Source: Endomicrobiales bacterium
Lineage (GTDB): Bacteria > Elusimicrobiota > Endomicrobiia > Endomicrobiales > JALOBY01
DNA length: 64,000 bases
Direction of reading: 5' to 3'
NCBI GenBank assembly: GCA_963796955.1
Contig: CAWCNJ010000008.1
Location: 320,001-384,000 of the forward strand
The notes beneath the pieces were generated by a model, which saw nothing but the letters and a program-made list of their open reading frames with translations, did not search any database and was not told the origin of the DNA. This document shows, piece after piece, positions 1 to 64,000 of the stretch (the first letter of the stretch is position 1; each line of letters opens with the position of its first letter). A program made the translations under genes and the position numbers.

Positions 1-1
1 C

Positions 2-3000
2 TGGCAGCCGGTAACGGCAGGTCCCGCGGGTCTTGCAGGTTATGAAATATATCTATCGACCGCCTCTGATTTTTCAGTATTTACGACCTCGGGCTTCACG
101 ACCAACACCAACATAAACCGCACACTGCCGAGCGCCGCCTACTACTGGCAGGTCTACGCGCGGGATAACGCCGGCCTGCGCTCGCCGTCGCTAACCTACA
201 CCGTTGTGATCGACACCATACCGCCCGTCATCGTTAACAACCAATCGGGCGACGACACATGGCGCAATAGCGGCGGCACCAGTTACAACGTCGATTTCTT
301 TGACAGCGGATCCGGGTTGAAGAATATTCAGTACGCGGTCTGGACGTCATCGGATCAAACCAGCGGCCAGCGCCTCGCATGGGCGGACATAGACGCTGTC
401 TCCGGGCAAGCCGCCTACACGCTTAATTGGCAGCTGAACTTTGCGGCGTTGGCGGAGAACGCGACGAACTATGTCTCGGTACGCGCGATCGACCAGCTGC
501 AGCAATACACCACCTACTGGAACGCCTTCTACGTTAAGAAGGACCAGACGATACCGACCGTCACCAACAACGAAGCCGGCGGTGACGCAACATGGCGGAT
601 GGACAACAGCCACGCCTATAACGTTACGTTCGCTGACGGCGGCGGATCGCTGCTCGGCAGCTTTGAGGTACGTATCACGACCGGTGCAAATGCAACGGGA
701 ACGCTGATACAGGATTGGACGGCTTTGCAAACCGGCATTAATGCGGCCAATTATTCTGCGCCCTGGCAGATACCTTCCGGCATATTCAACGCTATGCAAC
801 AGGGCCAAAACTACGTCAGCGTCCGTGTGACCGACACGGCGAGCAATTCAAGAACGATCACCGACGCATTCTATGTCTTGAAAGACACCACGCCGCCCAC
901 ATTTACCAACAACCAGGCCGGTGACACCATCTGGCGCAACAACAGCGCCGGGCTGTACGATGTTGATATGCATGATGTGGGCGCCGGTCTCAGCGGTTTC
1001 GAAGTGCGTGCTTCTTCGGTCACCGATGGCTCAGCCTATCTGACACCGTGGACCGTAGCGGTAACAAGCGCGACGGCGGATTATACAATGAACTGGCCAT
1101 TGCCTGCATTAGTGTGGAACGCGCTTACCACTTCGGTGACGGGATATATTTCGATACGTTCAAGCGATACCGCAGGCAACTACGCACTATTGAATAACGC
1201 TTTCTTCGTTTTGAAAGATACTGTTGTGCCCACGATCAGTAACAACCAGTCGGGGGACAACGTCTGGCGCCGCATCCCGGACGGCTCATACAACATGGAC
1301 TTTGCGGATCTTGGGGGAAGCAGGCTGCAGAAGTTCCAGATCCGTTCTTCAACGGTCGGCTATGGCGCGGTCCCCCTGACATTTGACTGGACGGACGGCG
1401 GCACGAACATTACAGGGTTGTCGGCCTTTTCGACTTTTTACATCCAGCAAACACAATTTGACCTGTTAGCGCCCGGCACGAACTATATTTCAGTAAGGGT
1501 GTATGACATCGCAGGCTCAACGGCTGAAGCGGTGAATGCGTTCTATGTTTTAAAAGACACTCAGGCGCCGACCGGCATCGCGACCGGACCCGCCTTCTAT
1601 AACACGCACACTGTGCCGGTGACCTTAAGCGCCTTTGACAACGGACCTTCCGGCATCAAGTATGTAAAACTTTTCTGGACAACCGATACTGGCTCGCCCT
1701 ATACCTGGAACCAGTTCGGCTCCACCTTTACGTCAATCCCCATTAATTTCACCGTCGCTGCTGACGGGACCTACGGCTTCAGGGTCGTCGCGTTTGACAA
1801 CGCCATGAACAGCGATGAAACCGACCCGCCGCCGGTTACTCTTGCGCCTGAAACCGGCACACTGGTCTCATCACAGGGGCCGACGATAGTAAAGAACGTA
1901 AGCGGCGACTCGACGTGGCGAAGCGCGAGCGGAACACTGTACAATATCGACTTCGTAGACCCTGTCTCACTGATAGACACGGCGCAGTATGTTGTCTGGA
2001 CCGGCCCCGCCAACACCGGCACGAAGGTAAAAGATTGGACGAACATAACCGCCTCAACCCGCGTTGCCTCCTATGTTCAGGATTGGCCGGTCGATTTTAC
2101 CGCGCTGATAAGCTCGGTCAACTACGTTTCCGTTCGGGCCTGGAATATGGCCGGCACTACCACAACAGTGGTTGATGCTTTCTACATCTTAAAAGACACC
2201 ACACCGCCATCCGTCTCGGGCCTGCCATCCGGCGACTCAAAATGGCGCAGCGCCCAGGTAAGTTACCCGCTTACCCTTGCGGATAACGGCTCGTTGCTAT
2301 CCAACGCTCAGTATGCCGTCTTCAGCCTGCCGGTGTTCGGCGGCAGCTCGATCATCCCCTGGACTGCATTCGCCTCCGGCATTTCGTCATCCTCCTACAG
2401 CACGCCGCTCAGCCTGGATTTCGCCTCACTGCCTCAGGCCGCCACGAACTATGTTTCGTTAAAGGTAACAGATATCGCCGGTAACATTACGATCGTTACA
2501 GACGCCTTCTATGTGTTAAAGGACACGACGCCTCCTTCAGTGGTCAACAACCAGGCAGGCGATAACACCTGGCGCAATACGTCCGGCACGCTCTACGATG
2601 TTGATTTCTTTGATAACGGCGGCTCAAAGATTGACACCCTGCAATACACCGTTTGGACGGCCACCGGCGGGGCAGGTATCCAGACCATACCCTGGACCGC
2701 AATAGCGCTGGGTGTAAATACCACCAGCTACACGAACAACTGGCCCGTTAATTTCAGCGCACTTGCCGACGGCACATCGAACTATGTATCCGTACGTGCC
2801 TGGGACACGGCCGGTTCAACATTTACCGCTTTGGATGTCTTCCACATCTACAAAGATGTCACAGGGCCATCGATCATAAATAACCAATCGGGAGACAATA
2901 CCTGGCGTTCCATCAGTAACGGTTTCTACGACGTGGACTTCCAGGACACCATCGACGGCGTTTCTTCGTTCCAGGTCCGGGTCTGGTCCGGGCCGGGACA

Positions 3001-5467
3001 GACGGGTGCCATGAACTCTGATTGGACGACGGTTGCTCAGAACATAAACAGCTTTGTGTATTCAGCCAACTGGCAACTGCCGTCCGCCGTTTTCAACGCA
3101 ATGGCAACCGGCAAGAACTATGTATCGCTGCGCGCCTTTGATAATTCTTCTAATGAATCCGATCTCATCGACGCTTTTTATGTGTATAAGGACACACTGG
3201 CGCCGACCATAACAGACAATCAGTCCGGCGATTTCACCTGGCGCAATTCAGGCGGTACACTATATAATGTAGACTTCAATGATCCGGACTCGCTGCTGTT
3301 ATCTGCTCAATACTCCGCCTGGAGCGCACCGGGACAAACCGGCACACAAAGCCTTGCCTGGAGCGATATAGCCTCCGGAATTTACGCCGGTACGTATAAT
3401 GCTGACTGGCCGGTGAATTTCGACCTGCTTTCAAGCGGCACGAACTACATCTCTGTACAGGTACGCGACAGCGCCGGGAATGTGACGGTCAGCACCAACG
3501 TTTTCGTTATTTATAAAGACACCGTTGTTCCGGCTGCTATAACAGACTTGGTCCTTTCCGGCGGGGCAGGAACACCTCAGGGGCAGATACGATTGACCTG
3601 GACAGCGCCGGGCGATGACGGAAAAACCGCCGGACCTGCCGTATCCTACGCGGTGCGCTTCGCCACGTTCACTATCAATAACGAAAATGATTACACTGCC
3701 GCGACTGTGTTCGCAAATTCCTGGCTGCCGGGGAACCCGAATGCCATTGAGAACACCCACTCTGTCACGGGCCTTGATACCACCAAAACATACGCGGTCA
3801 GCGTTCGCGCAATAGACAAAGCAGGCAGCCAGGGCTCCTTGTCGAATGCAGGGTCGCTGACAGCACCCGGGCCGGATACCACGCCGCCGGGAATAATTAC
3901 AAACCTTAGCGCAACAGCCGGCGGCTTTGGCGGCCAGATACGCCTTACTTGGACGGCGCCGGGTAATGACAACTATACCGGTACGGCCGCGTACTATACC
4001 TTGAAATGGTCGCTGACCCCGATACTGTCGATCTCAGACTGGAATGACCTGACGAACACGACAACATATATTCAATCCTGGGTGCCTCAGGCTGGCGGAG
4101 CAACGGAAGATGTGACACTCACAGATACGCAGTGCGGCGGATTCATGGCCGGCACAACCTACTACTTCGCGATCTGCGCTTTTGACGGTGTTAACAACAT
4201 CATTAACGTTTCAAACTCCGCAAGCAGCGCCCCGCAAAACACCGCGGCCAGAAGCGGCATGTACGCCTGGGGCATGGGTGCTAACGCGGCCCCGGACTAT
4301 CGGTTCTGGCAGCCGCCGGCCTGGGGCGCGACAAACGCGGGTGTTGCAGCCATAGCTACGATACGCTGGTCAAAACTCGTCTCGTGCCCACTGGTAAAGA
4401 ACGAGAAACTGCTTGGCCTGGAAACCTACGACGGTACTGGCGAACCGGCGGCTAATTTTTATTTACAACGCTGGGACGGCAGCACGAACCAGTGGTCCGG
4501 CACCGCGCCGTTCGGTAAACAAAACTCGGGCACCGGCAACCTATACTCAACCCGCCGATGCTTTGATATCGCGTATGAACAAAACTCGGGCCGCGCGCTT
4601 ATCGCCTGGTGGGATGCAACAGCAAGCCAGATCCGCTATGAGGTCTGGAGCTCAACCGCACAGGCGATGATCGGCGGTGGCACATTGAATATTCAATCCG
4701 GCGCTTCGGGAACCATTTACTTTATTCGGCTTGAACCACAACCTGAAACCGACCGTATCATGCTTGCGACACTTGACAGCAACTCACGCATTTTTGCCTC
4801 TGTATGGAACGGTCCATTAAATGGGAACACTGGCTGGGACACCACGGTCAGCACTAGAACAGTAACCACTACCGCTTCCGTTAATACCCGTCAGTGTTAT
4901 GATATCGCCTGGGAGGCAGATAGCGGACGGTGTATGGTCTTTTGGGGTCAAGGCACGGCGCTACAGTATGACCTGTGGTCATCAACAATGAGCGAGGCAT
5001 TCCCTACAAAGAACGCCTGGCTAACCCCGGCGGGAGGTAACACAGGGCCCACAGGCGCTTCCCTGCCGGCAACCTTTAACTGGCTAAAGCTTGCCGCCAA
5101 CCCGAATACTACGACCAGCCCCGATGATTCTCGCAATTATATCGCTATGACCAGCGCCGACGGCTCGAACGACTGGAACGTCGCGATCTGGAACGGATCC
5201 ACCTGGAGCGGCGTGCCCGCGGAAGATCCGACCATGGCATCCAGCGCGACAAGATGGACGGATCTTGCGTGGGAAAAAGACACGAACCGCTGCATGTTCG
5301 TAGCCGCCCACACCGCGAGCACCACGATGAGTTATCTGGCATACAGCCAGGCCCAGGGTTGGCATAACCCCGTTAACAATGCAGCCGCAACACCGTTGTC
5401 AGCGCCGAGAGACACCTATGCTTTCAGCGGCGCTATAGCCATTCTGAAAACTGGCCAGCGACCCTGA
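2..5467 (+). CDS. Giant repetitive surface protein, segment 1 (5' end outside window): FN3-like remnant, 9 Ig-like ~113-aa repeats, 2 FN3-like domains, Trp-rich propeller-like domain
   Basis: Frame +2 is open from base 2 (WQPVTAGPAGLAGYEIYLSTASDFSVF...YYWQVYARDNAG), so the ORF-track start at 206 is internal. Repeats DTxPPxxxNNQxGDxxWR...TNYISVRAxDxAG...FYVLK; FN3-type WTAPGDDG and WTAPGNDN motifs. The TGA at 5465 probably results from an indel at AAAA 5447-5450. Confidence 0.9.
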   Translation, partial: WQPVTAGPAGLAGYEIYLSTASDFSVFTTSGFTTNTNINRTLPSAAYYWQVYARDNAGLRSPSLTYTVVIDTIPPVIVNNQSGDDTWRNSGGTSYNVDFFDSGSGLKNIQYAVWTSSDQTSGQRLAWADIDAVSGQAAYTLNWQLNFAALAENATNYVSVRAIDQLQQYTTYWNAFYVKKDQTIPTVTNNEAGGDATWRMDNSHAYNVTFADGGGSLLGSFEVRITTGANATGTLIQDWTALQTGINAANYSAPWQIPSGIFNAMQQGQNYVSVRVTDTASNSRTITDAFYVLKDTTPPTFTNNQAGDTIWRNNSAGLYDVDMHDVGAGLSGFEVRASSVTDGSAYLTPWTVAVTSATADYTMNWPLPALVWNALTTSVTGYISIRSSDTAGNYALLNNAFFVLKDTVVPTISNNQSGDNVWRRIPDGSYNMDFADLGGSRLQKFQIRSSTVGYGAVPLTFDWTDGGTNITGLSAFSTFYIQQTQFDLLAPGTNYISVRVYDIAGSTAEAVNAFYVLKDTQAPTGIATGPAFYNTHTVPVTLSAFDNGPSGIKYVKLFWTTDTGSPYTWNQFGSTFTSIPINFTVAADGTYGFRVVAFDNAMNSDETDPPPVTLAPETGTLVSSQGPTIVKNVSGDSTWRSASGTLYNIDFVDPVSLIDTAQYVVWTGPANTGTKVKDWTNITASTRVASYVQDWPVDFTALISSVNYVSVRAWNMAGTTTTVVDAFYILKDTTPPSVSGLPSGDSKWRSAQVSYPLTLADNGSLLSNAQYAVFSLPVFGGSSIIPWTAFASGISSSSYSTPLSLDFASLPQAATNYVSLKVTDIAGNITIVTDAFYVLKDTTPPSVVNNQAGDNTWRNTSGTLYDVDFFDNGGSKIDTLQYTVWTATGGAGIQTIPWTAIALGVNTTSYTNNWPVNFSALADGTSNYVSVRAWDTAGSTFTALDVFHIYKDVTGPSIINNQSGDNTWRSISNGFYDVDFQDTIDGVSSFQVRVWSGPGQTGAMNSDWTTVAQNINSFVYSANWQLPSAVFNAMATGKNYVSLRAFDNSSNESDLIDAFYVYKDTLAPTITDNQSGDFTWRNSGGTLYNVDFNDPDSLLLSAQYSAWSAPGQTGTQSLAWSDIASGIYAGTYNADWPVNFDLLSSGTNYISVQVRDSAGNVTVSTNVFVIYKDTVVPAAITDLVLSGGAGTPQGQIRLTWTAPGDDGKTAGPAVSYAVRFATFTINNENDYTAATVFANSWLPGNPNAIENTHSVTGLDTTKTYAVSVRAIDKAGSQGSLSNAGSLTAPGPDTTPPGIITNLSATAGGFGGQIRLTWTAPGNDNYTGTAAYYTLKWSLTPILSISDWNDLTNTTTYIQSWVPQAGGATEDVTLTDTQCGGFMAGTTYYFAICAFDGVNNIINVSNSASSAPQNTAARSGMYAWGMGANAAPDYRFWQPPAWGATNAGVAAIATIRWSKLVSCPLVKNEKLLGLETYDGTGEPAANFYLQRWDGSTNQWSGTAPFGKQNSGTGNLYSTRRCFDIAYEQNSGRALIAWWDATASQIRYEVWSSTAQAMIGGGTLNIQSGASGTIYFIRLEPQPETDRIMLATLDSNSRIFASVWNGPLNGNTGWDTTVSTRTVTTTASVNTRQCYDIAWEADSGRCMVFWGQGTALQYDLWSSTMSEAFPTKNAWLTPAGGNTGPTGASLPATFNWLKLAANPNTTTSPDDSRNYIAMTSADGSNDWNVAIWNGSTWSGVPAEDPTMASSATRWTDLAWEKDTNRCMFVAAHTASTTMSYLAYSQAQGWHNPVNNAAATPLSAPRDTYAFSGAIAILKTGQRP

Positions 5468-8400
5468 TACCGACCGATTGGTGCTTACGGGCGCGGACGC
5501 GAACTCACAAGTGCATACACGCATCTGGGACGGGCGCAGTGGAGCACCGGCACCGTGCTTGAAACAACTTCCTCCGGCGGCGCCGCCTATGAATCTTTCG
5601 CCTATGATTTTGACAAACAGGATATTATACCGCCGACAATAACCGACCATCAGACTGGCGATAACAAATGGCTGGCAAGCAATACGCATACGTATAACGT
5701 CGATTTTGCCGATGCCGGCGATTCACATTTGAGCTATTATCAAATAAAGATCACGACAGGGCCCGCCCAGACAGGAGCGCTTATTCTCGACTGGACAACG
5801 CAGGCGAATCTCTACCCATCCGACAGTTACACTGCCGACTGGTCAATAGCTAACAGCACCTTCACGGCGATGAGGGAAGGGAAAAACTATGTTTCGGTGC
5901 GTGTCTATGACAACGCGAAGAACCTCGCCTCTCTGAGCGACGCATTCTACGTGCTGAAAGATACGACGCCACCAACGACAACCGTTCTTTTCTCACCGCC
6001 GGATACGACATTCACGAGCAACCAAAACATTACCTTCCAGTGGAACGGCGCGACGGATACGGCATCCGGCATACAAGGCTACGAATTCAATATTTCCACT
6101 GCGCAGAATTTCTCCGTGATCTATTCGTCATCGTATGTTACCGCGAGGGCGGACGCTCTTACGCTCCCATCGCAGGCATATTACTGGCGCGTGCGCGCCC
6201 AGGACAACGCCGACCAATTCGGCGCATTCTCATCCACCTTCTCGGTAACGGTAAGCACGGCCGGGCCTTCAATAATGAACAACCTGACGGGTGGCGATAC
6301 CACATGGCGCAACGCCCCTGTTACTTACAACGTCGATTTCAATGCCTCGCCTTCGAAGCTCGATACAGCGCAGTATACCGTCTGGAGCTCAACCGGACGC
6401 ACCGGGACTCAGCTGATAAATTGGACAACTATTTTTATCAATCTCGGCGCCGCATCATATACCACCGACTGGCCGGTCAATTTCAACCTGCTGCCGAACG
6501 GCACCAGCTATGTATCCGTGCGTGTGTGGGATACCGCCGGCAGCACCAGCTCACTGAATGACGCCTTCTTTATACGAAAGGATAACCAGCCGCCCTCGAT
6601 AGCCAACAATCAGGAAGGGGACCCTGTTTGGCGCGTTGCCGGCGGCACCAGCTACAATGTCGACTTCTTTGATATCGGAGGCTCGCTGCTGGATAAGGCC
6701 CAGTACGCGGTTTACCGTTCAACCGGCATGCAGGGCGCAGCCGTGATCGGGTGGACCGATATCGCCGCCTCGATCTCTTCAGCCGCGTATACCACTGATT
6801 GGCAGGTTAATTTCCCTGCACTGGCATCCGGAATAAACAACGTTTCAGTGCGGGGCATCGACGTTGCCGGCTCATCCACGACGGTTCAGGACGCATTCTA
6901 TATATTAAAGGACACCCAGGCGCCCACCGCCGTTAACAATATACCCGGCGGCCTCGCCTGGAAGGCGGCGAACACGGGCACCTATGACTTTGAGCTCGCC
7001 GATGCCGGTGGTTCTCTATTGGCCCATTTCGAGGTCAGCGCCTGCACAGCCGCCGCGCTGGGCTCGCCGTCATTGTCCGGATGGGTGCCGGTAGCCACCA
7101 ACATCTCGTCAGATTCATTCAAAACACCCTGGCCTCTGCCCCAGGCCGTGTGGGATACGCTTGCACAGACGACAACCAACTATATATCGGTCAGTGCAAC
7201 GGACCTGGCAGGCAACACCACGATATTCGTTGACGCCTTCCAGGTGCTTAAAGATACGATCGCGCCCGTGATAGTTAACAATCAGTCGGGCGATACAACC
7301 TGGCGCGGGAACAGCGGCACACAATACTCCGTCAACTTCTTCGACCTGGGCGGCGCCGGCCTTGACCATATCCAATACGCGGTGTGGGCTTCCAGCAGCC
7401 AGCAGGGTTCGCAAATAATACCGTGGACGGACATAGCGGCTTTGCCTGTCGGCGCGACCAGCTATACAACGCCGTGGCAGCTTAACTTCAGCCTGCTCGG
7501 CAGCGCCACGAATTTCGTTTCTGTTCGCGCCTTTGACCACGCGGGAACCGCCGCAATGCTTACCGACGCATTCTACGTGCTAAAGGATGCCCTGGCGCCG
7601 ACGATCAATAACAATCAGACGGGTGATACTGCCTGGCGCGCCGCCGGCGGCTCTACCTATAATGTTTATTTCAACGACGCGGGCGGTTCGCTGCTTTCAA
7701 CCTTCCAGGTCCGCATCGGCACCACACCGGCGCAGGCGGCGCCATACACGCTTGACTGGACAACGGTCATTTCGAACATGAACACACCGTCATACAGCAC
7801 CCCCTGGCAGCTGCCGGCAGGCGCATTCGATACGCTGCTCAGCGGCGTCACGAATTTCGTATCTGTGCGCACTTGGGATAATGCCGGCAGCACCACAACG
7901 CTTTCTGACGCCTTCTACATTCTAAAAGACACCATAGCGCCGTCCATAAGCATCAATGAGGTCCAGGACGACACCTGGTATGCCAATGATCCCGGAACAC
8001 TGCACGCCGTTTCATTTAGCGACCAGGGCGGCTCAAAGCTTAAGAACCTGCTCTACACGGCGCGCTCATCAACGGGCGGTATCGTCATAGACCTTACCGC
8101 GATCGCCTTGAGCGTGAACGCCACCGGCTATCAAACCCCCTGGAACGTAAATTTCAGCCGTATGGCGCCGGGCTATAACTACATTTCTCTTCAGGCCGAT
8201 GACCTGGCGGGGAATACGACGTATTACGCGAACGCTTTCTATGTGAAAAAAGATACCGCCGCTCCGTCGATAATCGTTGACCCGGCGCTTGCCAACGGTG
8301 ATCTGTCGTGGCAGAACAGCGGCGGCAAAGTTTATAACGTCGATTTCTTTGCGCAGGGAGTATCTAACCTTGACACGATACAATACGCCGTGTACGCCGC

Positions 8401-11400
8401 GCCGAACCGCGGCGGCGCGCCGCTGATAAACTGGACCACCATAGGCATTGCGCCGCTCAACACGCTCTCCTACACCACAGACTGGGCGGTCGCCTTCTCG
8501 CAGCTGGCGGAAGGCGCCACCAACTATGTCTCCGTGCGCTGCTGGAACATAACAGGAACGACAACAACGGTGAACGATGCCTTCAGGATATTCAAGGACG
8601 TTACGAATCCCTCGATAATAGACCCCGTGCCCGGTGACGACACCGTATGGCGCAGCGCCAACAACGGCCTGTACAATATCGACTTTTACGACGCACCGCA
8701 GTTCGGCTCAAAGCTATCCAATATGCAAACGCTTATAAGCACCGCCGCTTACCAGAGCGGTACTGTTCTTCAGGATTGGTATACCCAGAGCCTGAGACTA
8801 AACACAACCTCGTACGCGGCCGACTGGCCACTGGACCAGGTTTCGTTCAACGCAATGCGTGAAGGCGCTAATTATGTATCGGTACGCGCTTTTGACAACG
8901 CGGGCAACTCATATGAGCTCACCGACGCATTCTTTGTGCTTAAAGACACTGAAGCGCCTGTTGTAACCAATGCTCAAAGCGGCGACAATACGTGGCGCAG
9001 CGCCAACGCCGGGACCTACGCCGTATCGTTCTACGACCTTCCGGAACATAATGGCTCACAACTTTCACGCTTCCAGGTCCGGGCCTCTACCGTTGCTTTT
9101 GGCGCAGCGCCGCTTGTCTTCGACTGGTCCGACAACACGCTTGCGATAAACAGCACGTACTATGTAACGCCCTGGCAGCTCAACAGCACGCTGTGGAACC
9201 TGCTGCCGAGCGGGACCTCGTATATCTCTGTGCGGGCGCAGGACAACGCATTACAGTACTCAACGCCGGTAAACGCTTTCTATATAATGAAAGATACTAT
9301 CGCCCCGACGATTACGGACAACCAGAGCGGCGATTATACCTGGCGCGTCACAAGCGCCACCGTGTACGACGTAGATTTCCAAGACCTGCATTCGCAGCTG
9401 GCGGCAGCCCAGTGGACTTCCTATACATCCGCAGGCCTTGGCGGCACACAGAGCGCGCCGTGGAGTGATATTTCCATTGGCGGGCCAACGCCGTCATTTA
9501 CCGCGAACTGGGCACTCGGTTCCGCAGGCTGGAACCTGCTCGCCGCCGGCACCAACTACATCTCGGTTCGCGCCTGGGACGTAGCCGGCACGACCGCGAC
9601 TAGGACAGATGCCTTTGTAGTCCTTAAAGACACTTCGGGACCCGACATAATCAACAGCCAGACCGGCTACGACAGCTGGCTTAACGCAAATCCAGGCGCA
9701 TTGTGGAATGTTAATTTCCGCGACACCCTGAGCATGCTCTCAACAGCACAATACCGGATAAGCGCTTCGACCATGCTCAGCAGCCCGCTCACCGGTTGGA
9801 CAACGATCTACACCTATACTCCGGGGCAGGCGGTCTACAACTCGGCCTGGGCTATCACCCAGGCGGACTGGGCGCTGATGCCGCAGGGGACCAGCTATGT
9901 GACGGTACGCGCCTTTGATAACCTAAGCAATGCAACGACCGGCTACGACGTTTTCTATGTACGAAAAGACACAACCGCCCCCAATGTGGTGGATGCGCAG
10001 CCCGCTATCACGGCGCTTACCCCGGCAGACCTCAGCGCCTTGAATGTCAGCGTCTACGACTCGGGCTTCTCGGGTTTTGCCGGCATCCAATACACCGTTC
10101 GCCCCTCAAGCGGTCTGCCCGGAAGCTATATCATTAATTGGACCACGCTGCCCTCGGTAACCGTGGGCGCCACCTGGTACGCCGCTCCCTGGACCATAGA
10201 AACGCAATTCTCAACTTTGCCGAACGGCGCTTCGTCGTATTTGTCGCTGCGCGCGACCGACCTTGCCGGCAACACAACGACGTTCGCAGACGCCGTCGTG
10301 ATCTATAAGAACGCGACCGGCCCGTCAATAATAAGTAACCAGCCCGGTGACAACACCTGGAGGGACAGCGTGGCGGGCGTAACCTACAACGTCGATTTCC
10401 AGTCCAACTCCGGCAACAACCTGAGCTACTTTGAAGTGCGTATCTGTACCGGCACCGGCCAGGCGTCAGACAAGATCGTCGCGGATTGGTTCACGATCAC
10501 TCAGAATATCAACAACGTGCTCTATACCGCCGATTGGGCTATCCCGGTATCGACATTCAATGTTCTGCCGCAGGGGAAGAATTATATTTCAATACGCGTT
10601 CACGACACCGGCGGCGCGGTAACAACGATGTTGGACGTCTTCTATATTAAGAAGGACACGGCGGCGCCTGTTATTACGGACCTGCAGGCGGCACCGACAA
10701 GCTACTACACTTCCGGCCAGTTGTTCGACGTTGACTTTAACGACCAGGGCGCTGGCCTGAGCAGCGCGCAGTACCTGATATCGACCTCATCAACGAACAT
10801 AGCGGGAACCGCCATCGGCGGGTGGACAAACATATTCTCGGGAGCTCCCGTCGCTTCCTTCACCACGAATTGGCCGATCTCCAATGACCTCCTGTTGCAG
10901 GAATGGACGACCAACTATATTTCAGTGAGAGCTTTTGACGCCCTTAACCATTGCACGACAACCTACGCGGCCTTCGCGGTGTGGAAAGATACAACCGCGC
11001 CGAGCGTGCCGGTGCTGTCTGCGCCGCTCGACAACCTCACGACAAGCTACGCTAACCAAAGCTTTGGCTGGTCGGCATCCTCCGACCTGCGCTCCGGCTT
11101 AGCCGGCTATGAATTCATTATTTCAACGGACCCCGCTTTCGCCGTCTACACAGCCTCCTCTACACTGTCCGCGACGACGTTCGGCCTGACACTGAATTCC
11201 GGACAGTATTATTGGAAAGTTCGCGCCTATGACGTTGCCGGTAACCGCTCGCTATATAGTCCGTCCAATTCATTGCTTATCGCGACGGCTCTGCCGGTGA
11301 TCACCAATAACCAGACGGGCAGCACCACGTGGTACGGCGCCGATCCGGGTGCTATCTGGAACATAACGTTCGCCGACCTTGGGTCCGGGCTGACAACCGC

Positions 11401-14400
11401 GCAGTACCGCATTTGGTCGGGCCCCGGCCACACCGGCACCATGCTGGCCGACTGGCAGAATATTTTTACATCGACCGGCACACCCGGCTACAATACTGTC
11501 TGGCCGATCCAATTCGGACTGTGTGCTGAGGGGACGAACTATATTTCTGTGCAATGCTTCAACCGCGTCGGACTTTCTGCAACGCTGGATGACGCCTTCT
11601 ATGTCCGCAAGGACACCTCCGCGCCGGTGACAGCGAACAACGAAGCCGGCGGCGACCCGGTCTGGCGTTCCGCTCCCAAAGCGGCGGGCTACGACGTTGA
11701 CTTCAGGGACAATTATTCCGGCCTGAACACCGCTGAATATGCCGCCAACACCCTGCCCGCGATGAACGGCACAACGGTCATTAACTGGACGCCGATATTC
11801 CAGAACATCGGACAGGCAAGCTACACCAATAACTGGCAGGTTGCCTTCGCCTCGCTGCACGAAGGCGGAACGAATTATATCTCTGTCCGGGTCAGCGACA
11901 ACCTGCAACACCTGACGACCTATTACGATGTTTTCTTTGTGCTGAAAGATATCACCAAGCCGCAGATCGCGAACAATATGGCGCCCGGATCGGACGGCAT
12001 CTGGCACGCGACGGACCCAGGCGCGCATTACGACGTTGATTTCTTCGACCTTCCGCAGAACGGCGCCGTGTTAAGCAAATTCCAGACGAAAGCGATGTCG
12101 GGCTCTTTGCAAAGCGGCGCGACGATCTGGGATTGGACGGACCATACGGCAGAGAACGGCACGACCATCAATGCCACCTATTATGTTCAGCCCTGGTCCG
12201 TTAACTTTTCAGCCGCGGTGGAAGGGAAGAACTATATCAGTGTCAGGGCATACGACTACGCGGGCAACATGGATACGCTCTCCGATGCCTTCTTTGTCTT
12301 AAAGGATACCACGCCCCCCACCGTAGTTTATAATCAGGCGGGAGATGCCACGTGGCGCGCCAATAACGACACCGCCTACAACGTGGATTTCCTTGACGCC
12401 CCCGGCGGCTCCGGCATTGATCATTTTGAGGTGGCGACGGCTACGATGCCCGGTGTAACGGGAACTAACTGGACGACCGTTATAACCTCAGCCACGTTCG
12501 CCTATACTGCCGACTGGCAGCTACCGACATCCATTTGGAACGGCATGATGAACGCGACTACCAATTACGTGTGGGCAAGGGTCTTCGACACCGCGGGCAA
12601 CCTGACGGTATCTACCAGCGCGGTCTTCTTTGTGCAGAAAGACACCTCCGCCGTAACGATCACCAACAACGAAACAACCGGGCACTACTCCGCCTGGGTG
12701 AACGCCTCATCTTCGTATGATGTTGATATGCTTTCATCGGGAGCCTCCCTGCTCAGCGGCGCGCAATATTGCGCGTACACCGGCACGAACCGCACCGGCT
12801 CGCAGAGATTCGACTGGACGCCGCTGCCCGGTTTCACGGGCGGTACATCTTCGTTCACCACGAATTGGCAGCTGGCCCCCGCAGACTTCGCCCTGCTGTC
12901 GGACGGCACGGCCAACTGGATCTCGGTGCGCTGCTGGAATGTGGCACACGCGACGGCTACCGCCCTTGATGTGTTCTATGTAAGGAAAGACACGACACCG
13001 TCGACGGCGCCGGGGCTTGTAACTCCCACGGACGGCACAGCTTTGAATAACAACACCGTTTCATTTAGCTGGGGAACCGGCAGCGATACGGCATCGGGGA
13101 TAGCCGGTTATGAACTCTATGTCTCGACGACCGCATCATTTGCGGTCTTTACGACGTCGGCCCAGGCCGCCTCTACAATTAAAACGGTCCAGGTGCCCTC
13201 AGGCAGCTACTTCTGGTACGCGCGGGCTGTCGACGCGGCCGGCAACCGCTCACTCCTCGGCAGCTATTATTCATTGATCGTAGATACGATCGCCCCGACA
13301 GCGGTTCCCGCGCTGACGACACCTGCGAACAACATCAGCACCAATACCACAACGGTATCATTTAGCTGGCAGCAGGCCGCCGACACCATTTCAGGGGTCA
13401 AACAATATACTCTGCAGCTATCGACAGCGCCAGACTTCAGTGTTATCAATTTCAGTTCCGCCACTGCGACAAACGGCGCCTCGCTTTCCGTGGTGCAATC
13501 ATCCTACTCATGGCGCGTATTAGCTCAGGACGGCGCCGGCAATATCTCCGCGCCCAGCCAGGTATACAGCATTATTGTTGACTCGACCGCGCCGTCGGTC
13601 CCCATGCTCGTATCGCCCTTGACCGGCGGGGCCACGAACCAGCTTGCGGTACATTTCGACTGGAACGCGGTAAACGATACGCCCTCAGGCGTTGCGGACT
13701 ACGAACTCACGGCATCAACGGCGGCCGACTTCAGCGTCTTTACCGCCTCGATCGCCGTTGCGGGAATCGGCGACTTCCATGGCACTTCCGTCCAGGGTTT
13801 ACTTCTGGCACGTGCGGGCCATCGATAACGCAAGGAACCAGTCGGCATACTCAACCGCCTTCTCTTTGACCGTCGACAGCATCGCTCCGAACACCCCGGT
13901 GTTGTTGCAGCCGCTGGCCGCCAGCGCGACAAACTACGAGCCCATCGGGTTCAGCTGGTCACCTTCCGCCGACGCGCTGTCAGGCCTCAGCGCCTATGTG
14001 CTGCAGCTGGCTACCAGCACGGATTTCGCTTTGATCGCCTTCAGCTCGGTTACCGTCGCGACCAATGCTTCGCTTTCTCCGGTACAGTCATCCTATACCT
14101 GGCGTGTCATCGCCTATGATCAGGCCGGCAACGTAGCGGTCAGCACGCAGTCGTTCAGCGTTGTTTTCGACACAACCCCGCCCGCTGCGGTTGCCTTGCT
14201 GACAAGCCCGTCTAACCCGACCGTCTCCGGCAACACGCTCGTGCCGTTCAGCTGGACTGCAGCCCTAGACGATACTGCCGGTATCGCGAATTATACGATC
14301 GAACTCTCAACGGCACCGGATTTTTCACGCATCGCGATCTCATCGGTCACCGCCGCCACTGCGGCCACCATCACTGTCGTTGAATCATCTTACAGCTGGC

Positions 14401-17400
14401 GCGTGCGTTCGACCGACCGCGCGGGCAACACCAATACCGGTTCGCCGGTATACTCTCTGGTGATCGATACCGACGCGCCATCGATCGTCATAAACGAAGG
14501 CGCGCCGCTATGGACAAATTCGGGCAGGCCTTACGATGTTGATTTCTTTGATTATCTCTCGGGAGTGAATGTCGCATCATACACCGCAAGGACTGCACCG
14601 GGCCTCGGCGGAGCGCAATTGATCGCCTGGACAACGGTTTTCTTGAACCTGAATGCCCAGGCTTACACCACTGACTGGCCGGTTAATTTCAGCCTGCTTG
14701 CCCCGGGAACAAATTATATATCTGTCAGGGCCGCGGATATGCTGGGCAACACGTCGTCTTATACTGATGCGTTCAAAATTCTTAAGGATACCATCGCGCC
14801 TGCGAACATCACAAACCTTGCAGGCTTCACCGGTACCAACGCGGGCGAGATCAACCTGTCATGGACCGCTCCGGCGGATGACGCCCTGACCGATCCCGGC
14901 AACCGTCAAGTGAGCGCCTACATTATCAAATATAGTGCGGTTAATTTCACTGACATTAATAACTTCCTTACGAGCGGTACAACAGCGTACTCCTCTTTGA
15001 GCGCCCACACGGTTTCGTATAGCGAAACAACCACGATCACTACATTATCCGAAGGTTCTACATTCTATATAGGAATAATAGCCGTTGATAAAGCCGGCAA
15101 TTATTCTGCCGGCGTAAGCACCAGCGTCGCGGCATCAAAACGCGTTCCGCCCGGCGCGGTAACGACCCTTACCGCCGTTACCGGCGGGTTGCCCGGTGAG
15201 ATCGATATTTCCTGGCTTGCGCCCGCAGACAACGGCTATACCGGCGCGCCGGCGGCTGGCTATCTTATCAAATTCTCCACAACCCAGATAAACAGCGAGG
15301 CGACATTTATTTCTGCGACAACCTCAACCCTTTCGGGCACTTTCACGCCCGCCTCGCCGGGCTCGCCCGAATTGCGCACCATTCAGGGATTGATCACCAG
15401 CGCCACATACTATATCGCCCTGAAAGCGTATGATGCGGCCGGGAATTACAGCCTGCTTTCCACGACTGCTTCAGCGGCCGCCGCCCCCTCGGGGCCCGCG
15501 GAGGGTATGGCCGCCTTCGGCGAAGGATCGAATGCCGCGCCGCAATTCGCCTCGTGGACAGGGTCCTCATGGAACGCGTCCCAGGACGCTCTTTCCGGCG
15601 CCCCCAATACCAGATATCTGCGTTTGAAATCCTGTAACGTTCTGCGCGATCAGAAGATAATGGGCGCCTTAACCTACGACGGCACGACAGCGCCGGACGG
15701 TGACCTCTACGTTCAGGTATGGAACGGCCAGCTGGGTTCGTGGATAAATCCGACGACGGGGATCAGCGGGAGCGCGTACCGGATGAACGCAAACCAGGGC
15801 ACGCTATATAGCGCCTACCGCGGCTTTGATATCGCCTACGAACAGCTTTCAGGCAGGGCGCTGATCGTGTACAGCGACGGCGTTTCAGGCCAGGTTTCCT
15901 ACCGGGTTTGGAGCTCAACACAAAATGCCTGGTCAACCGGCGTTAAGACCCTCACCATGAGCGGTGCGACCGGCGATGCCTACTGGATAAAAACAAAGTC
16001 GCGCCCCGGGACCGACGACATATTGCTCGGTGTGCTTACCTCCAACAGCAATGTCTTTACCGCCGTGTGGCACGGCACCGGTGAATTCCTGAGCGTCAGC
16101 ACCCGCACCTGCTCTACCACGGCCTCGATCGCGACAAAAGAGGCCTTTGACGTCGATTGGGAAGCGCAGGATGGCAGGGGCATGATCGTCTGGGGTCAGG
16201 GTGCGGTAACGCCGTGGAACCGTTATGACCTGTGGTCGTCATCCAACAGCGCCTGGCTGTCGGGCTCCGCGATACCGACCGGCTACACCGGCCCGATAAC
16301 CGGCGCGACCGTCAACTGGCTTTCAATAGCCGCCGATCCCAACTCGAACCGCATAGCGCTCTCAAGCGAGGACAGCGCTAACGACTGGAACGTAACCGTC
16401 TGGAGCGGCTCAGCGTGGGCAACTTCAACGGAACTGACCGCAAATGATTCCTCCATTACCTCGCGCTGCGGCGATATCGCCTGGGAAAAGAGCTCCGGTT
16501 ATGCCATGGTCTGCGGCGTTCAGGCGAGCTCCGGCACATTTAACTGGTCGCGCTATAACGGCACCAGTTGGACGACCTTATCAGGCGCCAGTGTGGACAC
16601 CTATAAATGGTCGGACATTCTTGGGTACATAGAGCTGTACCCGGATCCCAACACTAACAACATAGTTCTGCTTGGCCTTGACCGCGCCGGCACGCTACGC
16701 ACGCGCACATGGAACGGCACCGCCTGGACAGGCGGTTCAGTGTTGTCAACTCTTGTTTCAGGATGGACGGTAGGCACGATCGCCGCTTATCAGCCGGCCG
16801 AACTCGCCCTGGACTTGCAGGACTCAATAGCCCCGACCATTGCCAACAACCAGACGGGCGATACCGCATGGCGCAACGCCTCGGGCCTCTACCGTGTCTC
16901 CTTTACCGATTCGGGAGGATCGCATCTTTCACAGGTACGCACCTCTGTCTATACCGGTCCCGCGTCAGGCCAGAGAGGTAACCAGCTGAAGGATTATTCC
17001 AACGGAGGGCCTGATATCAGCGGTATCAACAGCGACACGTACAACACCAACTGGCCGCTTACACAAAACACCTGGAGCCTTTTACAAAACGGCACAAACT
17101 ATATTTCGATAATGGTTTACGATAACGCGGCCAATCAGACTGAGCTGCTGGATGCCTTCTATGTGCTTAAAGACACCATCGCGCCGGTAATAACCAACAA
17201 TGAAAGCCAAACGCCGGTGTGGGAAAATACCGGCCGTCCTTACAACATCTCTTTTGCCGATCAGGCTAACCTGTCTAAGCTGGATACCGTGCAGTACACC
17301 GCTTACAGCGCGCCGGCCCAGGGCGGAACACAAATTATGCCATGGACGTCGATCGCTAACGTCAATAATACCGTGTCGCTCAGCGCCTTGAACCTGAACT

Positions 17401-17500
17401 ATAACCTGCTGTCCGCCAACACGAACTACATATCGATACGGGCATGGGATATCGCGGGCACGACCACCGCAGTAATAGACGCATTCATCCTGCTGAAGGA
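212..17500 (+). repeat. About 32 diverged ~113-aa Ig-like protein repeats dispersed through the giant gene
   Basis: Counted by hand from the translations (9 in segment 1, 20 in segment 2, 3 in segment 3). Consensus DTxxPxIxNNQxGDxxWR-x5-YxVDFxDxxSxL...W...Y-x3-W...L-x2-GxNY[IV]SVRxxDxAG...AF[YF][VI]xK. Conserved at protein level only. Confidence 0.85.
5555..13828 (+). CDS. Giant repetitive surface protein, segment 2: ~20 Ig-like ~113-aa repeats plus ~95-aa FN3-like repeats
   Basis: 2757-aa ORF with the same repeat family; no signal peptide or RBS. The GTG start lies inside the propeller domain begun in segment 1, and the ORF drifts out of frame at ~13763 in the middle of an FN3-like repeat. 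Confidence 0.9.
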   Translation: MLETTSSGGAAYESFAYDFDKQDIIPPTITDHQTGDNKWLASNTHTYNVDFADAGDSHLSYYQIKITTGPAQTGALILDWTTQANLYPSDSYTADWSIANSTFTAMREGKNYVSVRVYDNAKNLASLSDAFYVLKDTTPPTTTVLFSPPDTTFTSNQNITFQWNGATDTASGIQGYEFNISTAQNFSVIYSSSYVTARADALTLPSQAYYWRVRAQDNADQFGAFSSTFSVTVSTAGPSIMNNLTGGDTTWRNAPVTYNVDFNASPSKLDTAQYTVWSSTGRTGTQLINWTTIFINLGAASYTTDWPVNFNLLPNGTSYVSVRVWDTAGSTSSLNDAFFIRKDNQPPSIANNQEGDPVWRVAGGTSYNVDFFDIGGSLLDKAQYAVYRSTGMQGAAVIGWTDIAASISSAAYTTDWQVNFPALASGINNVSVRGIDVAGSSTTVQDAFYILKDTQAPTAVNNIPGGLAWKAANTGTYDFELADAGGSLLAHFEVSACTAAALGSPSLSGWVPVATNISSDSFKTPWPLPQAVWDTLAQTTTNYISVSATDLAGNTTIFVDAFQVLKDTIAPVIVNNQSGDTTWRGNSGTQYSVNFFDLGGAGLDHIQYAVWASSSQQGSQIIPWTDIAALPVGATSYTTPWQLNFSLLGSATNFVSVRAFDHAGTAAMLTDAFYVLKDALAPTINNNQTGDTAWRAAGGSTYNVYFNDAGGSLLSTFQVRIGTTPAQAAPYTLDWTTVISNMNTPSYSTPWQLPAGAFDTLLSGVTNFVSVRTWDNAGSTTTLSDAFYILKDTIAPSISINEVQDDTWYANDPGTLHAVSFSDQGGSKLKNLLYTARSSTGGIVIDLTAIALSVNATGYQTPWNVNFSRMAPGYNYISLQADDLAGNTTYYANAFYVKKDTAAPSIIVDPALANGDLSWQNSGGKVYNVDFFAQGVSNLDTIQYAVYAAPNRGGAPLINWTTIGIAPLNTLSYTTDWAVAFSQLAEGATNYVSVRCWNITGTTTTVNDAFRIFKDVTNPSIIDPVPGDDTVWRSANNGLYNIDFYDAPQFGSKLSNMQTLISTAAYQSGTVLQDWYTQSLRLNTTSYAADWPLDQVSFNAMREGANYVSVRAFDNAGNSYELTDAFFVLKDTEAPVVTNAQSGDNTWRSANAGTYAVSFYDLPEHNGSQLSRFQVRASTVAFGAAPLVFDWSDNTLAINSTYYVTPWQLNSTLWNLLPSGTSYISVRAQDNALQYSTPVNAFYIMKDTIAPTITDNQSGDYTWRVTSATVYDVDFQDLHSQLAAAQWTSYTSAGLGGTQSAPWSDISIGGPTPSFTANWALGSAGWNLLAAGTNYISVRAWDVAGTTATRTDAFVVLKDTSGPDIINSQTGYDSWLNANPGALWNVNFRDTLSMLSTAQYRISASTMLSSPLTGWTTIYTYTPGQAVYNSAWAITQADWALMPQGTSYVTVRAFDNLSNATTGYDVFYVRKDTTAPNVVDAQPAITALTPADLSALNVSVYDSGFSGFAGIQYTVRPSSGLPGSYIINWTTLPSVTVGATWYAAPWTIETQFSTLPNGASSYLSLRATDLAGNTTTFADAVVIYKNATGPSIISNQPGDNTWRDSVAGVTYNVDFQSNSGNNLSYFEVRICTGTGQASDKIVADWFTITQNINNVLYTADWAIPVSTFNVLPQGKNYISIRVHDTGGAVTTMLDVFYIKKDTAAPVITDLQAAPTSYYTSGQLFDVDFNDQGAGLSSAQYLISTSSTNIAGTAIGGWTNIFSGAPVASFTTNWPISNDLLLQEWTTNYISVRAFDALNHCTTTYAAFAVWKDTTAPSVPVLSAPLDNLTTSYANQSFGWSASSDLRSGLAGYEFIISTDPAFAVYTASSTLSATTFGLTLNSGQYYWKVRAYDVAGNRSLYSPSNSLLIATALPVITNNQTGSTTWYGADPGAIWNITFADLGSGLTTAQYRIWSGPGHTGTMLADWQNIFTSTGTPGYNTVWPIQFGLCAEGTNYISVQCFNRVGLSATLDDAFYVRKDTSAPVTANNEAGGDPVWRSAPKAAGYDVDFRDNYSGLNTAEYAANTLPAMNGTTVINWTPIFQNIGQASYTNNWQVAFASLHEGGTNYISVRVSDNLQHLTTYYDVFFVLKDITKPQIANNMAPGSDGIWHATDPGAHYDVDFFDLPQNGAVLSKFQTKAMSGSLQSGATIWDWTDHTAENGTTINATYYVQPWSVNFSAAVEGKNYISVRAYDYAGNMDTLSDAFFVLKDTTPPTVVYNQAGDATWRANNDTAYNVDFLDAPGGSGIDHFEVATATMPGVTGTNWTTVITSATFAYTADWQLPTSIWNGMMNATTNYVWARVFDTAGNLTVSTSAVFFVQKDTSAVTITNNETTGHYSAWVNASSSYDVDMLSSGASLLSGAQYCAYTGTNRTGSQRFDWTPLPGFTGGTSSFTTNWQLAPADFALLSDGTANWISVRCWNVAHATATALDVFYVRKDTTPSTAPGLVTPTDGTALNNNTVSFSWGTGSDTASGIAGYELYVSTTASFAVFTTSAQAASTIKTVQVPSGSYFWYARAVDAAGNRSLLGSYYSLIVDTIAPTAVPALTTPANNISTNTTTVSFSWQQAADTISGVKQYTLQLSTAPDFSVINFSSATATNGASLSVVQSSYSWRVLAQDGAGNISAPSQVYSIIVDSTAPSVPMLVSPLTGGATNQLAVHFDWNAVNDTPSGVADYELTASTAADFSVFTASIAVAGIGDFHGTSVQGLLLARAGHR

Positions 17501-20500
17501 TACTCAGCCGCCGGCGAATACGACCACCCTTGCGGCTGTGCAGGGGCCTTATCGCGGCACGATCGACGTTTCCTGGATAGCGCCCGGCGACGACGGTACG
17601 ACCGTATTTAACGGTAACGGCCTCTATGACCTGCGCGTAGCTTCTTACCCTATCAGCTCGCAGCCGCTGTTTGACTCAGCAACGGTCTATGCCCTCTTGA
17701 AACCCGTCGCGCAGCCTGGCGCCATAGAATCGCTTACGGTCACCGGCCTGTCGGTGGGGACTACTTATTACTTCGCGCTGCGCACCAGGGATAAGGTCCC
17801 TAACTATTCCGCGATATCCAACACCGCCGGTGCCTTCCCGCGGGGCGAAAGCGTCTACATAAATGAAGTATTCGCTGCAGGCAACGGCAGCTGGGTAGAG
17901 CTCTATAACAATCTGGCTTCCAGCGTTTCGCTTTCCGGATGGACGCTGCAATACAACGGCGGGACCATCGATGCGCCGGCGACATACAACACCGTCTGGA
18001 CGGCGGTAGCAGGAAGCTCTATACCCGTCGGCGGTATATATGTTATCAGCGGCCTTAACCTGTCGGGGTCCAACAGCTATCATGTCAGGCTTTTAGACAA
18101 CAACGCAGCGCCCCGCATAGTTGATATAGTCCAGTGGCCGGTGCTGCCGGCCGGCTCGAGTTTCGCGCGTATTACCGACGGCAATCCCGCTTTACTCGAG
18201 ATAGACCCTACGCCGACGCCCGGGCTGCTTAATTATTCAACCAGCACAGCGGTCTTCATAAATGAAATAGACTACGCCTCAAACGCTCAGTTCGTGGAAC
18301 TGTACAGCACTTCCGCATCTGTGATAACGATGTCCAGCTACACGATCCGCAACATGAACAGGAATCCGTTCACGTTCACGCGCAAGATCTATCCCTCGGC
18401 CTTTACCGTGATCGACAACTCGTCTGTTGATACCTACGCCAGGACCTGGGCAACGTGCATGGGCGGCGCTTTATCATCATCGTGCGATAACATCACACTT
18501 GAAAACGCATCAGGCCAGGTTCAGGACCGCGTTGTCTGGTGCAATGGCACACCCAGCTACTACAATTATAAAGCAGCGTTGGTACCGTATGATACGCCGG
18601 CCAACGCGAACCTCTCCGCACCGCGTACGATCGGGCGCGTTCAGGATGGCGTGTCGTCGGGTAACAACGCCGCAGACCTGACATCATTTACGTCCAACAG
18701 CTACGGTATGCGCAACTACAATCCTACGCCGGCAACGGCGAATACATTCACCTACCCTGCCACCGGCGGCGTGCTGCCGCGCACCTTTAAGATGACGTTC
18801 GCGCTTGGCGCCAACTCCAGCGCGGGCGCAAATAACACGGTCGTATTTACCAGGACCGGCGGCAGCCCCGATCAGCATTCGCCACACATTTACAGAATGT
18901 TGGATGCAGGCGTTAACACCGGCATAACCTCTTCCCAGAATGTTGTGCAGACCGGCGTATCCTTTAACGATCAGGACGGCGCCTCGCTCGTCGACGGCGC
19001 TGTCTATACTATTGCGCTGCTGACCTCCAATGCAGCTGGTGCAGCTCCGGCCGTAACTCATACGTCCGTTACCTACGACGCCACGGTGCATTTGGCGCAG
19101 CTGTCTGACAACACGCCGGTGCGCGGCAATGTAGGCTGCGTGACCCCGGTAATGAAGCTGACTCTGACGAACCGTTCAGCGGCCGGCGCGAACGCGATAA
19201 AGTTCTCCAGCATGACGGTAGCCTTTACTCAGGCCGACGGCGTAACACCATTGAGCGGGGCTCAGGAAGCAGCCCTTTTCTCGTCAATAAGTGTCTTCGC
19301 CGATAACATAACCAACGGCACTCAGGGCACGTATCAAAGGGATATCGACACGGACGAATGGGGAAAACTCACTTCTCTCAATACCTCATCCGGCCGCCAG
19401 ACTATTGTGGCGGAAAATCCGGGCGCCGCTATCAGTTCGGTCGCGCCAAACAGCTCGAAGACCTATTTTGTCACGGTAACGCTTACGGCCAATGCAAACG
19501 TGAACGGAAGCTACAGAGCACTGCTTGCTCCGGCTACGGATGTTGCATGGCTTGACGCCGCTACGGATGTCCCGCAGGTCTCCAGCGGCACTACGGTACT
19601 GACGGTCGTCTCAAGCGCGACCGTGCCTGCTCAGGCACCTGCCGGATCGTCCTATCCCTCAGCCATTTCAACGCCCGGCATCCAGCTGAACAGCTTCATG
19701 TCGGTAGGCTTAACCGGCACCGCCCCCGCCTCCATGGATGACGCCTCCGTAATGGCCGCCGGTTCCGACGGTTTCGTTCACGCCCTCGACGCGGACGGCA
19801 ACGCCAAATGGCAGTTCAACGCGGGCAGCCCGATAACCGCCACCTACGAAACCAGCTATCTGGGCGATGAGGGCAACGACACGAACGGCAACCCGCTCAG
19901 GTACCTTTACGTCGCGACCCAGGGCGGCCAGCTTTACAAGATACAGGATAATGATTCATCGATGTCCAACGTCTGGGGCGGCGCGCAGGAACTGGGTTCG
20001 CCGGTTACCAGCGAGATAGCGGAATACGGCATGGACGTGACCCACGTCTTCCTGGGTACCGCCGACGGGAAGATCCATAAGATCAACACCGATGGCAGCG
20101 CCGTGCCGGGCTGGAGCATGGCATCGGGCATCAGCGGATCGCCGCTGGGCGTGCCGGCGATAGACGAGTTCAGCAGCGGCGTCAACGCCCTGTGGTTCGG
20201 CACCGGGAACGGACAGATATACCGCATAAACAATGTCGATGGGTCCATCACATCATCGTCGGCGACCGCCACCGCTATCAGGACGTCACCCTATATATTC
20301 GCCGGTTTCGGTGACACATCAAGAAATTCCCATAATATTTATTTCGGCGATGACGATGGTAATTTCAAGTGCCGCACCTCCAGCAATTTAAAGACAAAGC
20401 CCGCCCAGTGGAATGATGTACACGTCAGTTCGCCGGTACGCGGCTCCCCGGTCTATGCTCTTGACAACCAGTCCATGATCTTCGGCTGCGACGATGGCAG

Positions 20501-20780
20501 GATCTACAAAGTTGACATAAACAACGGATCCATTTATTGGAGTTTCCAGACTCGAGGCCCGGTGCGCACCATGCCTTTGTGCACCGGCGATGCGGTATAC
20601 TTCGGCTCTGATGACGGCAACTTTTACGGATTGGATATGAACGGGAATCTACTGCCGAAATTCCCGATAAGCACGGGCGCCGAGATCCGTACCAACGCCA
20701 TTTATGACAACAGGACCGGCCATGCGAACCACATATATTTCGGATCGAACAACGGAAAGATCTACTGCATAGAACCGTAG
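13692..20780 (+). CDS. Giant repetitive surface protein, segment 3 (true frame entered at ~13764): FN3-like repeats, second Trp-rich propeller, 2 lamin-tail (LTD) domains, C-terminal PQQ/BamB-type beta-propeller
   Basis: LTD signatures VYINEV...WVELYN...VSLSGWTL and VFINEI...FVELYS; PQQ-like repeats GSDGFVHALD..GNAKWQF, FGCDDGRIYKVD..NGSIYWSF, FGSDDGNFYGLD; TAG at 20778-20780. Confidence 0.9.
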   Translation: MRTTNSRHQRRPTSASLPPRSPLRESATSMALPSRVYFWHVRAIDNARNQSAYSTAFSLTVDSIAPNTPVLLQPLAASATNYEPIGFSWSPSADALSGLSAYVLQLATSTDFALIAFSSVTVATNASLSPVQSSYTWRVIAYDQAGNVAVSTQSFSVVFDTTPPAAVALLTSPSNPTVSGNTLVPFSWTAALDDTAGIANYTIELSTAPDFSRIAISSVTAATAATITVVESSYSWRVRSTDRAGNTNTGSPVYSLVIDTDAPSIVINEGAPLWTNSGRPYDVDFFDYLSGVNVASYTARTAPGLGGAQLIAWTTVFLNLNAQAYTTDWPVNFSLLAPGTNYISVRAADMLGNTSSYTDAFKILKDTIAPANITNLAGFTGTNAGEINLSWTAPADDALTDPGNRQVSAYIIKYSAVNFTDINNFLTSGTTAYSSLSAHTVSYSETTTITTLSEGSTFYIGIIAVDKAGNYSAGVSTSVAASKRVPPGAVTTLTAVTGGLPGEIDISWLAPADNGYTGAPAAGYLIKFSTTQINSEATFISATTSTLSGTFTPASPGSPELRTIQGLITSATYYIALKAYDAAGNYSLLSTTASAAAAPSGPAEGMAAFGEGSNAAPQFASWTGSSWNASQDALSGAPNTRYLRLKSCNVLRDQKIMGALTYDGTTAPDGDLYVQVWNGQLGSWINPTTGISGSAYRMNANQGTLYSAYRGFDIAYEQLSGRALIVYSDGVSGQVSYRVWSSTQNAWSTGVKTLTMSGATGDAYWIKTKSRPGTDDILLGVLTSNSNVFTAVWHGTGEFLSVSTRTCSTTASIATKEAFDVDWEAQDGRGMIVWGQGAVTPWNRYDLWSSSNSAWLSGSAIPTGYTGPITGATVNWLSIAADPNSNRIALSSEDSANDWNVTVWSGSAWATSTELTANDSSITSRCGDIAWEKSSGYAMVCGVQASSGTFNWSRYNGTSWTTLSGASVDTYKWSDILGYIELYPDPNTNNIVLLGLDRAGTLRTRTWNGTAWTGGSVLSTLVSGWTVGTIAAYQPAELALDLQDSIAPTIANNQTGDTAWRNASGLYRVSFTDSGGSHLSQVRTSVYTGPASGQRGNQLKDYSNGGPDISGINSDTYNTNWPLTQNTWSLLQNGTNYISIMVYDNAANQTELLDAFYVLKDTIAPVITNNESQTPVWENTGRPYNISFADQANLSKLDTVQYTAYSAPAQGGTQIMPWTSIANVNNTVSLSALNLNYNLLSANTNYISIRAWDIAGTTTAVIDAFILLKDTQPPANTTTLAAVQGPYRGTIDVSWIAPGDDGTTVFNGNGLYDLRVASYPISSQPLFDSATVYALLKPVAQPGAIESLTVTGLSVGTTYYFALRTRDKVPNYSAISNTAGAFPRGESVYINEVFAAGNGSWVELYNNLASSVSLSGWTLQYNGGTIDAPATYNTVWTAVAGSSIPVGGIYVISGLNLSGSNSYHVRLLDNNAAPRIVDIVQWPVLPAGSSFARITDGNPALLEIDPTPTPGLLNYSTSTAVFINEIDYASNAQFVELYSTSASVITMSSYTIRNMNRNPFTFTRKIYPSAFTVIDNSSVDTYARTWATCMGGALSSSCDNITLENASGQVQDRVVWCNGTPSYYNYKAALVPYDTPANANLSAPRTIGRVQDGVSSGNNAADLTSFTSNSYGMRNYNPTPATANTFTYPATGGVLPRTFKMTFALGANSSAGANNTVVFTRTGGSPDQHSPHIYRMLDAGVNTGITSSQNVVQTGVSFNDQDGASLVDGAVYTIALLTSNAAGAAPAVTHTSVTYDATVHLAQLSDNTPVRGNVGCVTPVMKLTLTNRSAAGANAIKFSSMTVAFTQADGVTPLSGAQEAALFSSISVFADNITNGTQGTYQRDIDTDEWGKLTSLNTSSGRQTIVAENPGAAISSVAPNSSKTYFVTVTLTANANVNGSYRALLAPATDVAWLDAATDVPQVSSGTTVLTVVSSATVPAQAPAGSSYPSAISTPGIQLNSFMSVGLTGTAPASMDDASVMAAGSDGFVHALDADGNAKWQFNAGSPITATYETSYLGDEGNDTNGNPLRYLYVATQGGQLYKIQDNDSSMSNVWGGAQELGSPVTSEIAEYGMDVTHVFLGTADGKIHKINTDGSAVPGWSMASGISGSPLGVPAIDEFSSGVNALWFGTGNGQIYRINNVDGSITSSSATATAIRTSPYIFAGFGDTSRNSHNIYFGDDDGNFKCRTSSNLKTKPAQWNDVHVSSPVRGSPVYALDNQSMIFGCDDGRIYKVDINNGSIYWSFQTRGPVRTMPLCTGDAVYFGSDDGNFYGLDMNGNLLPKFPISTGAEIRTNAIYDNRTGHANHIYFGSNNGKIYCIEP

Positions 20781-20795
20781 GGATAGGAGCGGCTT

Positions 20796-23339
20796 ATGAA
20801 GCGTTATGTACTCACTATACTTATTTTATGCGCTCCAATAATTGCCTGGAGCGCCAGCTGGCCTATGTTCCGCGGCACGCCGCAGCGCACCGGCGCCGCG
20901 CGTGAACAGGCAGAGCCGACGCTGACCCCGTTGTGGCAGTTCCAGACACAGACCAACATAGTTTCTTCGCCCGTCGTCTATAAGGGCAGCGTTTACTTTG
21001 GAACGCGTGACAATTCTATCTGGTCCCTGAACGCGCGTACGGGAGCCCAGGAATGGAATTTTTCGACCGGAGGCTGGGTGGACGCAACGCCCTGCGTCAG
21101 TTCCGATACGGTTTACTGCCCCAGCCGCGATCAGAACCTCTATGCCATAAACCGCCTCACCGGCGAACTGAAATGGAAAACACCGACCGGTTCAACAGAC
21201 GTCTCATCGCCGTTGCTTGACGGCAACAAATTATATTTTGTCAGCGGATCGCCGGCCTCCGCTCTTTACGAGATCAACGCATTGAACGGTAATATCATAC
21301 GGAGCTATCCGTTGGGCAGCTTCGGGTTTTCTTCGCCTGCGATCAGCAATGGGGTACTGTACTTCGGCACGAACGACGGGACACTGCACGCCCTGGATAT
21401 TTCGTCGGGGGCCATGAAATGGGAGCTATCAACGAAAAGCAACATCGGCTTCGGCTGCATGGTCGTTAACGCTGCGGCCGTCTATGCCATAGCGGGAGGG
21501 GACGAGCAAACCTTGTTCGCGATCAATCCCCAGACGGGCGCGATCCTGTGGCAGTCCGTCCAGCTGGACACTGAAACCGCCGTGGTCTCTTCCATAGCCG
21601 CGACCGATGACGCCGTTTACGCCATCTGTTCTAAAACTCTTACCATCGACGGCAACCCGCCGGTGAGCGATTGCCGTCTCATCCTGTATTCTTTCCCGTT
21701 GACCGGCGCGACCCCGCAATCGGCGCGCTGGAGCGCGGACGTCGGCGCGGCTAACCAGATAGGTATCGTCGCCTCGCCCTGCATAGCAGGGGACATAATT
21801 TACACAGCCTCGGGTGACGGTACGCTCTACGCCCTGCAGGCCTCGAACGGCAATTATATCTCGCCCTGGACAGGTCTGCCGCAATCAGTTTCCACGGGCA
21901 CCTATTTAAGCTATTCGGGTATCGATACCTCCACGGGCATAGTCGCATCCCCGACGGTATCTAACGGCGTAGTTTATGTGAACACGTATGACGGTTCAGT
22001 GTGGGCCCTGCAGGCCGGCAACGCCGCCGCTCTATCCTCACCCGACAATGCGGATACCGTAACGAACCAAACATTTATTTACGGCACCGCGCTCAACAGA
22101 ACGTTGACCGGCTATACTATCGATTATGCACCGGGAACTAACCCGGCCCCATCGCAATGGGCCACCATAACAACGGCCACCAGCCCGGTGAACAATGCTG
22201 CCTTAGGTGCATGGAATACACGGAGCCTGGCTGATGGAACGTACACCATACGTCTGACGGTAAACAACAATTCACTGGCGCCGGCGGCAAACACCTTCGT
22301 TATAGATAACTCACCAAAAGAACCCGAACATATCAAGGCGGCAGACACACCCCTTGACGGCGGAGGATCTCTTACGATAACCTGGGGCCTTTCGGCCGAC
22401 GACGGGGCCGGCAATAACGACGTGCGCTCCTATCAGCTCTACAAAAGCACCTGGTCGGGCGGTTTCGCTCCGCTCGTAAAACTTAACGCGGGCGTAACGA
22501 CCTACATAGACACCAATTGTCCGGTATACACGACATACTATTACATCGTCACCGCGCTGGACAACTCAAGTGAATCCGGATCTTTGGGTACAGCATCGGC
22601 ATTCTCGATCGCGGACGGTGTGATGATAGATCCGAACCTCGGTTATAATGTGCCTTTAACGATCAATGGGCTGACGACCTATCTGGTGATCGAGCCTCAC
22701 ACGTTCTCAAACACCGTGTATGCAGGCATCAGCGTTCCCGAAAGCGTGACGGCCACCGGGGTGGGAAGATCTCACGCGACAGCGATCGAAAGAGAATTCA
22801 GCGTGAGCCCCGCTAACACGAAATTCCTTAAACCGGTCACTATAAAGGTGCCATACACTCCGTCGGATGCTGCCGGCATAAACAGGGAGAATCTCCGCCT
22901 CTACTGGTGGGACGCCGCGAGTAACGAATGGCGCGTTATCAATACCTCAGACCCTTCCAGCGAAGATGGGAGCGTTTGGGCCGTGATACCGAATTTTTAT
23001 ACCAATGGCCGGCTCACGTGCCGCATAATGGGCTATGTGCCGGGTTCCGAAGAACTGTTGCAGGAGGACAAGGTCTACACCTATCCAAACCCCGCCAAAG
23101 GCGAGAAACTCTCATTTAAATATTATCTCGGCAGCAAAGCCGACATAAAGATCGACGTATATAACGTCGCGGGCCAGCCGATAGCGCACCTGGAAAAAGA
23201 CAACAACCCCGCCGGCATAGCATCAGAGCTGGAGTGGAACATGAACGATATCGCCAGCGGTGTCTACATCTGGCGAATAGAAGCAAGATCAGACAGCGAG
23301 ACAAAAGCTATCAAGAAAAAACTGGCTATCATCCATTAA
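20796..23339 (+). CDS. Secreted PQQ/BamB-type beta-propeller protein with Ig/FN3, ZU5-like region and T9SS type A-like C-terminal sorting domain
   Basis: RBS AGGAG; Sec signal MKRYVLTILILCAPIIAWSA; WPMFRG..QRTG and repeated SSP...VYFGT.D..L.ALN..TG..W motifs; C-terminus KVYTYPNP...IDVYNVAGQ...WN...IASGVYIWRI...KKKLAIIH. Confidence 0.85.
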   Translation: MKRYVLTILILCAPIIAWSASWPMFRGTPQRTGAAREQAEPTLTPLWQFQTQTNIVSSPVVYKGSVYFGTRDNSIWSLNARTGAQEWNFSTGGWVDATPCVSSDTVYCPSRDQNLYAINRLTGELKWKTPTGSTDVSSPLLDGNKLYFVSGSPASALYEINALNGNIIRSYPLGSFGFSSPAISNGVLYFGTNDGTLHALDISSGAMKWELSTKSNIGFGCMVVNAAAVYAIAGGDEQTLFAINPQTGAILWQSVQLDTETAVVSSIAATDDAVYAICSKTLTIDGNPPVSDCRLILYSFPLTGATPQSARWSADVGAANQIGIVASPCIAGDIIYTASGDGTLYALQASNGNYISPWTGLPQSVSTGTYLSYSGIDTSTGIVASPTVSNGVVYVNTYDGSVWALQAGNAAALSSPDNADTVTNQTFIYGTALNRTLTGYTIDYAPGTNPAPSQWATITTATSPVNNAALGAWNTRSLADGTYTIRLTVNNNSLAPAANTFVIDNSPKEPEHIKAADTPLDGGGSLTITWGLSADDGAGNNDVRSYQLYKSTWSGGFAPLVKLNAGVTTYIDTNCPVYTTYYYIVTALDNSSESGSLGTASAFSIADGVMIDPNLGYNVPLTINGLTTYLVIEPHTFSNTVYAGISVPESVTATGVGRSHATAIEREFSVSPANTKFLKPVTIKVPYTPSDAAGINRENLRLYWWDAASNEWRVINTSDPSSEDGSVWAVIPNFYTNGRLTCRIMGYVPGSEELLQEDKVYTYPNPAKGEKLSFKYYLGSKADIKIDVYNVAGQPIAHLEKDNNPAGIASELEWNMNDIASGVYIWRIEARSDSETKAIKKKLAIIH

Positions 23340-23351
23340 TCGAGGCCTCGC

Positions 23352-24872
23352 ATGAAACATTTTACGCTGTTTTTCTTAACATTGACATTGATCTCAACCC
23401 CGGCTTTTTCTGTTGAGATACACCCCAAAGCCGGCACTACCGCCGCTACTTTCTTAACGCTCGGGGCGGGAAGCAGGGCTGCCGCCATGGGCGGTGCCTT
23501 CGCGGGATTGGCCGACGACGTGACTGCGCTTTACTGGAACCCGGCCGGTCTTGCGCGTCTGGCGAATACGGAAGTCCATCTGACGCACAATGAACAGTTC
23601 GAAGGTATCAGGCAGGATTTTGCCGGCTACGCGACGCCGTTCGGCAAGGGTGTTATCGGCGGTGCGCTGTACGGTCTTTACACGCCGGTAGACATTGAAC
23701 GGCGTTCCGGCAACAGCGAGAACGATCCGTTCATGCCGCTCTCCAATTCTGAAGGGTTATTCGGCGCTTACGACACAGCCGCCCAGCTCTCTTACGCGCG
23801 TGTCATTAACGGACGTCTTTCAGCCGGGGCGAGCCTGCTGGCCATTTCGCAGACTATTGACAATTACACCGCCTACGGCGCAGCCATGGATCTTGGCCTG
23901 CAGTACGGATTGAAGGACAAGCCGGTAAGCCTGGGACTCGCCCTGCAGCATATCGGCACGCCGATAAAATTTATTTCGAAAAGCTACGACCTGCCCTTTA
24001 ACGTTAAGGCCGGCGGCGCCTGGTTCCCGAAACCAAATTTGAAGGTGACCTGTGACTTGAACCAACCGATAGACAACTGGCTTTCCGCCTCACTAGGCTC
24101 GGAATACTGTCCCAATAGATACCTTGCCCTCCGGGCGGGATACAATTATCTTTTGTACGGCCAGCCGCTTGGTGATGCCGCCGGCATCGCGGCCGGCGTC
24201 GGTTTTATCATACCGTGGCAAAAATACATAATAACGGTCGATTATGCCTTTCAACCCTACGGCGTGCTTGGCAACTCGAACCGTATTTCCGTCGGCATAG
24301 AATTTCCCGGCCGCGCGCCCGTGCGCCCGGCGCCGATATCCGCGCCGTCTAACACAACCGCGCCGGTAAAGGTTTCTACAACCTCCGCTGTTACCATTCA
24401 GGCGCCACCGCTTCCCTCGATCTCTCCGATCTCGCAGGCCGGCGCCACAGGTGCGGATTTCACCGTTCATGCAACTTCGACGACAGTAGAGCTTCGGCAG
24501 ATAGCCGGAAGGACCGTTATTTACTCGATCAAAGCTGAAGCAGCAACGGGTGACATCCGCCGTCTTACCGCAATGGCACGCTCTCAGGCTCTGCTGAGAG
24601 AGGTATCGATCAAGTTTTCCCAGGAACGAACGTCTTCCGACGGTAAAGCCGGAACGTACCGGCGCTATATGATCGAAAAGAATTGCCCCGCGCAGTTCTC
24701 TAACATCACTATTGAAATGAGCCTGCCGGTATCCCTGCACGAGCCTTTCATCAGGTCAAAGGAAGCCGGCTCGCCCATACTGCCGCGCGTGATCTCCAAA
24801 GAAAATGATTCGGCTACGTACCAATTCACCTTGCCGTCGTTAGAGCCGTTCTCAGTGGAGACCCATGAGTGA
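23352..24872 (+). CDS. PorV/PorQ-family outer-membrane beta-barrel with Pro-rich linker and extra C-terminal domain
   Basis: Signal peptide; hallmark FLTLGAGSRAAAMGGAF.GLADD.TALYWNPAGL; ALRAGY; DYAFQPYGVLGNSNRISVGIEF closes the barrel, then ~190 further residues. Confidence 0.85.
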   Translation: MKHFTLFFLTLTLISTPAFSVEIHPKAGTTAATFLTLGAGSRAAAMGGAFAGLADDVTALYWNPAGLARLANTEVHLTHNEQFEGIRQDFAGYATPFGKGVIGGALYGLYTPVDIERRSGNSENDPFMPLSNSEGLFGAYDTAAQLSYARVINGRLSAGASLLAISQTIDNYTAYGAAMDLGLQYGLKDKPVSLGLALQHIGTPIKFISKSYDLPFNVKAGGAWFPKPNLKVTCDLNQPIDNWLSASLGSEYCPNRYLALRAGYNYLLYGQPLGDAAGIAAGVGFIIPWQKYIITVDYAFQPYGVLGNSNRISVGIEFPGRAPVRPAPISAPSNTTAPVKVSTTSAVTIQAPPLPSISPISQAGATGADFTVHATSTTVELRQIAGRTVIYSIKAEAATGDIRRLTAMARSQALLREVSIKFSQERTSSDGKAGTYRRYMIEKNCPAQFSNITIEMSLPVSLHEPFIRSKEAGSPILPRVISKENDSATYQFTLPSLEPFSVETHE

Positions 24873-25755
24873 TCTGATCACCGCAGTCCTTCCCAGAACA
24901 CTGCTGATCCACCGGCAGTACGGCGAGCTCGCGAAAGCCTTCACCTCGGCGCGCATACCTTTCATGCTCCTGAAGGGCGTAGCCTTTATCGAATGTTTTC
25001 CGGATCTTATGCGCAGCCGGAACATGGAAGATATGGATATTATGGTGCCGCCCGCAAAATACGAGTCGGCGCGAAAAGTGCTTGCGAACCTCGGCTATTG
25101 GCCTGCCCCGCAGGATCCCGCCGCTCACATACATATAAGCCAGCCTGTCGCGGTAGATTTTTGCGACAACCTCTGGTACCTGGACCAGGCCGAGAACGAG
25201 GCATTATGGTCTTCCGGCTCGACCCCCTTGGGCGACGGAAGCAGGGTATTAAATCCCGTAGATTTTTATGTGCATATCTTCGCGCATGGAGCGATACATC
25301 ATGCGAACGCAAGTTCCAGATGGAAGCAGGACCTTGCCGTGCTCAACGACCGCTGGCATGTGGCGGGTCTGCCGGCGCTGACTGAGCGGCTGAGGATGCT
25401 TGGGTGGGAAGAACTGCATGATTTTCTGTTGAAAGGCAGAACACCGCACAAATTTCACACCCGGATAATGCTGCGTTTATCGGCCCCGAAAGCCGGGCAC
25501 ATCGCGCGGGTTCTTATGCTGAGGCGGAAAATGCTTGGGAAGTTTTTACTGGAGATATTTTTTCCCGACTCTCATTTTATCAGAGGAAGGTATGATGCTC
25601 AAACAGATGCTCAGGTACTGCTGTGGAAAGCTATGCGGCCTTTCTTACTGCTGAAGGACGTTTTAATAACTGCCTACCGACATGTTTTTCCTGGCGCCGT
25701 TAAAGCATCTGCCGAACACATACCAACCGCACCCGAAAAGAACGACCGCCCATAA
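24865..25755 (+). CDS. Nucleotidyltransferase family protein (NTP_transf_5-like)
   Basis: IPFMLLKG...R.MEDMDIMV motif of Pol-beta-superfamily nucleotidyltransferases; H..IH..W..D downstream; start overlaps the stop of the porV-like gene. Confidence 0.75.
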   Translation: MSDLITAVLPRTLLIHRQYGELAKAFTSARIPFMLLKGVAFIECFPDLMRSRNMEDMDIMVPPAKYESARKVLANLGYWPAPQDPAAHIHISQPVAVDFCDNLWYLDQAENEALWSSGSTPLGDGSRVLNPVDFYVHIFAHGAIHHANASSRWKQDLAVLNDRWHVAGLPALTERLRMLGWEELHDFLLKGRTPHKFHTRIMLRLSAPKAGHIARVLMLRRKMLGKFLLEIFFPDSHFIRGRYDAQTDAQVLLWKAMRPFLLLKDVLITAYRHVFPGAVKASAEHIPTAPEKNDRP

Positions 25756-26445
25756 GCATTGCGAAACCACTGAAACGGCCGGCGGGAATGACCCATCGAA
25801 CATTATCATGCGCCAGCTGTTAAGCGCCGCCGTTGTCGGCAATTGCGCTGCGATCGATGCGAAAGGCTTCGGCAATGCTCCTACCGGGAAATAGACGCCG
25901 CTTGCCAGGTCCACCAGTATCCCCAGCAGCCAGCCCGCAGGGTCGCCCCTTTTGTAAAGCATAATAAAACCAGCCGAGACCAAACCAATACCCGTGAACA
26001 TAGCGGCATGTACCAAAGCCAGAGGTATTACTAAAACCGCGAACCGGTTCAGCTGCACCCCGAACACTAAAACACCGACCAGCGCCATCACCGCGAATTC
26101 GCCGCAGGCAAGCAATAATTTAGAAGCGACACCTGAGATCACTATCGCGGCGGGTTCCACCGGAGAAAGGAAGAGATTTTCCGCGGTGCCCCAATACTGC
26201 TCGTTACGCACCAGTTCTGAACCGGCGCCCACGCAGATGGCGAAAAATCTGCTGAAAATAAGACCGGCAAAAACAAAGGGGAAATAACCCGCGGAAAACA
26301 GTATCGTGCCGCTGGGAATAAGAGCCCCGACAAAATAAAAGATCGTCATGTAAAACAGCGAGTTCAAAATTTTGACCGCAAGATTGAAGCGGTAACGCAG
26401 TTCCATCGCTATATCACGCAGAAAAAAGGCGCGCACGCTATTCAT
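25663..26445 (-). CDS. ABC-2 type transporter permease
   Basis: ~6 hydrophobic segments; EQYWGTAENLFLSP and SGVYFPVGALP motifs of ABC-2 permeases; start overlaps the ATPase stop. Confidence 0.85.
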   Translation of the reverse strand: MNSVRAFFLRDIAMELRYRFNLAVKILNSLFYMTIFYFVGALIPSGTILFSAGYFPFVFAGLIFSRFFAICVGAGSELVRNEQYWGTAENLFLSPVEPAAIVISGVASKLLLACGEFAVMALVGVLVFGVQLNRFAVLVIPLALVHAAMFTGIGLVSAGFIMLYKRGDPAGWLLGILVDLASGVYFPVGALPKPFASIAAQLPTTAALNSWRMIMFDGSFPPAVSVVSQCLWAVVLFGCGWYVFGRCFNGARKNMSVGSY

Positions 26446-27067
26446 TGCGTTTTACCTGCCCGTTGTCCATCCGGTATGTTACGGCGCCGAGCCTTTCCTG
26501 GTCAAGCGGGTCGTGGCTTACCGCCAGACAGCTGCAACCGCGCGCGGTCTCTTCACGCAAAAAGGCGCACACAGATTCGCGTGATGTTTCATCCAGACTG
26601 GCGCTGAATTCATCGATAATATAGGTGCGGGGTGTTGCAAGAGCGGCGCGTACGAAGGCCGCTTTTCGCTTTATACCGCTGGAGCAATGGGAGAGCGGTT
26701 CATTAAGCCACGGTGAAATACCGAAACGCCCGCACAAAGCAATGATACGTTCCTTAAGAGCGACCTCGGTGATGCGCCGCATCCTGCCGGGAAAAAACAG
26801 ATTATCCTTTAACGACAAAGCCTCATAGAAACCGCCTTCACCGCTGCCTATAAAAGAAATATCCTTGCGCGCGCCGTCAACTTTTCCTTTATCCGGCAGC
26901 GCCAACGTAGAAACAATTTTTAACAGGGTCGTTTTGCCGCACCCGTTCGGTCCGATGAGACAGGCTATCGTACCATCCGGTACAAAAATAGACGCGCCCG
27001 TAAGGACTTTTTTAGTGCCTCCGGGTACCGAAAAGGATTTATAGATCTCATGTGCTGAAATGCTCAT
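26438..27067 (-). CDS. ABC transporter ATP-binding protein
   Basis: Walker A GPNGCGKTT, variant signature CSSGIKRK, Walker B YIIDE, H-loop SHD. Confidence 0.9.
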   Translation of the reverse strand: MSISAHEIYKSFSVPGGTKKVLTGASIFVPDGTIACLIGPNGCGKTTLLKIVSTLALPDKGKVDGARKDISFIGSGEGGFYEALSLKDNLFFPGRMRRITEVALKERIIALCGRFGISPWLNEPLSHCSSGIKRKAAFVRAALATPRTYIIDEFSASLDETSRESVCAFLREETARGCSCLAVSHDPLDQERLGAVTYRMDNGQVKRNE

Positions 27068-27075
27068 TAATGAAA

Positions 27076-27105
27076 ATTGTACCTAATTATTTCTAATTTT
27101 GCCAA
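27076..27105 (-). promoter_or_regulatory. Putative sigma70 promoter of the ABC operon (near-leaderless)
   Basis: Minus strand TTGGCA-N18-TACAAT, ending 8 nt before the ATG at 27067; no Shine-Dalgarno. Confidence 0.5.
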
Positions 27106-27142
27106 CTATTGTATGTCAGGAAGCAAAATTATGCGAAAAGCA

Positions 27143-27171
27143 TTGACTGTTCAATTTTATTTTATTAAACT
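27143..27171 (+). promoter_or_regulatory. Putative sigma70 promoter of the polysaccharide operon
   Basis: TTGACT-N17-TAAACT in an AT-rich divergent intergenic region; GAGGA RBS before ATG 27209. Confidence 0.6.
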
Positions 27172-27208
27172 TTGAATGTAAATTACTCATACTAAAAGTG
27201 AGGATGAG

Positions 27209-27640
27209 ATGCCAAAAATCAGCCCCCAAGTCTTTACGGATCCTATCATCCTCATTGCCGTGTTCATCTCGATAGCCGCGATCGGTATAATCGTGTGGGC
27301 TGCCATGAACTGGAAAAAGCTCACCATGAGCCATTCGGAAGCGGATGAGCTTGCTGCCTACGAAGACGACGCGAACGAACCCCAGCAGCCGACCGCCCGC
27401 AACATGGAATCAGCCGGCGTTTTTGAAGCCCAGCTGCAAGAAATAACCTGCCAATTGACCAACATAGGCACACGCCTTGAAACAATGGAAAAAGCACCGC
27501 AGACAGCTGCCGACCCGGAAAGAACAATGAGCTTTACGGTTCCGCCGGATATTGAACTGAAGCTGCGCAATATCGAGACAAAACTGGACGGCATCCACAA
27601 GCTTTTAATAATCCTGACCGACAGCGGGGATTCAAAATAG
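27209..27640 (+). CDS. Hypothetical single-pass membrane protein with coiled-coil segments
   Basis: N-terminal TM helix IILIAVFISIAAIGIIVWAAM; heptad-like LQEITCQLTNIGTRLETME and IELKLRNIETKLDGI; RBS present. Confidence 0.7.
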   Translation: MPKISPQVFTDPIILIAVFISIAAIGIIVWAAMNWKKLTMSHSEADELAAYEDDANEPQQPTARNMESAGVFEAQLQEITCQLTNIGTRLETMEKAPQTAADPERTMSFTVPPDIELKLRNIETKLDGIHKLLIILTDSGDSK

Positions 27641-27641
27641 C

Positions 27642-28226
27642 ATGAACGGCTCAAACAAAAATCTTGTCGCCCTGCTGATACTGGATCTGATCATCCTGAT
27701 CATAGCGGTAGGTGTTGCAGGCTTCAGGTACATGACCCTTACCGGTTCCGCAGTAAATCTTGAATTAAGCAAACCGCTTTCCACGCTTAAGCAACTTTCC
27801 GCAGGATCCTCACAGCTGACAAAAAAACCGCCGAATGATGCGGACTATGGCTCCGAAAATAATCTTTCCGATCTGCCTGGCGTCAACGAGGTCCCTGAAG
27901 AACCTGCGAAGGCGGCGCCGCCCCAGCCCGCGGCAAAACCAAATACCGGCAGTAAAGAAGTGCGCCGCATCGGCTTTACCTTCTTCAATTCTAAAAGCAA
28001 GCGGGTCGAGGTTATCGGAGACTTTAATAATTGGACACCGACACCCATGCAAAAGATAAATGCCAAACAATGGACGCTGGCGGTACCCATCGCACCCGGA
28101 GAATACGCTTACAATTTTATCGTCGATGGACGTCCCATCACTGATCCTAACAACAACAAAGTTTGCGATGTTGGCAGAGGATTTACTAATTCGCTATTAC
28201 GAGTGAAGCCACTACAGGAGCGGTAA
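27642..28226 (+). CDS. Membrane-anchored CBM48/AMPK1_CBM-like (glycogen-binding-type) domain protein
   Basis: N-terminal TM, Pro/Ala linker, then KRVEVIGDFNNW.P.PM.....WTL.VPI.PGEY.Y.FIVDG....DPNN. Confidence 0.8.
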   Translation: MNGSNKNLVALLILDLIILIIAVGVAGFRYMTLTGSAVNLELSKPLSTLKQLSAGSSQLTKKPPNDADYGSENNLSDLPGVNEVPEEPAKAAPPQPAAKPNTGSKEVRRIGFTFFNSKSKRVEVIGDFNNWTPTPMQKINAKQWTLAVPIAPGEYAYNFIVDGRPITDPNNNKVCDVGRGFTNSLLRVKPLQER

Positions 28227-28243
28227 GCTACGATATTCAACTC

Positions 28244-29974
28244 ATGAAAATAACCTTCAGACCGATCATGTTGCTCGCTATCATAGGTACCATTTTCACC
28301 GGCGCCTGGGCGGCCGCGCTGTCAGAAGGCTCTCTCCAATCCGATATTAACTTCTATCGCAACACCGCTGCCAAAGAAAACCTAAACTCAAATGACCGCG
28401 CCTATATCCTCAATCGCATTAAAGCGAAATACGCCGGAAATCCTGTCGACCTTTCACCGCTGAACGATGAGCTTAAAAATATCTCAGCCCCGGTCGCCGC
28501 TTCAAAACCGCAAGCAAAACACGGCGCACTCCACGTGTCACGTCAGCAACCGTCCGCGGCTCACAGTGTGCAAAAACTGCTTTTAAGTGAAAAACCTGAA
28601 GGCTCCGTCATCACTATTACAGCTTCCGGCGTTGAACGCTCAAATTATTTCCTGCTTAAAGACCCGGACCCTGCCGTTCAGCCTAAAATAGTTTTAGACC
28701 TCTACGGCGTTACCGATGCGCTCTCAAAAGCCGCTCGTGACATACATCCGAAGAAAGGTTTGTTCTCACGGGTACATTCCGGACTGTTCTCGAAAGAACC
28801 CAAAATAGTAAGGGTAGTGGCCGACCTGCGTCGTGACTGCCCCTATACGGTGCAAAATACCGGGAATCACTGGTTGATAGAAGCAAAGAACAACAACGCT
28901 TCGTCACCCACAGCAGACACAACGGCCAAGCCTATGCCGGCCACGACTGATACGACCGCGCCTGTTGCAACCCCGGCAGCGGTCCCGACCGCGGTTGCTG
29001 TCATCCCGGCACAGCCGTCGACGATGGTGCCCGCGCTTTCCAACAATTCAGACACAAATCAGTCACCCCCAGCTGCACCCGACGACACCATTCAGACGCC
29101 TTCGATAAATCTGAAAGACTATAAGATAGAAGCCGGCGATCTGCTTTCAATTTCCGTGATACCGGCGGAAGAATTGACCAGGGAAGTGCTGGTGCAGCCG
29201 GACGGCAAAATACCCTTCCCTCTTATTGGTTCCATTCAGGCGCGCGGCCTCACGGCCCATGCCCTTGAGGAATCACTACAAAAGAATCTCGGACGTTTTG
29301 TATCAAACCCACGCATAACCGTCGCGGTCCGGCAGTTCAGCCGCCGACAGGTGTTCATAACCGGAGAAGTTCACAGCGTAGGCTCCTACAGCTTTAAAGA
29401 TAACATGCGTCTGATGGAGTTTATTTCATCAGTAGGCGGTTTCACAGAAAGCGCCGACCGGGCGCACGTAAAAGTTTACCGGGGTCCGGCGACTAAAAGA
29501 CAAACTCATATCGTTGATCTCGATGTTATCATTAAATCAGGAGATTTCTCGAAAGACTTCCTGCTGGAGCCGGGCGACATTATAGAAGTGCCTAAGGGCC
29601 AGGCCCGTATCGCGGTGCTTGGAGAGGTACGCACACCGGGCTATTATGATTACAAAGAGAACATGAAACTTGTGGAACTTATATCCCTTGCAGGAGGATA
29701 CACCGACAGCGCCAAAATTTCCAACGTAAGCGTTATCATATCAGATTCAGGAGTGTCTTCCTCATCCTCAACCTTAACCTCAACCTCGCAAAAAGTCGTC
29801 AAGGTCAACCTGGACAAAATACTTTCCGGCGGCCAGCGCGATGTCAGTGTAGCGAGCGGTGACACTATTTACATACCCAAAAAAGGCCTGGCAAGCGCCG
29901 GCTGGTTCGTCAACAATATTCTGCCCTGGCTCAGCATAGTAGCGTTAGCCTTTGCAATAGGACCGAGGCTCTAA
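28244..29974 (+). CDS. wza: Wza/OPX-family polysaccharide export protein with N-terminal AMIN-like domain and 2 SLBB domains
   Basis: Poly_export motif YKIEAGDLLSI...VQPDGKIPFPLIGSIQARGLT; SLBB motifs VFITGEV and AVLGEVRTPG...LAGG; AMIN-like KIVLDLYG...VRVVADL; no lipobox. Confidence 0.8.
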   Translation: MKITFRPIMLLAIIGTIFTGAWAAALSEGSLQSDINFYRNTAAKENLNSNDRAYILNRIKAKYAGNPVDLSPLNDELKNISAPVAASKPQAKHGALHVSRQQPSAAHSVQKLLLSEKPEGSVITITASGVERSNYFLLKDPDPAVQPKIVLDLYGVTDALSKAARDIHPKKGLFSRVHSGLFSKEPKIVRVVADLRRDCPYTVQNTGNHWLIEAKNNNASSPTADTTAKPMPATTDTTAPVATPAAVPTAVAVIPAQPSTMVPALSNNSDTNQSPPAAPDDTIQTPSINLKDYKIEAGDLLSISVIPAEELTREVLVQPDGKIPFPLIGSIQARGLTAHALEESLQKNLGRFVSNPRITVAVRQFSRRQVFITGEVHSVGSYSFKDNMRLMEFISSVGGFTESADRAHVKVYRGPATKRQTHIVDLDVIIKSGDFSKDFLLEPGDIIEVPKGQARIAVLGEVRTPGYYDYKENMKLVELISLAGGYTDSAKISNVSVIISDSGVSSSSSTLTSTSQKVVKVNLDKILSGGQRDVSVASGDTIYIPKKGLASAGWFVNNILPWLSIVALAFAIGPRL

Positions 29975-31866
29975 TGGCCCAATACGAACTAAACTTTCAT
30001 GACTATTGGCGGATAATCGCCAAGCGCAAGCTGATAATCGCGCTTACCTCTATTTCCGTCCTCGGTTCCGCGATAGTTTTCACAAACCTGCAAACCCCCG
30101 TATATCAGGCCTCAGCGACCGTTAAAGTTGAACCTCAGCTGGTCATCGAAGGTGTTTCCACACCAGACCAATCCGGCTGGGATTCCATGACTGCGCTTAA
30201 TACTGAAGTAAAAATAATTAAGAGCACACTTATGGCAACGAGAACCGCCGTTAAACTGGGATTAATAGAACAGAATACTACCGAGGAGCAGAAGTCGGCT
30301 TACATCAGCGCTATTCAGTCCAAAGTAAGTGCTGACCGGATCGGTGATACCAACCTGATAACGATATCCGCAGAGTCGTCAGAGGCCGCTGAAACCTCAA
30401 AACTGGCGAACGCCACAGCCCAGGTGTATATTGAAAAAGGCATAGAAGATCGCAACCGCCGGGCAAGTGATATGCGAAAATTCGTTGAAAGTCAGCTTAA
30501 CGATGCCGAGAAAAAGCTTAAAAAATCCGAAGACGCGATGCGCGAATATACAGAACGAAGCGGAGCCAAAGGTATAGGCGGATATCTCACACAACATTTA
30601 ATGGAACTGGAAACCAGAAAAAGCGAACTTCAGAAAAAATTCACCGATCAACACCCGGAAGTGCTTAAACTTAAAGAGCAGATAAGCGCTACAGAAGGCC
30701 AGATGCGCGAGTTACCGGCGGAAGAATTGGAATATGCGCGCCTTTCCCGTGAAGTAAAGATCAATGAAGAGCTCTACACCTTGTTAGCGAAGCGCTTCAA
30801 GGAAGCTCAGATCACTGAAGCCGACCGGGTTCAATCAGCATTCATCGTTACGCCTGCTGTAGAACCACGAGCACCGGTAAAACCGAACCGCTCCGCGAAC
30901 ATTGCCGTCGGTGCATTTATCGGTGTCTTCCTGGGCTTCGTTCTTGCCCTTGTGATAGAGAATCTTGACACCTCAATAGGCACCATTGAAGACATGGAGA
31001 AATACCTTAACCTTCCCGTGCTTGGCGTTATTCCTCACGTCGACCTGGATGCAAAACAGAAAGCCTGGCTGGCAAAATCAAACGCGCGAGAACAACGGCT
31101 TAACCTTCTGCGCTCAAAACTCATAGTGTTTCATCCTTCCAAATCACCATTTTCTGAGGCATATAACACACTGCGCACGAACATGAAGTTCACCGCGCTT
31201 AAAGAAGGGAAAAAGATATTGTCATTTACCAGCGCCGGCATCTCTGAAGGCAAAACGATCACCACAGCGAATTTCGCTATCACCGCAGCCCAGAGCGGCA
31301 TGAAAACATTGCTGGTAGAAACCGACCTGCGCAGGCCTTCTCTGCACATGATATTCGGCCTGAACCGGGAGCCGGGCTTCTCCGACGCCATCATGGGCAC
31401 CAAGAAATGGTACGACGTGGTGCGCCGTACCACGGACTTTCTTCTTTCGGACCTTGGTGCCGAAAAGATCCTTTCCTACCCGGGCATCGAGAATCTGAAC
31501 CTGATGACATCCGGCCCAATGGTATCAAACCCCATGGACCTGCTGAACTCCGCAGAATTCGGAAAACTGTTGAAAGAATTCTCAGCCAACTATGACCTGG
31601 TGGTGCTGGACTGCCCTCCCATACTTATGTTCGCTGACGCCATGATAACCGGTACCCATACTGATGGAACAATAATCGTTTATCAGGTTGGACGCATGGC
31701 AAGGTATGCACTTAAGCGTGCTAAAGACCAGCTGCTGAATGTTAAAGTGCCGGTTCAGGGCGTCATACTTAACAATGTACGCTCTGCAGAGATCAGCAGC
31801 GATTACGGCTATGGGTATAACTATTCGTACAAATATTACGCCAAGGACAATGATATTCCCAAATAG
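29974..31866 (+). CDS. wzc: Wzc-type polysaccharide co-polymerase/tyrosine autokinase
   Basis: Wzz-like N-terminal TM, coiled coil with HPEV motif, second TM, SEAYNTLRTN, Walker A SEGKT, ETDLRRP, VVLDCPP, C-terminal Tyr cluster DYGYGYNYSYKYY. Confidence 0.9.
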   Translation: MAQYELNFHDYWRIIAKRKLIIALTSISVLGSAIVFTNLQTPVYQASATVKVEPQLVIEGVSTPDQSGWDSMTALNTEVKIIKSTLMATRTAVKLGLIEQNTTEEQKSAYISAIQSKVSADRIGDTNLITISAESSEAAETSKLANATAQVYIEKGIEDRNRRASDMRKFVESQLNDAEKKLKKSEDAMREYTERSGAKGIGGYLTQHLMELETRKSELQKKFTDQHPEVLKLKEQISATEGQMRELPAEELEYARLSREVKINEELYTLLAKRFKEAQITEADRVQSAFIVTPAVEPRAPVKPNRSANIAVGAFIGVFLGFVLALVIENLDTSIGTIEDMEKYLNLPVLGVIPHVDLDAKQKAWLAKSNAREQRLNLLRSKLIVFHPSKSPFSEAYNTLRTNMKFTALKEGKKILSFTSAGISEGKTITTANFAITAAQSGMKTLLVETDLRRPSLHMIFGLNREPGFSDAIMGTKKWYDVVRRTTDFLLSDLGAEKILSYPGIENLNLMTSGPMVSNPMDLLNSAEFGKLLKEFSANYDLVVLDCPPILMFADAMITGTHTDGTIIVYQVGRMARYALKRAKDQLLNVKVPVQGVILNNVRSAEISSDYGYGYNYSYKYYAKDNDIPK

Positions 31867-31880
31867 CCTGACAACAAACT

Positions 31881-33269
31881 ATGAGACAGTTTGCCTGGCC
31901 CACCCTGATCGCAGTGCCTCTCATTATATTTATGGCCTACTTCATAGGCCGTTCTATTACGACATCTCCCTTCATAATAATAACGATCATATCAGCTATT
32001 TTCGTCGCGCTACTTACGTTCCAGAACCCTGAGAACGGAATTATCTTCCTGGTTTATTCCATGCTGCTTTCACCAGAAATCCCTGTCGGCAATGTTCCAG
32101 GCAGAGCAGTGGCCATCCGGGTAGACGATGTACTCATCATTATAGTTTTTGTTGCATGGCTAGCTCATATAAGCGTTCAAAAAGACTGGAAGGGATTCCT
32201 TATCACCCCTTTCGACAAACTAATGCTGGCCCTCTGTGGCATATATATTCTCAGCACAAGTTGGGGAATGCTCGAGGGGCGCATTAACCCCGTGAAAGGC
32301 ATGTTTTACGCGTTAAAATATATCGAATATTTTATACTTTACTGGATCACTGTAAATACGCTCATTACTGAGACCGCTATCTACAGGTCTGTCCGTGCCG
32401 GCTTAATTACCTGCCTTATTGTAACGATTTACGCCTGGTCCATGATGCCAACTCACGCCAGGGTTTCCGCCCCGTTTGACAAGGTGGGCGGAGAGCCGGC
32501 ATCCCTGGGCGGCTATTATCTGGTAATATTTTCTGTCCTTATCGCAGCTATTTTGCACGCAGAGACAACATCTTCGGCGCTAATACCTGCCGCGGTTCTG
32601 CTTTTCAGCTTCACGCCTTTCGTGCGCACCCTTTCAAGGGCATCCTATTTAGCTTTGATCCCGCTGACTTTGTCAATTTTGGTATTCACCAAAAAGAAAA
32701 AGATAATTTACGGGCTCTCTTTGATCGGCAGTATAATATTTATACCTCTGATAGCCCCATCGCTCGTTCACGATGCAATGGCCCGCGTAAATCAGACTTT
32801 TACAGCAGGCTCCTCGGCACAGTATAAAGCCGTTGGAAGCATAACAGACCAGTCAGCTCTGGAGCGCATTACCAGCTGGAAAACGATCGTAACAGAAAAA
32901 TTGATGCGTACCCCATTCACATTCTTGTTCGGCAACGGCATTACAGGGGTCGGCTTTATTGACGGCCAATTTTTTTCGACCCTCGGAGAAACAGGGGTTA
33001 TGGGCATAATTTTATTTTACGGGCTGATAATTAAAATTTTTCTATTCGCTAAAAAAGTTTACCACGAAAGCTCACGTCCGCTTGCACAGAGTTTATCCCT
33101 TGGGCTTATGACAGCAGTGCCTGCGGTGCTGGCACAGTCTTTTACCACAAACTCATTTATTATTGTACGCATTATGGAGCCGTTCTGGTTCCTTACGGGT
33201 TTGGTGGTCGCGATCCACACTCTTTCAGAACGACAGACAGACGTACCACTGGAGAGCGGCGCACAATGA
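31881..33269 (+). CDS. Wzy/O-antigen ligase family membrane protein
   Basis: ~11-12 TM helices; TLSRASY, S..ER...W, FLFGNG, DGQF..TLGETG..G (Wzy_C-like); lies between wzc and the flippase. Confidence 0.8.
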   Translation: MRQFAWPTLIAVPLIIFMAYFIGRSITTSPFIIITIISAIFVALLTFQNPENGIIFLVYSMLLSPEIPVGNVPGRAVAIRVDDVLIIIVFVAWLAHISVQKDWKGFLITPFDKLMLALCGIYILSTSWGMLEGRINPVKGMFYALKYIEYFILYWITVNTLITETAIYRSVRAGLITCLIVTIYAWSMMPTHARVSAPFDKVGGEPASLGGYYLVIFSVLIAAILHAETTSSALIPAAVLLFSFTPFVRTLSRASYLALIPLTLSILVFTKKKKIIYGLSLIGSIIFIPLIAPSLVHDAMARVNQTFTAGSSAQYKAVGSITDQSALERITSWKTIVTEKLMRTPFTFLFGNGITGVGFIDGQFFSTLGETGVMGIILFYGLIIKIFLFAKKVYHESSRPLAQSLSLGLMTAVPAVLAQSFTTNSFIIVRIMEPFWFLTGLVVAIHTLSERQTDVPLESGAQ

Positions 33270-34807
33270 CAAAACATTCTGTGTCGCATGGGATATTAAA
33301 GAACGTCACCTGGAATTTTATCGGCAGCGGGTGGCTGATATTTTTAATGTTTTTCTCTACACCATACATCGTGCGCTCGTTCAATGTTGACCTTTATGGT
33401 ATATACACGCTTGTCTTCGTAGTTATCAGTTACCTTTCATTCCTCCAGTTTGGTCTCACGCAGGCCACTATCAGGGCTATCGCTCAGCACCTTGCGTTAA
33501 ACGATACCGAGAACGCCAGGATATCCTTCTGGGCCTGTATGCTTTTTTATATATGCATTGGCCTATTTGGCATGACGGCCATCATGCTTTTTGCGCGATA
33601 TATTCTGGTGACGTTCGCAAAGATCGCCCCGCAATACCAGTCTATCGCGATCGTATCCCTTCGTATAAGCTCTACGGCATTCCTTTTCGGCGTTACGACA
33701 GGCGCCCTCACCGGCGTGCTGCGGGCGCTGGGACGCTTTGATATCGCGAACAGGATATCTATCGGCACAGGTACAGCCCAGATCGGCGGTACAGTAGCGT
33801 TATTAACTTTCCATTATTCCCTGATCCATATAGTCTCTTTTGTCGCACTGGTACAACTCAGCGGTCTGCTGGTCTACTCCTATGAGGTGTACAAACTGGT
33901 TCCCTGGATATTGCACCCCTCCTGGGACAAAAACGCTTTCGTAAAACTCTTCAAATTCGGCGGTTTTGTTTCAATCATATCCATAACCGATCCTATTATG
34001 ATAAACAGTGACAAGATCTTTATTACATCCTTACGCTCTGTAGCGAGCCTGACTTACTACTCTATACCTTATACGATCGTTTCACGCCTTACTATAATAC
34101 CTTCTGCGTTCATGGCTGTCATGTTCCCGATGTTCAGCAAAATGAACCAGATCAAAGATACGAACGCCAACCGCGAATTATATATTCGGAGCATACTGTA
34201 CATGATGTATATATATCTGATAATGATGTTTTTTATTATCACTTTCGGTAAGCAGTTTCTCAACCTCTGGATCGGAGAGGATTTCGCGGTGCGCTCCTCA
34301 ATTCCTCTATATATTTTAACTATCTCGGGCTTTATAAGCACATCGGCAACACCCTCATCAACCCTGCTGCTTGCAGTCGGAAGACCTCACTACCTCGCGT
34401 TACTAAGCGTCATTGAAACAATAATATATGTGCCTGTAAGCTATATGTTGATCCACAAATATGGTAGCACCGGTGCGGCTTCGGCATTGCTACTGTGTAC
34501 CTTTCTTTACGCCACCGCCTTGCAACTCACTACGCTGAAAGTTGTGGGGATCGGACGTTTTACGTTCTTAAGGAAGATCTTTATACCCATGGTGCTCCCA
34601 TTAATTACCGGCGGAACGTTGTTCTTTATACTTCACCGTCTGCATATGAAGTTGACTGCACCCCTCAACCTGCTCAGCCTTATGATCATTTTTATCATTT
34701 ATGGAGCGGTTGTCTGGCACACCGGACTCGATGAATTCGCCAGATGCCGCCTGCGCGAATTTATAGCGTCTATTTTTTCACGTTCGAAGGAGGACAGTCC
34801 TTCATGA
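33266..34807 (+). CDS. wzx: Wzx-type oligosaccharide flippase
   Basis: KNVTWN...TPYIVR...YGIY, FGL..A.IR, LFKFG, DKIFI, MFPMFS, LWIGEDF motifs; 12-14 TM helices. Confidence 0.85.
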   Translation: MTKHSVSHGILKNVTWNFIGSGWLIFLMFFSTPYIVRSFNVDLYGIYTLVFVVISYLSFLQFGLTQATIRAIAQHLALNDTENARISFWACMLFYICIGLFGMTAIMLFARYILVTFAKIAPQYQSIAIVSLRISSTAFLFGVTTGALTGVLRALGRFDIANRISIGTGTAQIGGTVALLTFHYSLIHIVSFVALVQLSGLLVYSYEVYKLVPWILHPSWDKNAFVKLFKFGGFVSIISITDPIMINSDKIFITSLRSVASLTYYSIPYTIVSRLTIIPSAFMAVMFPMFSKMNQIKDTNANRELYIRSILYMMYIYLIMMFFIITFGKQFLNLWIGEDFAVRSSIPLYILTISGFISTSATPSSTLLLAVGRPHYLALLSVIETIIYVPVSYMLIHKYGSTGAASALLLCTFLYATALQLTTLKVVGIGRFTFLRKIFIPMVLPLITGGTLFFILHRLHMKLTAPLNLLSLMIIFIIYGAVVWHTGLDEFARCRLREFIASIFSRSKEDSPS

Positions 34808-35733
34808 TAACTAAAACACCTTCCGTCGGAGCGGTCATAGTAACCTACAAAAACACTGTCAACGTATTGAGTCTTGTAAATGATCTTGTTAAACAGACCG
34901 TGCCGCCGCGAGAAATATTCATTATCGATAACGGCGGCGGAAAATGCACACCGGCTTTCGATGGATTCCCCGGAGTACGTTACATCACGATGGTGGAAAA
35001 CACAGGAAGCGCAGGCGGCTACAGCGAAGGGCTTCGTCTGGCCAGCGCCGATAACGATTACGTATTCACGCTTGACGACGATCTGAGACTGATGCCCGAC
35101 GCGATCGGAAAACTGCTTGCAGGATTTACCGCCGCAAAAGGACACACCCGCGCCGCTATTTTAGCCGGACGCGAACGTACTTTTGATACCGGATCATTTA
35201 ACGACCTGTCCCATAAAACTGCGATGGCTGATGCTGAAACTCCCAAATATACGTTCCCAGAGTTGAAAAGATATATGAATTTCGCCTGGAGGGGAAAGTT
35301 ATTTTTGTCAGAGGCCATCAAAACGGCCGGCCTGCCGCGTATAGACTACTTCCTCTACGGCGACGATGCTGAATACTGTTTTCGCCTCGCTAATTTCGGG
35401 TATACCTTTTATCTCATTCCAGATCTGATCTTTTTTGACAGCCGTAAATCGAACAAGTCACAACTATCCCTTTTCCTTACGTCAATTCCAGTATATCGGG
35501 ACTATTTTCGCACTTATTACGCCTTACGAAACGACCTGAACATACACCTCGAATATAAACAATATCCTAAAGTCGTCATAGTCATCGGACATTCTATAAA
35601 AATGATTATCGGACTACTGCTTAATCCTGCATCGTGCAGTAAACGTTACCTGATGGCGATTGCAGCAGGTTTGCTGGACGGTTTCAGATATCGTCTCGGT
35701 AAAAATGCGCGCTATCTGCCGGAGAACAAATGA
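34804..35733 (+). CDS. GT2 glycosyltransferase (rhamnosyltransferase-like)
   Basis: Start reassigned to ATG 34804 (AGGAGG RBS, ATGA overlap with wzx); AVIVTY, IIDNG, NTGSAGG, LDDD, YFLYGDDAEYC.R, YYALRN. Confidence 0.85.
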   Translation: MITKTPSVGAVIVTYKNTVNVLSLVNDLVKQTVPPREIFIIDNGGGKCTPAFDGFPGVRYITMVENTGSAGGYSEGLRLASADNDYVFTLDDDLRLMPDAIGKLLAGFTAAKGHTRAAILAGRERTFDTGSFNDLSHKTAMADAETPKYTFPELKRYMNFAWRGKLFLSEAIKTAGLPRIDYFLYGDDAEYCFRLANFGYTFYLIPDLIFFDSRKSNKSQLSLFLTSIPVYRDYFRTYYALRNDLNIHLEYKQYPKVVIVIGHSIKMIIGLLLNPASCSKRYLMAIAAGLLDGFRYRLGKNARYLPENK

Positions 35734-36752
35734 AGATCCTTTTTGCAGGGTGGCATAATCCTAATTTCAGATCTATAACTGAGTACTGCGAGAGCGCGCT
35801 AGTGGATCTCGGGCACGATGTTATACCTTTTGAATACCGGCAGTACATGGCCCCGGGGGTATTGAGAAATGCGCTGCCGTTCGTTGATGCCCTCGATAAC
35901 GCAAGGATAAACACAAAGCTCATAAACACGGTAAAAAAGATCAAGCCCGCACTTGTATTTGTGCTCCAGGGCGCCAACATTCTGCCGGGTACGATCGACC
36001 ATATCCGCGAGACGTACAAAATCCCCTGTGTAAATTGGTTCATAGACTATCCTCCCAATTTCGATATTTCGCAGAAAATCGTTAAACACTATGACCACTT
36101 TTTTGTAAGCACCTCTCACGCGACGTTAAGACATCATAATCTCGGTAATACCGGTGTCAAAACACTCGATTTTGCCTGCGACCCAGACGTTCATAAAAAG
36201 ATATCGTTATCGGAAGCGGAAGTAAGCAAATACGGGAATGATGTCGTATTTGTAGGTTCTTACTATCCCGAAAGGGAAAACGCGCTTTCGGCGCTTGGCG
36301 GCTTTGATGTTGGTTTATGGGGCCCTGCCTGGGAGAAACTTTCATCAAACCCTACCGTAAGAAGCTTCATTAAGGGCGGACAGACCACACCCGAAGAGTG
36401 GGTAAAGATCTACAACGCTTCAAAGATAGTGCTGAACATTAATTACGGCTTCGGCAGGCTTCCTGAGCTGGACTGCAACCCGGGCAGCACTAAACTTTTC
36501 GAGATCCAGGCCTGCGGGGCCTTCGAGCTTGTCGACAATAAAAAGGCCATAACCGATAAATTCGAGAACGGCAGGCACCTGGTAACATTTAACGACAACG
36601 CGGAGCTCAAACAAATGATACGGTATTACCTTGACCACGCCGATGACAGGGAAAGAATCGCGGACAACGGCAGAAAGGAGGTTTTGGCAAAACACACCTA
36701 CAAAGACCGGATGAAGCAGATGCTTTCCACGGTTTTTCCGTGTAATGCCTGA
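35730..36752 (+). CDS. CgeB-like glycosyltransferase (Glyco_trans_1_2)
   Basis: WFID.P, DVVFVGS...RE, YNASKIVLN, KLFEIQACGAF, HTY.DR motifs. Confidence 0.85.
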   Translation: MKILFAGWHNPNFRSITEYCESALVDLGHDVIPFEYRQYMAPGVLRNALPFVDALDNARINTKLINTVKKIKPALVFVLQGANILPGTIDHIRETYKIPCVNWFIDYPPNFDISQKIVKHYDHFFVSTSHATLRHHNLGNTGVKTLDFACDPDVHKKISLSEAEVSKYGNDVVFVGSYYPERENALSALGGFDVGLWGPAWEKLSSNPTVRSFIKGGQTTPEEWVKIYNASKIVLNINYGFGRLPELDCNPGSTKLFEIQACGAFELVDNKKAITDKFENGRHLVTFNDNAELKQMIRYYLDHADDRERIADNGRKEVLAKHTYKDRMKQMLSTVFPCNA

Positions 36753-36766
36753 TTTGCCAATTAACT

Positions 36767-37378
36767 ATGAAAAAAGAACAAAGTGCTTTTTATAAAACTT
36801 TTATTAAACATCCAGCTAAAAGACTCATCTGCTGGCTGCGCGGTATAAAAGCAGGGGAAAATACGTTCATATCATTTAAAGCGGGACTAAAAAGGCCATC
36901 GAATATGACTTTAGGGTCGGATGTGGTAGTGGAGAATTATGCACGTCTGGAATGCGTTAACAAATCATCACATTTATCTATTGGCAATGGAACCTTCATA
37001 AGGCCATACGCCTATTTAAAAGCGGACAACGGCACCGTGCGGATAGGGACAAATTGCGCGTTTAACGATTTCTGTGTATTGAATGGGGTCGGTGATATCA
37101 CGATTGGAAATGATGTGCACATAGCTTCCCATACCGTTATCGTGTCCATGAACCATGTATACGCCGACCCCGGCAAATGCATTTTTGATCAGGGAACCAG
37201 CCACAAGGGTATCTCAATCGGCAACGATGTCTGGATAGGATCTTCGGTGGTCATACTGGATGGCGCCAAGATAGGCAGCGGCTCTGTCATCGGCGCAGGT
37301 TCCGTTGTGACAAAGGAAATACCGCCGTTCTCGATTGCCGTCGGCGTTCCGGCAAAGGTAATTAAACAACGTAAATGA
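36767..37378 (+). CDS. Hexapeptide-repeat O-acetyltransferase
   Basis: Left-handed beta-helix repeats; NH.Y motif; IGNDVWIG...IGAGSVVTK.IPP.SIAVGVPAKVIK.R. Confidence 0.9.
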   Translation: MKKEQSAFYKTFIKHPAKRLICWLRGIKAGENTFISFKAGLKRPSNMTLGSDVVVENYARLECVNKSSHLSIGNGTFIRPYAYLKADNGTVRIGTNCAFNDFCVLNGVGDITIGNDVHIASHTVIVSMNHVYADPGKCIFDQGTSHKGISIGNDVWIGSSVVILDGAKIGSGSVIGAGSVVTKEIPPFSIAVGVPAKVIKQRK

Positions 37379-38478
37379 AAAACGTACTCATTCAATCAAA
37401 CTTCGCGTCCCTGACAAGGGGCGGTCAGAGGAGTATCTCTTACATCCTGCGCGACATAGACCGCGCGCGCTATGCACCCGTCCTTATTTGCCAGGAAGAG
37501 GGGGATATAACAGAACAGGCCCGCAGGCTGAATATACCAGTGTACATATTCCCTTTGCCTCACCTCCGCCCCGGTAATTTCGTGGCCGTGTTAAAAACCG
37601 TCGCGCGCCTGAGAGATATTATCATTAAACACCAGATTACCATCTGCCACAACGAAGATCTTCTGGCGGCATTTCTAGCATGGGTCGCGAAAACCTTTCT
37701 TCGGCCAAAAGTCTCGGTTATATGGCACGTAAGGGTTTTGGATCCCACCCCCATACGAAAAATGTTGTCACTGCTTTTCCTCGACGGAGTCATCGGGGTT
37801 TCAGGAGCTGTCGCGAATTCGTTCCCTCGGTCAAACAAAGTCAAAGTTGTATACAACGGCATCGACGCCTGTGAATTTGATCCGGCCAAAGTGAAGCCTT
37901 TTAGCTCGCGTCTATTTCCAGAAAATGTTCCGATCATAGGATACCTGGGGGCCCTTAATGAATTCAAAGGCGCTCACATAGTGATAGCTGCCTTACAGAA
38001 AGTTTTTAAAGAAAATGCTGACACACTGTGCGTACTGGTCGGCACGGGCGACGAAGCCTACACCCGGCGACTTATCTCAACAGCAAAAGACACAGGCATT
38101 TCCAACCGAGTAATTTTCCTCGGGCAGGCGCTGCCCGCAGTCACACAGTCCATCATGCGCAGATTCACTATTTTCACAATGCCGTCGCTGGCAGCCGAAG
38201 GTTTTTCGCGCAGCCTGCTGGAGGCGCTGGTGCTCGAACGCCCCGTCGTTGCCGCTGCCATACCAACAACTGCAGAAGCAATTATCCATAAAAAAACAGG
38301 ATTGTTGTATGAGCCGAAAAACCCCGATTCCTGCGCACAAGCGATACTTACTCTTTTAAACGATCCGGTGCAGGCCGGCATATTGGGCAAACAGGCCAGG
38401 CTTGATGTTATTGAACGTTTCCCGTTAACAAACACTATAAAAGGTATTCACTCTATTTACGAATCATTTGAGAAATGA
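37375..38478 (+). CDS. GT4 glycosyltransferase
   Basis: GGQ.S N-terminal motif, VYNGID, KG, EGFSRSLLEA (EX7E). Confidence 0.9.
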   Translation: MKNVLIQSNFASLTRGGQRSISYILRDIDRARYAPVLICQEEGDITEQARRLNIPVYIFPLPHLRPGNFVAVLKTVARLRDIIIKHQITICHNEDLLAAFLAWVAKTFLRPKVSVIWHVRVLDPTPIRKMLSLLFLDGVIGVSGAVANSFPRSNKVKVVYNGIDACEFDPAKVKPFSSRLFPENVPIIGYLGALNEFKGAHIVIAALQKVFKENADTLCVLVGTGDEAYTRRLISTAKDTGISNRVIFLGQALPAVTQSIMRRFTIFTMPSLAAEGFSRSLLEALVLERPVVAAAIPTTAEAIIHKKTGLLYEPKNPDSCAQAILTLLNDPVQAGILGKQARLDVIERFPLTNTIKGIHSIYESFEK

Positions 38479-38503
38479 GATCAGGCCGCAAGTCGGAGAA
38501 TCA

Positions 38504-39598
38504 ATGAAAACAGTCATCATTCAATCGAACTATGCGACACTCGCCCGCGGCGGGCAAAAAAGCATCTCGTATATTTTGCGGGATATCGACCGCACGCGCT
38601 TTTTTCCCGTTCTTATGTGTCAGGAGGAAGGTGAGCTAACGGAGATCGCGCGCAAGATGGACATCCCGGTCGTAATTTTTAGATTGCCACGCTTACTCCC
38701 ATGGCATTTACTGTCTTTACTACGCTCATGTTTCCGCATACGAAAGCTGGTAAGGCAATACCGCGCAGATATCTGTCACTGCGAAGATTTTTCTGCTTTT
38801 TTTCTTTTCCGGACTGTAAAATATTGTATGGCCGGCAAATTCAAGGTACTCTGGCACGTGCGCGTGATAGAACATACGCCAGTACGCAAATGGCTGGCAT
38901 TGCATGTTGGCGACGGAGTGATCACCGTCTCCAGGGCGGTGGCCGATACCTTCCCGCCATCCACTGATATCCATATTATCCCTAACGGTATTGATCCACT
39001 TGAACTTGATCCTGAGAAGGTTAAGCCATTTATATCTCCGCGTTTTCCTGACAACGTTCCCATTATAGGCTATCTTGGCGCGCTCGTCGAGCAAAAAGGC
39101 GCCCACATACTGATGGCTGCCCTTCCGGCTGTATTTGCTGAGAACCCGACAGCTCTCTGTGTTTTAGTCGGTTCGGGAGAGGCTGCTTATATTCGCGCTC
39201 TCTCGTCCTTGGCCACGGAGCGGGGCATCACTAAGAATATCATTTTCTGGGGCGAGGCTCACGGAGCCGAAACAACAGCTCTACTAAGAAGCTTTACGGT
39301 GTTTTTGATGCCCTCATTTTCTGAAGGCTTTTCCAGGAGCCTGCTTGAAGCCATGTCCCTTGAACGGCCGACGGTTGCCTCCAACATAGCCGCGCACAGG
39401 GAACTGGTAGTCGCAGGTGTGACAGGTTTATTGTACGACGTTTACAGTCCCGCCGGTTGCGCAGCTGCGATCAATTCGGTGCTTGCTGACCCGGCCAAAG
39501 CCGCCAGCTACGGCAAAATGGGCAAAGAACGCACCTTGGCTTTCTACACCGTAGAGAAAACTATGAAAGGAATTCAAAAACTCTATGATTCGCTCTGA
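38504..39598 (+). CDS. GT4 glycosyltransferase, tandem paralog of the upstream gene
   Basis: Start ATG 38504 chosen from the GGAG RBS and alignment with the upstream paralog; EGFSRSLLEAM. Confidence 0.9.
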   Translation: MKTVIIQSNYATLARGGQKSISYILRDIDRTRFFPVLMCQEEGELTEIARKMDIPVVIFRLPRLLPWHLLSLLRSCFRIRKLVRQYRADICHCEDFSAFFLFRTVKYCMAGKFKVLWHVRVIEHTPVRKWLALHVGDGVITVSRAVADTFPPSTDIHIIPNGIDPLELDPEKVKPFISPRFPDNVPIIGYLGALVEQKGAHILMAALPAVFAENPTALCVLVGSGEAAYIRALSSLATERGITKNIIFWGEAHGAETTALLRSFTVFLMPSFSEGFSRSLLEAMSLERPTVASNIAAHRELVVAGVTGLLYDVYSPAGCAAAINSVLADPAKAASYGKMGKERTLAFYTVEKTMKGIQKLYDSL

Positions 39599-40697
39599 AA
39601 CCGGCAACAAAAGGGTTTTGTACGTCGATTTTCCCCTGGTACCTTCCGGAGGGGGACAATTCAGTCTGGCCGCGATGGTCTGCAACCTGAGATCATGGTC
39701 TCCGGTCATGGCTGTCAGCTGTTACAGCGATGCCTACGATATCGCAAAAGCAAAGGGCGTGCCCATCGCTATCAGCCCGATAAGGAAACGGAACCTGCCC
39801 GTAGACCTGTTGAGGGCTTTATTACTGGTTAACAGGATCAAGCCGGCTGTCATCCATTGTAATTCAGCTACGACATTTTTTACATTTGTCTATGCCTTTA
39901 TCGCCCGGATCAATAAAATACCTTTCCTGTGGCATTCCAGAGTATTAGAGACAGCCGGCTGGAAAGATGATGTCATCGTCCGCCTCGCCTGCAGGACGAT
40001 AGCAATATCCGAGGCCGTCAAGAATAAGTTCGGGCGTAACACCGATAAAAGCAGCATATCGGTGCTCTATAATGCCGTGGATACAAAACGTTTTTGTTGC
40101 AACATGGATACGACCAAGCAGCGCGAAATGCTTGGGCTGCCTGCGGACCAGCTGCTGATCGGCGTATTTTCAAGGCTTGATTGGTGGAAAGGACATATAG
40201 TGCTTATAGATGCCGTGCAAAAAACCATCAGGCGCATCAACAGCGATAAAGTTACTCTGCTGATCGCCGGCGATGGGCCTTGCAGGGAAGAAATTAAAGC
40301 CAGAGCGCGCACGACTTTGGGCGCAAGAGCTGTTTTTATCGACCACAGGGCAGATGTCGCGGAGCTTATGAACCTGTGCGATATTATCGTAAACCCTTCA
40401 ACGGAACCTGAACCGTTTGGAAGAACCATCATTGAGGCCATGGCCTGCGGCAAGCCGGTGATCGCCACAGGGATCGGAGGTCCGCTTGAAATAATCAGCC
40501 ACGAACGCGACGGCTTTCTGTGCGAACCCTCAGCAGAACCTATGGCCTTGATATTAGAAAAACTGCTGATTGATCCGGCTCTGCGCGCTGCTACCGGATC
40601 CAGGGCCCGCGAAACCGTCCTCAAAAGATTCATGGTTCAGTCGCAGATAGCTGCGCTTGAAGATATTTACGACTCAATAACAAAAGGGGCGGTATGA
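39585..40697 (+). CDS. GT4 glycosyltransferase
   Basis: GGGQFS, RLDWWKGH, EPFGRTIIEAMACGKPVIAT. Confidence 0.9.
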   Translation: MIRSETGNKRVLYVDFPLVPSGGGQFSLAAMVCNLRSWSPVMAVSCYSDAYDIAKAKGVPIAISPIRKRNLPVDLLRALLLVNRIKPAVIHCNSATTFFTFVYAFIARINKIPFLWHSRVLETAGWKDDVIVRLACRTIAISEAVKNKFGRNTDKSSISVLYNAVDTKRFCCNMDTTKQREMLGLPADQLLIGVFSRLDWWKGHIVLIDAVQKTIRRINSDKVTLLIAGDGPCREEIKARARTTLGARAVFIDHRADVAELMNLCDIIVNPSTEPEPFGRTIIEAMACGKPVIATGIGGPLEIISHERDGFLCEPSAEPMALILEKLLIDPALRAATGSRARETVLKRFMVQSQIAALEDIYDSITKGAV

Positions 40698-41218
40698 ATA
40701 ACCACAAAAGCTGCAGACTGAACCTTGGTTCCGGCGGAAAACCTCTGGAGGGTTATATTAATGTCGACATCAACCCGAAAGCGCCGGGGGTCGCCATTGT
40801 GCATAATCTGGATGTCTATCCCTGGCCTTTTGAAGATAACACCGCATCCGAGATAGTTTTAGACCAGTGCCTCGAACATATAACAGACCATAATAGAGCC
40901 ATGAAAGAGATACACCGTATACTTACACCGGGCGGGATCGCGAATATATCGGTGCCGCACTTTACCTGGCAATTTGCTTTCCACGACCCCACCCATAAAC
41001 ATTTCTTCGGCTATAACACATTTTTTTATTATGCCAGGGATTGTGGGTATTTCGATTTTCAGTTCTCAAAATGCAGGGTTAAGATCATTTTCGGGAAAAG
41101 ACTTTCCTTATGGAACTTCCTTTTAGAACCATTCGCTAATCTCTTCCCGAATGCCTACGAACAAAGTCCATTGCGTATATTTCCCGCGATCAGTATTGAC
41201 GCCGTACTGGAGAAATAA
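40694..41218 (+). CDS. Class I SAM-dependent methyltransferase (short type 11)
   Basis: LNLGSG, YINVD, WPFED, LEH, EIHRILTPGG, DPTH. Confidence 0.85.
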   Translation: MNNHKSCRLNLGSGGKPLEGYINVDINPKAPGVAIVHNLDVYPWPFEDNTASEIVLDQCLEHITDHNRAMKEIHRILTPGGIANISVPHFTWQFAFHDPTHKHFFGYNTFFYYARDCGYFDFQFSKCRVKIIFGKRLSLWNFLLEPFANLFPNAYEQSPLRIFPAISIDAVLEK

Positions 41219-41221
41219 TTG

Positions 41222-42314
41222 ATGGCGCTAAGGTCTCTGATCAAGAGTATCACGCTGCCCGCCTATTTTTTCATCAGGGGTCTTGCCCTCTTTTTTTTTG
41301 CGTGTCAGAAAAATCACGTGCGCGGCCGGCCCTGAGCCGCGCATTTTGATACTACGTTTAGACCGTATCGGCGACCTGGTGCTTACGACACCGCTCTTTA
41401 AAATTTTAAAGCATAATTTTCCAGCGGCTAAGATAACGGTGCTCATAAGACCCGGAGCCAAAGATATCCTGGAAAACAACCCCTTCATCGAAAACGTCGT
41501 AATTCACAGCTCTTTCCTGGACGATATGCACGCACTGAAAGGCAGGTTTGATATCGTGATCGATCCGTTGATGAATTACGATCTGGCGCCTGCGCTTTTA
41601 GCCCGCTTTATTAACGCTGAATGCTCAATAGGCTTCGATATTGGGAACAGGGGTTTACTATTTTCATCGCCGGTTCAACTTTCAAGGGACAAGAAGCATT
41701 TTACAGCTCACTTTGCCGAGCTGTTGTCCCCGTTGAATATTGTTGTTGACCCCGCGCAGCTTACACCTGAAATATACCTTAATGAAAAAAATGCGAGGCC
41801 GCCATTCCCTGCGGATCAGGAGGAACCTCTCATTTGCATCCATCCCGGTGGATTTTACCCTTCACAACGCTGGCCGGAGGATTCTTTCGCGCAGCTGATC
41901 ACCTTGTGTTCACAGAAATATCCTGCGGCGCACTTCGCGCTTCTCGGCACCGAAAATGATGTTATAACCTTGATAATGAATAGACTGCCCCCAAACACAC
42001 TGCACAATATCCTGTCCCTGAAAGCCGGCAGCCTGCAGGACACGATTCGCATGATAAACCGCTCCGTACTTTTTATAGGGAATAATTCGGGTCTGCTGCA
42101 CATCGCCACCGCCCTGAAAGTACCGACGGTTTCAACAATGGGACCTACTATCCAATGGCTCTGGCATCCGTGTGGGGTGCCGGAAAGAAATATTGTTGTA
42201 AGGTCGCCTGCACTTTGCCTGTCCTGCCTTAATGGTTACAGCGAGCACCATACCTGTTTAACTTCGATCGGTGTCGATGAAATGTTTTCAGCGGTTCAAA
42301 GGATCCTGGCATAA
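41222..42314 (+). CDS. GT9 (ADP-heptose:LPS heptosyltransferase-like) glycosyltransferase, frameshifted at a T9 tract near its 5' end
   Basis: RLDRIGDLVLTTP, IHPGG..RWP, FIGNNSGLLHIATAL..PTV..MGPT. ATG 41222 joins the main ORF if T9 (41291-41299) is T8. Confidence 0.8.
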
Positions 42315-43210
42315 TGGGAACAACAAGCGCGCTTCCCGGTATAACGATTATTATTCCTTCCTGCAACGGCTTGGAGCTTTTAAAACAGTGCCTGCCCGCT
42401 GTCCTTGACGAAAGAGCGGCTTACGGCGGTCAGACCGAAATATTGATTGTCGACGATGGGGGGAAGGACGGAACGGCGGAAAAGATACCGCAACTGTTCG
42501 CGGGTGTTAAGACCATAAAGAACAGCAGGAATTTTGGCTATGCCCGCTCAATAAATGCAGCTATCAGGAAATCCGGCTGTCCGCTGGTTCTTCTCCTGAA
42601 CAACGATATGGAGATAAGCCATCCCCTGCTGCAGCCCATGTCTAGATTATTCACTGATAAGAACCTGTTCGCGGCACAGCCGAACATCGTCTCAGGAACA
42701 AGCGACAAAAATGAACATTACCTGGCGCATTTCAGGCAGTTGCCCGGCTTTTTCATATACAGCTATAGTAAGACCGAATTAAAATCAACGGAGCCGGTAA
42801 GAATGGACTTCGTTTCTGGCGGCTGCTCGATGTTCGACAAGGAAAAGTTCATTTTCCTCGGTCTGTTCGATGAACTATTTTCTCCGGTCTATTTCGAGGA
42901 TATAGACATCTGCTTCAGAGCTCAGCAGTTCAACTGGAAGTCTCTCTATTACCCTGAGACGACCGTTTACCACCGACATCCCGGCGCGACGGTAAACGGC
43001 ATGTATTCCTCTTTTAAGAAACAGTTCATCCACAAGAAAAATTATTTCGCTTTTCTTTTAAAGAATTTTATCTTTTTCAGATCGCCATTTCTTTATCCAT
43101 TTACACTTGTTCCTTATGCTTTAATGAAGACATTCGCAAACCCCGCCTTTCTTCCTGGTTTCGCGTCAGCTTTGAAAGCGTACTTGTTCAATCGGAGGCA
43201 GCATGTGTAA
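42314..43210 (+). CDS. GT2 glycosyltransferase
   Basis: IIIPS.NG, VDDG..DGT, N.GY...IN, LLNND, FDE.FSP.YFEDID.CFR. Confidence 0.9.
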   Translation: MGTTSALPGITIIIPSCNGLELLKQCLPAVLDERAAYGGQTEILIVDDGGKDGTAEKIPQLFAGVKTIKNSRNFGYARSINAAIRKSGCPLVLLLNNDMEISHPLLQPMSRLFTDKNLFAAQPNIVSGTSDKNEHYLAHFRQLPGFFIYSYSKTELKSTEPVRMDFVSGGCSMFDKEKFIFLGLFDELFSPVYFEDIDICFRAQQFNWKSLYYPETTVYHRHPGATVNGMYSSFKKQFIHKKNYFAFLLKNFIFFRSPFLYPFTLVPYALMKTFANPAFLPGFASALKAYLFNRRQHV

Positions 43211-43892
43211 TGCGGATTGTATAACCTTTGGCGCGATGAATTTAACGACAAAGGATGTCGAAGGAAAAAGGATCCTGGAAGTCGGTTCCTGCAACGTTAA
43301 TGGCAGCTTAAAGACCCTCCTTTCACATCTGCAGCCTGCAGTTTACACCGGTGTTGATATTTGCGAAGGCCCCGGAGTCGATCGGGTGTGTGAGGTGGGA
43401 GACCTTGCGAAAGAATTTGGGAACGAGTCGTTCGATATTGTCATTTCCACTGAGATGATCGAGCATGTCCGCGACTGGAAAACCGCAATTACCAATATCA
43501 AAGCCGTCCTGAGCCCCGGCGGCAAGCTTATACTGACAACACGCTCAAAGGGCTTCAGTTATCATGGCTTCCCATATGATTTCTGGCGCTTTGAAATTGA
43601 GGATATGAAAGCCATTTTTCCCGACTTTGAAATCCTGAACCTTATTAAAGATGATACTTCTCCCGGTGTACTGCTGGCGGCGACAAAGCGCGGAACGGCC
43701 CCGGTTAATTTAGCCGATATCGCTCTTTATTCCGTTGTCCTATCAAGGATCGCGCCCGAAGTCTCAGACCGCGACATCGCCGTGTTCCGTTTTAAAAGAG
43801 CCATCTTTATAATGGTAGAGAGCATAATTTTTTTCCCCGCAAAGTCTGTTCGGAGGCTATTAAAAAAACTATTGCAACTGAATTCTATCTAA
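43203..43892 (+). CDS. Class I SAM-dependent methyltransferase
   Basis: ILEVGS.NVNGS, GVD...GPGVD, FDIVISTEMIEH, HGFPYDFWRF. Confidence 0.85.
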   Translation: MCNADCITFGAMNLTTKDVEGKRILEVGSCNVNGSLKTLLSHLQPAVYTGVDICEGPGVDRVCEVGDLAKEFGNESFDIVISTEMIEHVRDWKTAITNIKAVLSPGGKLILTTRSKGFSYHGFPYDFWRFEIEDMKAIFPDFEILNLIKDDTSPGVLLAATKRGTAPVNLADIALYSVVLSRIAPEVSDRDIAVFRFKRAIFIMVESIIFFPAKSVRRLLKKLLQLNSI

Positions 43893-43904
43893 GGAGCTAA
43901 CGCA

Positions 43905-44708
43905 ATGAAAGGAATTTCTGCAGTACTTATCGTCCGCAATGAAGAAAGAAATATCGAGCCCTGCCTTGAATCGATCAAATGGGTCGACGAAATAATAGTA
44001 ATAGACCAGTCCTCTACAGATAGAACCGTTGAACTTGCGAAAAAATACACGAATAACATACATATCACGGCGAATAAGAATATCTGCAACCCTGACAGGG
44101 AATTCGGCGCTGAGATCGCTACAGGCGAATGGATACTGCTTATTGAAGCTGATGAAAGGATAACCCCGGACCTTAAAGCCGAACTGGCAGCAGCAGCCGT
44201 TGCGACAAATCCGATAGATATATTTTTCATGCCGGTGAAAACATATTTTAACGGCAAATGGATACGCACCTGCGGGTGGTTCCCGGCCTACATTCCGCGT
44301 TTGTTCAGAAAAGGGATCATAAAATTCGGGGCCGGAATACATACCAACGGCCTTTTTCTTTCCCAGAAGACAGCCTACCTGAAGTGCACGCTCGACCACT
44401 TTTCTTACGATTCAATTAACGGTTGGATCGCCAAGTTCATGAGGTACACGACCCAGCGGGCGGATGAGGATTTTGCGAACGGAAAGCGGCCTAACCTGAA
44501 AAACACTGTAATGTCATTTTTTTTACGACCCGTTTATTACTTCTTTCGAAAATACATCATTCAGCAGGGTTTCAGGGATGGATGGCGCGGCCTCTTCATA
44601 AGCATGTCATCACCCATGACAATCATTATGGAATATTTTAAGCTCATCGAGCTTGCTGACAGGGCAAAGAACAGCACAACGGCGGCCGCCATGAGCCAGG
44701 GCAAATGA
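43905..44708 (+). CDS. GT2 glycosyltransferase (KdtX/WaaE-like)
   Basis: ISAVLIVRNEE.NI..CLESI.WVDEIIVID..STD.T, ADER, RLFR, GFRDGWRG; AAGGAG RBS. Confidence 0.85.
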   Translation: MKGISAVLIVRNEERNIEPCLESIKWVDEIIVIDQSSTDRTVELAKKYTNNIHITANKNICNPDREFGAEIATGEWILLIEADERITPDLKAELAAAAVATNPIDIFFMPVKTYFNGKWIRTCGWFPAYIPRLFRKGIIKFGAGIHTNGLFLSQKTAYLKCTLDHFSYDSINGWIAKFMRYTTQRADEDFANGKRPNLKNTVMSFFLRPVYYFFRKYIIQQGFRDGWRGLFISMSSPMTIIMEYFKLIELADRAKNSTTAAAMSQGK

Positions 44709-45779
44709 AGGTTTGCTATTTCGGCGCCTACGACCCGAAATACGTCAGAAACAGAGTAATACGAAAGGGTTCTTGTTCAAAACGGCATTCAGTATGTTGA
44801 ATGCCACATATCGCAAAGTATATATCACTGGACAATCATTAATTTCCTGCTATTGTTAAAGTGGTTCACCGTAAAGAAAGATTTCTCTACAGTCATTGTC
44901 AGCGAGACCGAGTATGTTTTTGTTCCGCTTGCCAGACTATTGTGCTCGATATGGAAGAAGTCCCTTGTTTTTGACGCCTTCTTTTCATACTACGACATGA
45001 CAGTCAATGACAGAAAAACGGTAAGGCCGAACAGCCTTACGGCACGCAGATATCATTATTTCGATGAGCTCGGGTGCAGGCTTGCGGACCGTATCATGGT
45101 AGACACCGAGCAGCATGCGCAATTTTTCATCAGTGAATTTAACGTACCCGGGAATAAAATCGATGTTATCAGGGTTGGCGCCGATGAGTCGATATATTTT
45201 CCCGTCGAAGCCACTAAGTCGGAAAAACATTTTTCAGTGCTTTTTACCGGCACCTATATTCCTTTGCACGGGGTTGAAATTATCATCAAGGCAGCAGAGA
45301 TACTTAAGGATGAACCTATTGATTTTCTGCTTATAGGAGATGGCCAGACGAGATCGGACACAACGTCTTTGGCGAGAAGCCTTAAGCTTAACAACATTAA
45401 ATTCATGGACTACCTTCCTGAAAACGAGCTCGCAAGATATGTCAATGCAGCAGATCTGTGTCTCGGTATTTTTGGAAGCTCGCAAAAATCAACGCGAGTG
45501 ATCCCCTGCAAGATCTATAGTGCCATAGCCTGCGCCAAACCCGTTTTGACGATGGATTCGCCTGCTATCAGAGAATGTTTTATCGATGGTGTCAACATAG
45601 CGCTTTGCAAACCGTCAAAACCCGAATCGTTGGCGGAGAAGATACTTGAGCTAAAGAACGACCCGAGCTTAAGGAAAACTATCGCACGCAACAGCTACAA
45701 ACTTTTCAACGATACTTTTACACCAGCTCATCTCGTAAAGCCTCTCGTTGAACGTCTCAATTCTGGTGTAAACAAATGA
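44705..45779 (+). CDS. GT4-type glycosyltransferase with a +1 frameshift at ~44770
   Basis: ATGA-coupled start reads MKVCYFGAYDPKYVRNRVIRKG; deleting one base in GGGTT continues LVQNGIQYVECH... into the 44853 ORF (GTYIPLHG, ADLCLGIFG, IPCKIY). Confidence 0.8.
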
Positions 45780-46810
45780 AGATGGAAAATAACCCTCATT
45801 GCCTGCTTTGCGATGTGGAAGGTTTCATGCGCTACCGCGATCTGCCTGACCGCCTTTTCGGCGTTCCCGGGCAATTCTCCCACAGGGAGTGCCCCCAATG
45901 CGGCATGGTTTGGCTGGATCCCAGACCCACACCGGATGCTATTGGCCAGTGTTATCAGCAGTACTACACTCACGTTTCGAACACAAGCACAACAACGGAC
46001 CGGTCGAACACACGCAGACCGCTGGGCTTGTTGCGGGATTGGCTGCGGACGCAAATACTTTGCGGTCATTACGGCTACGGGAACATTCTTCACAGACATG
46101 GTTTATGTTTCCTGGGCCGTGCACTTGGCTCATTTTCATTTTTAAGACGTCGCGCCGTCAATGACGCTATGGGCGAATTGTTGCCTCACTTCAAGCCCGG
46201 AGGAACTATTCTAGATATAGGCTGCGGCGCCGGCGACTACCTGGCTGCCATGCAGAATCTTGGCTGGCACGTATCAGGGGTAGAGCCTGATCCGGTTTCC
46301 GCTGAACGGGCAAGAGCGCGCGGTCTGGAGATAAAAACAGGCTCACTCGCGCAGGCCCGTATCGCGGATCACAGCTTTGATCAGGTAACAATGCGCCATG
46401 TTCTTGAACACCTGCACGACCCGGTCGCGGTGATCAAAGAATGTTTCAGGATACTGAAAAAAGGCGGCAGGCTGGTGCTGCTGACACCGAACAAAGACAG
46501 TCTGGGGCACAAACACTTCAGGGAAACATATTTTCATTTGGACCCGCCCAGACATCTTACTTTGTTTTCTACAAAAGCCATCGTACGGCTCTTCCAAAAG
46601 TCGCAGTTTACCGACGTTCGAATTAATACTCTTACCAGGGCCGCCGTGGGCAGTTATAATGCAAGTTCGATAATCAGGGATACAGGAAAGCTTGTTGACT
46701 CGAATATCCTGCCTCAAAAGGGCAGGCTTCTATTTTATACCAAAGAGATATTTCTTAATATGCTCGGCAAAGAATGCGGAGAGGAAATAGAAGTAGTGGC
46801 TGTCAAATAA
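45776..46810 (+). CDS. Class I SAM-dependent methyltransferase with N-terminal Cys (zinc-ribbon-like) motif
   Basis: CLLC...CPQCG; ILDIGCGAG; HVLEHL.DP; TPN; PRHL..F. Confidence 0.85.
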   Translation: MKMENNPHCLLCDVEGFMRYRDLPDRLFGVPGQFSHRECPQCGMVWLDPRPTPDAIGQCYQQYYTHVSNTSTTTDRSNTRRPLGLLRDWLRTQILCGHYGYGNILHRHGLCFLGRALGSFSFLRRRAVNDAMGELLPHFKPGGTILDIGCGAGDYLAAMQNLGWHVSGVEPDPVSAERARARGLEIKTGSLAQARIADHSFDQVTMRHVLEHLHDPVAVIKECFRILKKGGRLVLLTPNKDSLGHKHFRETYFHLDPPRHLTLFSTKAIVRLFQKSQFTDVRINTLTRAAVGSYNASSIIRDTGKLVDSNILPQKGRLLFYTKEIFLNMLGKECGEEIEVVAVK

Positions 46811-46834
46811 TGACCTTACAGGAGAGGATGACAA

Positions 46835-47671
46835 ATGGCTATTACAAATGACTTATTGCTTACCGAGCTGCTGCAGCAAAGGCTCGTGAAAATGAAATCA
46901 TTTTGTGTCGATAAAACCATAGCCAATTTCACACATCAATACGAGCTGCATAAACGTGTGAACAATCTTCTTAAGAGCGTCCAACAGTTGGTTGATACGC
47001 TTGGATCTTCTAAAAAGCTCAGGGTCCTTGACCTGGGGTGCGGTGACGGATTCAATTCCTTCAATCTTTATTACAATCTGAAGAATGCGAACATTGTAAT
47101 CGACGGCGTAGACTTTATAGAAATGGACATTTATATCGCGAACAAGACAAAAGAGTACTTACAGATCGACAACGACAAGATCGTTTTTTCAATAGGTGAC
47201 GCCTGTGATCTGAAATTGAGCCCAGAGCTTTTCGACATTGTAGTATTCAGCGAGGTTATCGAGCATCTGCCCGAACCTGAAAAGTCTATAAGAGAAATTT
47301 CAAAAGTCCTTAAAAAAGGCGGCTTTCTGGTATTAAGCACACCGAACGCGCACAACCCGGTCGTTGATGTGGCGCAAAAGCTCAAAGAGGTTCTCGGGAA
47401 AGTGGAACGCAAAAAAAGCGCGGTGGGATGGCAGGGAAAGTATCCCGGACATATTTCCACAATGAGCGTGGCGCAGCTGAAAGAACTGGTAACCAGGAAC
47501 GGCTTCAGGACCGTGAACCTTAAGCGCGGCAGTATTTTATACGGCTCGAACAACCTGGACCGGCACCCGGTAATTTCAGCGCTGATAATTATCTTCGACA
47601 GAATACTTGACCATTTACCGTTCACCCGTTCAATTACGGAAAACATCACGATGGTCCTGGCAAAAGAGTAA
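46835..47671 (+). CDS. Class I SAM-dependent methyltransferase
   Basis: VLDLGCGDG, GDA, FDIVVFSEVIEHL, LKKGG..VLSTPN; GGAG/AGGA RBS. Confidence 0.85.
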   Translation: MAITNDLLLTELLQQRLVKMKSFCVDKTIANFTHQYELHKRVNNLLKSVQQLVDTLGSSKKLRVLDLGCGDGFNSFNLYYNLKNANIVIDGVDFIEMDIYIANKTKEYLQIDNDKIVFSIGDACDLKLSPELFDIVVFSEVIEHLPEPEKSIREISKVLKKGGFLVLSTPNAHNPVVDVAQKLKEVLGKVERKKSAVGWQGKYPGHISTMSVAQLKELVTRNGFRTVNLKRGSILYGSNNLDRHPVISALIIIFDRILDHLPFTRSITENITMVLAKE

Positions 47672-47695
47672 CTGGAAAGGGAGAATAAGTAAACC

Positions 47696-50600
47696 ATGTG
47701 CGGAATTTGCGGATTTGCAGGCACACATAACCCGGAACTGCTTAGACGTATGGCCACGAGCATTTTCCATCGAGGTCCTGATGGCGAGGGGTTATTCGAG
47801 GATGGAGAACGGGTCGGTCTGGGTATGCGCCGCCTTGCCATCATTGATATTGCCGGCGGAAATCAACCGATATACAATGAGGATAAGACCTTAGCCGTTG
47901 TTTTTAACGGCGAGATATACAACTATAGGGAATTGCGCGACAGGCTGATCTCAAAAGGTCACAGGTTCTCAACGAATTCCGACACCGAGACGATCGTGCA
48001 CGCATACGAGGAATATGGCGACAGCTGTTCATCGCATTTTCGCGGTATGTTCGCTTTCGCCATATGGGACACCCGCAATAAAAGACTTTTTATCGGACGA
48101 GATCATTTCGGCATTAAACCTCTCTACTACGCAGAGCTGGGCGGTCAACTATATTTCGGTTCCGAGATCAAATGCCTTCTGCAGCACGCTCCGCTCAACA
48201 CCGGCATGGATTACAACGCCCTGGACAATTATTTTTCTCTCACCTACATTCCCGAACCTCTTTCGGCTTTTAAGGGGGTTCGCAAGCTTCCACCGGCGCA
48301 CAACCTGATCTGGCAAAACGGCAAGATTACCATTAAGAGCTACTGGTCTGTACCAGCATACAGCCCCGGCCCGCGTTTGAGCGACAAGGAACATGCCGCT
48401 GCCGTAACACAGATGTTGATAAATTCTCTGGCAGAACAAAAGGTGGCGGATGTTCCACTTGGCGTATTCCTTTCTGGGGGTCTGGACTCAAGCGCGATAG
48501 TGGCTTTTCTTTTCCAGCAACTGAAAATACCGGTCAAATCATTTTCGATCGGATATCAGTCGGCGGATATGTCCTACGACGAGACAGCAAAGGCGCGCCT
48601 GATCGCGCGTTACTTCGGTTGCGAGCATCATGAACATATCGTAAACCCCAATGCATGTGAAATACTCCCGCTGCTTGCGGCCCATTTCGACGAGCCTTTT
48701 GCAGATTCATCCGCGATCCCTACCTATTTAGTTTCACGGGAGGCCCGCAAGCATATTACCGTAGCCCTTACCGGCATCGGAGGCGACGAGATCTTTGCCG
48801 GCTACCCGCGCTACATGGGCGCCCAGTTATCGCAAGACTACGCCCGGTTGCCGCTCTTTCTACGGCGCGGCATAGCCTCTGCAAGTAGATTGGTACCGGA
48901 AACAAGAGCCAGCCGCAATATCGGCGGGTGGATCAGGCGTTTCGCTGCCGGCGGCACCATGCCATTTTCGCAGCGGTACGCATTTTGGGTTACGTTCCTG
49001 CACGAAAAAGATAAACAGGCTCTCTACACCCCACAATTTTCCGAACAATGCGCTGGCAACGACTACCTTTCATCCGCCTTTGTCAGTGGTCTTAACGACC
49101 CTGATGATCTTTTCAAGCACGATATCAATACTTATTTAAGCGACGATCTGCTGTGCCTTGCGGACCGCTCTTCCATGGCCGCCTCACTTGAACTGCGCGT
49201 TCCATTTCTCGATGTGCGTTTAGTGGAGTACATGAGCCGCATCTCACTCGCCGACAAAACGCACGGGAGGCGACTTAAGAACCTGCTTAAGATCGCGCTC
49301 TCTGATGTTTTACCGCAATCAATATTACAGCAAAAAAAACAGGGCTTTCAGATACCTATCGGACGCTGGATAAATACAGACCTTAAGGATATGGTTGACG
49401 ACCTGCTGAGCCCCGCCATGCTGGCTCGCGACGGTTTCTTTAATTCATCGGCTGTCATGAAAATGCTCTCAGACCACAGGAGCGGTTACCGCAACTTCAC
49501 GGACCAGATATATTCCCTTGTAATGTTTCAGCTTTGGCAGATAAACATGAAAAAGCTGTATGCATCGTCAGGCAGAACCTCGCCGGCAGAGACTTACACA
49601 TGCGCCACAAACAAAATATCACTTGACGCGCAGCTCAATACCAATCCGCGTAACAATATTCTGCTGATAAATATCGCCGGCATCGGCGACTTCCTCGAAT
49701 CGCAAAAAAGCATCGCCGCTATCCGTGAAAGTTACCCTTCTGCACATATAACGCTGTTGGTTTCCACAAAAGTTGCTGAGTATGCCGCAGCCTGTAAACT
49801 TGCCGATGAAATACGAGTATTCCCGGTAAGGCACGGACGTGGCCACGGCAGGCTTTTCAGCAGGGAGACGCTTAAGCTTATCAAGCTTATCGGCATCCTT
49901 AAAGAACGGCGCTATAACACTGCCATCAATTTTTCGGAGATCAGCACATGGGCCGGCGCGCTGCGTATGTACATACTGCTGCTGGTGCTTGGTATCAAGG
50001 AAACCTACGGCCGCAATACTAATGGGCGGGGTTTCTTCATGAAATACGCCATCCCCGATATGCCTGACGATAATCACGGTCAGCACTGGTACTTTGCAAA
50101 ACTGGTGGAGCTATTCACGGGCAGACAATCACTCAGAGAGCACAAAACGTGTATAACCGCTACAGACACAGGATCCGTTGGAACTTTTCTAAAAAGACAC
50201 AACGTTGATGCCTCAGCTCGACTGCTTATAATCAGCCCGGGTTCTGACCGGCTTACCAGGCGCTGGCAGGCCGATCGGTTCGCAAAAGCCGCAGATAGTA
50301 TTGCCGTCAAACATGACCTCACTACTATTATTGTCGGCAGTGCGAACGAACGGCAAACAGCCGAGGAGGTCCGCTCCGCCATGAAAACGACTTCGATCAA
50401 TGGGGCAGGTGAGTTTTCCATAAGCGGCACCCTTGCTTTAATAGCTGGCGCAAAATTAGTTATCTGCACTAACAGCGCACTCATGCACATGGCTGGCATA
50501 ATGTCCGTGCCATTCGTGGCGATAGCAGGCTCCGGCGACATACCGCGGGACACCCCGGACGGCGATGAAAACCATATGAGGCTGTTAAAAATACCCATAC

Positions 50601-50713
50601 CCTGCAGTCCCTGCTATAATTATAGCTGCCGGCGTCTTAAAACCAATGAGTGCATGCAAATGATAACTGTCGAGCAGGTAATTGCCGCATGCGAAGAGGT
50701 GCTTCGATCATGA
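47696..50713 (+). CDS. asnB: Asparagine synthase (glutamine-hydrolysing)-type amidotransferase fused to a C-terminal GT9 domain
   Basis: MCGICG Ntn start, HRGPD, RRLAIID, FNGEIYN, RDHFGIKPLYY, FLSGGLDSS, GIGGDE.FAGY, E.RVPFLD, KKQGF. From about residue 650: LLINIAGIGDF, SPGS....RRW, NSALMHMA (GT9). Confidence 0.85.
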   Translation: MCGICGFAGTHNPELLRRMATSIFHRGPDGEGLFEDGERVGLGMRRLAIIDIAGGNQPIYNEDKTLAVVFNGEIYNYRELRDRLISKGHRFSTNSDTETIVHAYEEYGDSCSSHFRGMFAFAIWDTRNKRLFIGRDHFGIKPLYYAELGGQLYFGSEIKCLLQHAPLNTGMDYNALDNYFSLTYIPEPLSAFKGVRKLPPAHNLIWQNGKITIKSYWSVPAYSPGPRLSDKEHAAAVTQMLINSLAEQKVADVPLGVFLSGGLDSSAIVAFLFQQLKIPVKSFSIGYQSADMSYDETAKARLIARYFGCEHHEHIVNPNACEILPLLAAHFDEPFADSSAIPTYLVSREARKHITVALTGIGGDEIFAGYPRYMGAQLSQDYARLPLFLRRGIASASRLVPETRASRNIGGWIRRFAAGGTMPFSQRYAFWVTFLHEKDKQALYTPQFSEQCAGNDYLSSAFVSGLNDPDDLFKHDINTYLSDDLLCLADRSSMAASLELRVPFLDVRLVEYMSRISLADKTHGRRLKNLLKIALSDVLPQSILQQKKQGFQIPIGRWINTDLKDMVDDLLSPAMLARDGFFNSSAVMKMLSDHRSGYRNFTDQIYSLVMFQLWQINMKKLYASSGRTSPAETYTCATNKISLDAQLNTNPRNNILLINIAGIGDFLESQKSIAAIRESYPSAHITLLVSTKVAEYAAACKLADEIRVFPVRHGRGHGRLFSRETLKLIKLIGILKERRYNTAINFSEISTWAGALRMYILLLVLGIKETYGRNTNGRGFFMKYAIPDMPDDNHGQHWYFAKLVELFTGRQSLREHKTCITATDTGSVGTFLKRHNVDASARLLIISPGSDRLTRRWQADRFAKAADSIAVKHDLTTIIVGSANERQTAEEVRSAMKTTSINGAGEFSISGTLALIAGAKLVICTNSALMHMAGIMSVPFVAIAGSGDIPRDTPDGDENHMRLLKIPIPCSPCYNYSCRRLKTNECMQMITVEQVIAACEEVLRS

Positions 50714-50737
50714 GAACTATTATCCAACGACTACCAC

Positions 50738-51592
50738 ATGAAAAATAAGGAGACTTTTATGACACCCTGCCCTTTTTGCGACTCAACTACTTCGAAAACG
50801 ATTGCTTTCTCCTGGGTGCGTTGTTGCGGTTGCGGACTTGGGTTTAACCCCACCGGCTACGTGCCAACCAACGTCGCAACATCCGATGAAGACAGACAAG
50901 TCGTCTGGCATGATTCAGTCGATAAAATTAATATCAACGGCCTCTCAAAAATAGAATCAGTATTGGGACACAAAGGCAAACTTTTGGACCTTGGCTGTGG
51001 TCATGGTAATTTCATGAAAATGGCGATTGAAAACGGATGGGAAGCGGAAGGCATAGAGGTTTCAGAGCCGGCCATCCGTCAGGCACGTGACGTGTTTAAG
51101 CTGAAGGTTTACGACAAACCGCTCGAGTTCCTTTCCATACCGGAAAAAACCTACGACGCCGTTACTCTATGGCGTGTTCTGGACCTGCTGCCTGAACCGA
51201 GAAAAGAACTTGAAAGGATCAACAAGATACTCAAGCCCGGCGGAGTTATCTGGCTGCGTATCAACAATTTTGATTTCCACTACCCTGCATTCCGTTTAGG
51301 ACAACTACCGTTGCTCAAGGGAAACGTTCACCCGGGCGTGGTTCACCGTTATGGAATTAATGCCCGTGCATTACGGACCGTACTTGCTAACACTGGATTT
51401 ACCGGCATAACTATTTTGAATTCAGAACTGAGCAGCGGAGACCCGTATTCTTCAGGCGGCAATTTCGGGACCGCCCTGGTAGTTGTAACAAAGAAATTTC
51501 TCTTTGCCTTCTGGCAATTGGCAGCAAAGCTTTCGGCCAACCGTATACTGTGGTCATCTTCATTAAAGTGCTGGGCGCGGAGACCTAAATGA
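50738..51592 (+). CDS. Class I SAM-dependent methyltransferase with N-terminal Cys motif
   Basis: CPFC...CCGCG; LLDLGCGHG; GIE.S; ILKPGG. Confidence 0.85.
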   Translation: MKNKETFMTPCPFCDSTTSKTIAFSWVRCCGCGLGFNPTGYVPTNVATSDEDRQVVWHDSVDKININGLSKIESVLGHKGKLLDLGCGHGNFMKMAIENGWEAEGIEVSEPAIRQARDVFKLKVYDKPLEFLSIPEKTYDAVTLWRVLDLLPEPRKELERINKILKPGGVIWLRINNFDFHYPAFRLGQLPLLKGNVHPGVVHRYGINARALRTVLANTGFTGITILNSELSSGDPYSSGGNFGTALVVVTKKFLFAFWQLAAKLSANRILWSSSLKCWARRPK

Positions 51593-52743
51593 CTGTTAAA
51601 CTACTTCATCTTATAACCCGTCTCGACACAGGCGGATCCGCCGAAAATGCTGTTATCACCAGCACATGCCTGAACAGAGAAAAATATGACATGCTTCTAA
51701 TTTACGGTCGCTCTGAAGAAACCCCGCGAGATTTTCAATTTCGTTCTATGGAGATGCCAAACCTTGTACGTAATATTTCACCAATAACCGATATAGGGGC
51801 ATTTATAAGTCTTTACAAGCTGTTCAAAAAAGAAAAACCCGACATCCTGCATACCCATTCATCAAAAGCAGGCTTTCTGGGACGCTGGGCAGGATGGCTT
51901 GCAGGTGTCCCGCGCATTATACACACGCCGCACGGCCATGTTTTCTACGGCTACGAATTTGGCCCGTTAAAGGCCGCCTTCTATTTGTGGCTGGAACGCA
52001 TCAGCGCGCTCATTACCTATAAGCTTGTTGCCCTTACCGACGGCGAGAAACAGGAATCTCTTGCCTGCGGCGTAGGCAAAGACGAACAGTGGACGATCAT
52101 CCATAGCGGTGTTGATACGCATGTCTGCCTTCCCTGTGGCGATGCTGCGGCAAGAAAAGAAATGGGTATACCGCAAAACGCCCTGGTGATAGGCACTGTG
52201 GCACGGCTGGAACCGGTCAAAGGCGTACGGTTCCTTATTGAATGTTTTCCGACGGTCATGTATGCCGGCAATCCCAACGTGCATCTGGTCATCGCCGGTG
52301 ATGGACAGGAACGCAAGATGCTTGAAGCACTCACAAAGAAATTGGATATTTTCCGCAGTGTAACATTCCTCGGTATGCGCTCCGACATCAGTAAAGTAAT
52401 GTCGACGATGGACATCTACGTTCAGCCGTCGTTGAACGAAGGTATGGGAAAAACCATTATCCAGGCACAAGCCTCCGGTTTACCGGTAGTCGCGACCAGA
52501 GTGCAGGGAATACCGAACGCCGTTAAGGAACATGAAACGGCGATACTTGTGGCACCCGGTGATGCACAGGCTCTGGCACGAGGCATACTTGCCCTTGTAA
52601 ACGCCCCGGAAACCAGAAAATGTTATGGAATACGCGCGAAGGAATGGGTGAATGAAGAACCCGAGCCGGGTTTTGAACGCTTCTGTTCGCCCTACATGGT
52701 AGCACTTCAGGAAAGGCTTTATGACTCAGCGACCATACGCTAA
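51589..52743 (+). CDS. GT4 glycosyltransferase
   Basis: ITRLDTGG, HTHSSKAG.LGR, HTPHGH, ARLEPVKG, EGMGKTIIQA (second Glu of EX7E replaced by Gln). Confidence 0.9.
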   Translation: MTVKLLHLITRLDTGGSAENAVITSTCLNREKYDMLLIYGRSEETPRDFQFRSMEMPNLVRNISPITDIGAFISLYKLFKKEKPDILHTHSSKAGFLGRWAGWLAGVPRIIHTPHGHVFYGYEFGPLKAAFYLWLERISALITYKLVALTDGEKQESLACGVGKDEQWTIIHSGVDTHVCLPCGDAAARKEMGIPQNALVIGTVARLEPVKGVRFLIECFPTVMYAGNPNVHLVIAGDGQERKMLEALTKKLDIFRSVTFLGMRSDISKVMSTMDIYVQPSLNEGMGKTIIQAQASGLPVVATRVQGIPNAVKEHETAILVAPGDAQALARGILALVNAPETRKCYGIRAKEWVNEEPEPGFERFCSPYMVALQERLYDSATIR

Positions 52744-54034
52744 TTTTTTTCACATTTCACTTTTTTCTTTGTTCACCGCTCTGATTATTTCTGTGGTGTC
52801 ACCCGGCGCAGGCGGTGCTACAAAAGAGTACATTGTTCTTTCCTGCGCCGTGCACATTCATTCAACTTTCAGCGGCAAAGAGTTCAGCCTGGAGAGAATT
52901 GTGAAGGATGCTCGTGCGGCCAATATAGACTCTCTCATATTTACCGACCACGACATTATGCGCTGGGAATACGGCATTTGGCCGCTTACGTCGCTGCTGA
53001 AGCGCACGATAGAGCGGCCTTCGGTCATCTCGGCGGGTCCCGAACGCTACCTGGGCGAAATTAAGAACCTACAGGAAAAGAACCCTGATATCATACTGAT
53101 CCCCGGCGTTGAATCCACCGCGTTCTATTACTGGACAGGCAGCCCGTTCGATAAAAGCCTTGTGCTTAACAGCTGGCACAAGCATATCCTCGTCCTGGGA
53201 ATGCCCGAGCCGGAACAATACCGGCTGCTACCGGTGGTTTCCAACTCTCACGCGAAAAACAATCCATTCGACCAATATCACGGCGACCAGGGGGACAAAC
53301 CATACCAGGCTCTGATAGATTATGCCAATGCTAATGACGCGCTTACCTACTGGGCTCATCCTGAAGCACCGAACTGGGAAAAACCTATTCAGATAGGACC
53401 TATCAAGATCGAGACGAAGCAATATGCTTCATCCCTGATGCACACAAAAGAATATACGGGCTTCGCTATTTTCGCTGAAGGTATGCGCAAAGCAGGCCAG
53501 CCTGGCAATGAGTGGGACAAAACACTTCAGGAATATTGCCGTGGCGCAAGGACACAACCCGTTTTTGTGATTGGCGAGCTGGACTACGGCGAAGATAAAT
53601 CGTACCGGCTTGATGAAATAACTAACATGATCTACGTTAAGGACAGATCCGCCAAAGATATCATCGCATCATTGAAGGGCGGGAAAAACTATGTACGATG
53701 GGCTCCGCATGGCGCGAAGTGGAACCTGGATATGCCTTCGTTTTTTACACAGTCCGGAGAGATCAAGGCGCTCTGTGGTGAAACAATACACGCCGCAGGC
53801 CGGCCGAAGATCTTTATAACACTCTCAGCATCCGACTTCAAACAGCACCCGGTAACGATACGCATTGTCCGTAATGGGAAACTTTACACTACGCTTGAAG
53901 GGTCAGCGCCGAACACAATAATATATGAAGACCCTGCCTCGCTGGATCAGAAATTGAGTTATTACCGCGTATTAATAGATGACCCCGCAGGCAACCGCAT
54001 TGCCACAAACCCCGTCTTCATTTCAAAAAACTAA
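52721..54034 (+). CDS. Exported/membrane-anchored PHP-like metallohydrolase with C-terminal Ig-like domain
   Basis: N-terminal hydrophobic segment; HIHS, FTDHD, PGVE, WAHP metal motifs; C-terminal YYRV...A.TNPVF. Confidence 0.7.
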   Translation: MTQRPYANFFHISLFSLFTALIISVVSPGAGGATKEYIVLSCAVHIHSTFSGKEFSLERIVKDARAANIDSLIFTDHDIMRWEYGIWPLTSLLKRTIERPSVISAGPERYLGEIKNLQEKNPDIILIPGVESTAFYYWTGSPFDKSLVLNSWHKHILVLGMPEPEQYRLLPVVSNSHAKNNPFDQYHGDQGDKPYQALIDYANANDALTYWAHPEAPNWEKPIQIGPIKIETKQYASSLMHTKEYTGFAIFAEGMRKAGQPGNEWDKTLQEYCRGARTQPVFVIGELDYGEDKSYRLDEITNMIYVKDRSAKDIIASLKGGKNYVRWAPHGAKWNLDMPSFFTQSGEIKALCGETIHAAGRPKIFITLSASDFKQHPVTIRIVRNGKLYTTLEGSAPNTIIYEDPASLDQKLSYYRVLIDDPAGNRIATNPVFISKN

Positions 54035-54053
54035 TGCGATTTTGTATGATTTT

Positions 54054-54062
54054 TGTTATACT
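54054..54062 (+). promoter_or_regulatory. Extended -10 promoter element (TGnTATACT), leaderless configuration
   Basis: TGTTATACT ends 6 nt before ATG 54069; no Shine-Dalgarno. Confidence 0.55.
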
Positions 54063-54068
54063 ATCAGT

Positions 54069-54755
54069 ATGATAGTAGCAGTACATCAACCTCAGTACCT
54101 TCCATGGCTTGGCTACTTCCACAAAATCGCTCGATGCGATCTCTTCATTTTTCTGGATGACGTGCAGTACAAAAAACGCGAGTTCCAGAACCGTAACAAA
54201 ATTAAAACACCGGGCGGGCCCCTGTGGCTTACCGTGCCGGTGCTTACCAAGGGCGCCTACTCTCAAAATATAATGGAAGTAAAAACGGACCCCACTGAAA
54301 CACACTGGGAAACCAGCCATTGGAAATCGATAGAACTTAATTATAGACACAGCCCCTTCTTTAACGAACATGCACAGTTCTTTTCCGACCTTTACACAAA
54401 AAAATGGGATTCTCTTATGAACATTTCCCTGGAGATCATCCGCTACACTTCAAACTATCTCGGCATAAAAACACCGGTCAGAATGTCCTCTGAATTCGCC
54501 GTAACCACCACCTCAACCCAACGCATTATAGACCTTTGCAAGGCAACGAAAGCAGATACCTATCTTTCCGGAGCGGGCGGCAGGGACTATATGGACACCG
54601 GCCTGTTCGCCGCCCAGGAACTAGGCCTGGAGTTCCAGCAGTTTACACACCCCGAATACGCTCAGCAGCACGGAAAATTCGAGCCGTATCTTTCAATAAT
54701 AGACCTGTTGTTCAACTGCGGGCCGGACAGCAGAAAACTACTACTGGGAAACTAA
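54069..54755 (+). CDS. wbqC: WbqC family protein (putative glycyltransferase)
   Basis: HQPQYLPWLGYF.KI...D.FIFLDDVQY....FQNRN.I, WLTVPV, YLSG.GG.DY, LSIIDLLFN.G; start reassigned to ATG 54069. Confidence 0.9.
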   Translation: MIVAVHQPQYLPWLGYFHKIARCDLFIFLDDVQYKKREFQNRNKIKTPGGPLWLTVPVLTKGAYSQNIMEVKTDPTETHWETSHWKSIELNYRHSPFFNEHAQFFSDLYTKKWDSLMNISLEIIRYTSNYLGIKTPVRMSSEFAVTTTSTQRIIDLCKATKADTYLSGAGGRDYMDTGLFAAQELGLEFQQFTHPEYAQQHGKFEPYLSIIDLLFNCGPDSRKLLLGN

Positions 54756-54756
54756 C

Positions 54757-55557
54757 ATGTACGAAAAGTATTGGAACTTCAGAGAAAAGCCGTTCGAGAA
54801 TACGCCCGACTACAGATTCCTTTTCAATTCTCCACAGCACGAAGAAGGCTTCAGCCGTATGATGTATGTGGTCAAGGAATCTAAGGGCGCAGGCCTGCTT
54901 ACCGGCGTGTACGGCTGCGGAAAGACCATGCTCGCACGCACGCTGATGAAAGAGCTGGAAAATTCTATCTATAAAGTAGCACTGCTTACCAACCCACGGC
55001 TGGACGATATAGAAATGCTGCGCATGATCGCCTATTACCTCGGAGTTTCCACACCGCCGACCCGCAAAGCCGACATCCTGATTGCCCTTGAGACCGCGCT
55101 GATGAACAACCTTAACGACGGCAAGAAAACCGTTATCGTGATAGACGAAGCCCACGCCATAGAAGACCGTAATATTTTCGAAGAGATACGCCTGCTGCTG
55201 AACTTTCAGAAAGACGATAAATTCCTGCTGACGCTGTTGATACTGGGCCAGCCGGAGCTGCGGGAAAAAGTGGAAAGCAACAAACAGCTGAACCAGCGCA
55301 TCGCGATGCGCTTTTATCTGGAAGCCCTTAACCGCACTGAAACCGCGCAGTATATTAAACACCGCCTCACTATCGGTTCAGGCAACCCGGCGATATTCAA
55401 CGAAGAAGCGATAGACCTGATCCACGAACGTTCAGGCGGCATTCCCCGGCGTATCAACCAGCTGTGCGATACCTGCCTGCTGACAGGCTTCGGCCTTGGG
55501 GCCCCGGGCATAGACCGCAAGATAGTCGACGAAACGATAAAGAGCATGTCCCTTTAA
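54757..55557 (+). CDS. ExeA/GspA-family AAA+ ATPase, stand-alone
   Basis: MYEKYW.F.EKPF..TPD..FLF...H; Walker A G.YGCGKT; VIVIDEAH; LLILGQPEL; QRI; SGGIPR.IN.LCD. Confidence 0.9.
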   Translation: MYEKYWNFREKPFENTPDYRFLFNSPQHEEGFSRMMYVVKESKGAGLLTGVYGCGKTMLARTLMKELENSIYKVALLTNPRLDDIEMLRMIAYYLGVSTPPTRKADILIALETALMNNLNDGKKTVIVIDEAHAIEDRNIFEEIRLLLNFQKDDKFLLTLLILGQPELREKVESNKQLNQRIAMRFYLEALNRTETAQYIKHRLTIGSGNPAIFNEEAIDLIHERSGGIPRRINQLCDTCLLTGFGLGAPGIDRKIVDETIKSMSL

Positions 55558-55575
55558 CCTGCAAGGAGATCGATA

Positions 55576-56202
55576 ATGAAGATCATTGCTATCGGCGCGC
55601 ACCCTGATGATCTGGAGTATGGCTGTGGCGGCACGTTGATCAAGATGGCAAAGAAAAAATTCGAGATCAATTTAATGATCATGACCCGCGGCGAGATGGG
55701 CGGTAACCCCGACCTGCGCCAAAAAGAGCAGGAACAGGTGGCAAAAAAGCTTCACGCGAACCTTTTCTGGGGCCGTTTTAACGACACGCAGATACCTCTT
55801 GAAAAACAAACCATCAACACGATCGAATATTTTATAAAACGCCTAAAACCCGACCTGATATTCTGCCTTCATCCGCAGGACACCCATCAGGACCATCGCA
55901 CCGTCGCGCAGGCAACCATTACGGCCACTCGCTATGTAAAGAACGTGCTTTTCTATGAAGTGCCCACCAGCACGGATTTCAGGCCAGCCAGCATATTCTC
56001 CGATCTGACCGGTGTTATCAACCAGAAGGTAGAACTATTGAAATTACACAAATCACAGGTTTTTTCCACTCGTATCGCCGACTTAAGCATTCTGGACGCG
56101 GCAAAATCCACCGCGCAGTTCCGCGGTATGCAAAACCGGGTGCGCTACGCCGAAGCTTTTGTGCCGCTGAGAATTTCACTGGACACCTTGAGGCCCTTTT
56201 AA
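55576..56202 (+). CDS. PIG-L family deacetylase
   Basis: IGAHPDDLE.GCGGT, R..E, D.HQDH, H.SQ, AEAF. Confidence 0.9.
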   Translation: MKIIAIGAHPDDLEYGCGGTLIKMAKKKFEINLMIMTRGEMGGNPDLRQKEQEQVAKKLHANLFWGRFNDTQIPLEKQTINTIEYFIKRLKPDLIFCLHPQDTHQDHRTVAQATITATRYVKNVLFYEVPTSTDFRPASIFSDLTGVINQKVELLKLHKSQVFSTRIADLSILDAAKSTAQFRGMQNRVRYAEAFVPLRISLDTLRPF

Positions 56203-56204
56203 CA

Positions 56205-57353
56205 ATGATGATGAAAACGCCGGCCTGGCTGAAAGCCTATCTGATGCTGGTAGCGGTTGTTCTTCTGTTCCTGTTGCAGCCCTCGGGCGGCACGTGGGCA
56301 TGGCTGCACAATGTACGCTGGCTGTACGTATTCATAGTAGCCTTCCTTGTCACGCAGCTGCTGGTGCCTGTCTCCATAAAGATCGCCTGGCGCTTCGGGA
56401 TATTGGACAGACCCGGCGAAGCGCGCAAACTGCAGGACCATCCAATACCGCGTATCGGCGGCCTTGCTATATTCATCGCGATAATTATCGCCGTAGGAAG
56501 GAACTTATATTTCTCGCCCCAGCTGCAGGCTCTCATGATAGCCGGCTGCATGATATATATCGTCGGATTTTTTGACGATATACGTCCCTTAAGCGCAACA
56601 TTACGCCTCGCGATACAGTTGCTTGCCTGTTTCATAGTGGTCAACAGCGGTATACTGATCACCTCCGTCCCTGACTTTCCGGGGCACCATTACATACAGG
56701 CGCTGGTAACGGTTATCTGGCTGCTGGGCATGGCGAACGCAATAAATTTTCTAGACGGGATAGACGGTCTTGTTTCCAGCATGAGCGTGGTATGCGCCCT
56801 GTTGTTCTTTGTCATAGGCTGGCACACAAGACAAAGTTACCTTTCGTACCTGACTATCGCCATAGCGGGCGGCTGCGCGGGCTTTATACCCTATAACTGG
56901 CGGCCGGCGACCGTTTACCTGGGTGATGCGGGCGCCACTTTTCTCGGCTTCATGCTGGGCGGGGTAGCGGTGCTGGGTTCCTGGGGACATAATGACCCTA
57001 TAGTCGCTGTCTCCACCCCTTTACTGATCCTCGGTATACCGATCTTCGATATGATCTACACGACCGTGGCCCGCATCAATAATGGTTGTGTTAAAAATTT
57101 TAAACAGTGGCTGGAATACGCAGGCCGGGACCACTTTCACCACCGGCTGATGAACCTGGGGCTTAATGTTCCTCAATCCGTCTTCTTTATACTGCTACTG
57201 AATATATGCCTCGGCCTCGGCGCGATCGTGATGCGCGGCACGAACACAACGCACTGCGTTCTGCTGGGCGTGCAGGGCGTATTGGTATTTGTTATAATTG
57301 TTGTCCTGATGGTCCGCGGCGCCGAGACAGCGCGCGGTTCTGACGGAGAATAA
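56205..57353 (+). CDS. MraY/WecA-family undecaprenyl-phosphate sugar-1-phosphate transferase
   Basis: IPRIGGLAI, GFFDD, NAINFLDGIDGL, YNWRPA..YLGDAG, PIFD, DHFHHRL. Confidence 0.9.
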   Translation: MMMKTPAWLKAYLMLVAVVLLFLLQPSGGTWAWLHNVRWLYVFIVAFLVTQLLVPVSIKIAWRFGILDRPGEARKLQDHPIPRIGGLAIFIAIIIAVGRNLYFSPQLQALMIAGCMIYIVGFFDDIRPLSATLRLAIQLLACFIVVNSGILITSVPDFPGHHYIQALVTVIWLLGMANAINFLDGIDGLVSSMSVVCALLFFVIGWHTRQSYLSYLTIAIAGGCAGFIPYNWRPATVYLGDAGATFLGFMLGGVAVLGSWGHNDPIVAVSTPLLILGIPIFDMIYTTVARINNGCVKNFKQWLEYAGRDHFHHRLMNLGLNVPQSVFFILLLNICLGLGAIVMRGTNTTHCVLLGVQGVLVFVIIVVLMVRGAETARGSDGE

Positions 57354-57390
57354 CTGAATTTTTAAACGTCTCTCCCTGGAGGTAGCGAAC

Positions 57391-58689
57391 ATGAAGACCT
57401 TTGTGCTGGATACCAACGTACTGCTGCACGACCCGGAAGCGCTGTTCGGTTTTGAAGATAACAGGGTTGTGATACCGATAACGGTTATCGAAGAATTAGA
57501 CGGTTTTAAACGCCTTACCGACGAGCGCGGGCGCAGCGCACGCATGATCTCGCGCCGGCTGGATGAATTTCGCAAATGCGGCAAGCTTTCGGAAGGCATA
57601 AAGATGAAGAACGGCGGCACCTTCAAGATAGAGTTCGAGGCGCACGGTGAAGCTATACCTGATTTTGTCACCTCAAAAGCCGACAACCGTATTCTCGGCA
57701 TCGCGCTTTCCATAAAGAAAACCAACGGGCCGGTGTACCTTATCACCAAAGACATAAACCTGCGCATAAAAGCAGAGGCCCTGGGCCTTGAAGCGCAGGA
57801 CTACGAGAGGGAAAAAGTAAAGATTGATGAGCTCTACGTCGGCTGGCATGAAATGAAGGCCACCGTTGAGCAGATAGATTCTTTTTACAAAACCCAGAAG
57901 ATGACGGTCACGGAGGATTTTTATCCAAACGAGTTCGCCATTATCAAAGATATCGCCGGCTCCTCAAAAAGCGCGCTCGCGAAATACAGTTCCCAGCAGA
58001 AATGCCTTATCCCGCTGTTCCACACCAACGCCCAACCGTGGGGCCTGAAGCCGCTTAACACCACGCAGCGCTTCGCCATAGAACTCCTTCTGTGCAACGA
58101 TATCAGTCTGGTAACGCTGGTCGGTGTTCCGGGCGCCGGTAAAACGCTGTTGGCGCTTGCGGCCGGCCTGCAAAAGACGATAGAAGAAAAACAGTTCAGG
58201 AGACTTTTCATCGCTCGCCCGATCATACCCGTGGGCCGCGATATCGGCTTCCTGCCGGGATCGAAAGACGACAAACTGGCCTCCTGGATGGGAGCTATTA
58301 CCGACAACCTTGAATACCTTATTGACAAGAACACACCCGACGATAAAACAAACGAAAAGATCCAATATCTTTATGACACCGGCAAGATAGAGATCGAATC
58401 GCTTACCTACATCCGAGGCAGATCGCTGCCCAGCCAGTACATCATTATCGACGATTCGCAAAACCTTACGCCGCATGAGATCAAGACCATCGTTTCGCGC
58501 GCGGGCAAAGACACAAAGATCGTGCTGACCGGCGACCCCTACCAGATAGATAATCCCTACCTGGATGCCTCATCTAACGGCCTTACCTATCTTGTGGAAC
58601 GTTTTAAAGGCCAGGAAATGTTCGGCCACCTTAACTTCCCCAAGAGCGAACGCTCCAAAATGGCGGCGCTTGCATCGGAGCTGTTATAG
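57391..58689 (+). CDS. PIN-PhoH fusion protein (PhoH2/YlaK-like)
   Basis: PIN motifs FVLDTNVLLHDP, VIEELD, DNRIL, TKDINLR; PhoH motifs G.PGAGKT, GFLPG, YIRGRS, SQNLT, GDP.QID; GGAGG RBS. Confidence 0.9.
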   Translation: MKTFVLDTNVLLHDPEALFGFEDNRVVIPITVIEELDGFKRLTDERGRSARMISRRLDEFRKCGKLSEGIKMKNGGTFKIEFEAHGEAIPDFVTSKADNRILGIALSIKKTNGPVYLITKDINLRIKAEALGLEAQDYEREKVKIDELYVGWHEMKATVEQIDSFYKTQKMTVTEDFYPNEFAIIKDIAGSSKSALAKYSSQQKCLIPLFHTNAQPWGLKPLNTTQRFAIELLLCNDISLVTLVGVPGAGKTLLALAAGLQKTIEEKQFRRLFIARPIIPVGRDIGFLPGSKDDKLASWMGAITDNLEYLIDKNTPDDKTNEKIQYLYDTGKIEIESLTYIRGRSLPSQYIIIDDSQNLTPHEIKTIVSRAGKDTKIVLTGDPYQIDNPYLDASSNGLTYLVERFKGQEMFGHLNFPKSERSKMAALASELL

Positions 58690-58690
58690 A

Positions 58691-59533
58691 ATGGCTGAAC
58701 GCACCGCGGACTTACATGTCCATACCAACCTTTCGGACGGTACATTTACACCCGAGGAAACGGTACAATACGCGAAAAGCGTCGGTCTGAGCGCCATCGC
58801 TATCACCGACCATGATACCACTGAAGGTGTTGCACGGGCGATCATTGAGGGTGAAAAGCAGGGTATAGAAATAATACCCGGCATTGAACTTTCCTGTGAG
58901 ATCTCGGCCAGCGGCTCAGGTGAAATGCATATCCTGGGCTACTATATCGACTGGAAAGACGCCACCTTCCAGGGCTTCCTTACGGAGTTTCGCCAGGCGC
59001 GCCACACCCGTGCGCTGAAGATAGTTGAAAAGCTTGCCAACCTGGGCGTCACCGTTGACCCGGCCAGGATATTCGAGATCGCGGGGGAAGGCGCCGTGGG
59101 CCGCCTGCACGTGGCAAAAGCACTTATTGAAGAAAGCGTTGTCCCGAACATCGAAACGGCCTTCGGCAGATACCTGGGCATAGGCAAAGCGGCCTATGTC
59201 CCGAAAATAAAGTTGGAGCCGGAAGAGGCGATCGGCATGCTGCTGAAAATAGGCGGCGTGCCGGTACTGGCGCACCCCTACTACGCCCACTACAGCGATG
59301 AAACCGTTTTACAAAAACTCGTCGACTCAGGTCTGAAAGGCATTGAAGTCTGGCATACCAAACATCCCAAACACGCGGTTAAGCGTTTCCAGGAAATAGC
59401 CGAACGCTACAACCTTATCTCTACCGGCGGTTCAGATTGTCACGGCCCTTTCGGCGAACAAGGTGCCATCATGGGTCACCTGAAGATCCCTTACACCGTA
59501 GTGGAAGATCTAAAAAAAGTCAAGGCAGCCTGA
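58691..59533 (+). CDS. PHP domain phosphoesterase (TrpH/YciV-like)
   Basis: DLHVHT..SDG, AITDHDT, GIELS, HILGY, GR.H.A, LAHP, GGSDCHG; start reassigned to ATG 58691. Confidence 0.9.
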   Translation: MAERTADLHVHTNLSDGTFTPEETVQYAKSVGLSAIAITDHDTTEGVARAIIEGEKQGIEIIPGIELSCEISASGSGEMHILGYYIDWKDATFQGFLTEFRQARHTRALKIVEKLANLGVTVDPARIFEIAGEGAVGRLHVAKALIEESVVPNIETAFGRYLGIGKAAYVPKIKLEPEEAIGMLLKIGGVPVLAHPYYAHYSDETVLQKLVDSGLKGIEVWHTKHPKHAVKRFQEIAERYNLISTGGSDCHGPFGEQGAIMGHLKIPYTVVEDLKKVKAA

Positions 59534-59545
59534 AAGCCCTGGTTT

Positions 59546-59574
59546 TTGCCTAATTCCTTCAATTTTTGTATTAT
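59546..59574 (+). promoter_or_regulatory. Putative sigma70 promoter for nadC-birA-rex-rnf
   Basis: TTGCCT-N17-TATTAT, 9 nt before ATG 59584. Confidence 0.5.
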
Positions 59575-59583
59575 ATGGATATA

Positions 59584-60462
59584 ATGAAATCCCCAAATGA
59601 TCGTATTGTCTCGGGCGTTATTTCGCTCGCCCTTAAAGAAGACGCGGTTCTCTGTGATGTTACTACTCTGCCGGTCATAGGGTCCAAACGAAAAACCAGC
59701 GCACGCTTTTTAGCAAAACAACCGGGGGTGGTCTGCGGCCTGAATTTCGCGGCTAAAGTTTTTAAGACACTGGATCCGCGCGTTACCACAAGGCTGCTGG
59801 TAAAGGATGGGGCGCAGGTAAAAGCGGGTGATGTGCTGGCAGTAGTCAAAGGCCCCGCCCGAGCCATTATTTCGGGTGAGCGCACAGCCCTTAACTTTTT
59901 GCAGCACCTGTCCGGTATAGCAACCTGCACCCGGCGGTTCGTTGACGCGGTCAAAGGAACCGGTGTTAAGATCTATGACACAAGAAAAACCGTTCCCGGC
60001 CTGCGCGTACTGGAAAAATACGCGGTTGTCTGCGGCGGCGGCACGAACCACCGCATGGACCTTGCCGCAATGGCGATGCTGAAAGACAATCATCTTGCCT
60101 TAATGGACGGCTCCTCAAAGTATTCGTTCTCCGAAAACCTTTCCAATGCAGTTCGCGCTATCAGAAAGAAATATCCTAAGGTCAAAGTAGAAGTGGAATG
60201 CGACACTATCCAACAGCTGAAAGATGCCCTGTTAACAAAACCCGACGTGGTGATGCTGGACAACATGCGACCGGCAGAGATACACCGGGCCGTAAAAATA
60301 GTAGACGGCTTCAAGCCCAGACCTTTGATAGAGATATCAGGCGGCATAAACCTGAAAACCGTTCGAAAATTCGCCATAAAGGGCGCGGACTATATTTCGG
60401 TCGGCGCTATAACGCATTCAGCGCCCGCGCTGGACATTTCGCTTGACATCGGTGACTGGTAA
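59584..60462 (+). CDS. nadC: Quinolinate phosphoribosyltransferase (nicotinate-nucleotide diphosphorylase)
   Basis: ERTALNFLQ.LSGIAT, DTRKT.PG.R.LEKYAV..GGG.NHR, MLKDNH, EVE, MLDN, SGGI, ISVGAITHS; start could be 59575 or 59584. Confidence 0.95.
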   Translation: MKSPNDRIVSGVISLALKEDAVLCDVTTLPVIGSKRKTSARFLAKQPGVVCGLNFAAKVFKTLDPRVTTRLLVKDGAQVKAGDVLAVVKGPARAIISGERTALNFLQHLSGIATCTRRFVDAVKGTGVKIYDTRKTVPGLRVLEKYAVVCGGGTNHRMDLAAMAMLKDNHLALMDGSSKYSFSENLSNAVRAIRKKYPKVKVEVECDTIQQLKDALLTKPDVVMLDNMRPAEIHRAVKIVDGFKPRPLIEISGGINLKTVRKFAIKGADYISVGAITHSAPALDISLDIGDW

Positions 60463-61457
60463 TGGAACTGCTTAAGATATTGGAAGAAAATAGATTCGTT
60501 TCAGGTCAGCTTATTGCCGAGAAGCTCTCCATTTCCCGCGCGGCGGTGCATAAGCAGATCGGCTGCCTGCGGGCCAAAGGGTATAAAATAGTCGGCCACA
60601 GAAATCTCGGCTATTGCATTGTCTCAAAGCCCGACGCGCTAACCCCCGACGAAATAAAGGCATTGCTGCCCGCGCAATGCGTTATGGGCAGAAAAATACT
60701 TTGTTTTGACCGCATCGCCTCCACCCAGCTTAAGGCCAGGGAAGCTGCTGAAAACGCCGAAGAGGGTACCGTTATAATCGCCGAGGAACAAAGCGCCGGC
60801 TTTGGCCGCCTGGGCCGCGAATGGCACTCAGGCAAAGGCGGGCTATGGTTTTCAGTGATCTTAAAACCGGTATGCGCACCTTCAAGCGTGGCGCAAATAC
60901 CACTGCTGATAGCGATCGCACTTTGTCGGACGATCGAGAACAAGTCCGCGCAGAAAGCTTTGATCAAATGGCCGAACGATGTCTATGTCGACGGAAAAAA
61001 AGTTTCCGGTATTATTACTGATATGGCTGCCGATATAGACCGTGTGCACTGGGCGGTAGCCGGTATCGGCTTGAACGTCAACAATGAGATACCGGCCGAT
61101 CTTCAGGGAACCGCCGCATCCCTTTCGATGCTCTGTTCAGCGAAACAGGAAAGGGCGGCCTTGCTTGCGGCACTGCTTATTGAACTGGATGCCGTGTATA
61201 CTGAGTTTACCAAAAACGGCTTCAGCGGCTTTGGCGGAGAGTTTACCGACCGCTCCTTGCTGATTGGCAAAGCGATTACCGTTCATAGCGCGGGTTCAAC
61301 GCTTAAAGGAACCGTGAAAGGCTTCACCGCCGAAGGCGCGCTCCTGCTGGCCACCGGCTCCAGAATTGAGACGATACTGGCCGGCGATGTGACGATAGAA
61401 AAGCCGGCAGCCGAAAAGACCCCGGCGCAACCCTCCTTATTCGGAGATACATTATGA
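60462..61457 (+). CDS. birA: Bifunctional biotin--protein ligase/repressor
   Basis: N-terminal HTH SGQ.IAE.L.ISRAAV.KQI..L; AEEQSAGFGRLGREW, IKWPND, KKVSGI, GIGLNVN. Confidence 0.93.
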   Translation: MELLKILEENRFVSGQLIAEKLSISRAAVHKQIGCLRAKGYKIVGHRNLGYCIVSKPDALTPDEIKALLPAQCVMGRKILCFDRIASTQLKAREAAENAEEGTVIIAEEQSAGFGRLGREWHSGKGGLWFSVILKPVCAPSSVAQIPLLIAIALCRTIENKSAQKALIKWPNDVYVDGKKVSGIITDMAADIDRVHWAVAGIGLNVNNEIPADLQGTAASLSMLCSAKQERAALLAALLIELDAVYTEFTKNGFSGFGGEFTDRSLLIGKAITVHSAGSTLKGTVKGFTAEGALLLATGSRIETILAGDVTIEKPAAEKTPAQPSLFGDTL

Positions 61458-62077
61458 AACGGAACGAGAAGATACCGCCCCGCGTCATACCGCGGTTGTC
61501 GCGCTATTACCGCATTTTGCGCGAATACGACCAGAAAACCTGGATATCTTCGCGTGAGCTTTCTCTGGACACCGGTTTTACCGATGCACAGATACGTCGT
61601 GACCTGGCCTATTTCGGCCAGTTCGGCCAGGCGGGCAAAGGCTACATCATTGAAGAACTTAAAAAAAGTATCAAAGCGATCCTGGGCCTCGATAAACAAT
61701 GGAAAGTATTGCTGGTCGGCGTCGGCAACCTTGGCACCGCGCTGCTGCGCTATAAGGGGTTCCGGGAACAGGGTTTTGAAATAGTCGCGGCCGTTGACGC
61801 GGACGAGACTAAGTCCGGCAAGGTGGTCAATGGCGTCAAGATCTACCCGTTAAACGAGATAGCAAGCCTGGTAAAGACCAAAAACATTCAAATGGGCATA
61901 CTGACCGTTCCCGAAGAGGTCGCGCAAAAAGCCGCCGAAGCGGTGGTTGCCGCCGGCATTCGATCGATCTTCAATTTTGCTCCTATTCATTTGAAGCTGC
62001 CGCCGCAGGTGCAGGTTCGCCATATTGACATGACCATTGAGCTGGAAAGACTTTCATTTATGAGCTCGCGGGACTGA
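61454..62077 (+). CDS. rex: Redox-sensing transcriptional repressor Rex
   Basis: RLSRYYR, SSRELS, QIRRDLAYFGQFG..G.GY, VGVGNLG.AL, ILTVP, NFAP. Confidence 0.95.
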   Translation: MKRNEKIPPRVIPRLSRYYRILREYDQKTWISSRELSLDTGFTDAQIRRDLAYFGQFGQAGKGYIIEELKKSIKAILGLDKQWKVLLVGVGNLGTALLRYKGFREQGFEIVAAVDADETKSGKVVNGVKIYPLNEIASLVKTKNIQMGILTVPEEVAQKAAEAVVAAGIRSIFNFAPIHLKLPPQVQVRHIDMTIELERLSFMSSRD

Positions 62078-62087
62078 AAAAAATACC

Positions 62088-63392
62088 ATGGCAAAAAAGA
62101 TAAAGCTCTACCCTATAACAGGCGGTATAACGCCACCGTTCATTAACCCCTCTGATGTAGGTATTGAAACACTGCCGCTGCCGAAACGCGTCGTGCTGCC
62201 GCTGGTCGATACTTTTGGCCGCAAAGCGACACTTACCGTCCGTTCCGGCGACAGAGTTCTTACCGGCCAGGTAATAGCCGAATCTACCGGTAAAACAGGC
62301 AATCCTGTTTGCGCCTCGCTATCGGGAACCGTATCGATCGAACCATTTCTGCACCCGCTCTTCGGCTGCCCGGTTGAGTCCGCCGTGATCACTTCAGACT
62401 CCTTGGACCGGGCCGCGCCGCCGCAAAAGACCAGGGGAGACTATTACCGTTACCCTGCACCCGAATTGATAACCGCCATACGTAATGCCGCTATTACCGG
62501 CTACGGCGGAGCAGCCCTTCATGACCAGCTTACGGAAGGGTGCCGCCATGAAGCCTCTGTGCTTATTGTTGACGCGACCGACGCGGAACCCTACGTCTTT
62601 GCTGAACCACGGCTCCTTATCGAGCGGGCAAAGGACGTAACGGACGGCATTCGCGTACTGATGTATATACTTGATGCCTTTAAATGCGTGATAACCGTTA
62701 CCGCGCAGACAGCGCAGACGGCAACCGCGCTTAAAACTGTTTTATTCGACGAGCCTAACATTTTTCTAGCAACCCTGCCGCGCGTTCACCCGACGGGTTT
62801 TTCGCACCAGCTTATCAGAGCTGTTACCGGTGCGAAAACAATTCCTGTACGCGGCGGTGCCGTTTTCATAACGCCCTCAGCGGTGATCGCCGTCAATGAT
62901 GCGATAAAAGAAGGCCGGCCTGCCATAAGCCGGGCAGTCAGTCTGGGCGGTAAAGGTCTGTCAACGTTCAAAACAGTACTGGTTCGCAACGGCACGCTGC
63001 TGTCTGATATAATGGCTTTTGCCGCCGGGAAAGATGACGACCTGTCCATGCCTGTTGCGGGCGGTCCCTTAAGCGGCAAAACCTTACCGTCGCTTGAAGT
63101 ACCTGTACTACCCGAAACCGCGGCTATCACGTTCCTTTCAAAAGATGAGCTCAGTACTACGCCGTCAAAACAATGCGTTCGCTGCGGCGCCTGCGTACGG
63201 ATATGCCCGGAATCAATTAACCCGGCTTTGCTCAGCGTGTCGGCCCAGCATAAAGACTGGCGGGAATTTGCACGGTACCGTCCGGATGCCTGCACGGAAT
63301 GCGGCTGCTGCGCCTATGTGTGCCCCGCAAACAGGCCCATAGTCCGCCAGATCCGCGAAGGGAAAACCCATTCGCAAAGAGACAAAATATGA
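62088..63392 (+). CDS. rnfC: Divergent RnfC/RsxC electron transport complex subunit
   Basis: N-terminal barrel-sandwich V..GD.V..GQ.IA...A.LSGTV; EPY motif; SLBB VRNGT, GGPL.G; two [4Fe-4S] motifs CVRCGACVRICP and CTECGCCAYVCP. Confidence 0.8.
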   Translation: MAKKIKLYPITGGITPPFINPSDVGIETLPLPKRVVLPLVDTFGRKATLTVRSGDRVLTGQVIAESTGKTGNPVCASLSGTVSIEPFLHPLFGCPVESAVITSDSLDRAAPPQKTRGDYYRYPAPELITAIRNAAITGYGGAALHDQLTEGCRHEASVLIVDATDAEPYVFAEPRLLIERAKDVTDGIRVLMYILDAFKCVITVTAQTAQTATALKTVLFDEPNIFLATLPRVHPTGFSHQLIRAVTGAKTIPVRGGAVFITPSAVIAVNDAIKEGRPAISRAVSLGGKGLSTFKTVLVRNGTLLSDIMAFAAGKDDDLSMPVAGGPLSGKTLPSLEVPVLPETAAITFLSKDELSTTPSKQCVRCGACVRICPESINPALLSVSAQHKDWREFARYRPDACTECGCCAYVCPANRPIVRQIREGKTHSQRDKI

Positions 63393-64000
63393 GCCATCAC
63401 CATAAACGCAAACCGGTACAGGGAGACCTGTTCATACCGCACCAGGCCGAGCCGCATAAGCCAGAGCCGGGCAAAACAGAGCCGACACGGACTATTGAAC
63501 CTGAGGTCACACTGAAGACAGTGCCTCCCCATGTTGTAAAAGAAATCTTCAGCACAGCGGTCTGGCCATACATTCACAACGGCTCGTCGACAAAAGAACT
63601 GGCCTTTGTATGGCTTGCAGCCCTGATACCCGGGTTCGCCATTTACATTTACAGCGGTACCGCGCATCTAGCAACGGCTCTGTGCGCGGTAGCAGGAAGC
63701 GTCCTGGCAAAAATAGTGTGGCAAAAAATGAGTTTCGTTGAAAATGACCGTCCGTTCGTTCACGCGGTTTATAACGGGCTTCTGGCCTCATTGTTAATAC
63801 CGCCGGACATACCGTTATGGGTTACCTTATCCGGCATGATACTTGCCGTATCACTGACGAACGCCGCGTTATACAAGCTGCATGCGCGCTTAATCAATCC
63901 GGCGCTTTTGACCGGAGCGGTACTGTCATTAATATATCCCGCCAGCTTTCAGGCGATGCCGGCTATCGGCATGCCGCTGCTGCTGGCGCTGGCAGTCGGC
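63389..64000 (+). CDS. rnfD: Divergent RnfD/RsxD-like membrane subunit, 3' end outside window
   Basis: Not in the ORF track. ATGA overlap with rnfC; translates MSHHHKRKPVQGDLF...WPYIHNGSSTKE...AALIPG...AVYNGLLASLLIPPDIPLW...INPALL...YP, matching the RnfD layout; open to the window end. Confidence 0.75.
   Translation, partial: MSHHHKRKPVQGDLFIPHQAEPHKPEPGKTEPTRTIEPEVTLKTVPPHVVKEIFSTAVWPYIHNGSSTKELAFVWLAALIPGFAIYIYSGTAHLATALCAVAGSVLAKIVWQKMSFVENDRPFVHAVYNGLLASLLIPPDIPLWVTLSGMILAVSLTNAALYKLHARLINPALLTGAVLSLIYPASFQAMPAIGMPLLLALAVG

Follow-up and report, generated by a model that had tools for sequence, protein, structure and literature searches.

Abstracts on the T9SS restrict it to Bacteroidota or to the FCB group and name PorU as its anchoring enzyme. 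The type A C-terminal domain (CTD) of its cargo is cut in P. gingivalis, and cargo that is left uncut and held by a barrel also has precedent (PMC9143113); substrates stall on the translocon when the motor is missing (PMC10994853). For peptides, PsmK and PsmN offer a precedent of phospho-glycosylation chemistry (PMC6993621). The available passages of PMC13552107 and PMC10288494 contain nothing on WbqC or on the peptide cassette described below. The locus considered here lies in a window of 64,000 nucleotides (C8:320001-384000) of a genome, G000 (81.46% complete), which belongs to Elusimicrobiota (Endomicrobiia) and is therefore, as a preliminary description of this DNA had supposed, outside Bacteroidota. 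It was compared with a survey of 151 sampled genomes of the phylum, 25 of which carry the propeller-CTD gene presented below and are hereafter called locus genomes; 21 of these 25 are at least 90% complete. No Rfam family matched in the window or in the 20 kb upstream.

The adhesin block and its export

The window opens inside a giant gene. Three + strand pieces, namely an Ig/Fn3-like repeat piece entering from upstream (2..5467), a middle piece (5555..13828) and a last piece (13692..20780) with Fn3 domains, lamin-tail domains and a C-terminal PQQ-type beta-propeller (19629-20777), belong to a single gene of about 12,300 codons, which starts at C8:303711, 16.3 kb ahead of the window, and is interrupted by at least four frameshift junctions in this genome. 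At its N-terminus, outside the window, an S26-like peptidase domain is accompanied by a signal-like helix. Intact frames of 8,832 and 10,468 aa are found in relatives, the propeller terminates all 14 giants read to their end, and Ser and Thr account for 17-23% of the giant pieces. The giant repeat protein of the preliminary description thus stands, as three pieces of one gene; its C-terminus is a propeller and carries no CTD.

The propeller-CTD protein, a proposed adaptor encoded 15 bp further on (20796..23339, +), comprises a signal peptide, a PQQ-type propeller (20856-22025), further beta domains and a type-A-like CTD (residues 763-839) that scores 38.8 bits with TIGR04183 (cut-off 23) and 38.6 with PF18962 (cut-off 27). 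After another 12 bp comes a PorV/PorQ-family barrel (23352..24872, +; NF033709, 154.3 bits, cut-off 90), which does not reach the equivalog models for PorV and PorQ though it passes NF033709; its C-terminal extension of about 190 aa is present in most orthologues. Both the tight + strand run of three genes and the CTD and PorV assignments, made at first from the letters, are thereby confirmed by the gaps and by profile scores above all three curated cut-offs. PorV-family genes number about 25 in the host genome, and many of them have a cargo gene of their own as partner; a same-strand PorV-family gene lies within 1.5 kb of 14 of the 17 CTD frames found in it. The T9SS-like export proposed earlier gains from a SprA-like pore of 1,820 aa encoded elsewhere on the same contig (TIGR04189, 157.7 bits, E 2.4e-46, below the cut-off of 200), which has an orthologue in 140 of the 151 genomes.

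Peptidase C25, the PorU family, was searched for in all genomes: it gave no match in the host genome, none in the 25 locus genomes and two in the 151 overall. The profile did ring in those two (G004 and G010), which have neither the CTD gene nor WbqC and whose C25 proteins, judged by sequence, look like ordinary secreted proteases. Exosortase was absent from the host genome while the controls rang, and was present in 4 of 151 genomes, two of them locus genomes that carry it on contigs other than that of the locus. No PEP-CTERM match (controls again ringing) and no C14 match was obtained in the host genome, nor any CD-clan protease in the 17 CTD frames scanned with Pfam; these searches for a sortase substitute turned up no more than two proteases, one of the M6 metalloprotease type in the vicinity of SprA and one of the PrsW family close to a different PorV gene. 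Of the ring components, PorK (GldK) had no match in the host genome and PorN (GldN) none in 151 genomes, where the search controls were likewise silent; of the motor, PorM (GldM) had a single partial match (E 0.008) in the 81%-complete host genome. Exosortase, PorU, PorK, PorM and PorN, remarked as not visible in the window, gave no clear match in the whole genome either, at its 81.46% completeness; an ordinary Bacteroidota with a canonical T9SS is ruled out by taxonomy together with the lack of C25 and PorK/M/N matches.

Complex prediction was applied to the propellers of the giant and of the adaptor. The pair scored 0.58, compared with 0.01 for the best control, a score in a range where, according to the tool, predictions are wrong more often than right unless the complex is likely a priori. 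At least 85% of the contacts agree between runs, and the pLDDT of the partners is at least 82. Of 157 solved pairs, 116 passed the mark used, as did 2 of 215 mismatched pairs; with a score of 0.60 or below, just 18 solved pairs and both mismatches passed it. The prediction weakly suggests that the giant's C-terminal propeller docks on that of the adaptor.

The glycan locus and its linkage to the adhesin block

The glycan operon, entirely on the + strand, is headed by a membrane-anchored hypothetical protein and a CBM48 protein (27209..28226). There follow Wza (28244-29974; PF02563 above cut-off), Wzc (29974-31866; TIGR01007 above cut-off), a conserved Wzy-like protein (31881-33269; PF04932 at 18.6, below 31.7), Wzx (33266-34807; PF13440 above cut-off), a glycosyl-/methyl-/acetyltransferase block (34744..51592) whose content differs among relatives, with an AsnB-GT9 fusion (47696-50713), a conserved GT4 (51589-52743), a PHP-like metallohydrolase with an N-terminal hydrophobic stretch (52721-54034), WbqC (53979..54755, likely start 54069; PF08889, 275.6 bits), an ExeA-like ATPase (54757-55557), a PIG-L/BshB-like deacetylase (55576-56202) and a WecA-like transferase (56205-57353; PF00953 above cut-off). 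The earlier assignments of Wza, Wzc, Wzx, WbqC, PIG-L, WecA-like and AsnB proteins are upheld by Pfam matches above cut-off, the Wzy call is weak and the ATPase remains under the cut-off of its best NCBIfam match (TIGR03015, 227, below 324.5). Since the giant and glycan blocks are parted by an NTP_transf_5 gene and, on the opposite strand, an ABC-2 pair, and a 141-bp AT-rich gap (27068-27208) separates the divergent units, the two blocks are probably separate transcription units.

Linkage of the blocks was examined in relatives. Wza, Wzc and Wzy are on the contig of the propeller-CTD gene in 13 of the 25 locus genomes; the propeller-CTD gene and WbqC share contig and strand, 23-41 kb apart, in eight genomes, and lie on opposite strands in one. 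In 7 of the 25, what comes after the CTD/PorV block is a different set of genes, and 5 more could not be decided. The linkage survives rearrangement in G055, where the order is WecA, peptide cassette, giant, in G070, where the cassette is directly ahead of Wza-Wzc-Wzy, and in G003. Over the 151 genomes, which these counts treat as independent though kin are not, the CTD gene and the Wzy-like gene are both present in 25, the CTD gene alone in 0, the Wzy-like gene alone in 7 and neither in 119 (25/0/6/31 when two large CTD-less families are left out); the corresponding numbers are 24, 1, 17 and 109 for the CTD gene and WbqC, and 24, 1, 8 and 118 for the cassette's precursor and the Wzy-like gene. 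The suspected association of the two blocks is therefore conserved, on one contig in 13 of 25 and with WbqC in 24 of 25, and synteny combined with co-occurrence rules out a chance neighbourhood. Co-occurrence can also stem from shared history and lifestyle.

The sole Pfam match of the Wzy-like protein is the ligase/polymerase family Wzy_C (PF04932), and it might act as an O-oligosaccharyltransferase, moving the lipid-linked glycan onto Ser/Thr of the giant, whose pieces are 17-23% Ser+Thr, or onto the terminal Ser of the peptide. Its presence in 25 of 25 CTD-gene genomes, and the 33-45% identity that its orthologues keep to the window protein while the glycosyltransferase sets vary, speak for this; a conserved backbone made by WecA and GT4 would, however, account for the same conservation. 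Moreover, the gene comes directly after Wza-Wzc, a polymerase is needed because no other polymerase-family match was found in the 38 proteins scanned of 108 unassigned, and the protein appears to lack the His-Asn loop motif typical of ligases. Transfer to the giant or the peptide is improbable.

WbqC is encoded two genes away from the PIG-L deacetylase. The closest fold to its model is BshC (Z 13.6, rmsd 3.3, 216 aligned); Foldseek returned nothing at E 0.001, its top entry being BshC at 0.035, and the WbqC profile found nothing among PDB sequences. The prediction for WbqC is thus an amide ligase of BshC-like, or class I synthetase-like, type; an amino-acylated sugar would be a fitting product, in agreement with the amino-acylating role near a deacetylase that had been assigned to it. 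PIG-L and WecA are not beside WbqC in 4 of the 24 genomes with both CTD gene and WbqC, in the stretches read.

The initial reading went further: the deacetylase would free an amine, WbqC would add Gly, AsnB would amidate, and CTD proteins would be attached covalently to this acceptor. Besides the linkage and co-occurrence of the blocks, it has in its favour that deacetylate-then-ligate chemistry is plausible, given the BshC-like WbqC and a PIG-L protein whose best NCBIfam match is BshB1 (96 of 182.5 bits), that linking sugars vary among Bacteroidota, so that other routes exist (PMC11969387), and that the host genome is incomplete. Covalent joining requires a PorU-type transpeptidase, however, and is unsupported since C25 is absent from the 25 locus genomes; the exosortase, C14, PEP-CTERM and CD-clan results, together with a giant devoid of CTD, likewise stand against it. 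AsnB occurs in just 2 of 9 fully read loci and is not core to the locus, which deprives the amidation step of support, and the window has no NDP-sugar dehydrogenase or DegT gene, such as the Wbp enzymes for a diamino-uronic linker sugar would include (three NDP-sugar dehydrogenases and three full-length DegT genes are found outside it in the host genome). Finally, five genomes pair WbqC with a distant PIG-L in loci unrelated to this one, and amino acids in amide linkage are a usual decoration of O-antigens (PMC7685785). Covalent anchoring of CTD proteins is accordingly judged improbable.

A peptide cassette around the giant gene

The giant operon is bracketed by a peptide cassette that had no part in the initial reading, composed of an HprK-like kinase, PqqD, a radical SAM enzyme, an S26 peptidase, a nucleotidyltransferase, an ABC-2 pair and a precursor. 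Upstream of the giant and outside the window are an HD-GYP-like gene (C8:300097-301296), the kinase (C8:301245-302105, recognised by motifs and weak profile matches), PqqD (RRE; C8:301988-302368), the radical SAM/SPASM enzyme (C8:302364-303404) and a 49-aa precursor (C8:303571-303720). Within the window, the NTP_transf_5 nucleotidyltransferase-fold protein (24865..25755, +; PF14907, 80.5 bits) has an intact DxD with D56 and D58 invariant, its profile finding nothing among PDB sequences, and an ABC-2 permease (25663-26445) and ATPase (26438-27067) occupy a conserved position on the - strand (25663..27067). The S26 domain, whose S24/S26 profile match is weak, has Ser or Cys as nucleophile and keeps its His; it is fused to the giant in five genomes including the host, and in G037 to another FlgD-Ig-tailed protein. 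Ser is the terminal residue of 22 of 22 genome cores and of 63 of 63 distinct metagenome cores, the latter retrieved by a pattern that leaves the peptide end unspecified.

Equivalog profiles of described cassettes were not reached, be it SynChlorMet (ScmC 23/125, ScmD 17/100, ScmE 113/400) or the HPr-rel-A and ACGX cassettes (TIGR04352 19/200, TIGR04353 31.5/35, TIGR04340 85/400). AsnB was rejected as a lasso cyclase (214 of 525 on the cyclase model, and not core). The joint presence of PqqD, radical SAM and PQQ-type propellers could point to a propeller cofactor like PQQ or mycofactocin, but this is given a low probability, as no NCBIfam dehydrogenase model was at cut-off.

In 34 metagenome precursor loci of at least 8 kb, a giant was met within 10 kb in 15 and a glycan-core gene in only 4. 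The precursor family extends far beyond this locus, with 485 clusters at 50% identity. Such breadth, the probably separate transcription units and the linkage broken in 7 of 25 genomes would suit an inherited island for biofilm formation, its common control probably running through c-di-GMP and the HD-GYP-like gene, whose three products act in parallel and unlinked, the peptide being a signal or antimicrobial. Against this stand the splitting of the cassette around the giant operon, the fusion of the peptidase to secreted cargo in two differing arrangements and the survival of linkage through rearrangement; an island of parallel products is rather unlikely.

A proposed coat and its relation to known systems

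What has been observed is which genes are present, how they are ordered and how they co-occur, which profiles they match, and that nothing matches a known sortase. I favour, with moderate confidence, one adhesive coat system made of a non-covalently held giant adhesin, a Wzx/Wzy capsule-type glycan and a cross-linked, phospho-glycosylated, Ser-ended peptide; the three may interact physically. The propeller-CTD protein would exit through the SprA-like pore, its uncut CTD staying on the adjoining PorV barrel like type B cargo on PorP/SprF, and the C-terminal propeller of the CTD-less giant would dock on its N-terminal propeller. WecA, the conserved GT4, Wzx, Wzy, Wzc and Wza would make and export the polymer, WbqC putting an amino acid on the amine of a sugar, whether PIG-L freed that amine or a DegT aminotransferase made it. 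PqqD would bind the leader while the radical SAM enzyme cross-links the cysteines of the peptide; the kinase would phosphorylate the terminal Ser, the nucleotidyltransferase-fold enzyme would then sugar that phosphate, S26 would cleave the precursor after A-L-A and the ABC-2 pair would export the core. Against this coat count the type A score of the CTD, which does not favour the uncut reading, the lack of a clear motor match, the linkage broken in 7 of 25 genomes, the scarcity of glycan-core genes near metagenome precursors, the low range of the propeller-complex score, the incompleteness of the host genome and the frameshifts of its giant.

Should peptide and glycan be covalently bonded at all, the phosphoserine of the peptide, rather than the CTD, is the best candidate. 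A rather unlikely extension makes the peptide a ribosomal linker, joined to the capsule glycan by its last-Ser phosphate (or by its carboxyl via WbqC) and to the giant or adaptor by its cross-linked core. If true, a RiPP would do the work of the PorU sortase and tie a motor-less T9SS-like adhesin to the polysaccharide of the cell, a structural envelope role for a RiPP.

A distant phylum thus employs SprA/PorV/CTD parts without a recognisable sortase, tied to a capsule locus and an uncharacterised peptide cassette. Testable questions follow on the export and holding of a CTD-less protein of some 10,000 residues, on the role of WbqC, for which the BshC-like fold points to a direct assay, and on that of a widespread Ser-terminal radical-SAM peptide; the small cassette enzymes could be reconstituted in E. 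coli without culture of the host.

With the T9SS attachment pathway of Bacteroidota, which works with SprA/Sov, PorV, the PorU sortase and a Wbp/Vim linker sugar, the locus shares the SprA-like pore, PorV-family barrels, type-A-like CTD cargo and nearby amino-acylated surface-sugar chemistry. It differs in its Elusimicrobiota host, the sub-cut-off pore, the abundance of PorV-family genes, the lack of PorU/C25, PorK, PorM and PorN matches and a giant without CTD. BshA, BshB and BshC are the enzymes of the bacillithiol pathway, and a GT4, a PIG-L-family deacetylase and a BshC-like fold also come together here, but in a lipid-linked glycan operon beside WecA and with a WbqC of 228 aa that is 12% identical to the 540-residue BshC chain. 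A group 1-type Wzx/Wzy capsule has in common Wza, Wzc, Wzx and the initiating transferase, with profiles above cut-off. Type B CTD/PorP-SprF pairs (PG1035-PorP, SprB-SprF; PMC9143113, PMC12618676) share a barrel gene adjoining each cargo gene and, likely, an uncut CTD and non-covalent retention; the tail here scores as type A, the barrel as PorV/PorQ family, and the adhesin, having no such tail of its own, would be suspended from an adaptor. The PEP-CTERM/exosortase A exopolysaccharide locus of floc formers (PMC1569441, PMC9850573) likewise combines surface proteins with Wza/Wzc, an ExeA-like ATPase, AsnB and a deacetylase, but the host genome has neither exosortase nor PEP-CTERM, export is T9SS-like, and the scores on XrtA-system models (ATPase TIGR03015 as above, amidotransferase TIGR03108 557/816.9, export protein TIGR03027 161.5/180), all under cut-off, indicate relatives and not members. 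The paeninodin (PadeK) and pseudomycoidin (PsmK/PsmN) lasso peptides (PMC6993621) share with the cassette an RRE, an HprK-like kinase, a nucleotidyltransferase-fold enzyme, an ABC exporter, a Y-x-x-P leader and an invariant C-terminal Ser; in place of a lasso cyclase and B2 protease, the cassette has a radical SAM/SPASM enzyme, three Cys and an S26 peptidase, and it is linked with the genes of a giant adhesin and of a capsule.

Conservation of the adhesin and glycan operons

Re-reading of the window, together with profile matches, recovered at its position every gene named in the preliminary description. In the propeller-CTD protein (20796-23339; 847 aa), a signal-peptide-like start is followed by a PQQ-type propeller and by a type IX secretion-style C-terminal domain (CTD) that scores 38.8 bits with TIGR04183 (cut-off 23) and 38.6 with PF18962 (cut-off 27). 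The product of the following gene, which carries an extension of about 190 aa, scores 154.3 with the PorV/PorQ family model (cut-off 90). The giant repeat gene starts outside the window, at position 303711 of the contig (C8:303711), and spans about 12,300 codons with at least four frameshift junctions; these are likely assembly errors, since relatives carry unbroken frames of 8,832 and 10,468 aa. Each of the 14 giants whose end was read (that of the window and 13 others) terminates in a propeller rather than a CTD. Between this operon and the glycan operon are found an NTP_transf_5 gene, an ABC-2 pair on the opposite strand and an AT-rich gap in which either strand carries promoter-like sites. 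Across window 27000-48000, the GC content of about 56% seen in the giant operon gives way to 46-50% for the glycan block, a drop consistent with exchange of variable glycan genes.

Among 151 sampled Elusimicrobiota genomes, orthologues of the propeller-CTD protein (hereafter the CTD gene) were found in 25, of WbqC in 41, of the ExeA-like ATPase in 28 and of the Wzy-like protein in 32. Every one of the 25 genomes with the CTD gene also carries the Wzy-like gene; WbqC is present in 24 of them and the ATPase in 21. When two large families (89 genomes, all lacking the CTD gene) are left out, both the CTD and Wzy-like genes occur in 25 genomes, the CTD gene alone in none, the Wzy-like gene alone in 6 and neither in 31; kin are not independent, so these counts are patterns and not probabilities. 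Within the three mixed families, f17 (CTD gene in 2 and Wzy-like gene in 3 of 10 genomes), f22 (4 and 4 of 7) and f25 (1 and 1 of 3), the two genes are mostly present or missing together.

The usual gene order is HD-GYP-like, kinase, PqqD, radical SAM, precursor, S26, giant, propeller-CTD, PorV, NTP_transf_5 and ABC-2 pair, followed by CBM48, Wza, Wzc, Wzy-like, a variable block, GT4, PHP-like, WbqC, ATPase, PIG-L and WecA. In the loci read from the 25 genomes, Wza/Wzc/Wzy lie on the same contig in 13 and unrelated genes follow the PorV block in 7, the remaining 5 being counted neither as linked nor as broken. In 8 genomes the CTD gene and WbqC are found on one strand of one contig, separated by 23-41 kb; in 1 they are on opposite strands. 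The preliminary description gave lack of conserved linkage or co-occurrence of the two blocks in relatives as grounds for refutation; synteny and co-occurrence show the linkage to be conserved and real.

A 1.4-Mb relative from the host's own family (G047; 99% complete) has a SprA-like gene and gave no match for the CTD gene, radical SAM enzyme, precursor, Wzy-like protein, ATPase or WbqC, the whole set being missing together. Downstream of the glycan operon, window 57391-64000 is a housekeeping run (PIN-PhoH, PHP phosphatase, nadC, birA, rex, rnfC and a putative rnfD start), and PhoH-PHP also follows wecA in several relatives. In genome G063 (L024:15444-16211), wecA is followed by a gene of about 250 aa that matches PF13557 (MetA-pathway family), and two other genomes have similar genes behind wecA; none follows wecA in the window.

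A peptide cassette around the giant operon

Directly upstream of the giant gene, outside the window and hence out of sight of the preliminary description, lie an HD-GYP-like gene (C8:300097-301296) and genes for an HprK-like kinase (C8:301245-302105), PqqD (C8:301988-302368), a radical SAM/SPASM enzyme (C8:302364-303404) and a 49-aa precursor (C8:303571-303720). The window's NTP_transf_5 and ABC-2 genes complete this cassette, whose proteins reach none of the existing cassette models. The precursor is present in 22 of 26 radical SAM loci and, by profile, in 25 of the 151 genomes; the Wzy-like gene accompanies it in 24 of these and the CTD gene in 21. A Tyr and a Pro in the leader, three Cys and the last Ser are invariant. 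In metagenomes, 341 stretches matched a pattern that did not include the end, and 80 were kept; all 63 distinct cores among them end in Ser, and 60 have their last Cys 7 residues from the end. The family comprises 485 clusters at 50% identity, and 143 of the best 150 are Ser-terminal, the profile used there including the Ser.

In the 22 precursors the first Cys directly follows Ala, Gly or Ser, and another Ala stands two places before that residue, in agreement with the signal-peptidase rule. The nucleophile of the S26 peptidase is Ser or Cys (a conserved Cys in eight genomes) and the His is kept. The host and four other genomes have S26 fused to the giant; in one further genome its fusion partner is another protein, with a FlgD-Ig tail. 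The window's ExeA-like ATPase is highly conserved; a second such ATPase, 35-51% identical to it in genome loci and often between S26 and the giant, lies in or beside the cassette in five genome and four metagenome loci. In pseudomycoidin, according to PMC6993621, the C-terminal Ser is phosphorylated by an HprK-family kinase and hexose addition requires an NTP-transferase-family protein. The cassette would make a cross-linked, likely phospho-glycosylated peptide.

Export machinery and proposed docking of the giant

The non-Bacteroidota host surmised earlier is upheld: the named loci recovered by searching with the ATPase, three in number and 71-76% identical, belong to Elusimicrobia/Endomicrobiia genomes. 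The host genome (2.10 Mb, 81.46% complete) encodes a SprA-like protein of 1,820 aa (C8:81443-86905; TIGR04189 157.7 bits, cut-off 200), 29 PorV-family matches counted as 25 genes, 8 TIGR04183 matches and 17 CTD frames by a local profile, 14 of which have a same-strand PorV-family gene within 1.5 kb. Profile searches of this 81.46% complete genome gave no match for exosortase, GldK, PEP-CTERM or C14 and, for GldM, no more than a fragment (E 0.008); nor was there a match for C25 or GldN, for which the positive controls were silent as well. Across the 151 genomes, the SprA-like gene is present in 140, C25 in 2 and exosortase in 4. T9SS substrates are reported to stall when the motor is absent (PMC10994853).

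In the stretch C8:76115-86905, a PorV-like barrel and a CTD-bearing M6 metalloprotease directly precede two putative LptF/G-like genes, so labelled by eye from sequence, and the SprA-like gene. The host has 26 open frames above 1,700 aa, many within frameshifted runs, and an 8,846-aa frame on contig C6 ends in a CTD-like tail ahead of a PorV gene. A second Wza/Wzc locus (C11:68001-83000) contains two PorV-family genes, either side of an NDP-sugar dehydrogenase, with a third such PorV-family gene a few kb upstream.

Type B cargo keeps its CTD uncut and is held on the barrel (PMC9143113; PMC12618676). By analogy, the propeller-CTD protein may act as an adaptor, remaining with its CTD uncut on the PorV barrel dedicated to it, and the giant would dock on this adaptor propeller to propeller. 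Complex prediction weakly suggests such docking (0.58 versus 0.01 for the best control; contact agreement at least 85%, partner pLDDT at least 82). Among solved pairs, 116 of 157 attained the prediction mark, against 2 of 215 among mismatches; marks at 0.60 or under comprise only 18 solved pairs but both mismatches.

Proposed sugar chemistry and relation to known systems

The polymer made by the glycan operon would be of the capsule type and contain an amino-acylated sugar. The fold nearest to the WbqC model (pLDDT 94) is BshC (Z 13.6, rmsd 3.3, 216 aligned), followed by class I lysyl-tRNA synthetase (Z 10.6, rmsd 3.0, 172 aligned), and the best NCBIfam match of the PIG-L deacetylase, under cut-off, is BshB1. 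Because of these two resemblances, the deacetylation and subsequent amino-acid ligation proposed in the preliminary description are plausible, with glycine a putative choice for the added residue. WbqC is termed a putative glycine transferase in PMC7253198.

The further proposal, that the sugar serves as a protein acceptor, fared less well. A DegT aminotransferase lies next to WbqC or two genes away in 7 loci scanned, PIG-L and WecA are absent beside WbqC in the stretches read from four f22 genomes, 5 genomes carry WbqC in unrelated loci together with distant PIG-L genes, and amide-linked amino acids are described as common O-antigen decorations (PMC7685785), all of which argue against it. So does the distribution of AsnB, assigned to the same chemistry, which is present in only 2 of 9 fully read loci, with 7 further, partly read loci of this type carrying it. 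In the window AsnB is fused to a GT9 domain (47696-50713), and AsnB frames of like length (938-1,027 aa) occur in five other genomes. The joining step in Bacteroidota is ascribed to PorU (PMC11969387). PorU/C25 was found in none of the 25 genomes with the CTD gene, and covalent joining of the CTD to the glycan is unsupported; exosortase was found in 2 of the 25, each time on another contig.

Among the matches listed for Elusimicrobiota and for the cassette literature, no publication dealt with the combination of T9SS-like adhesin, glycan locus and cassette; supplements of RiPP-mining papers may list the cassette. As far as the searches reach, this linked system, which is real and conserved, is undescribed as a whole, and each of its parts is a version of a known kind.
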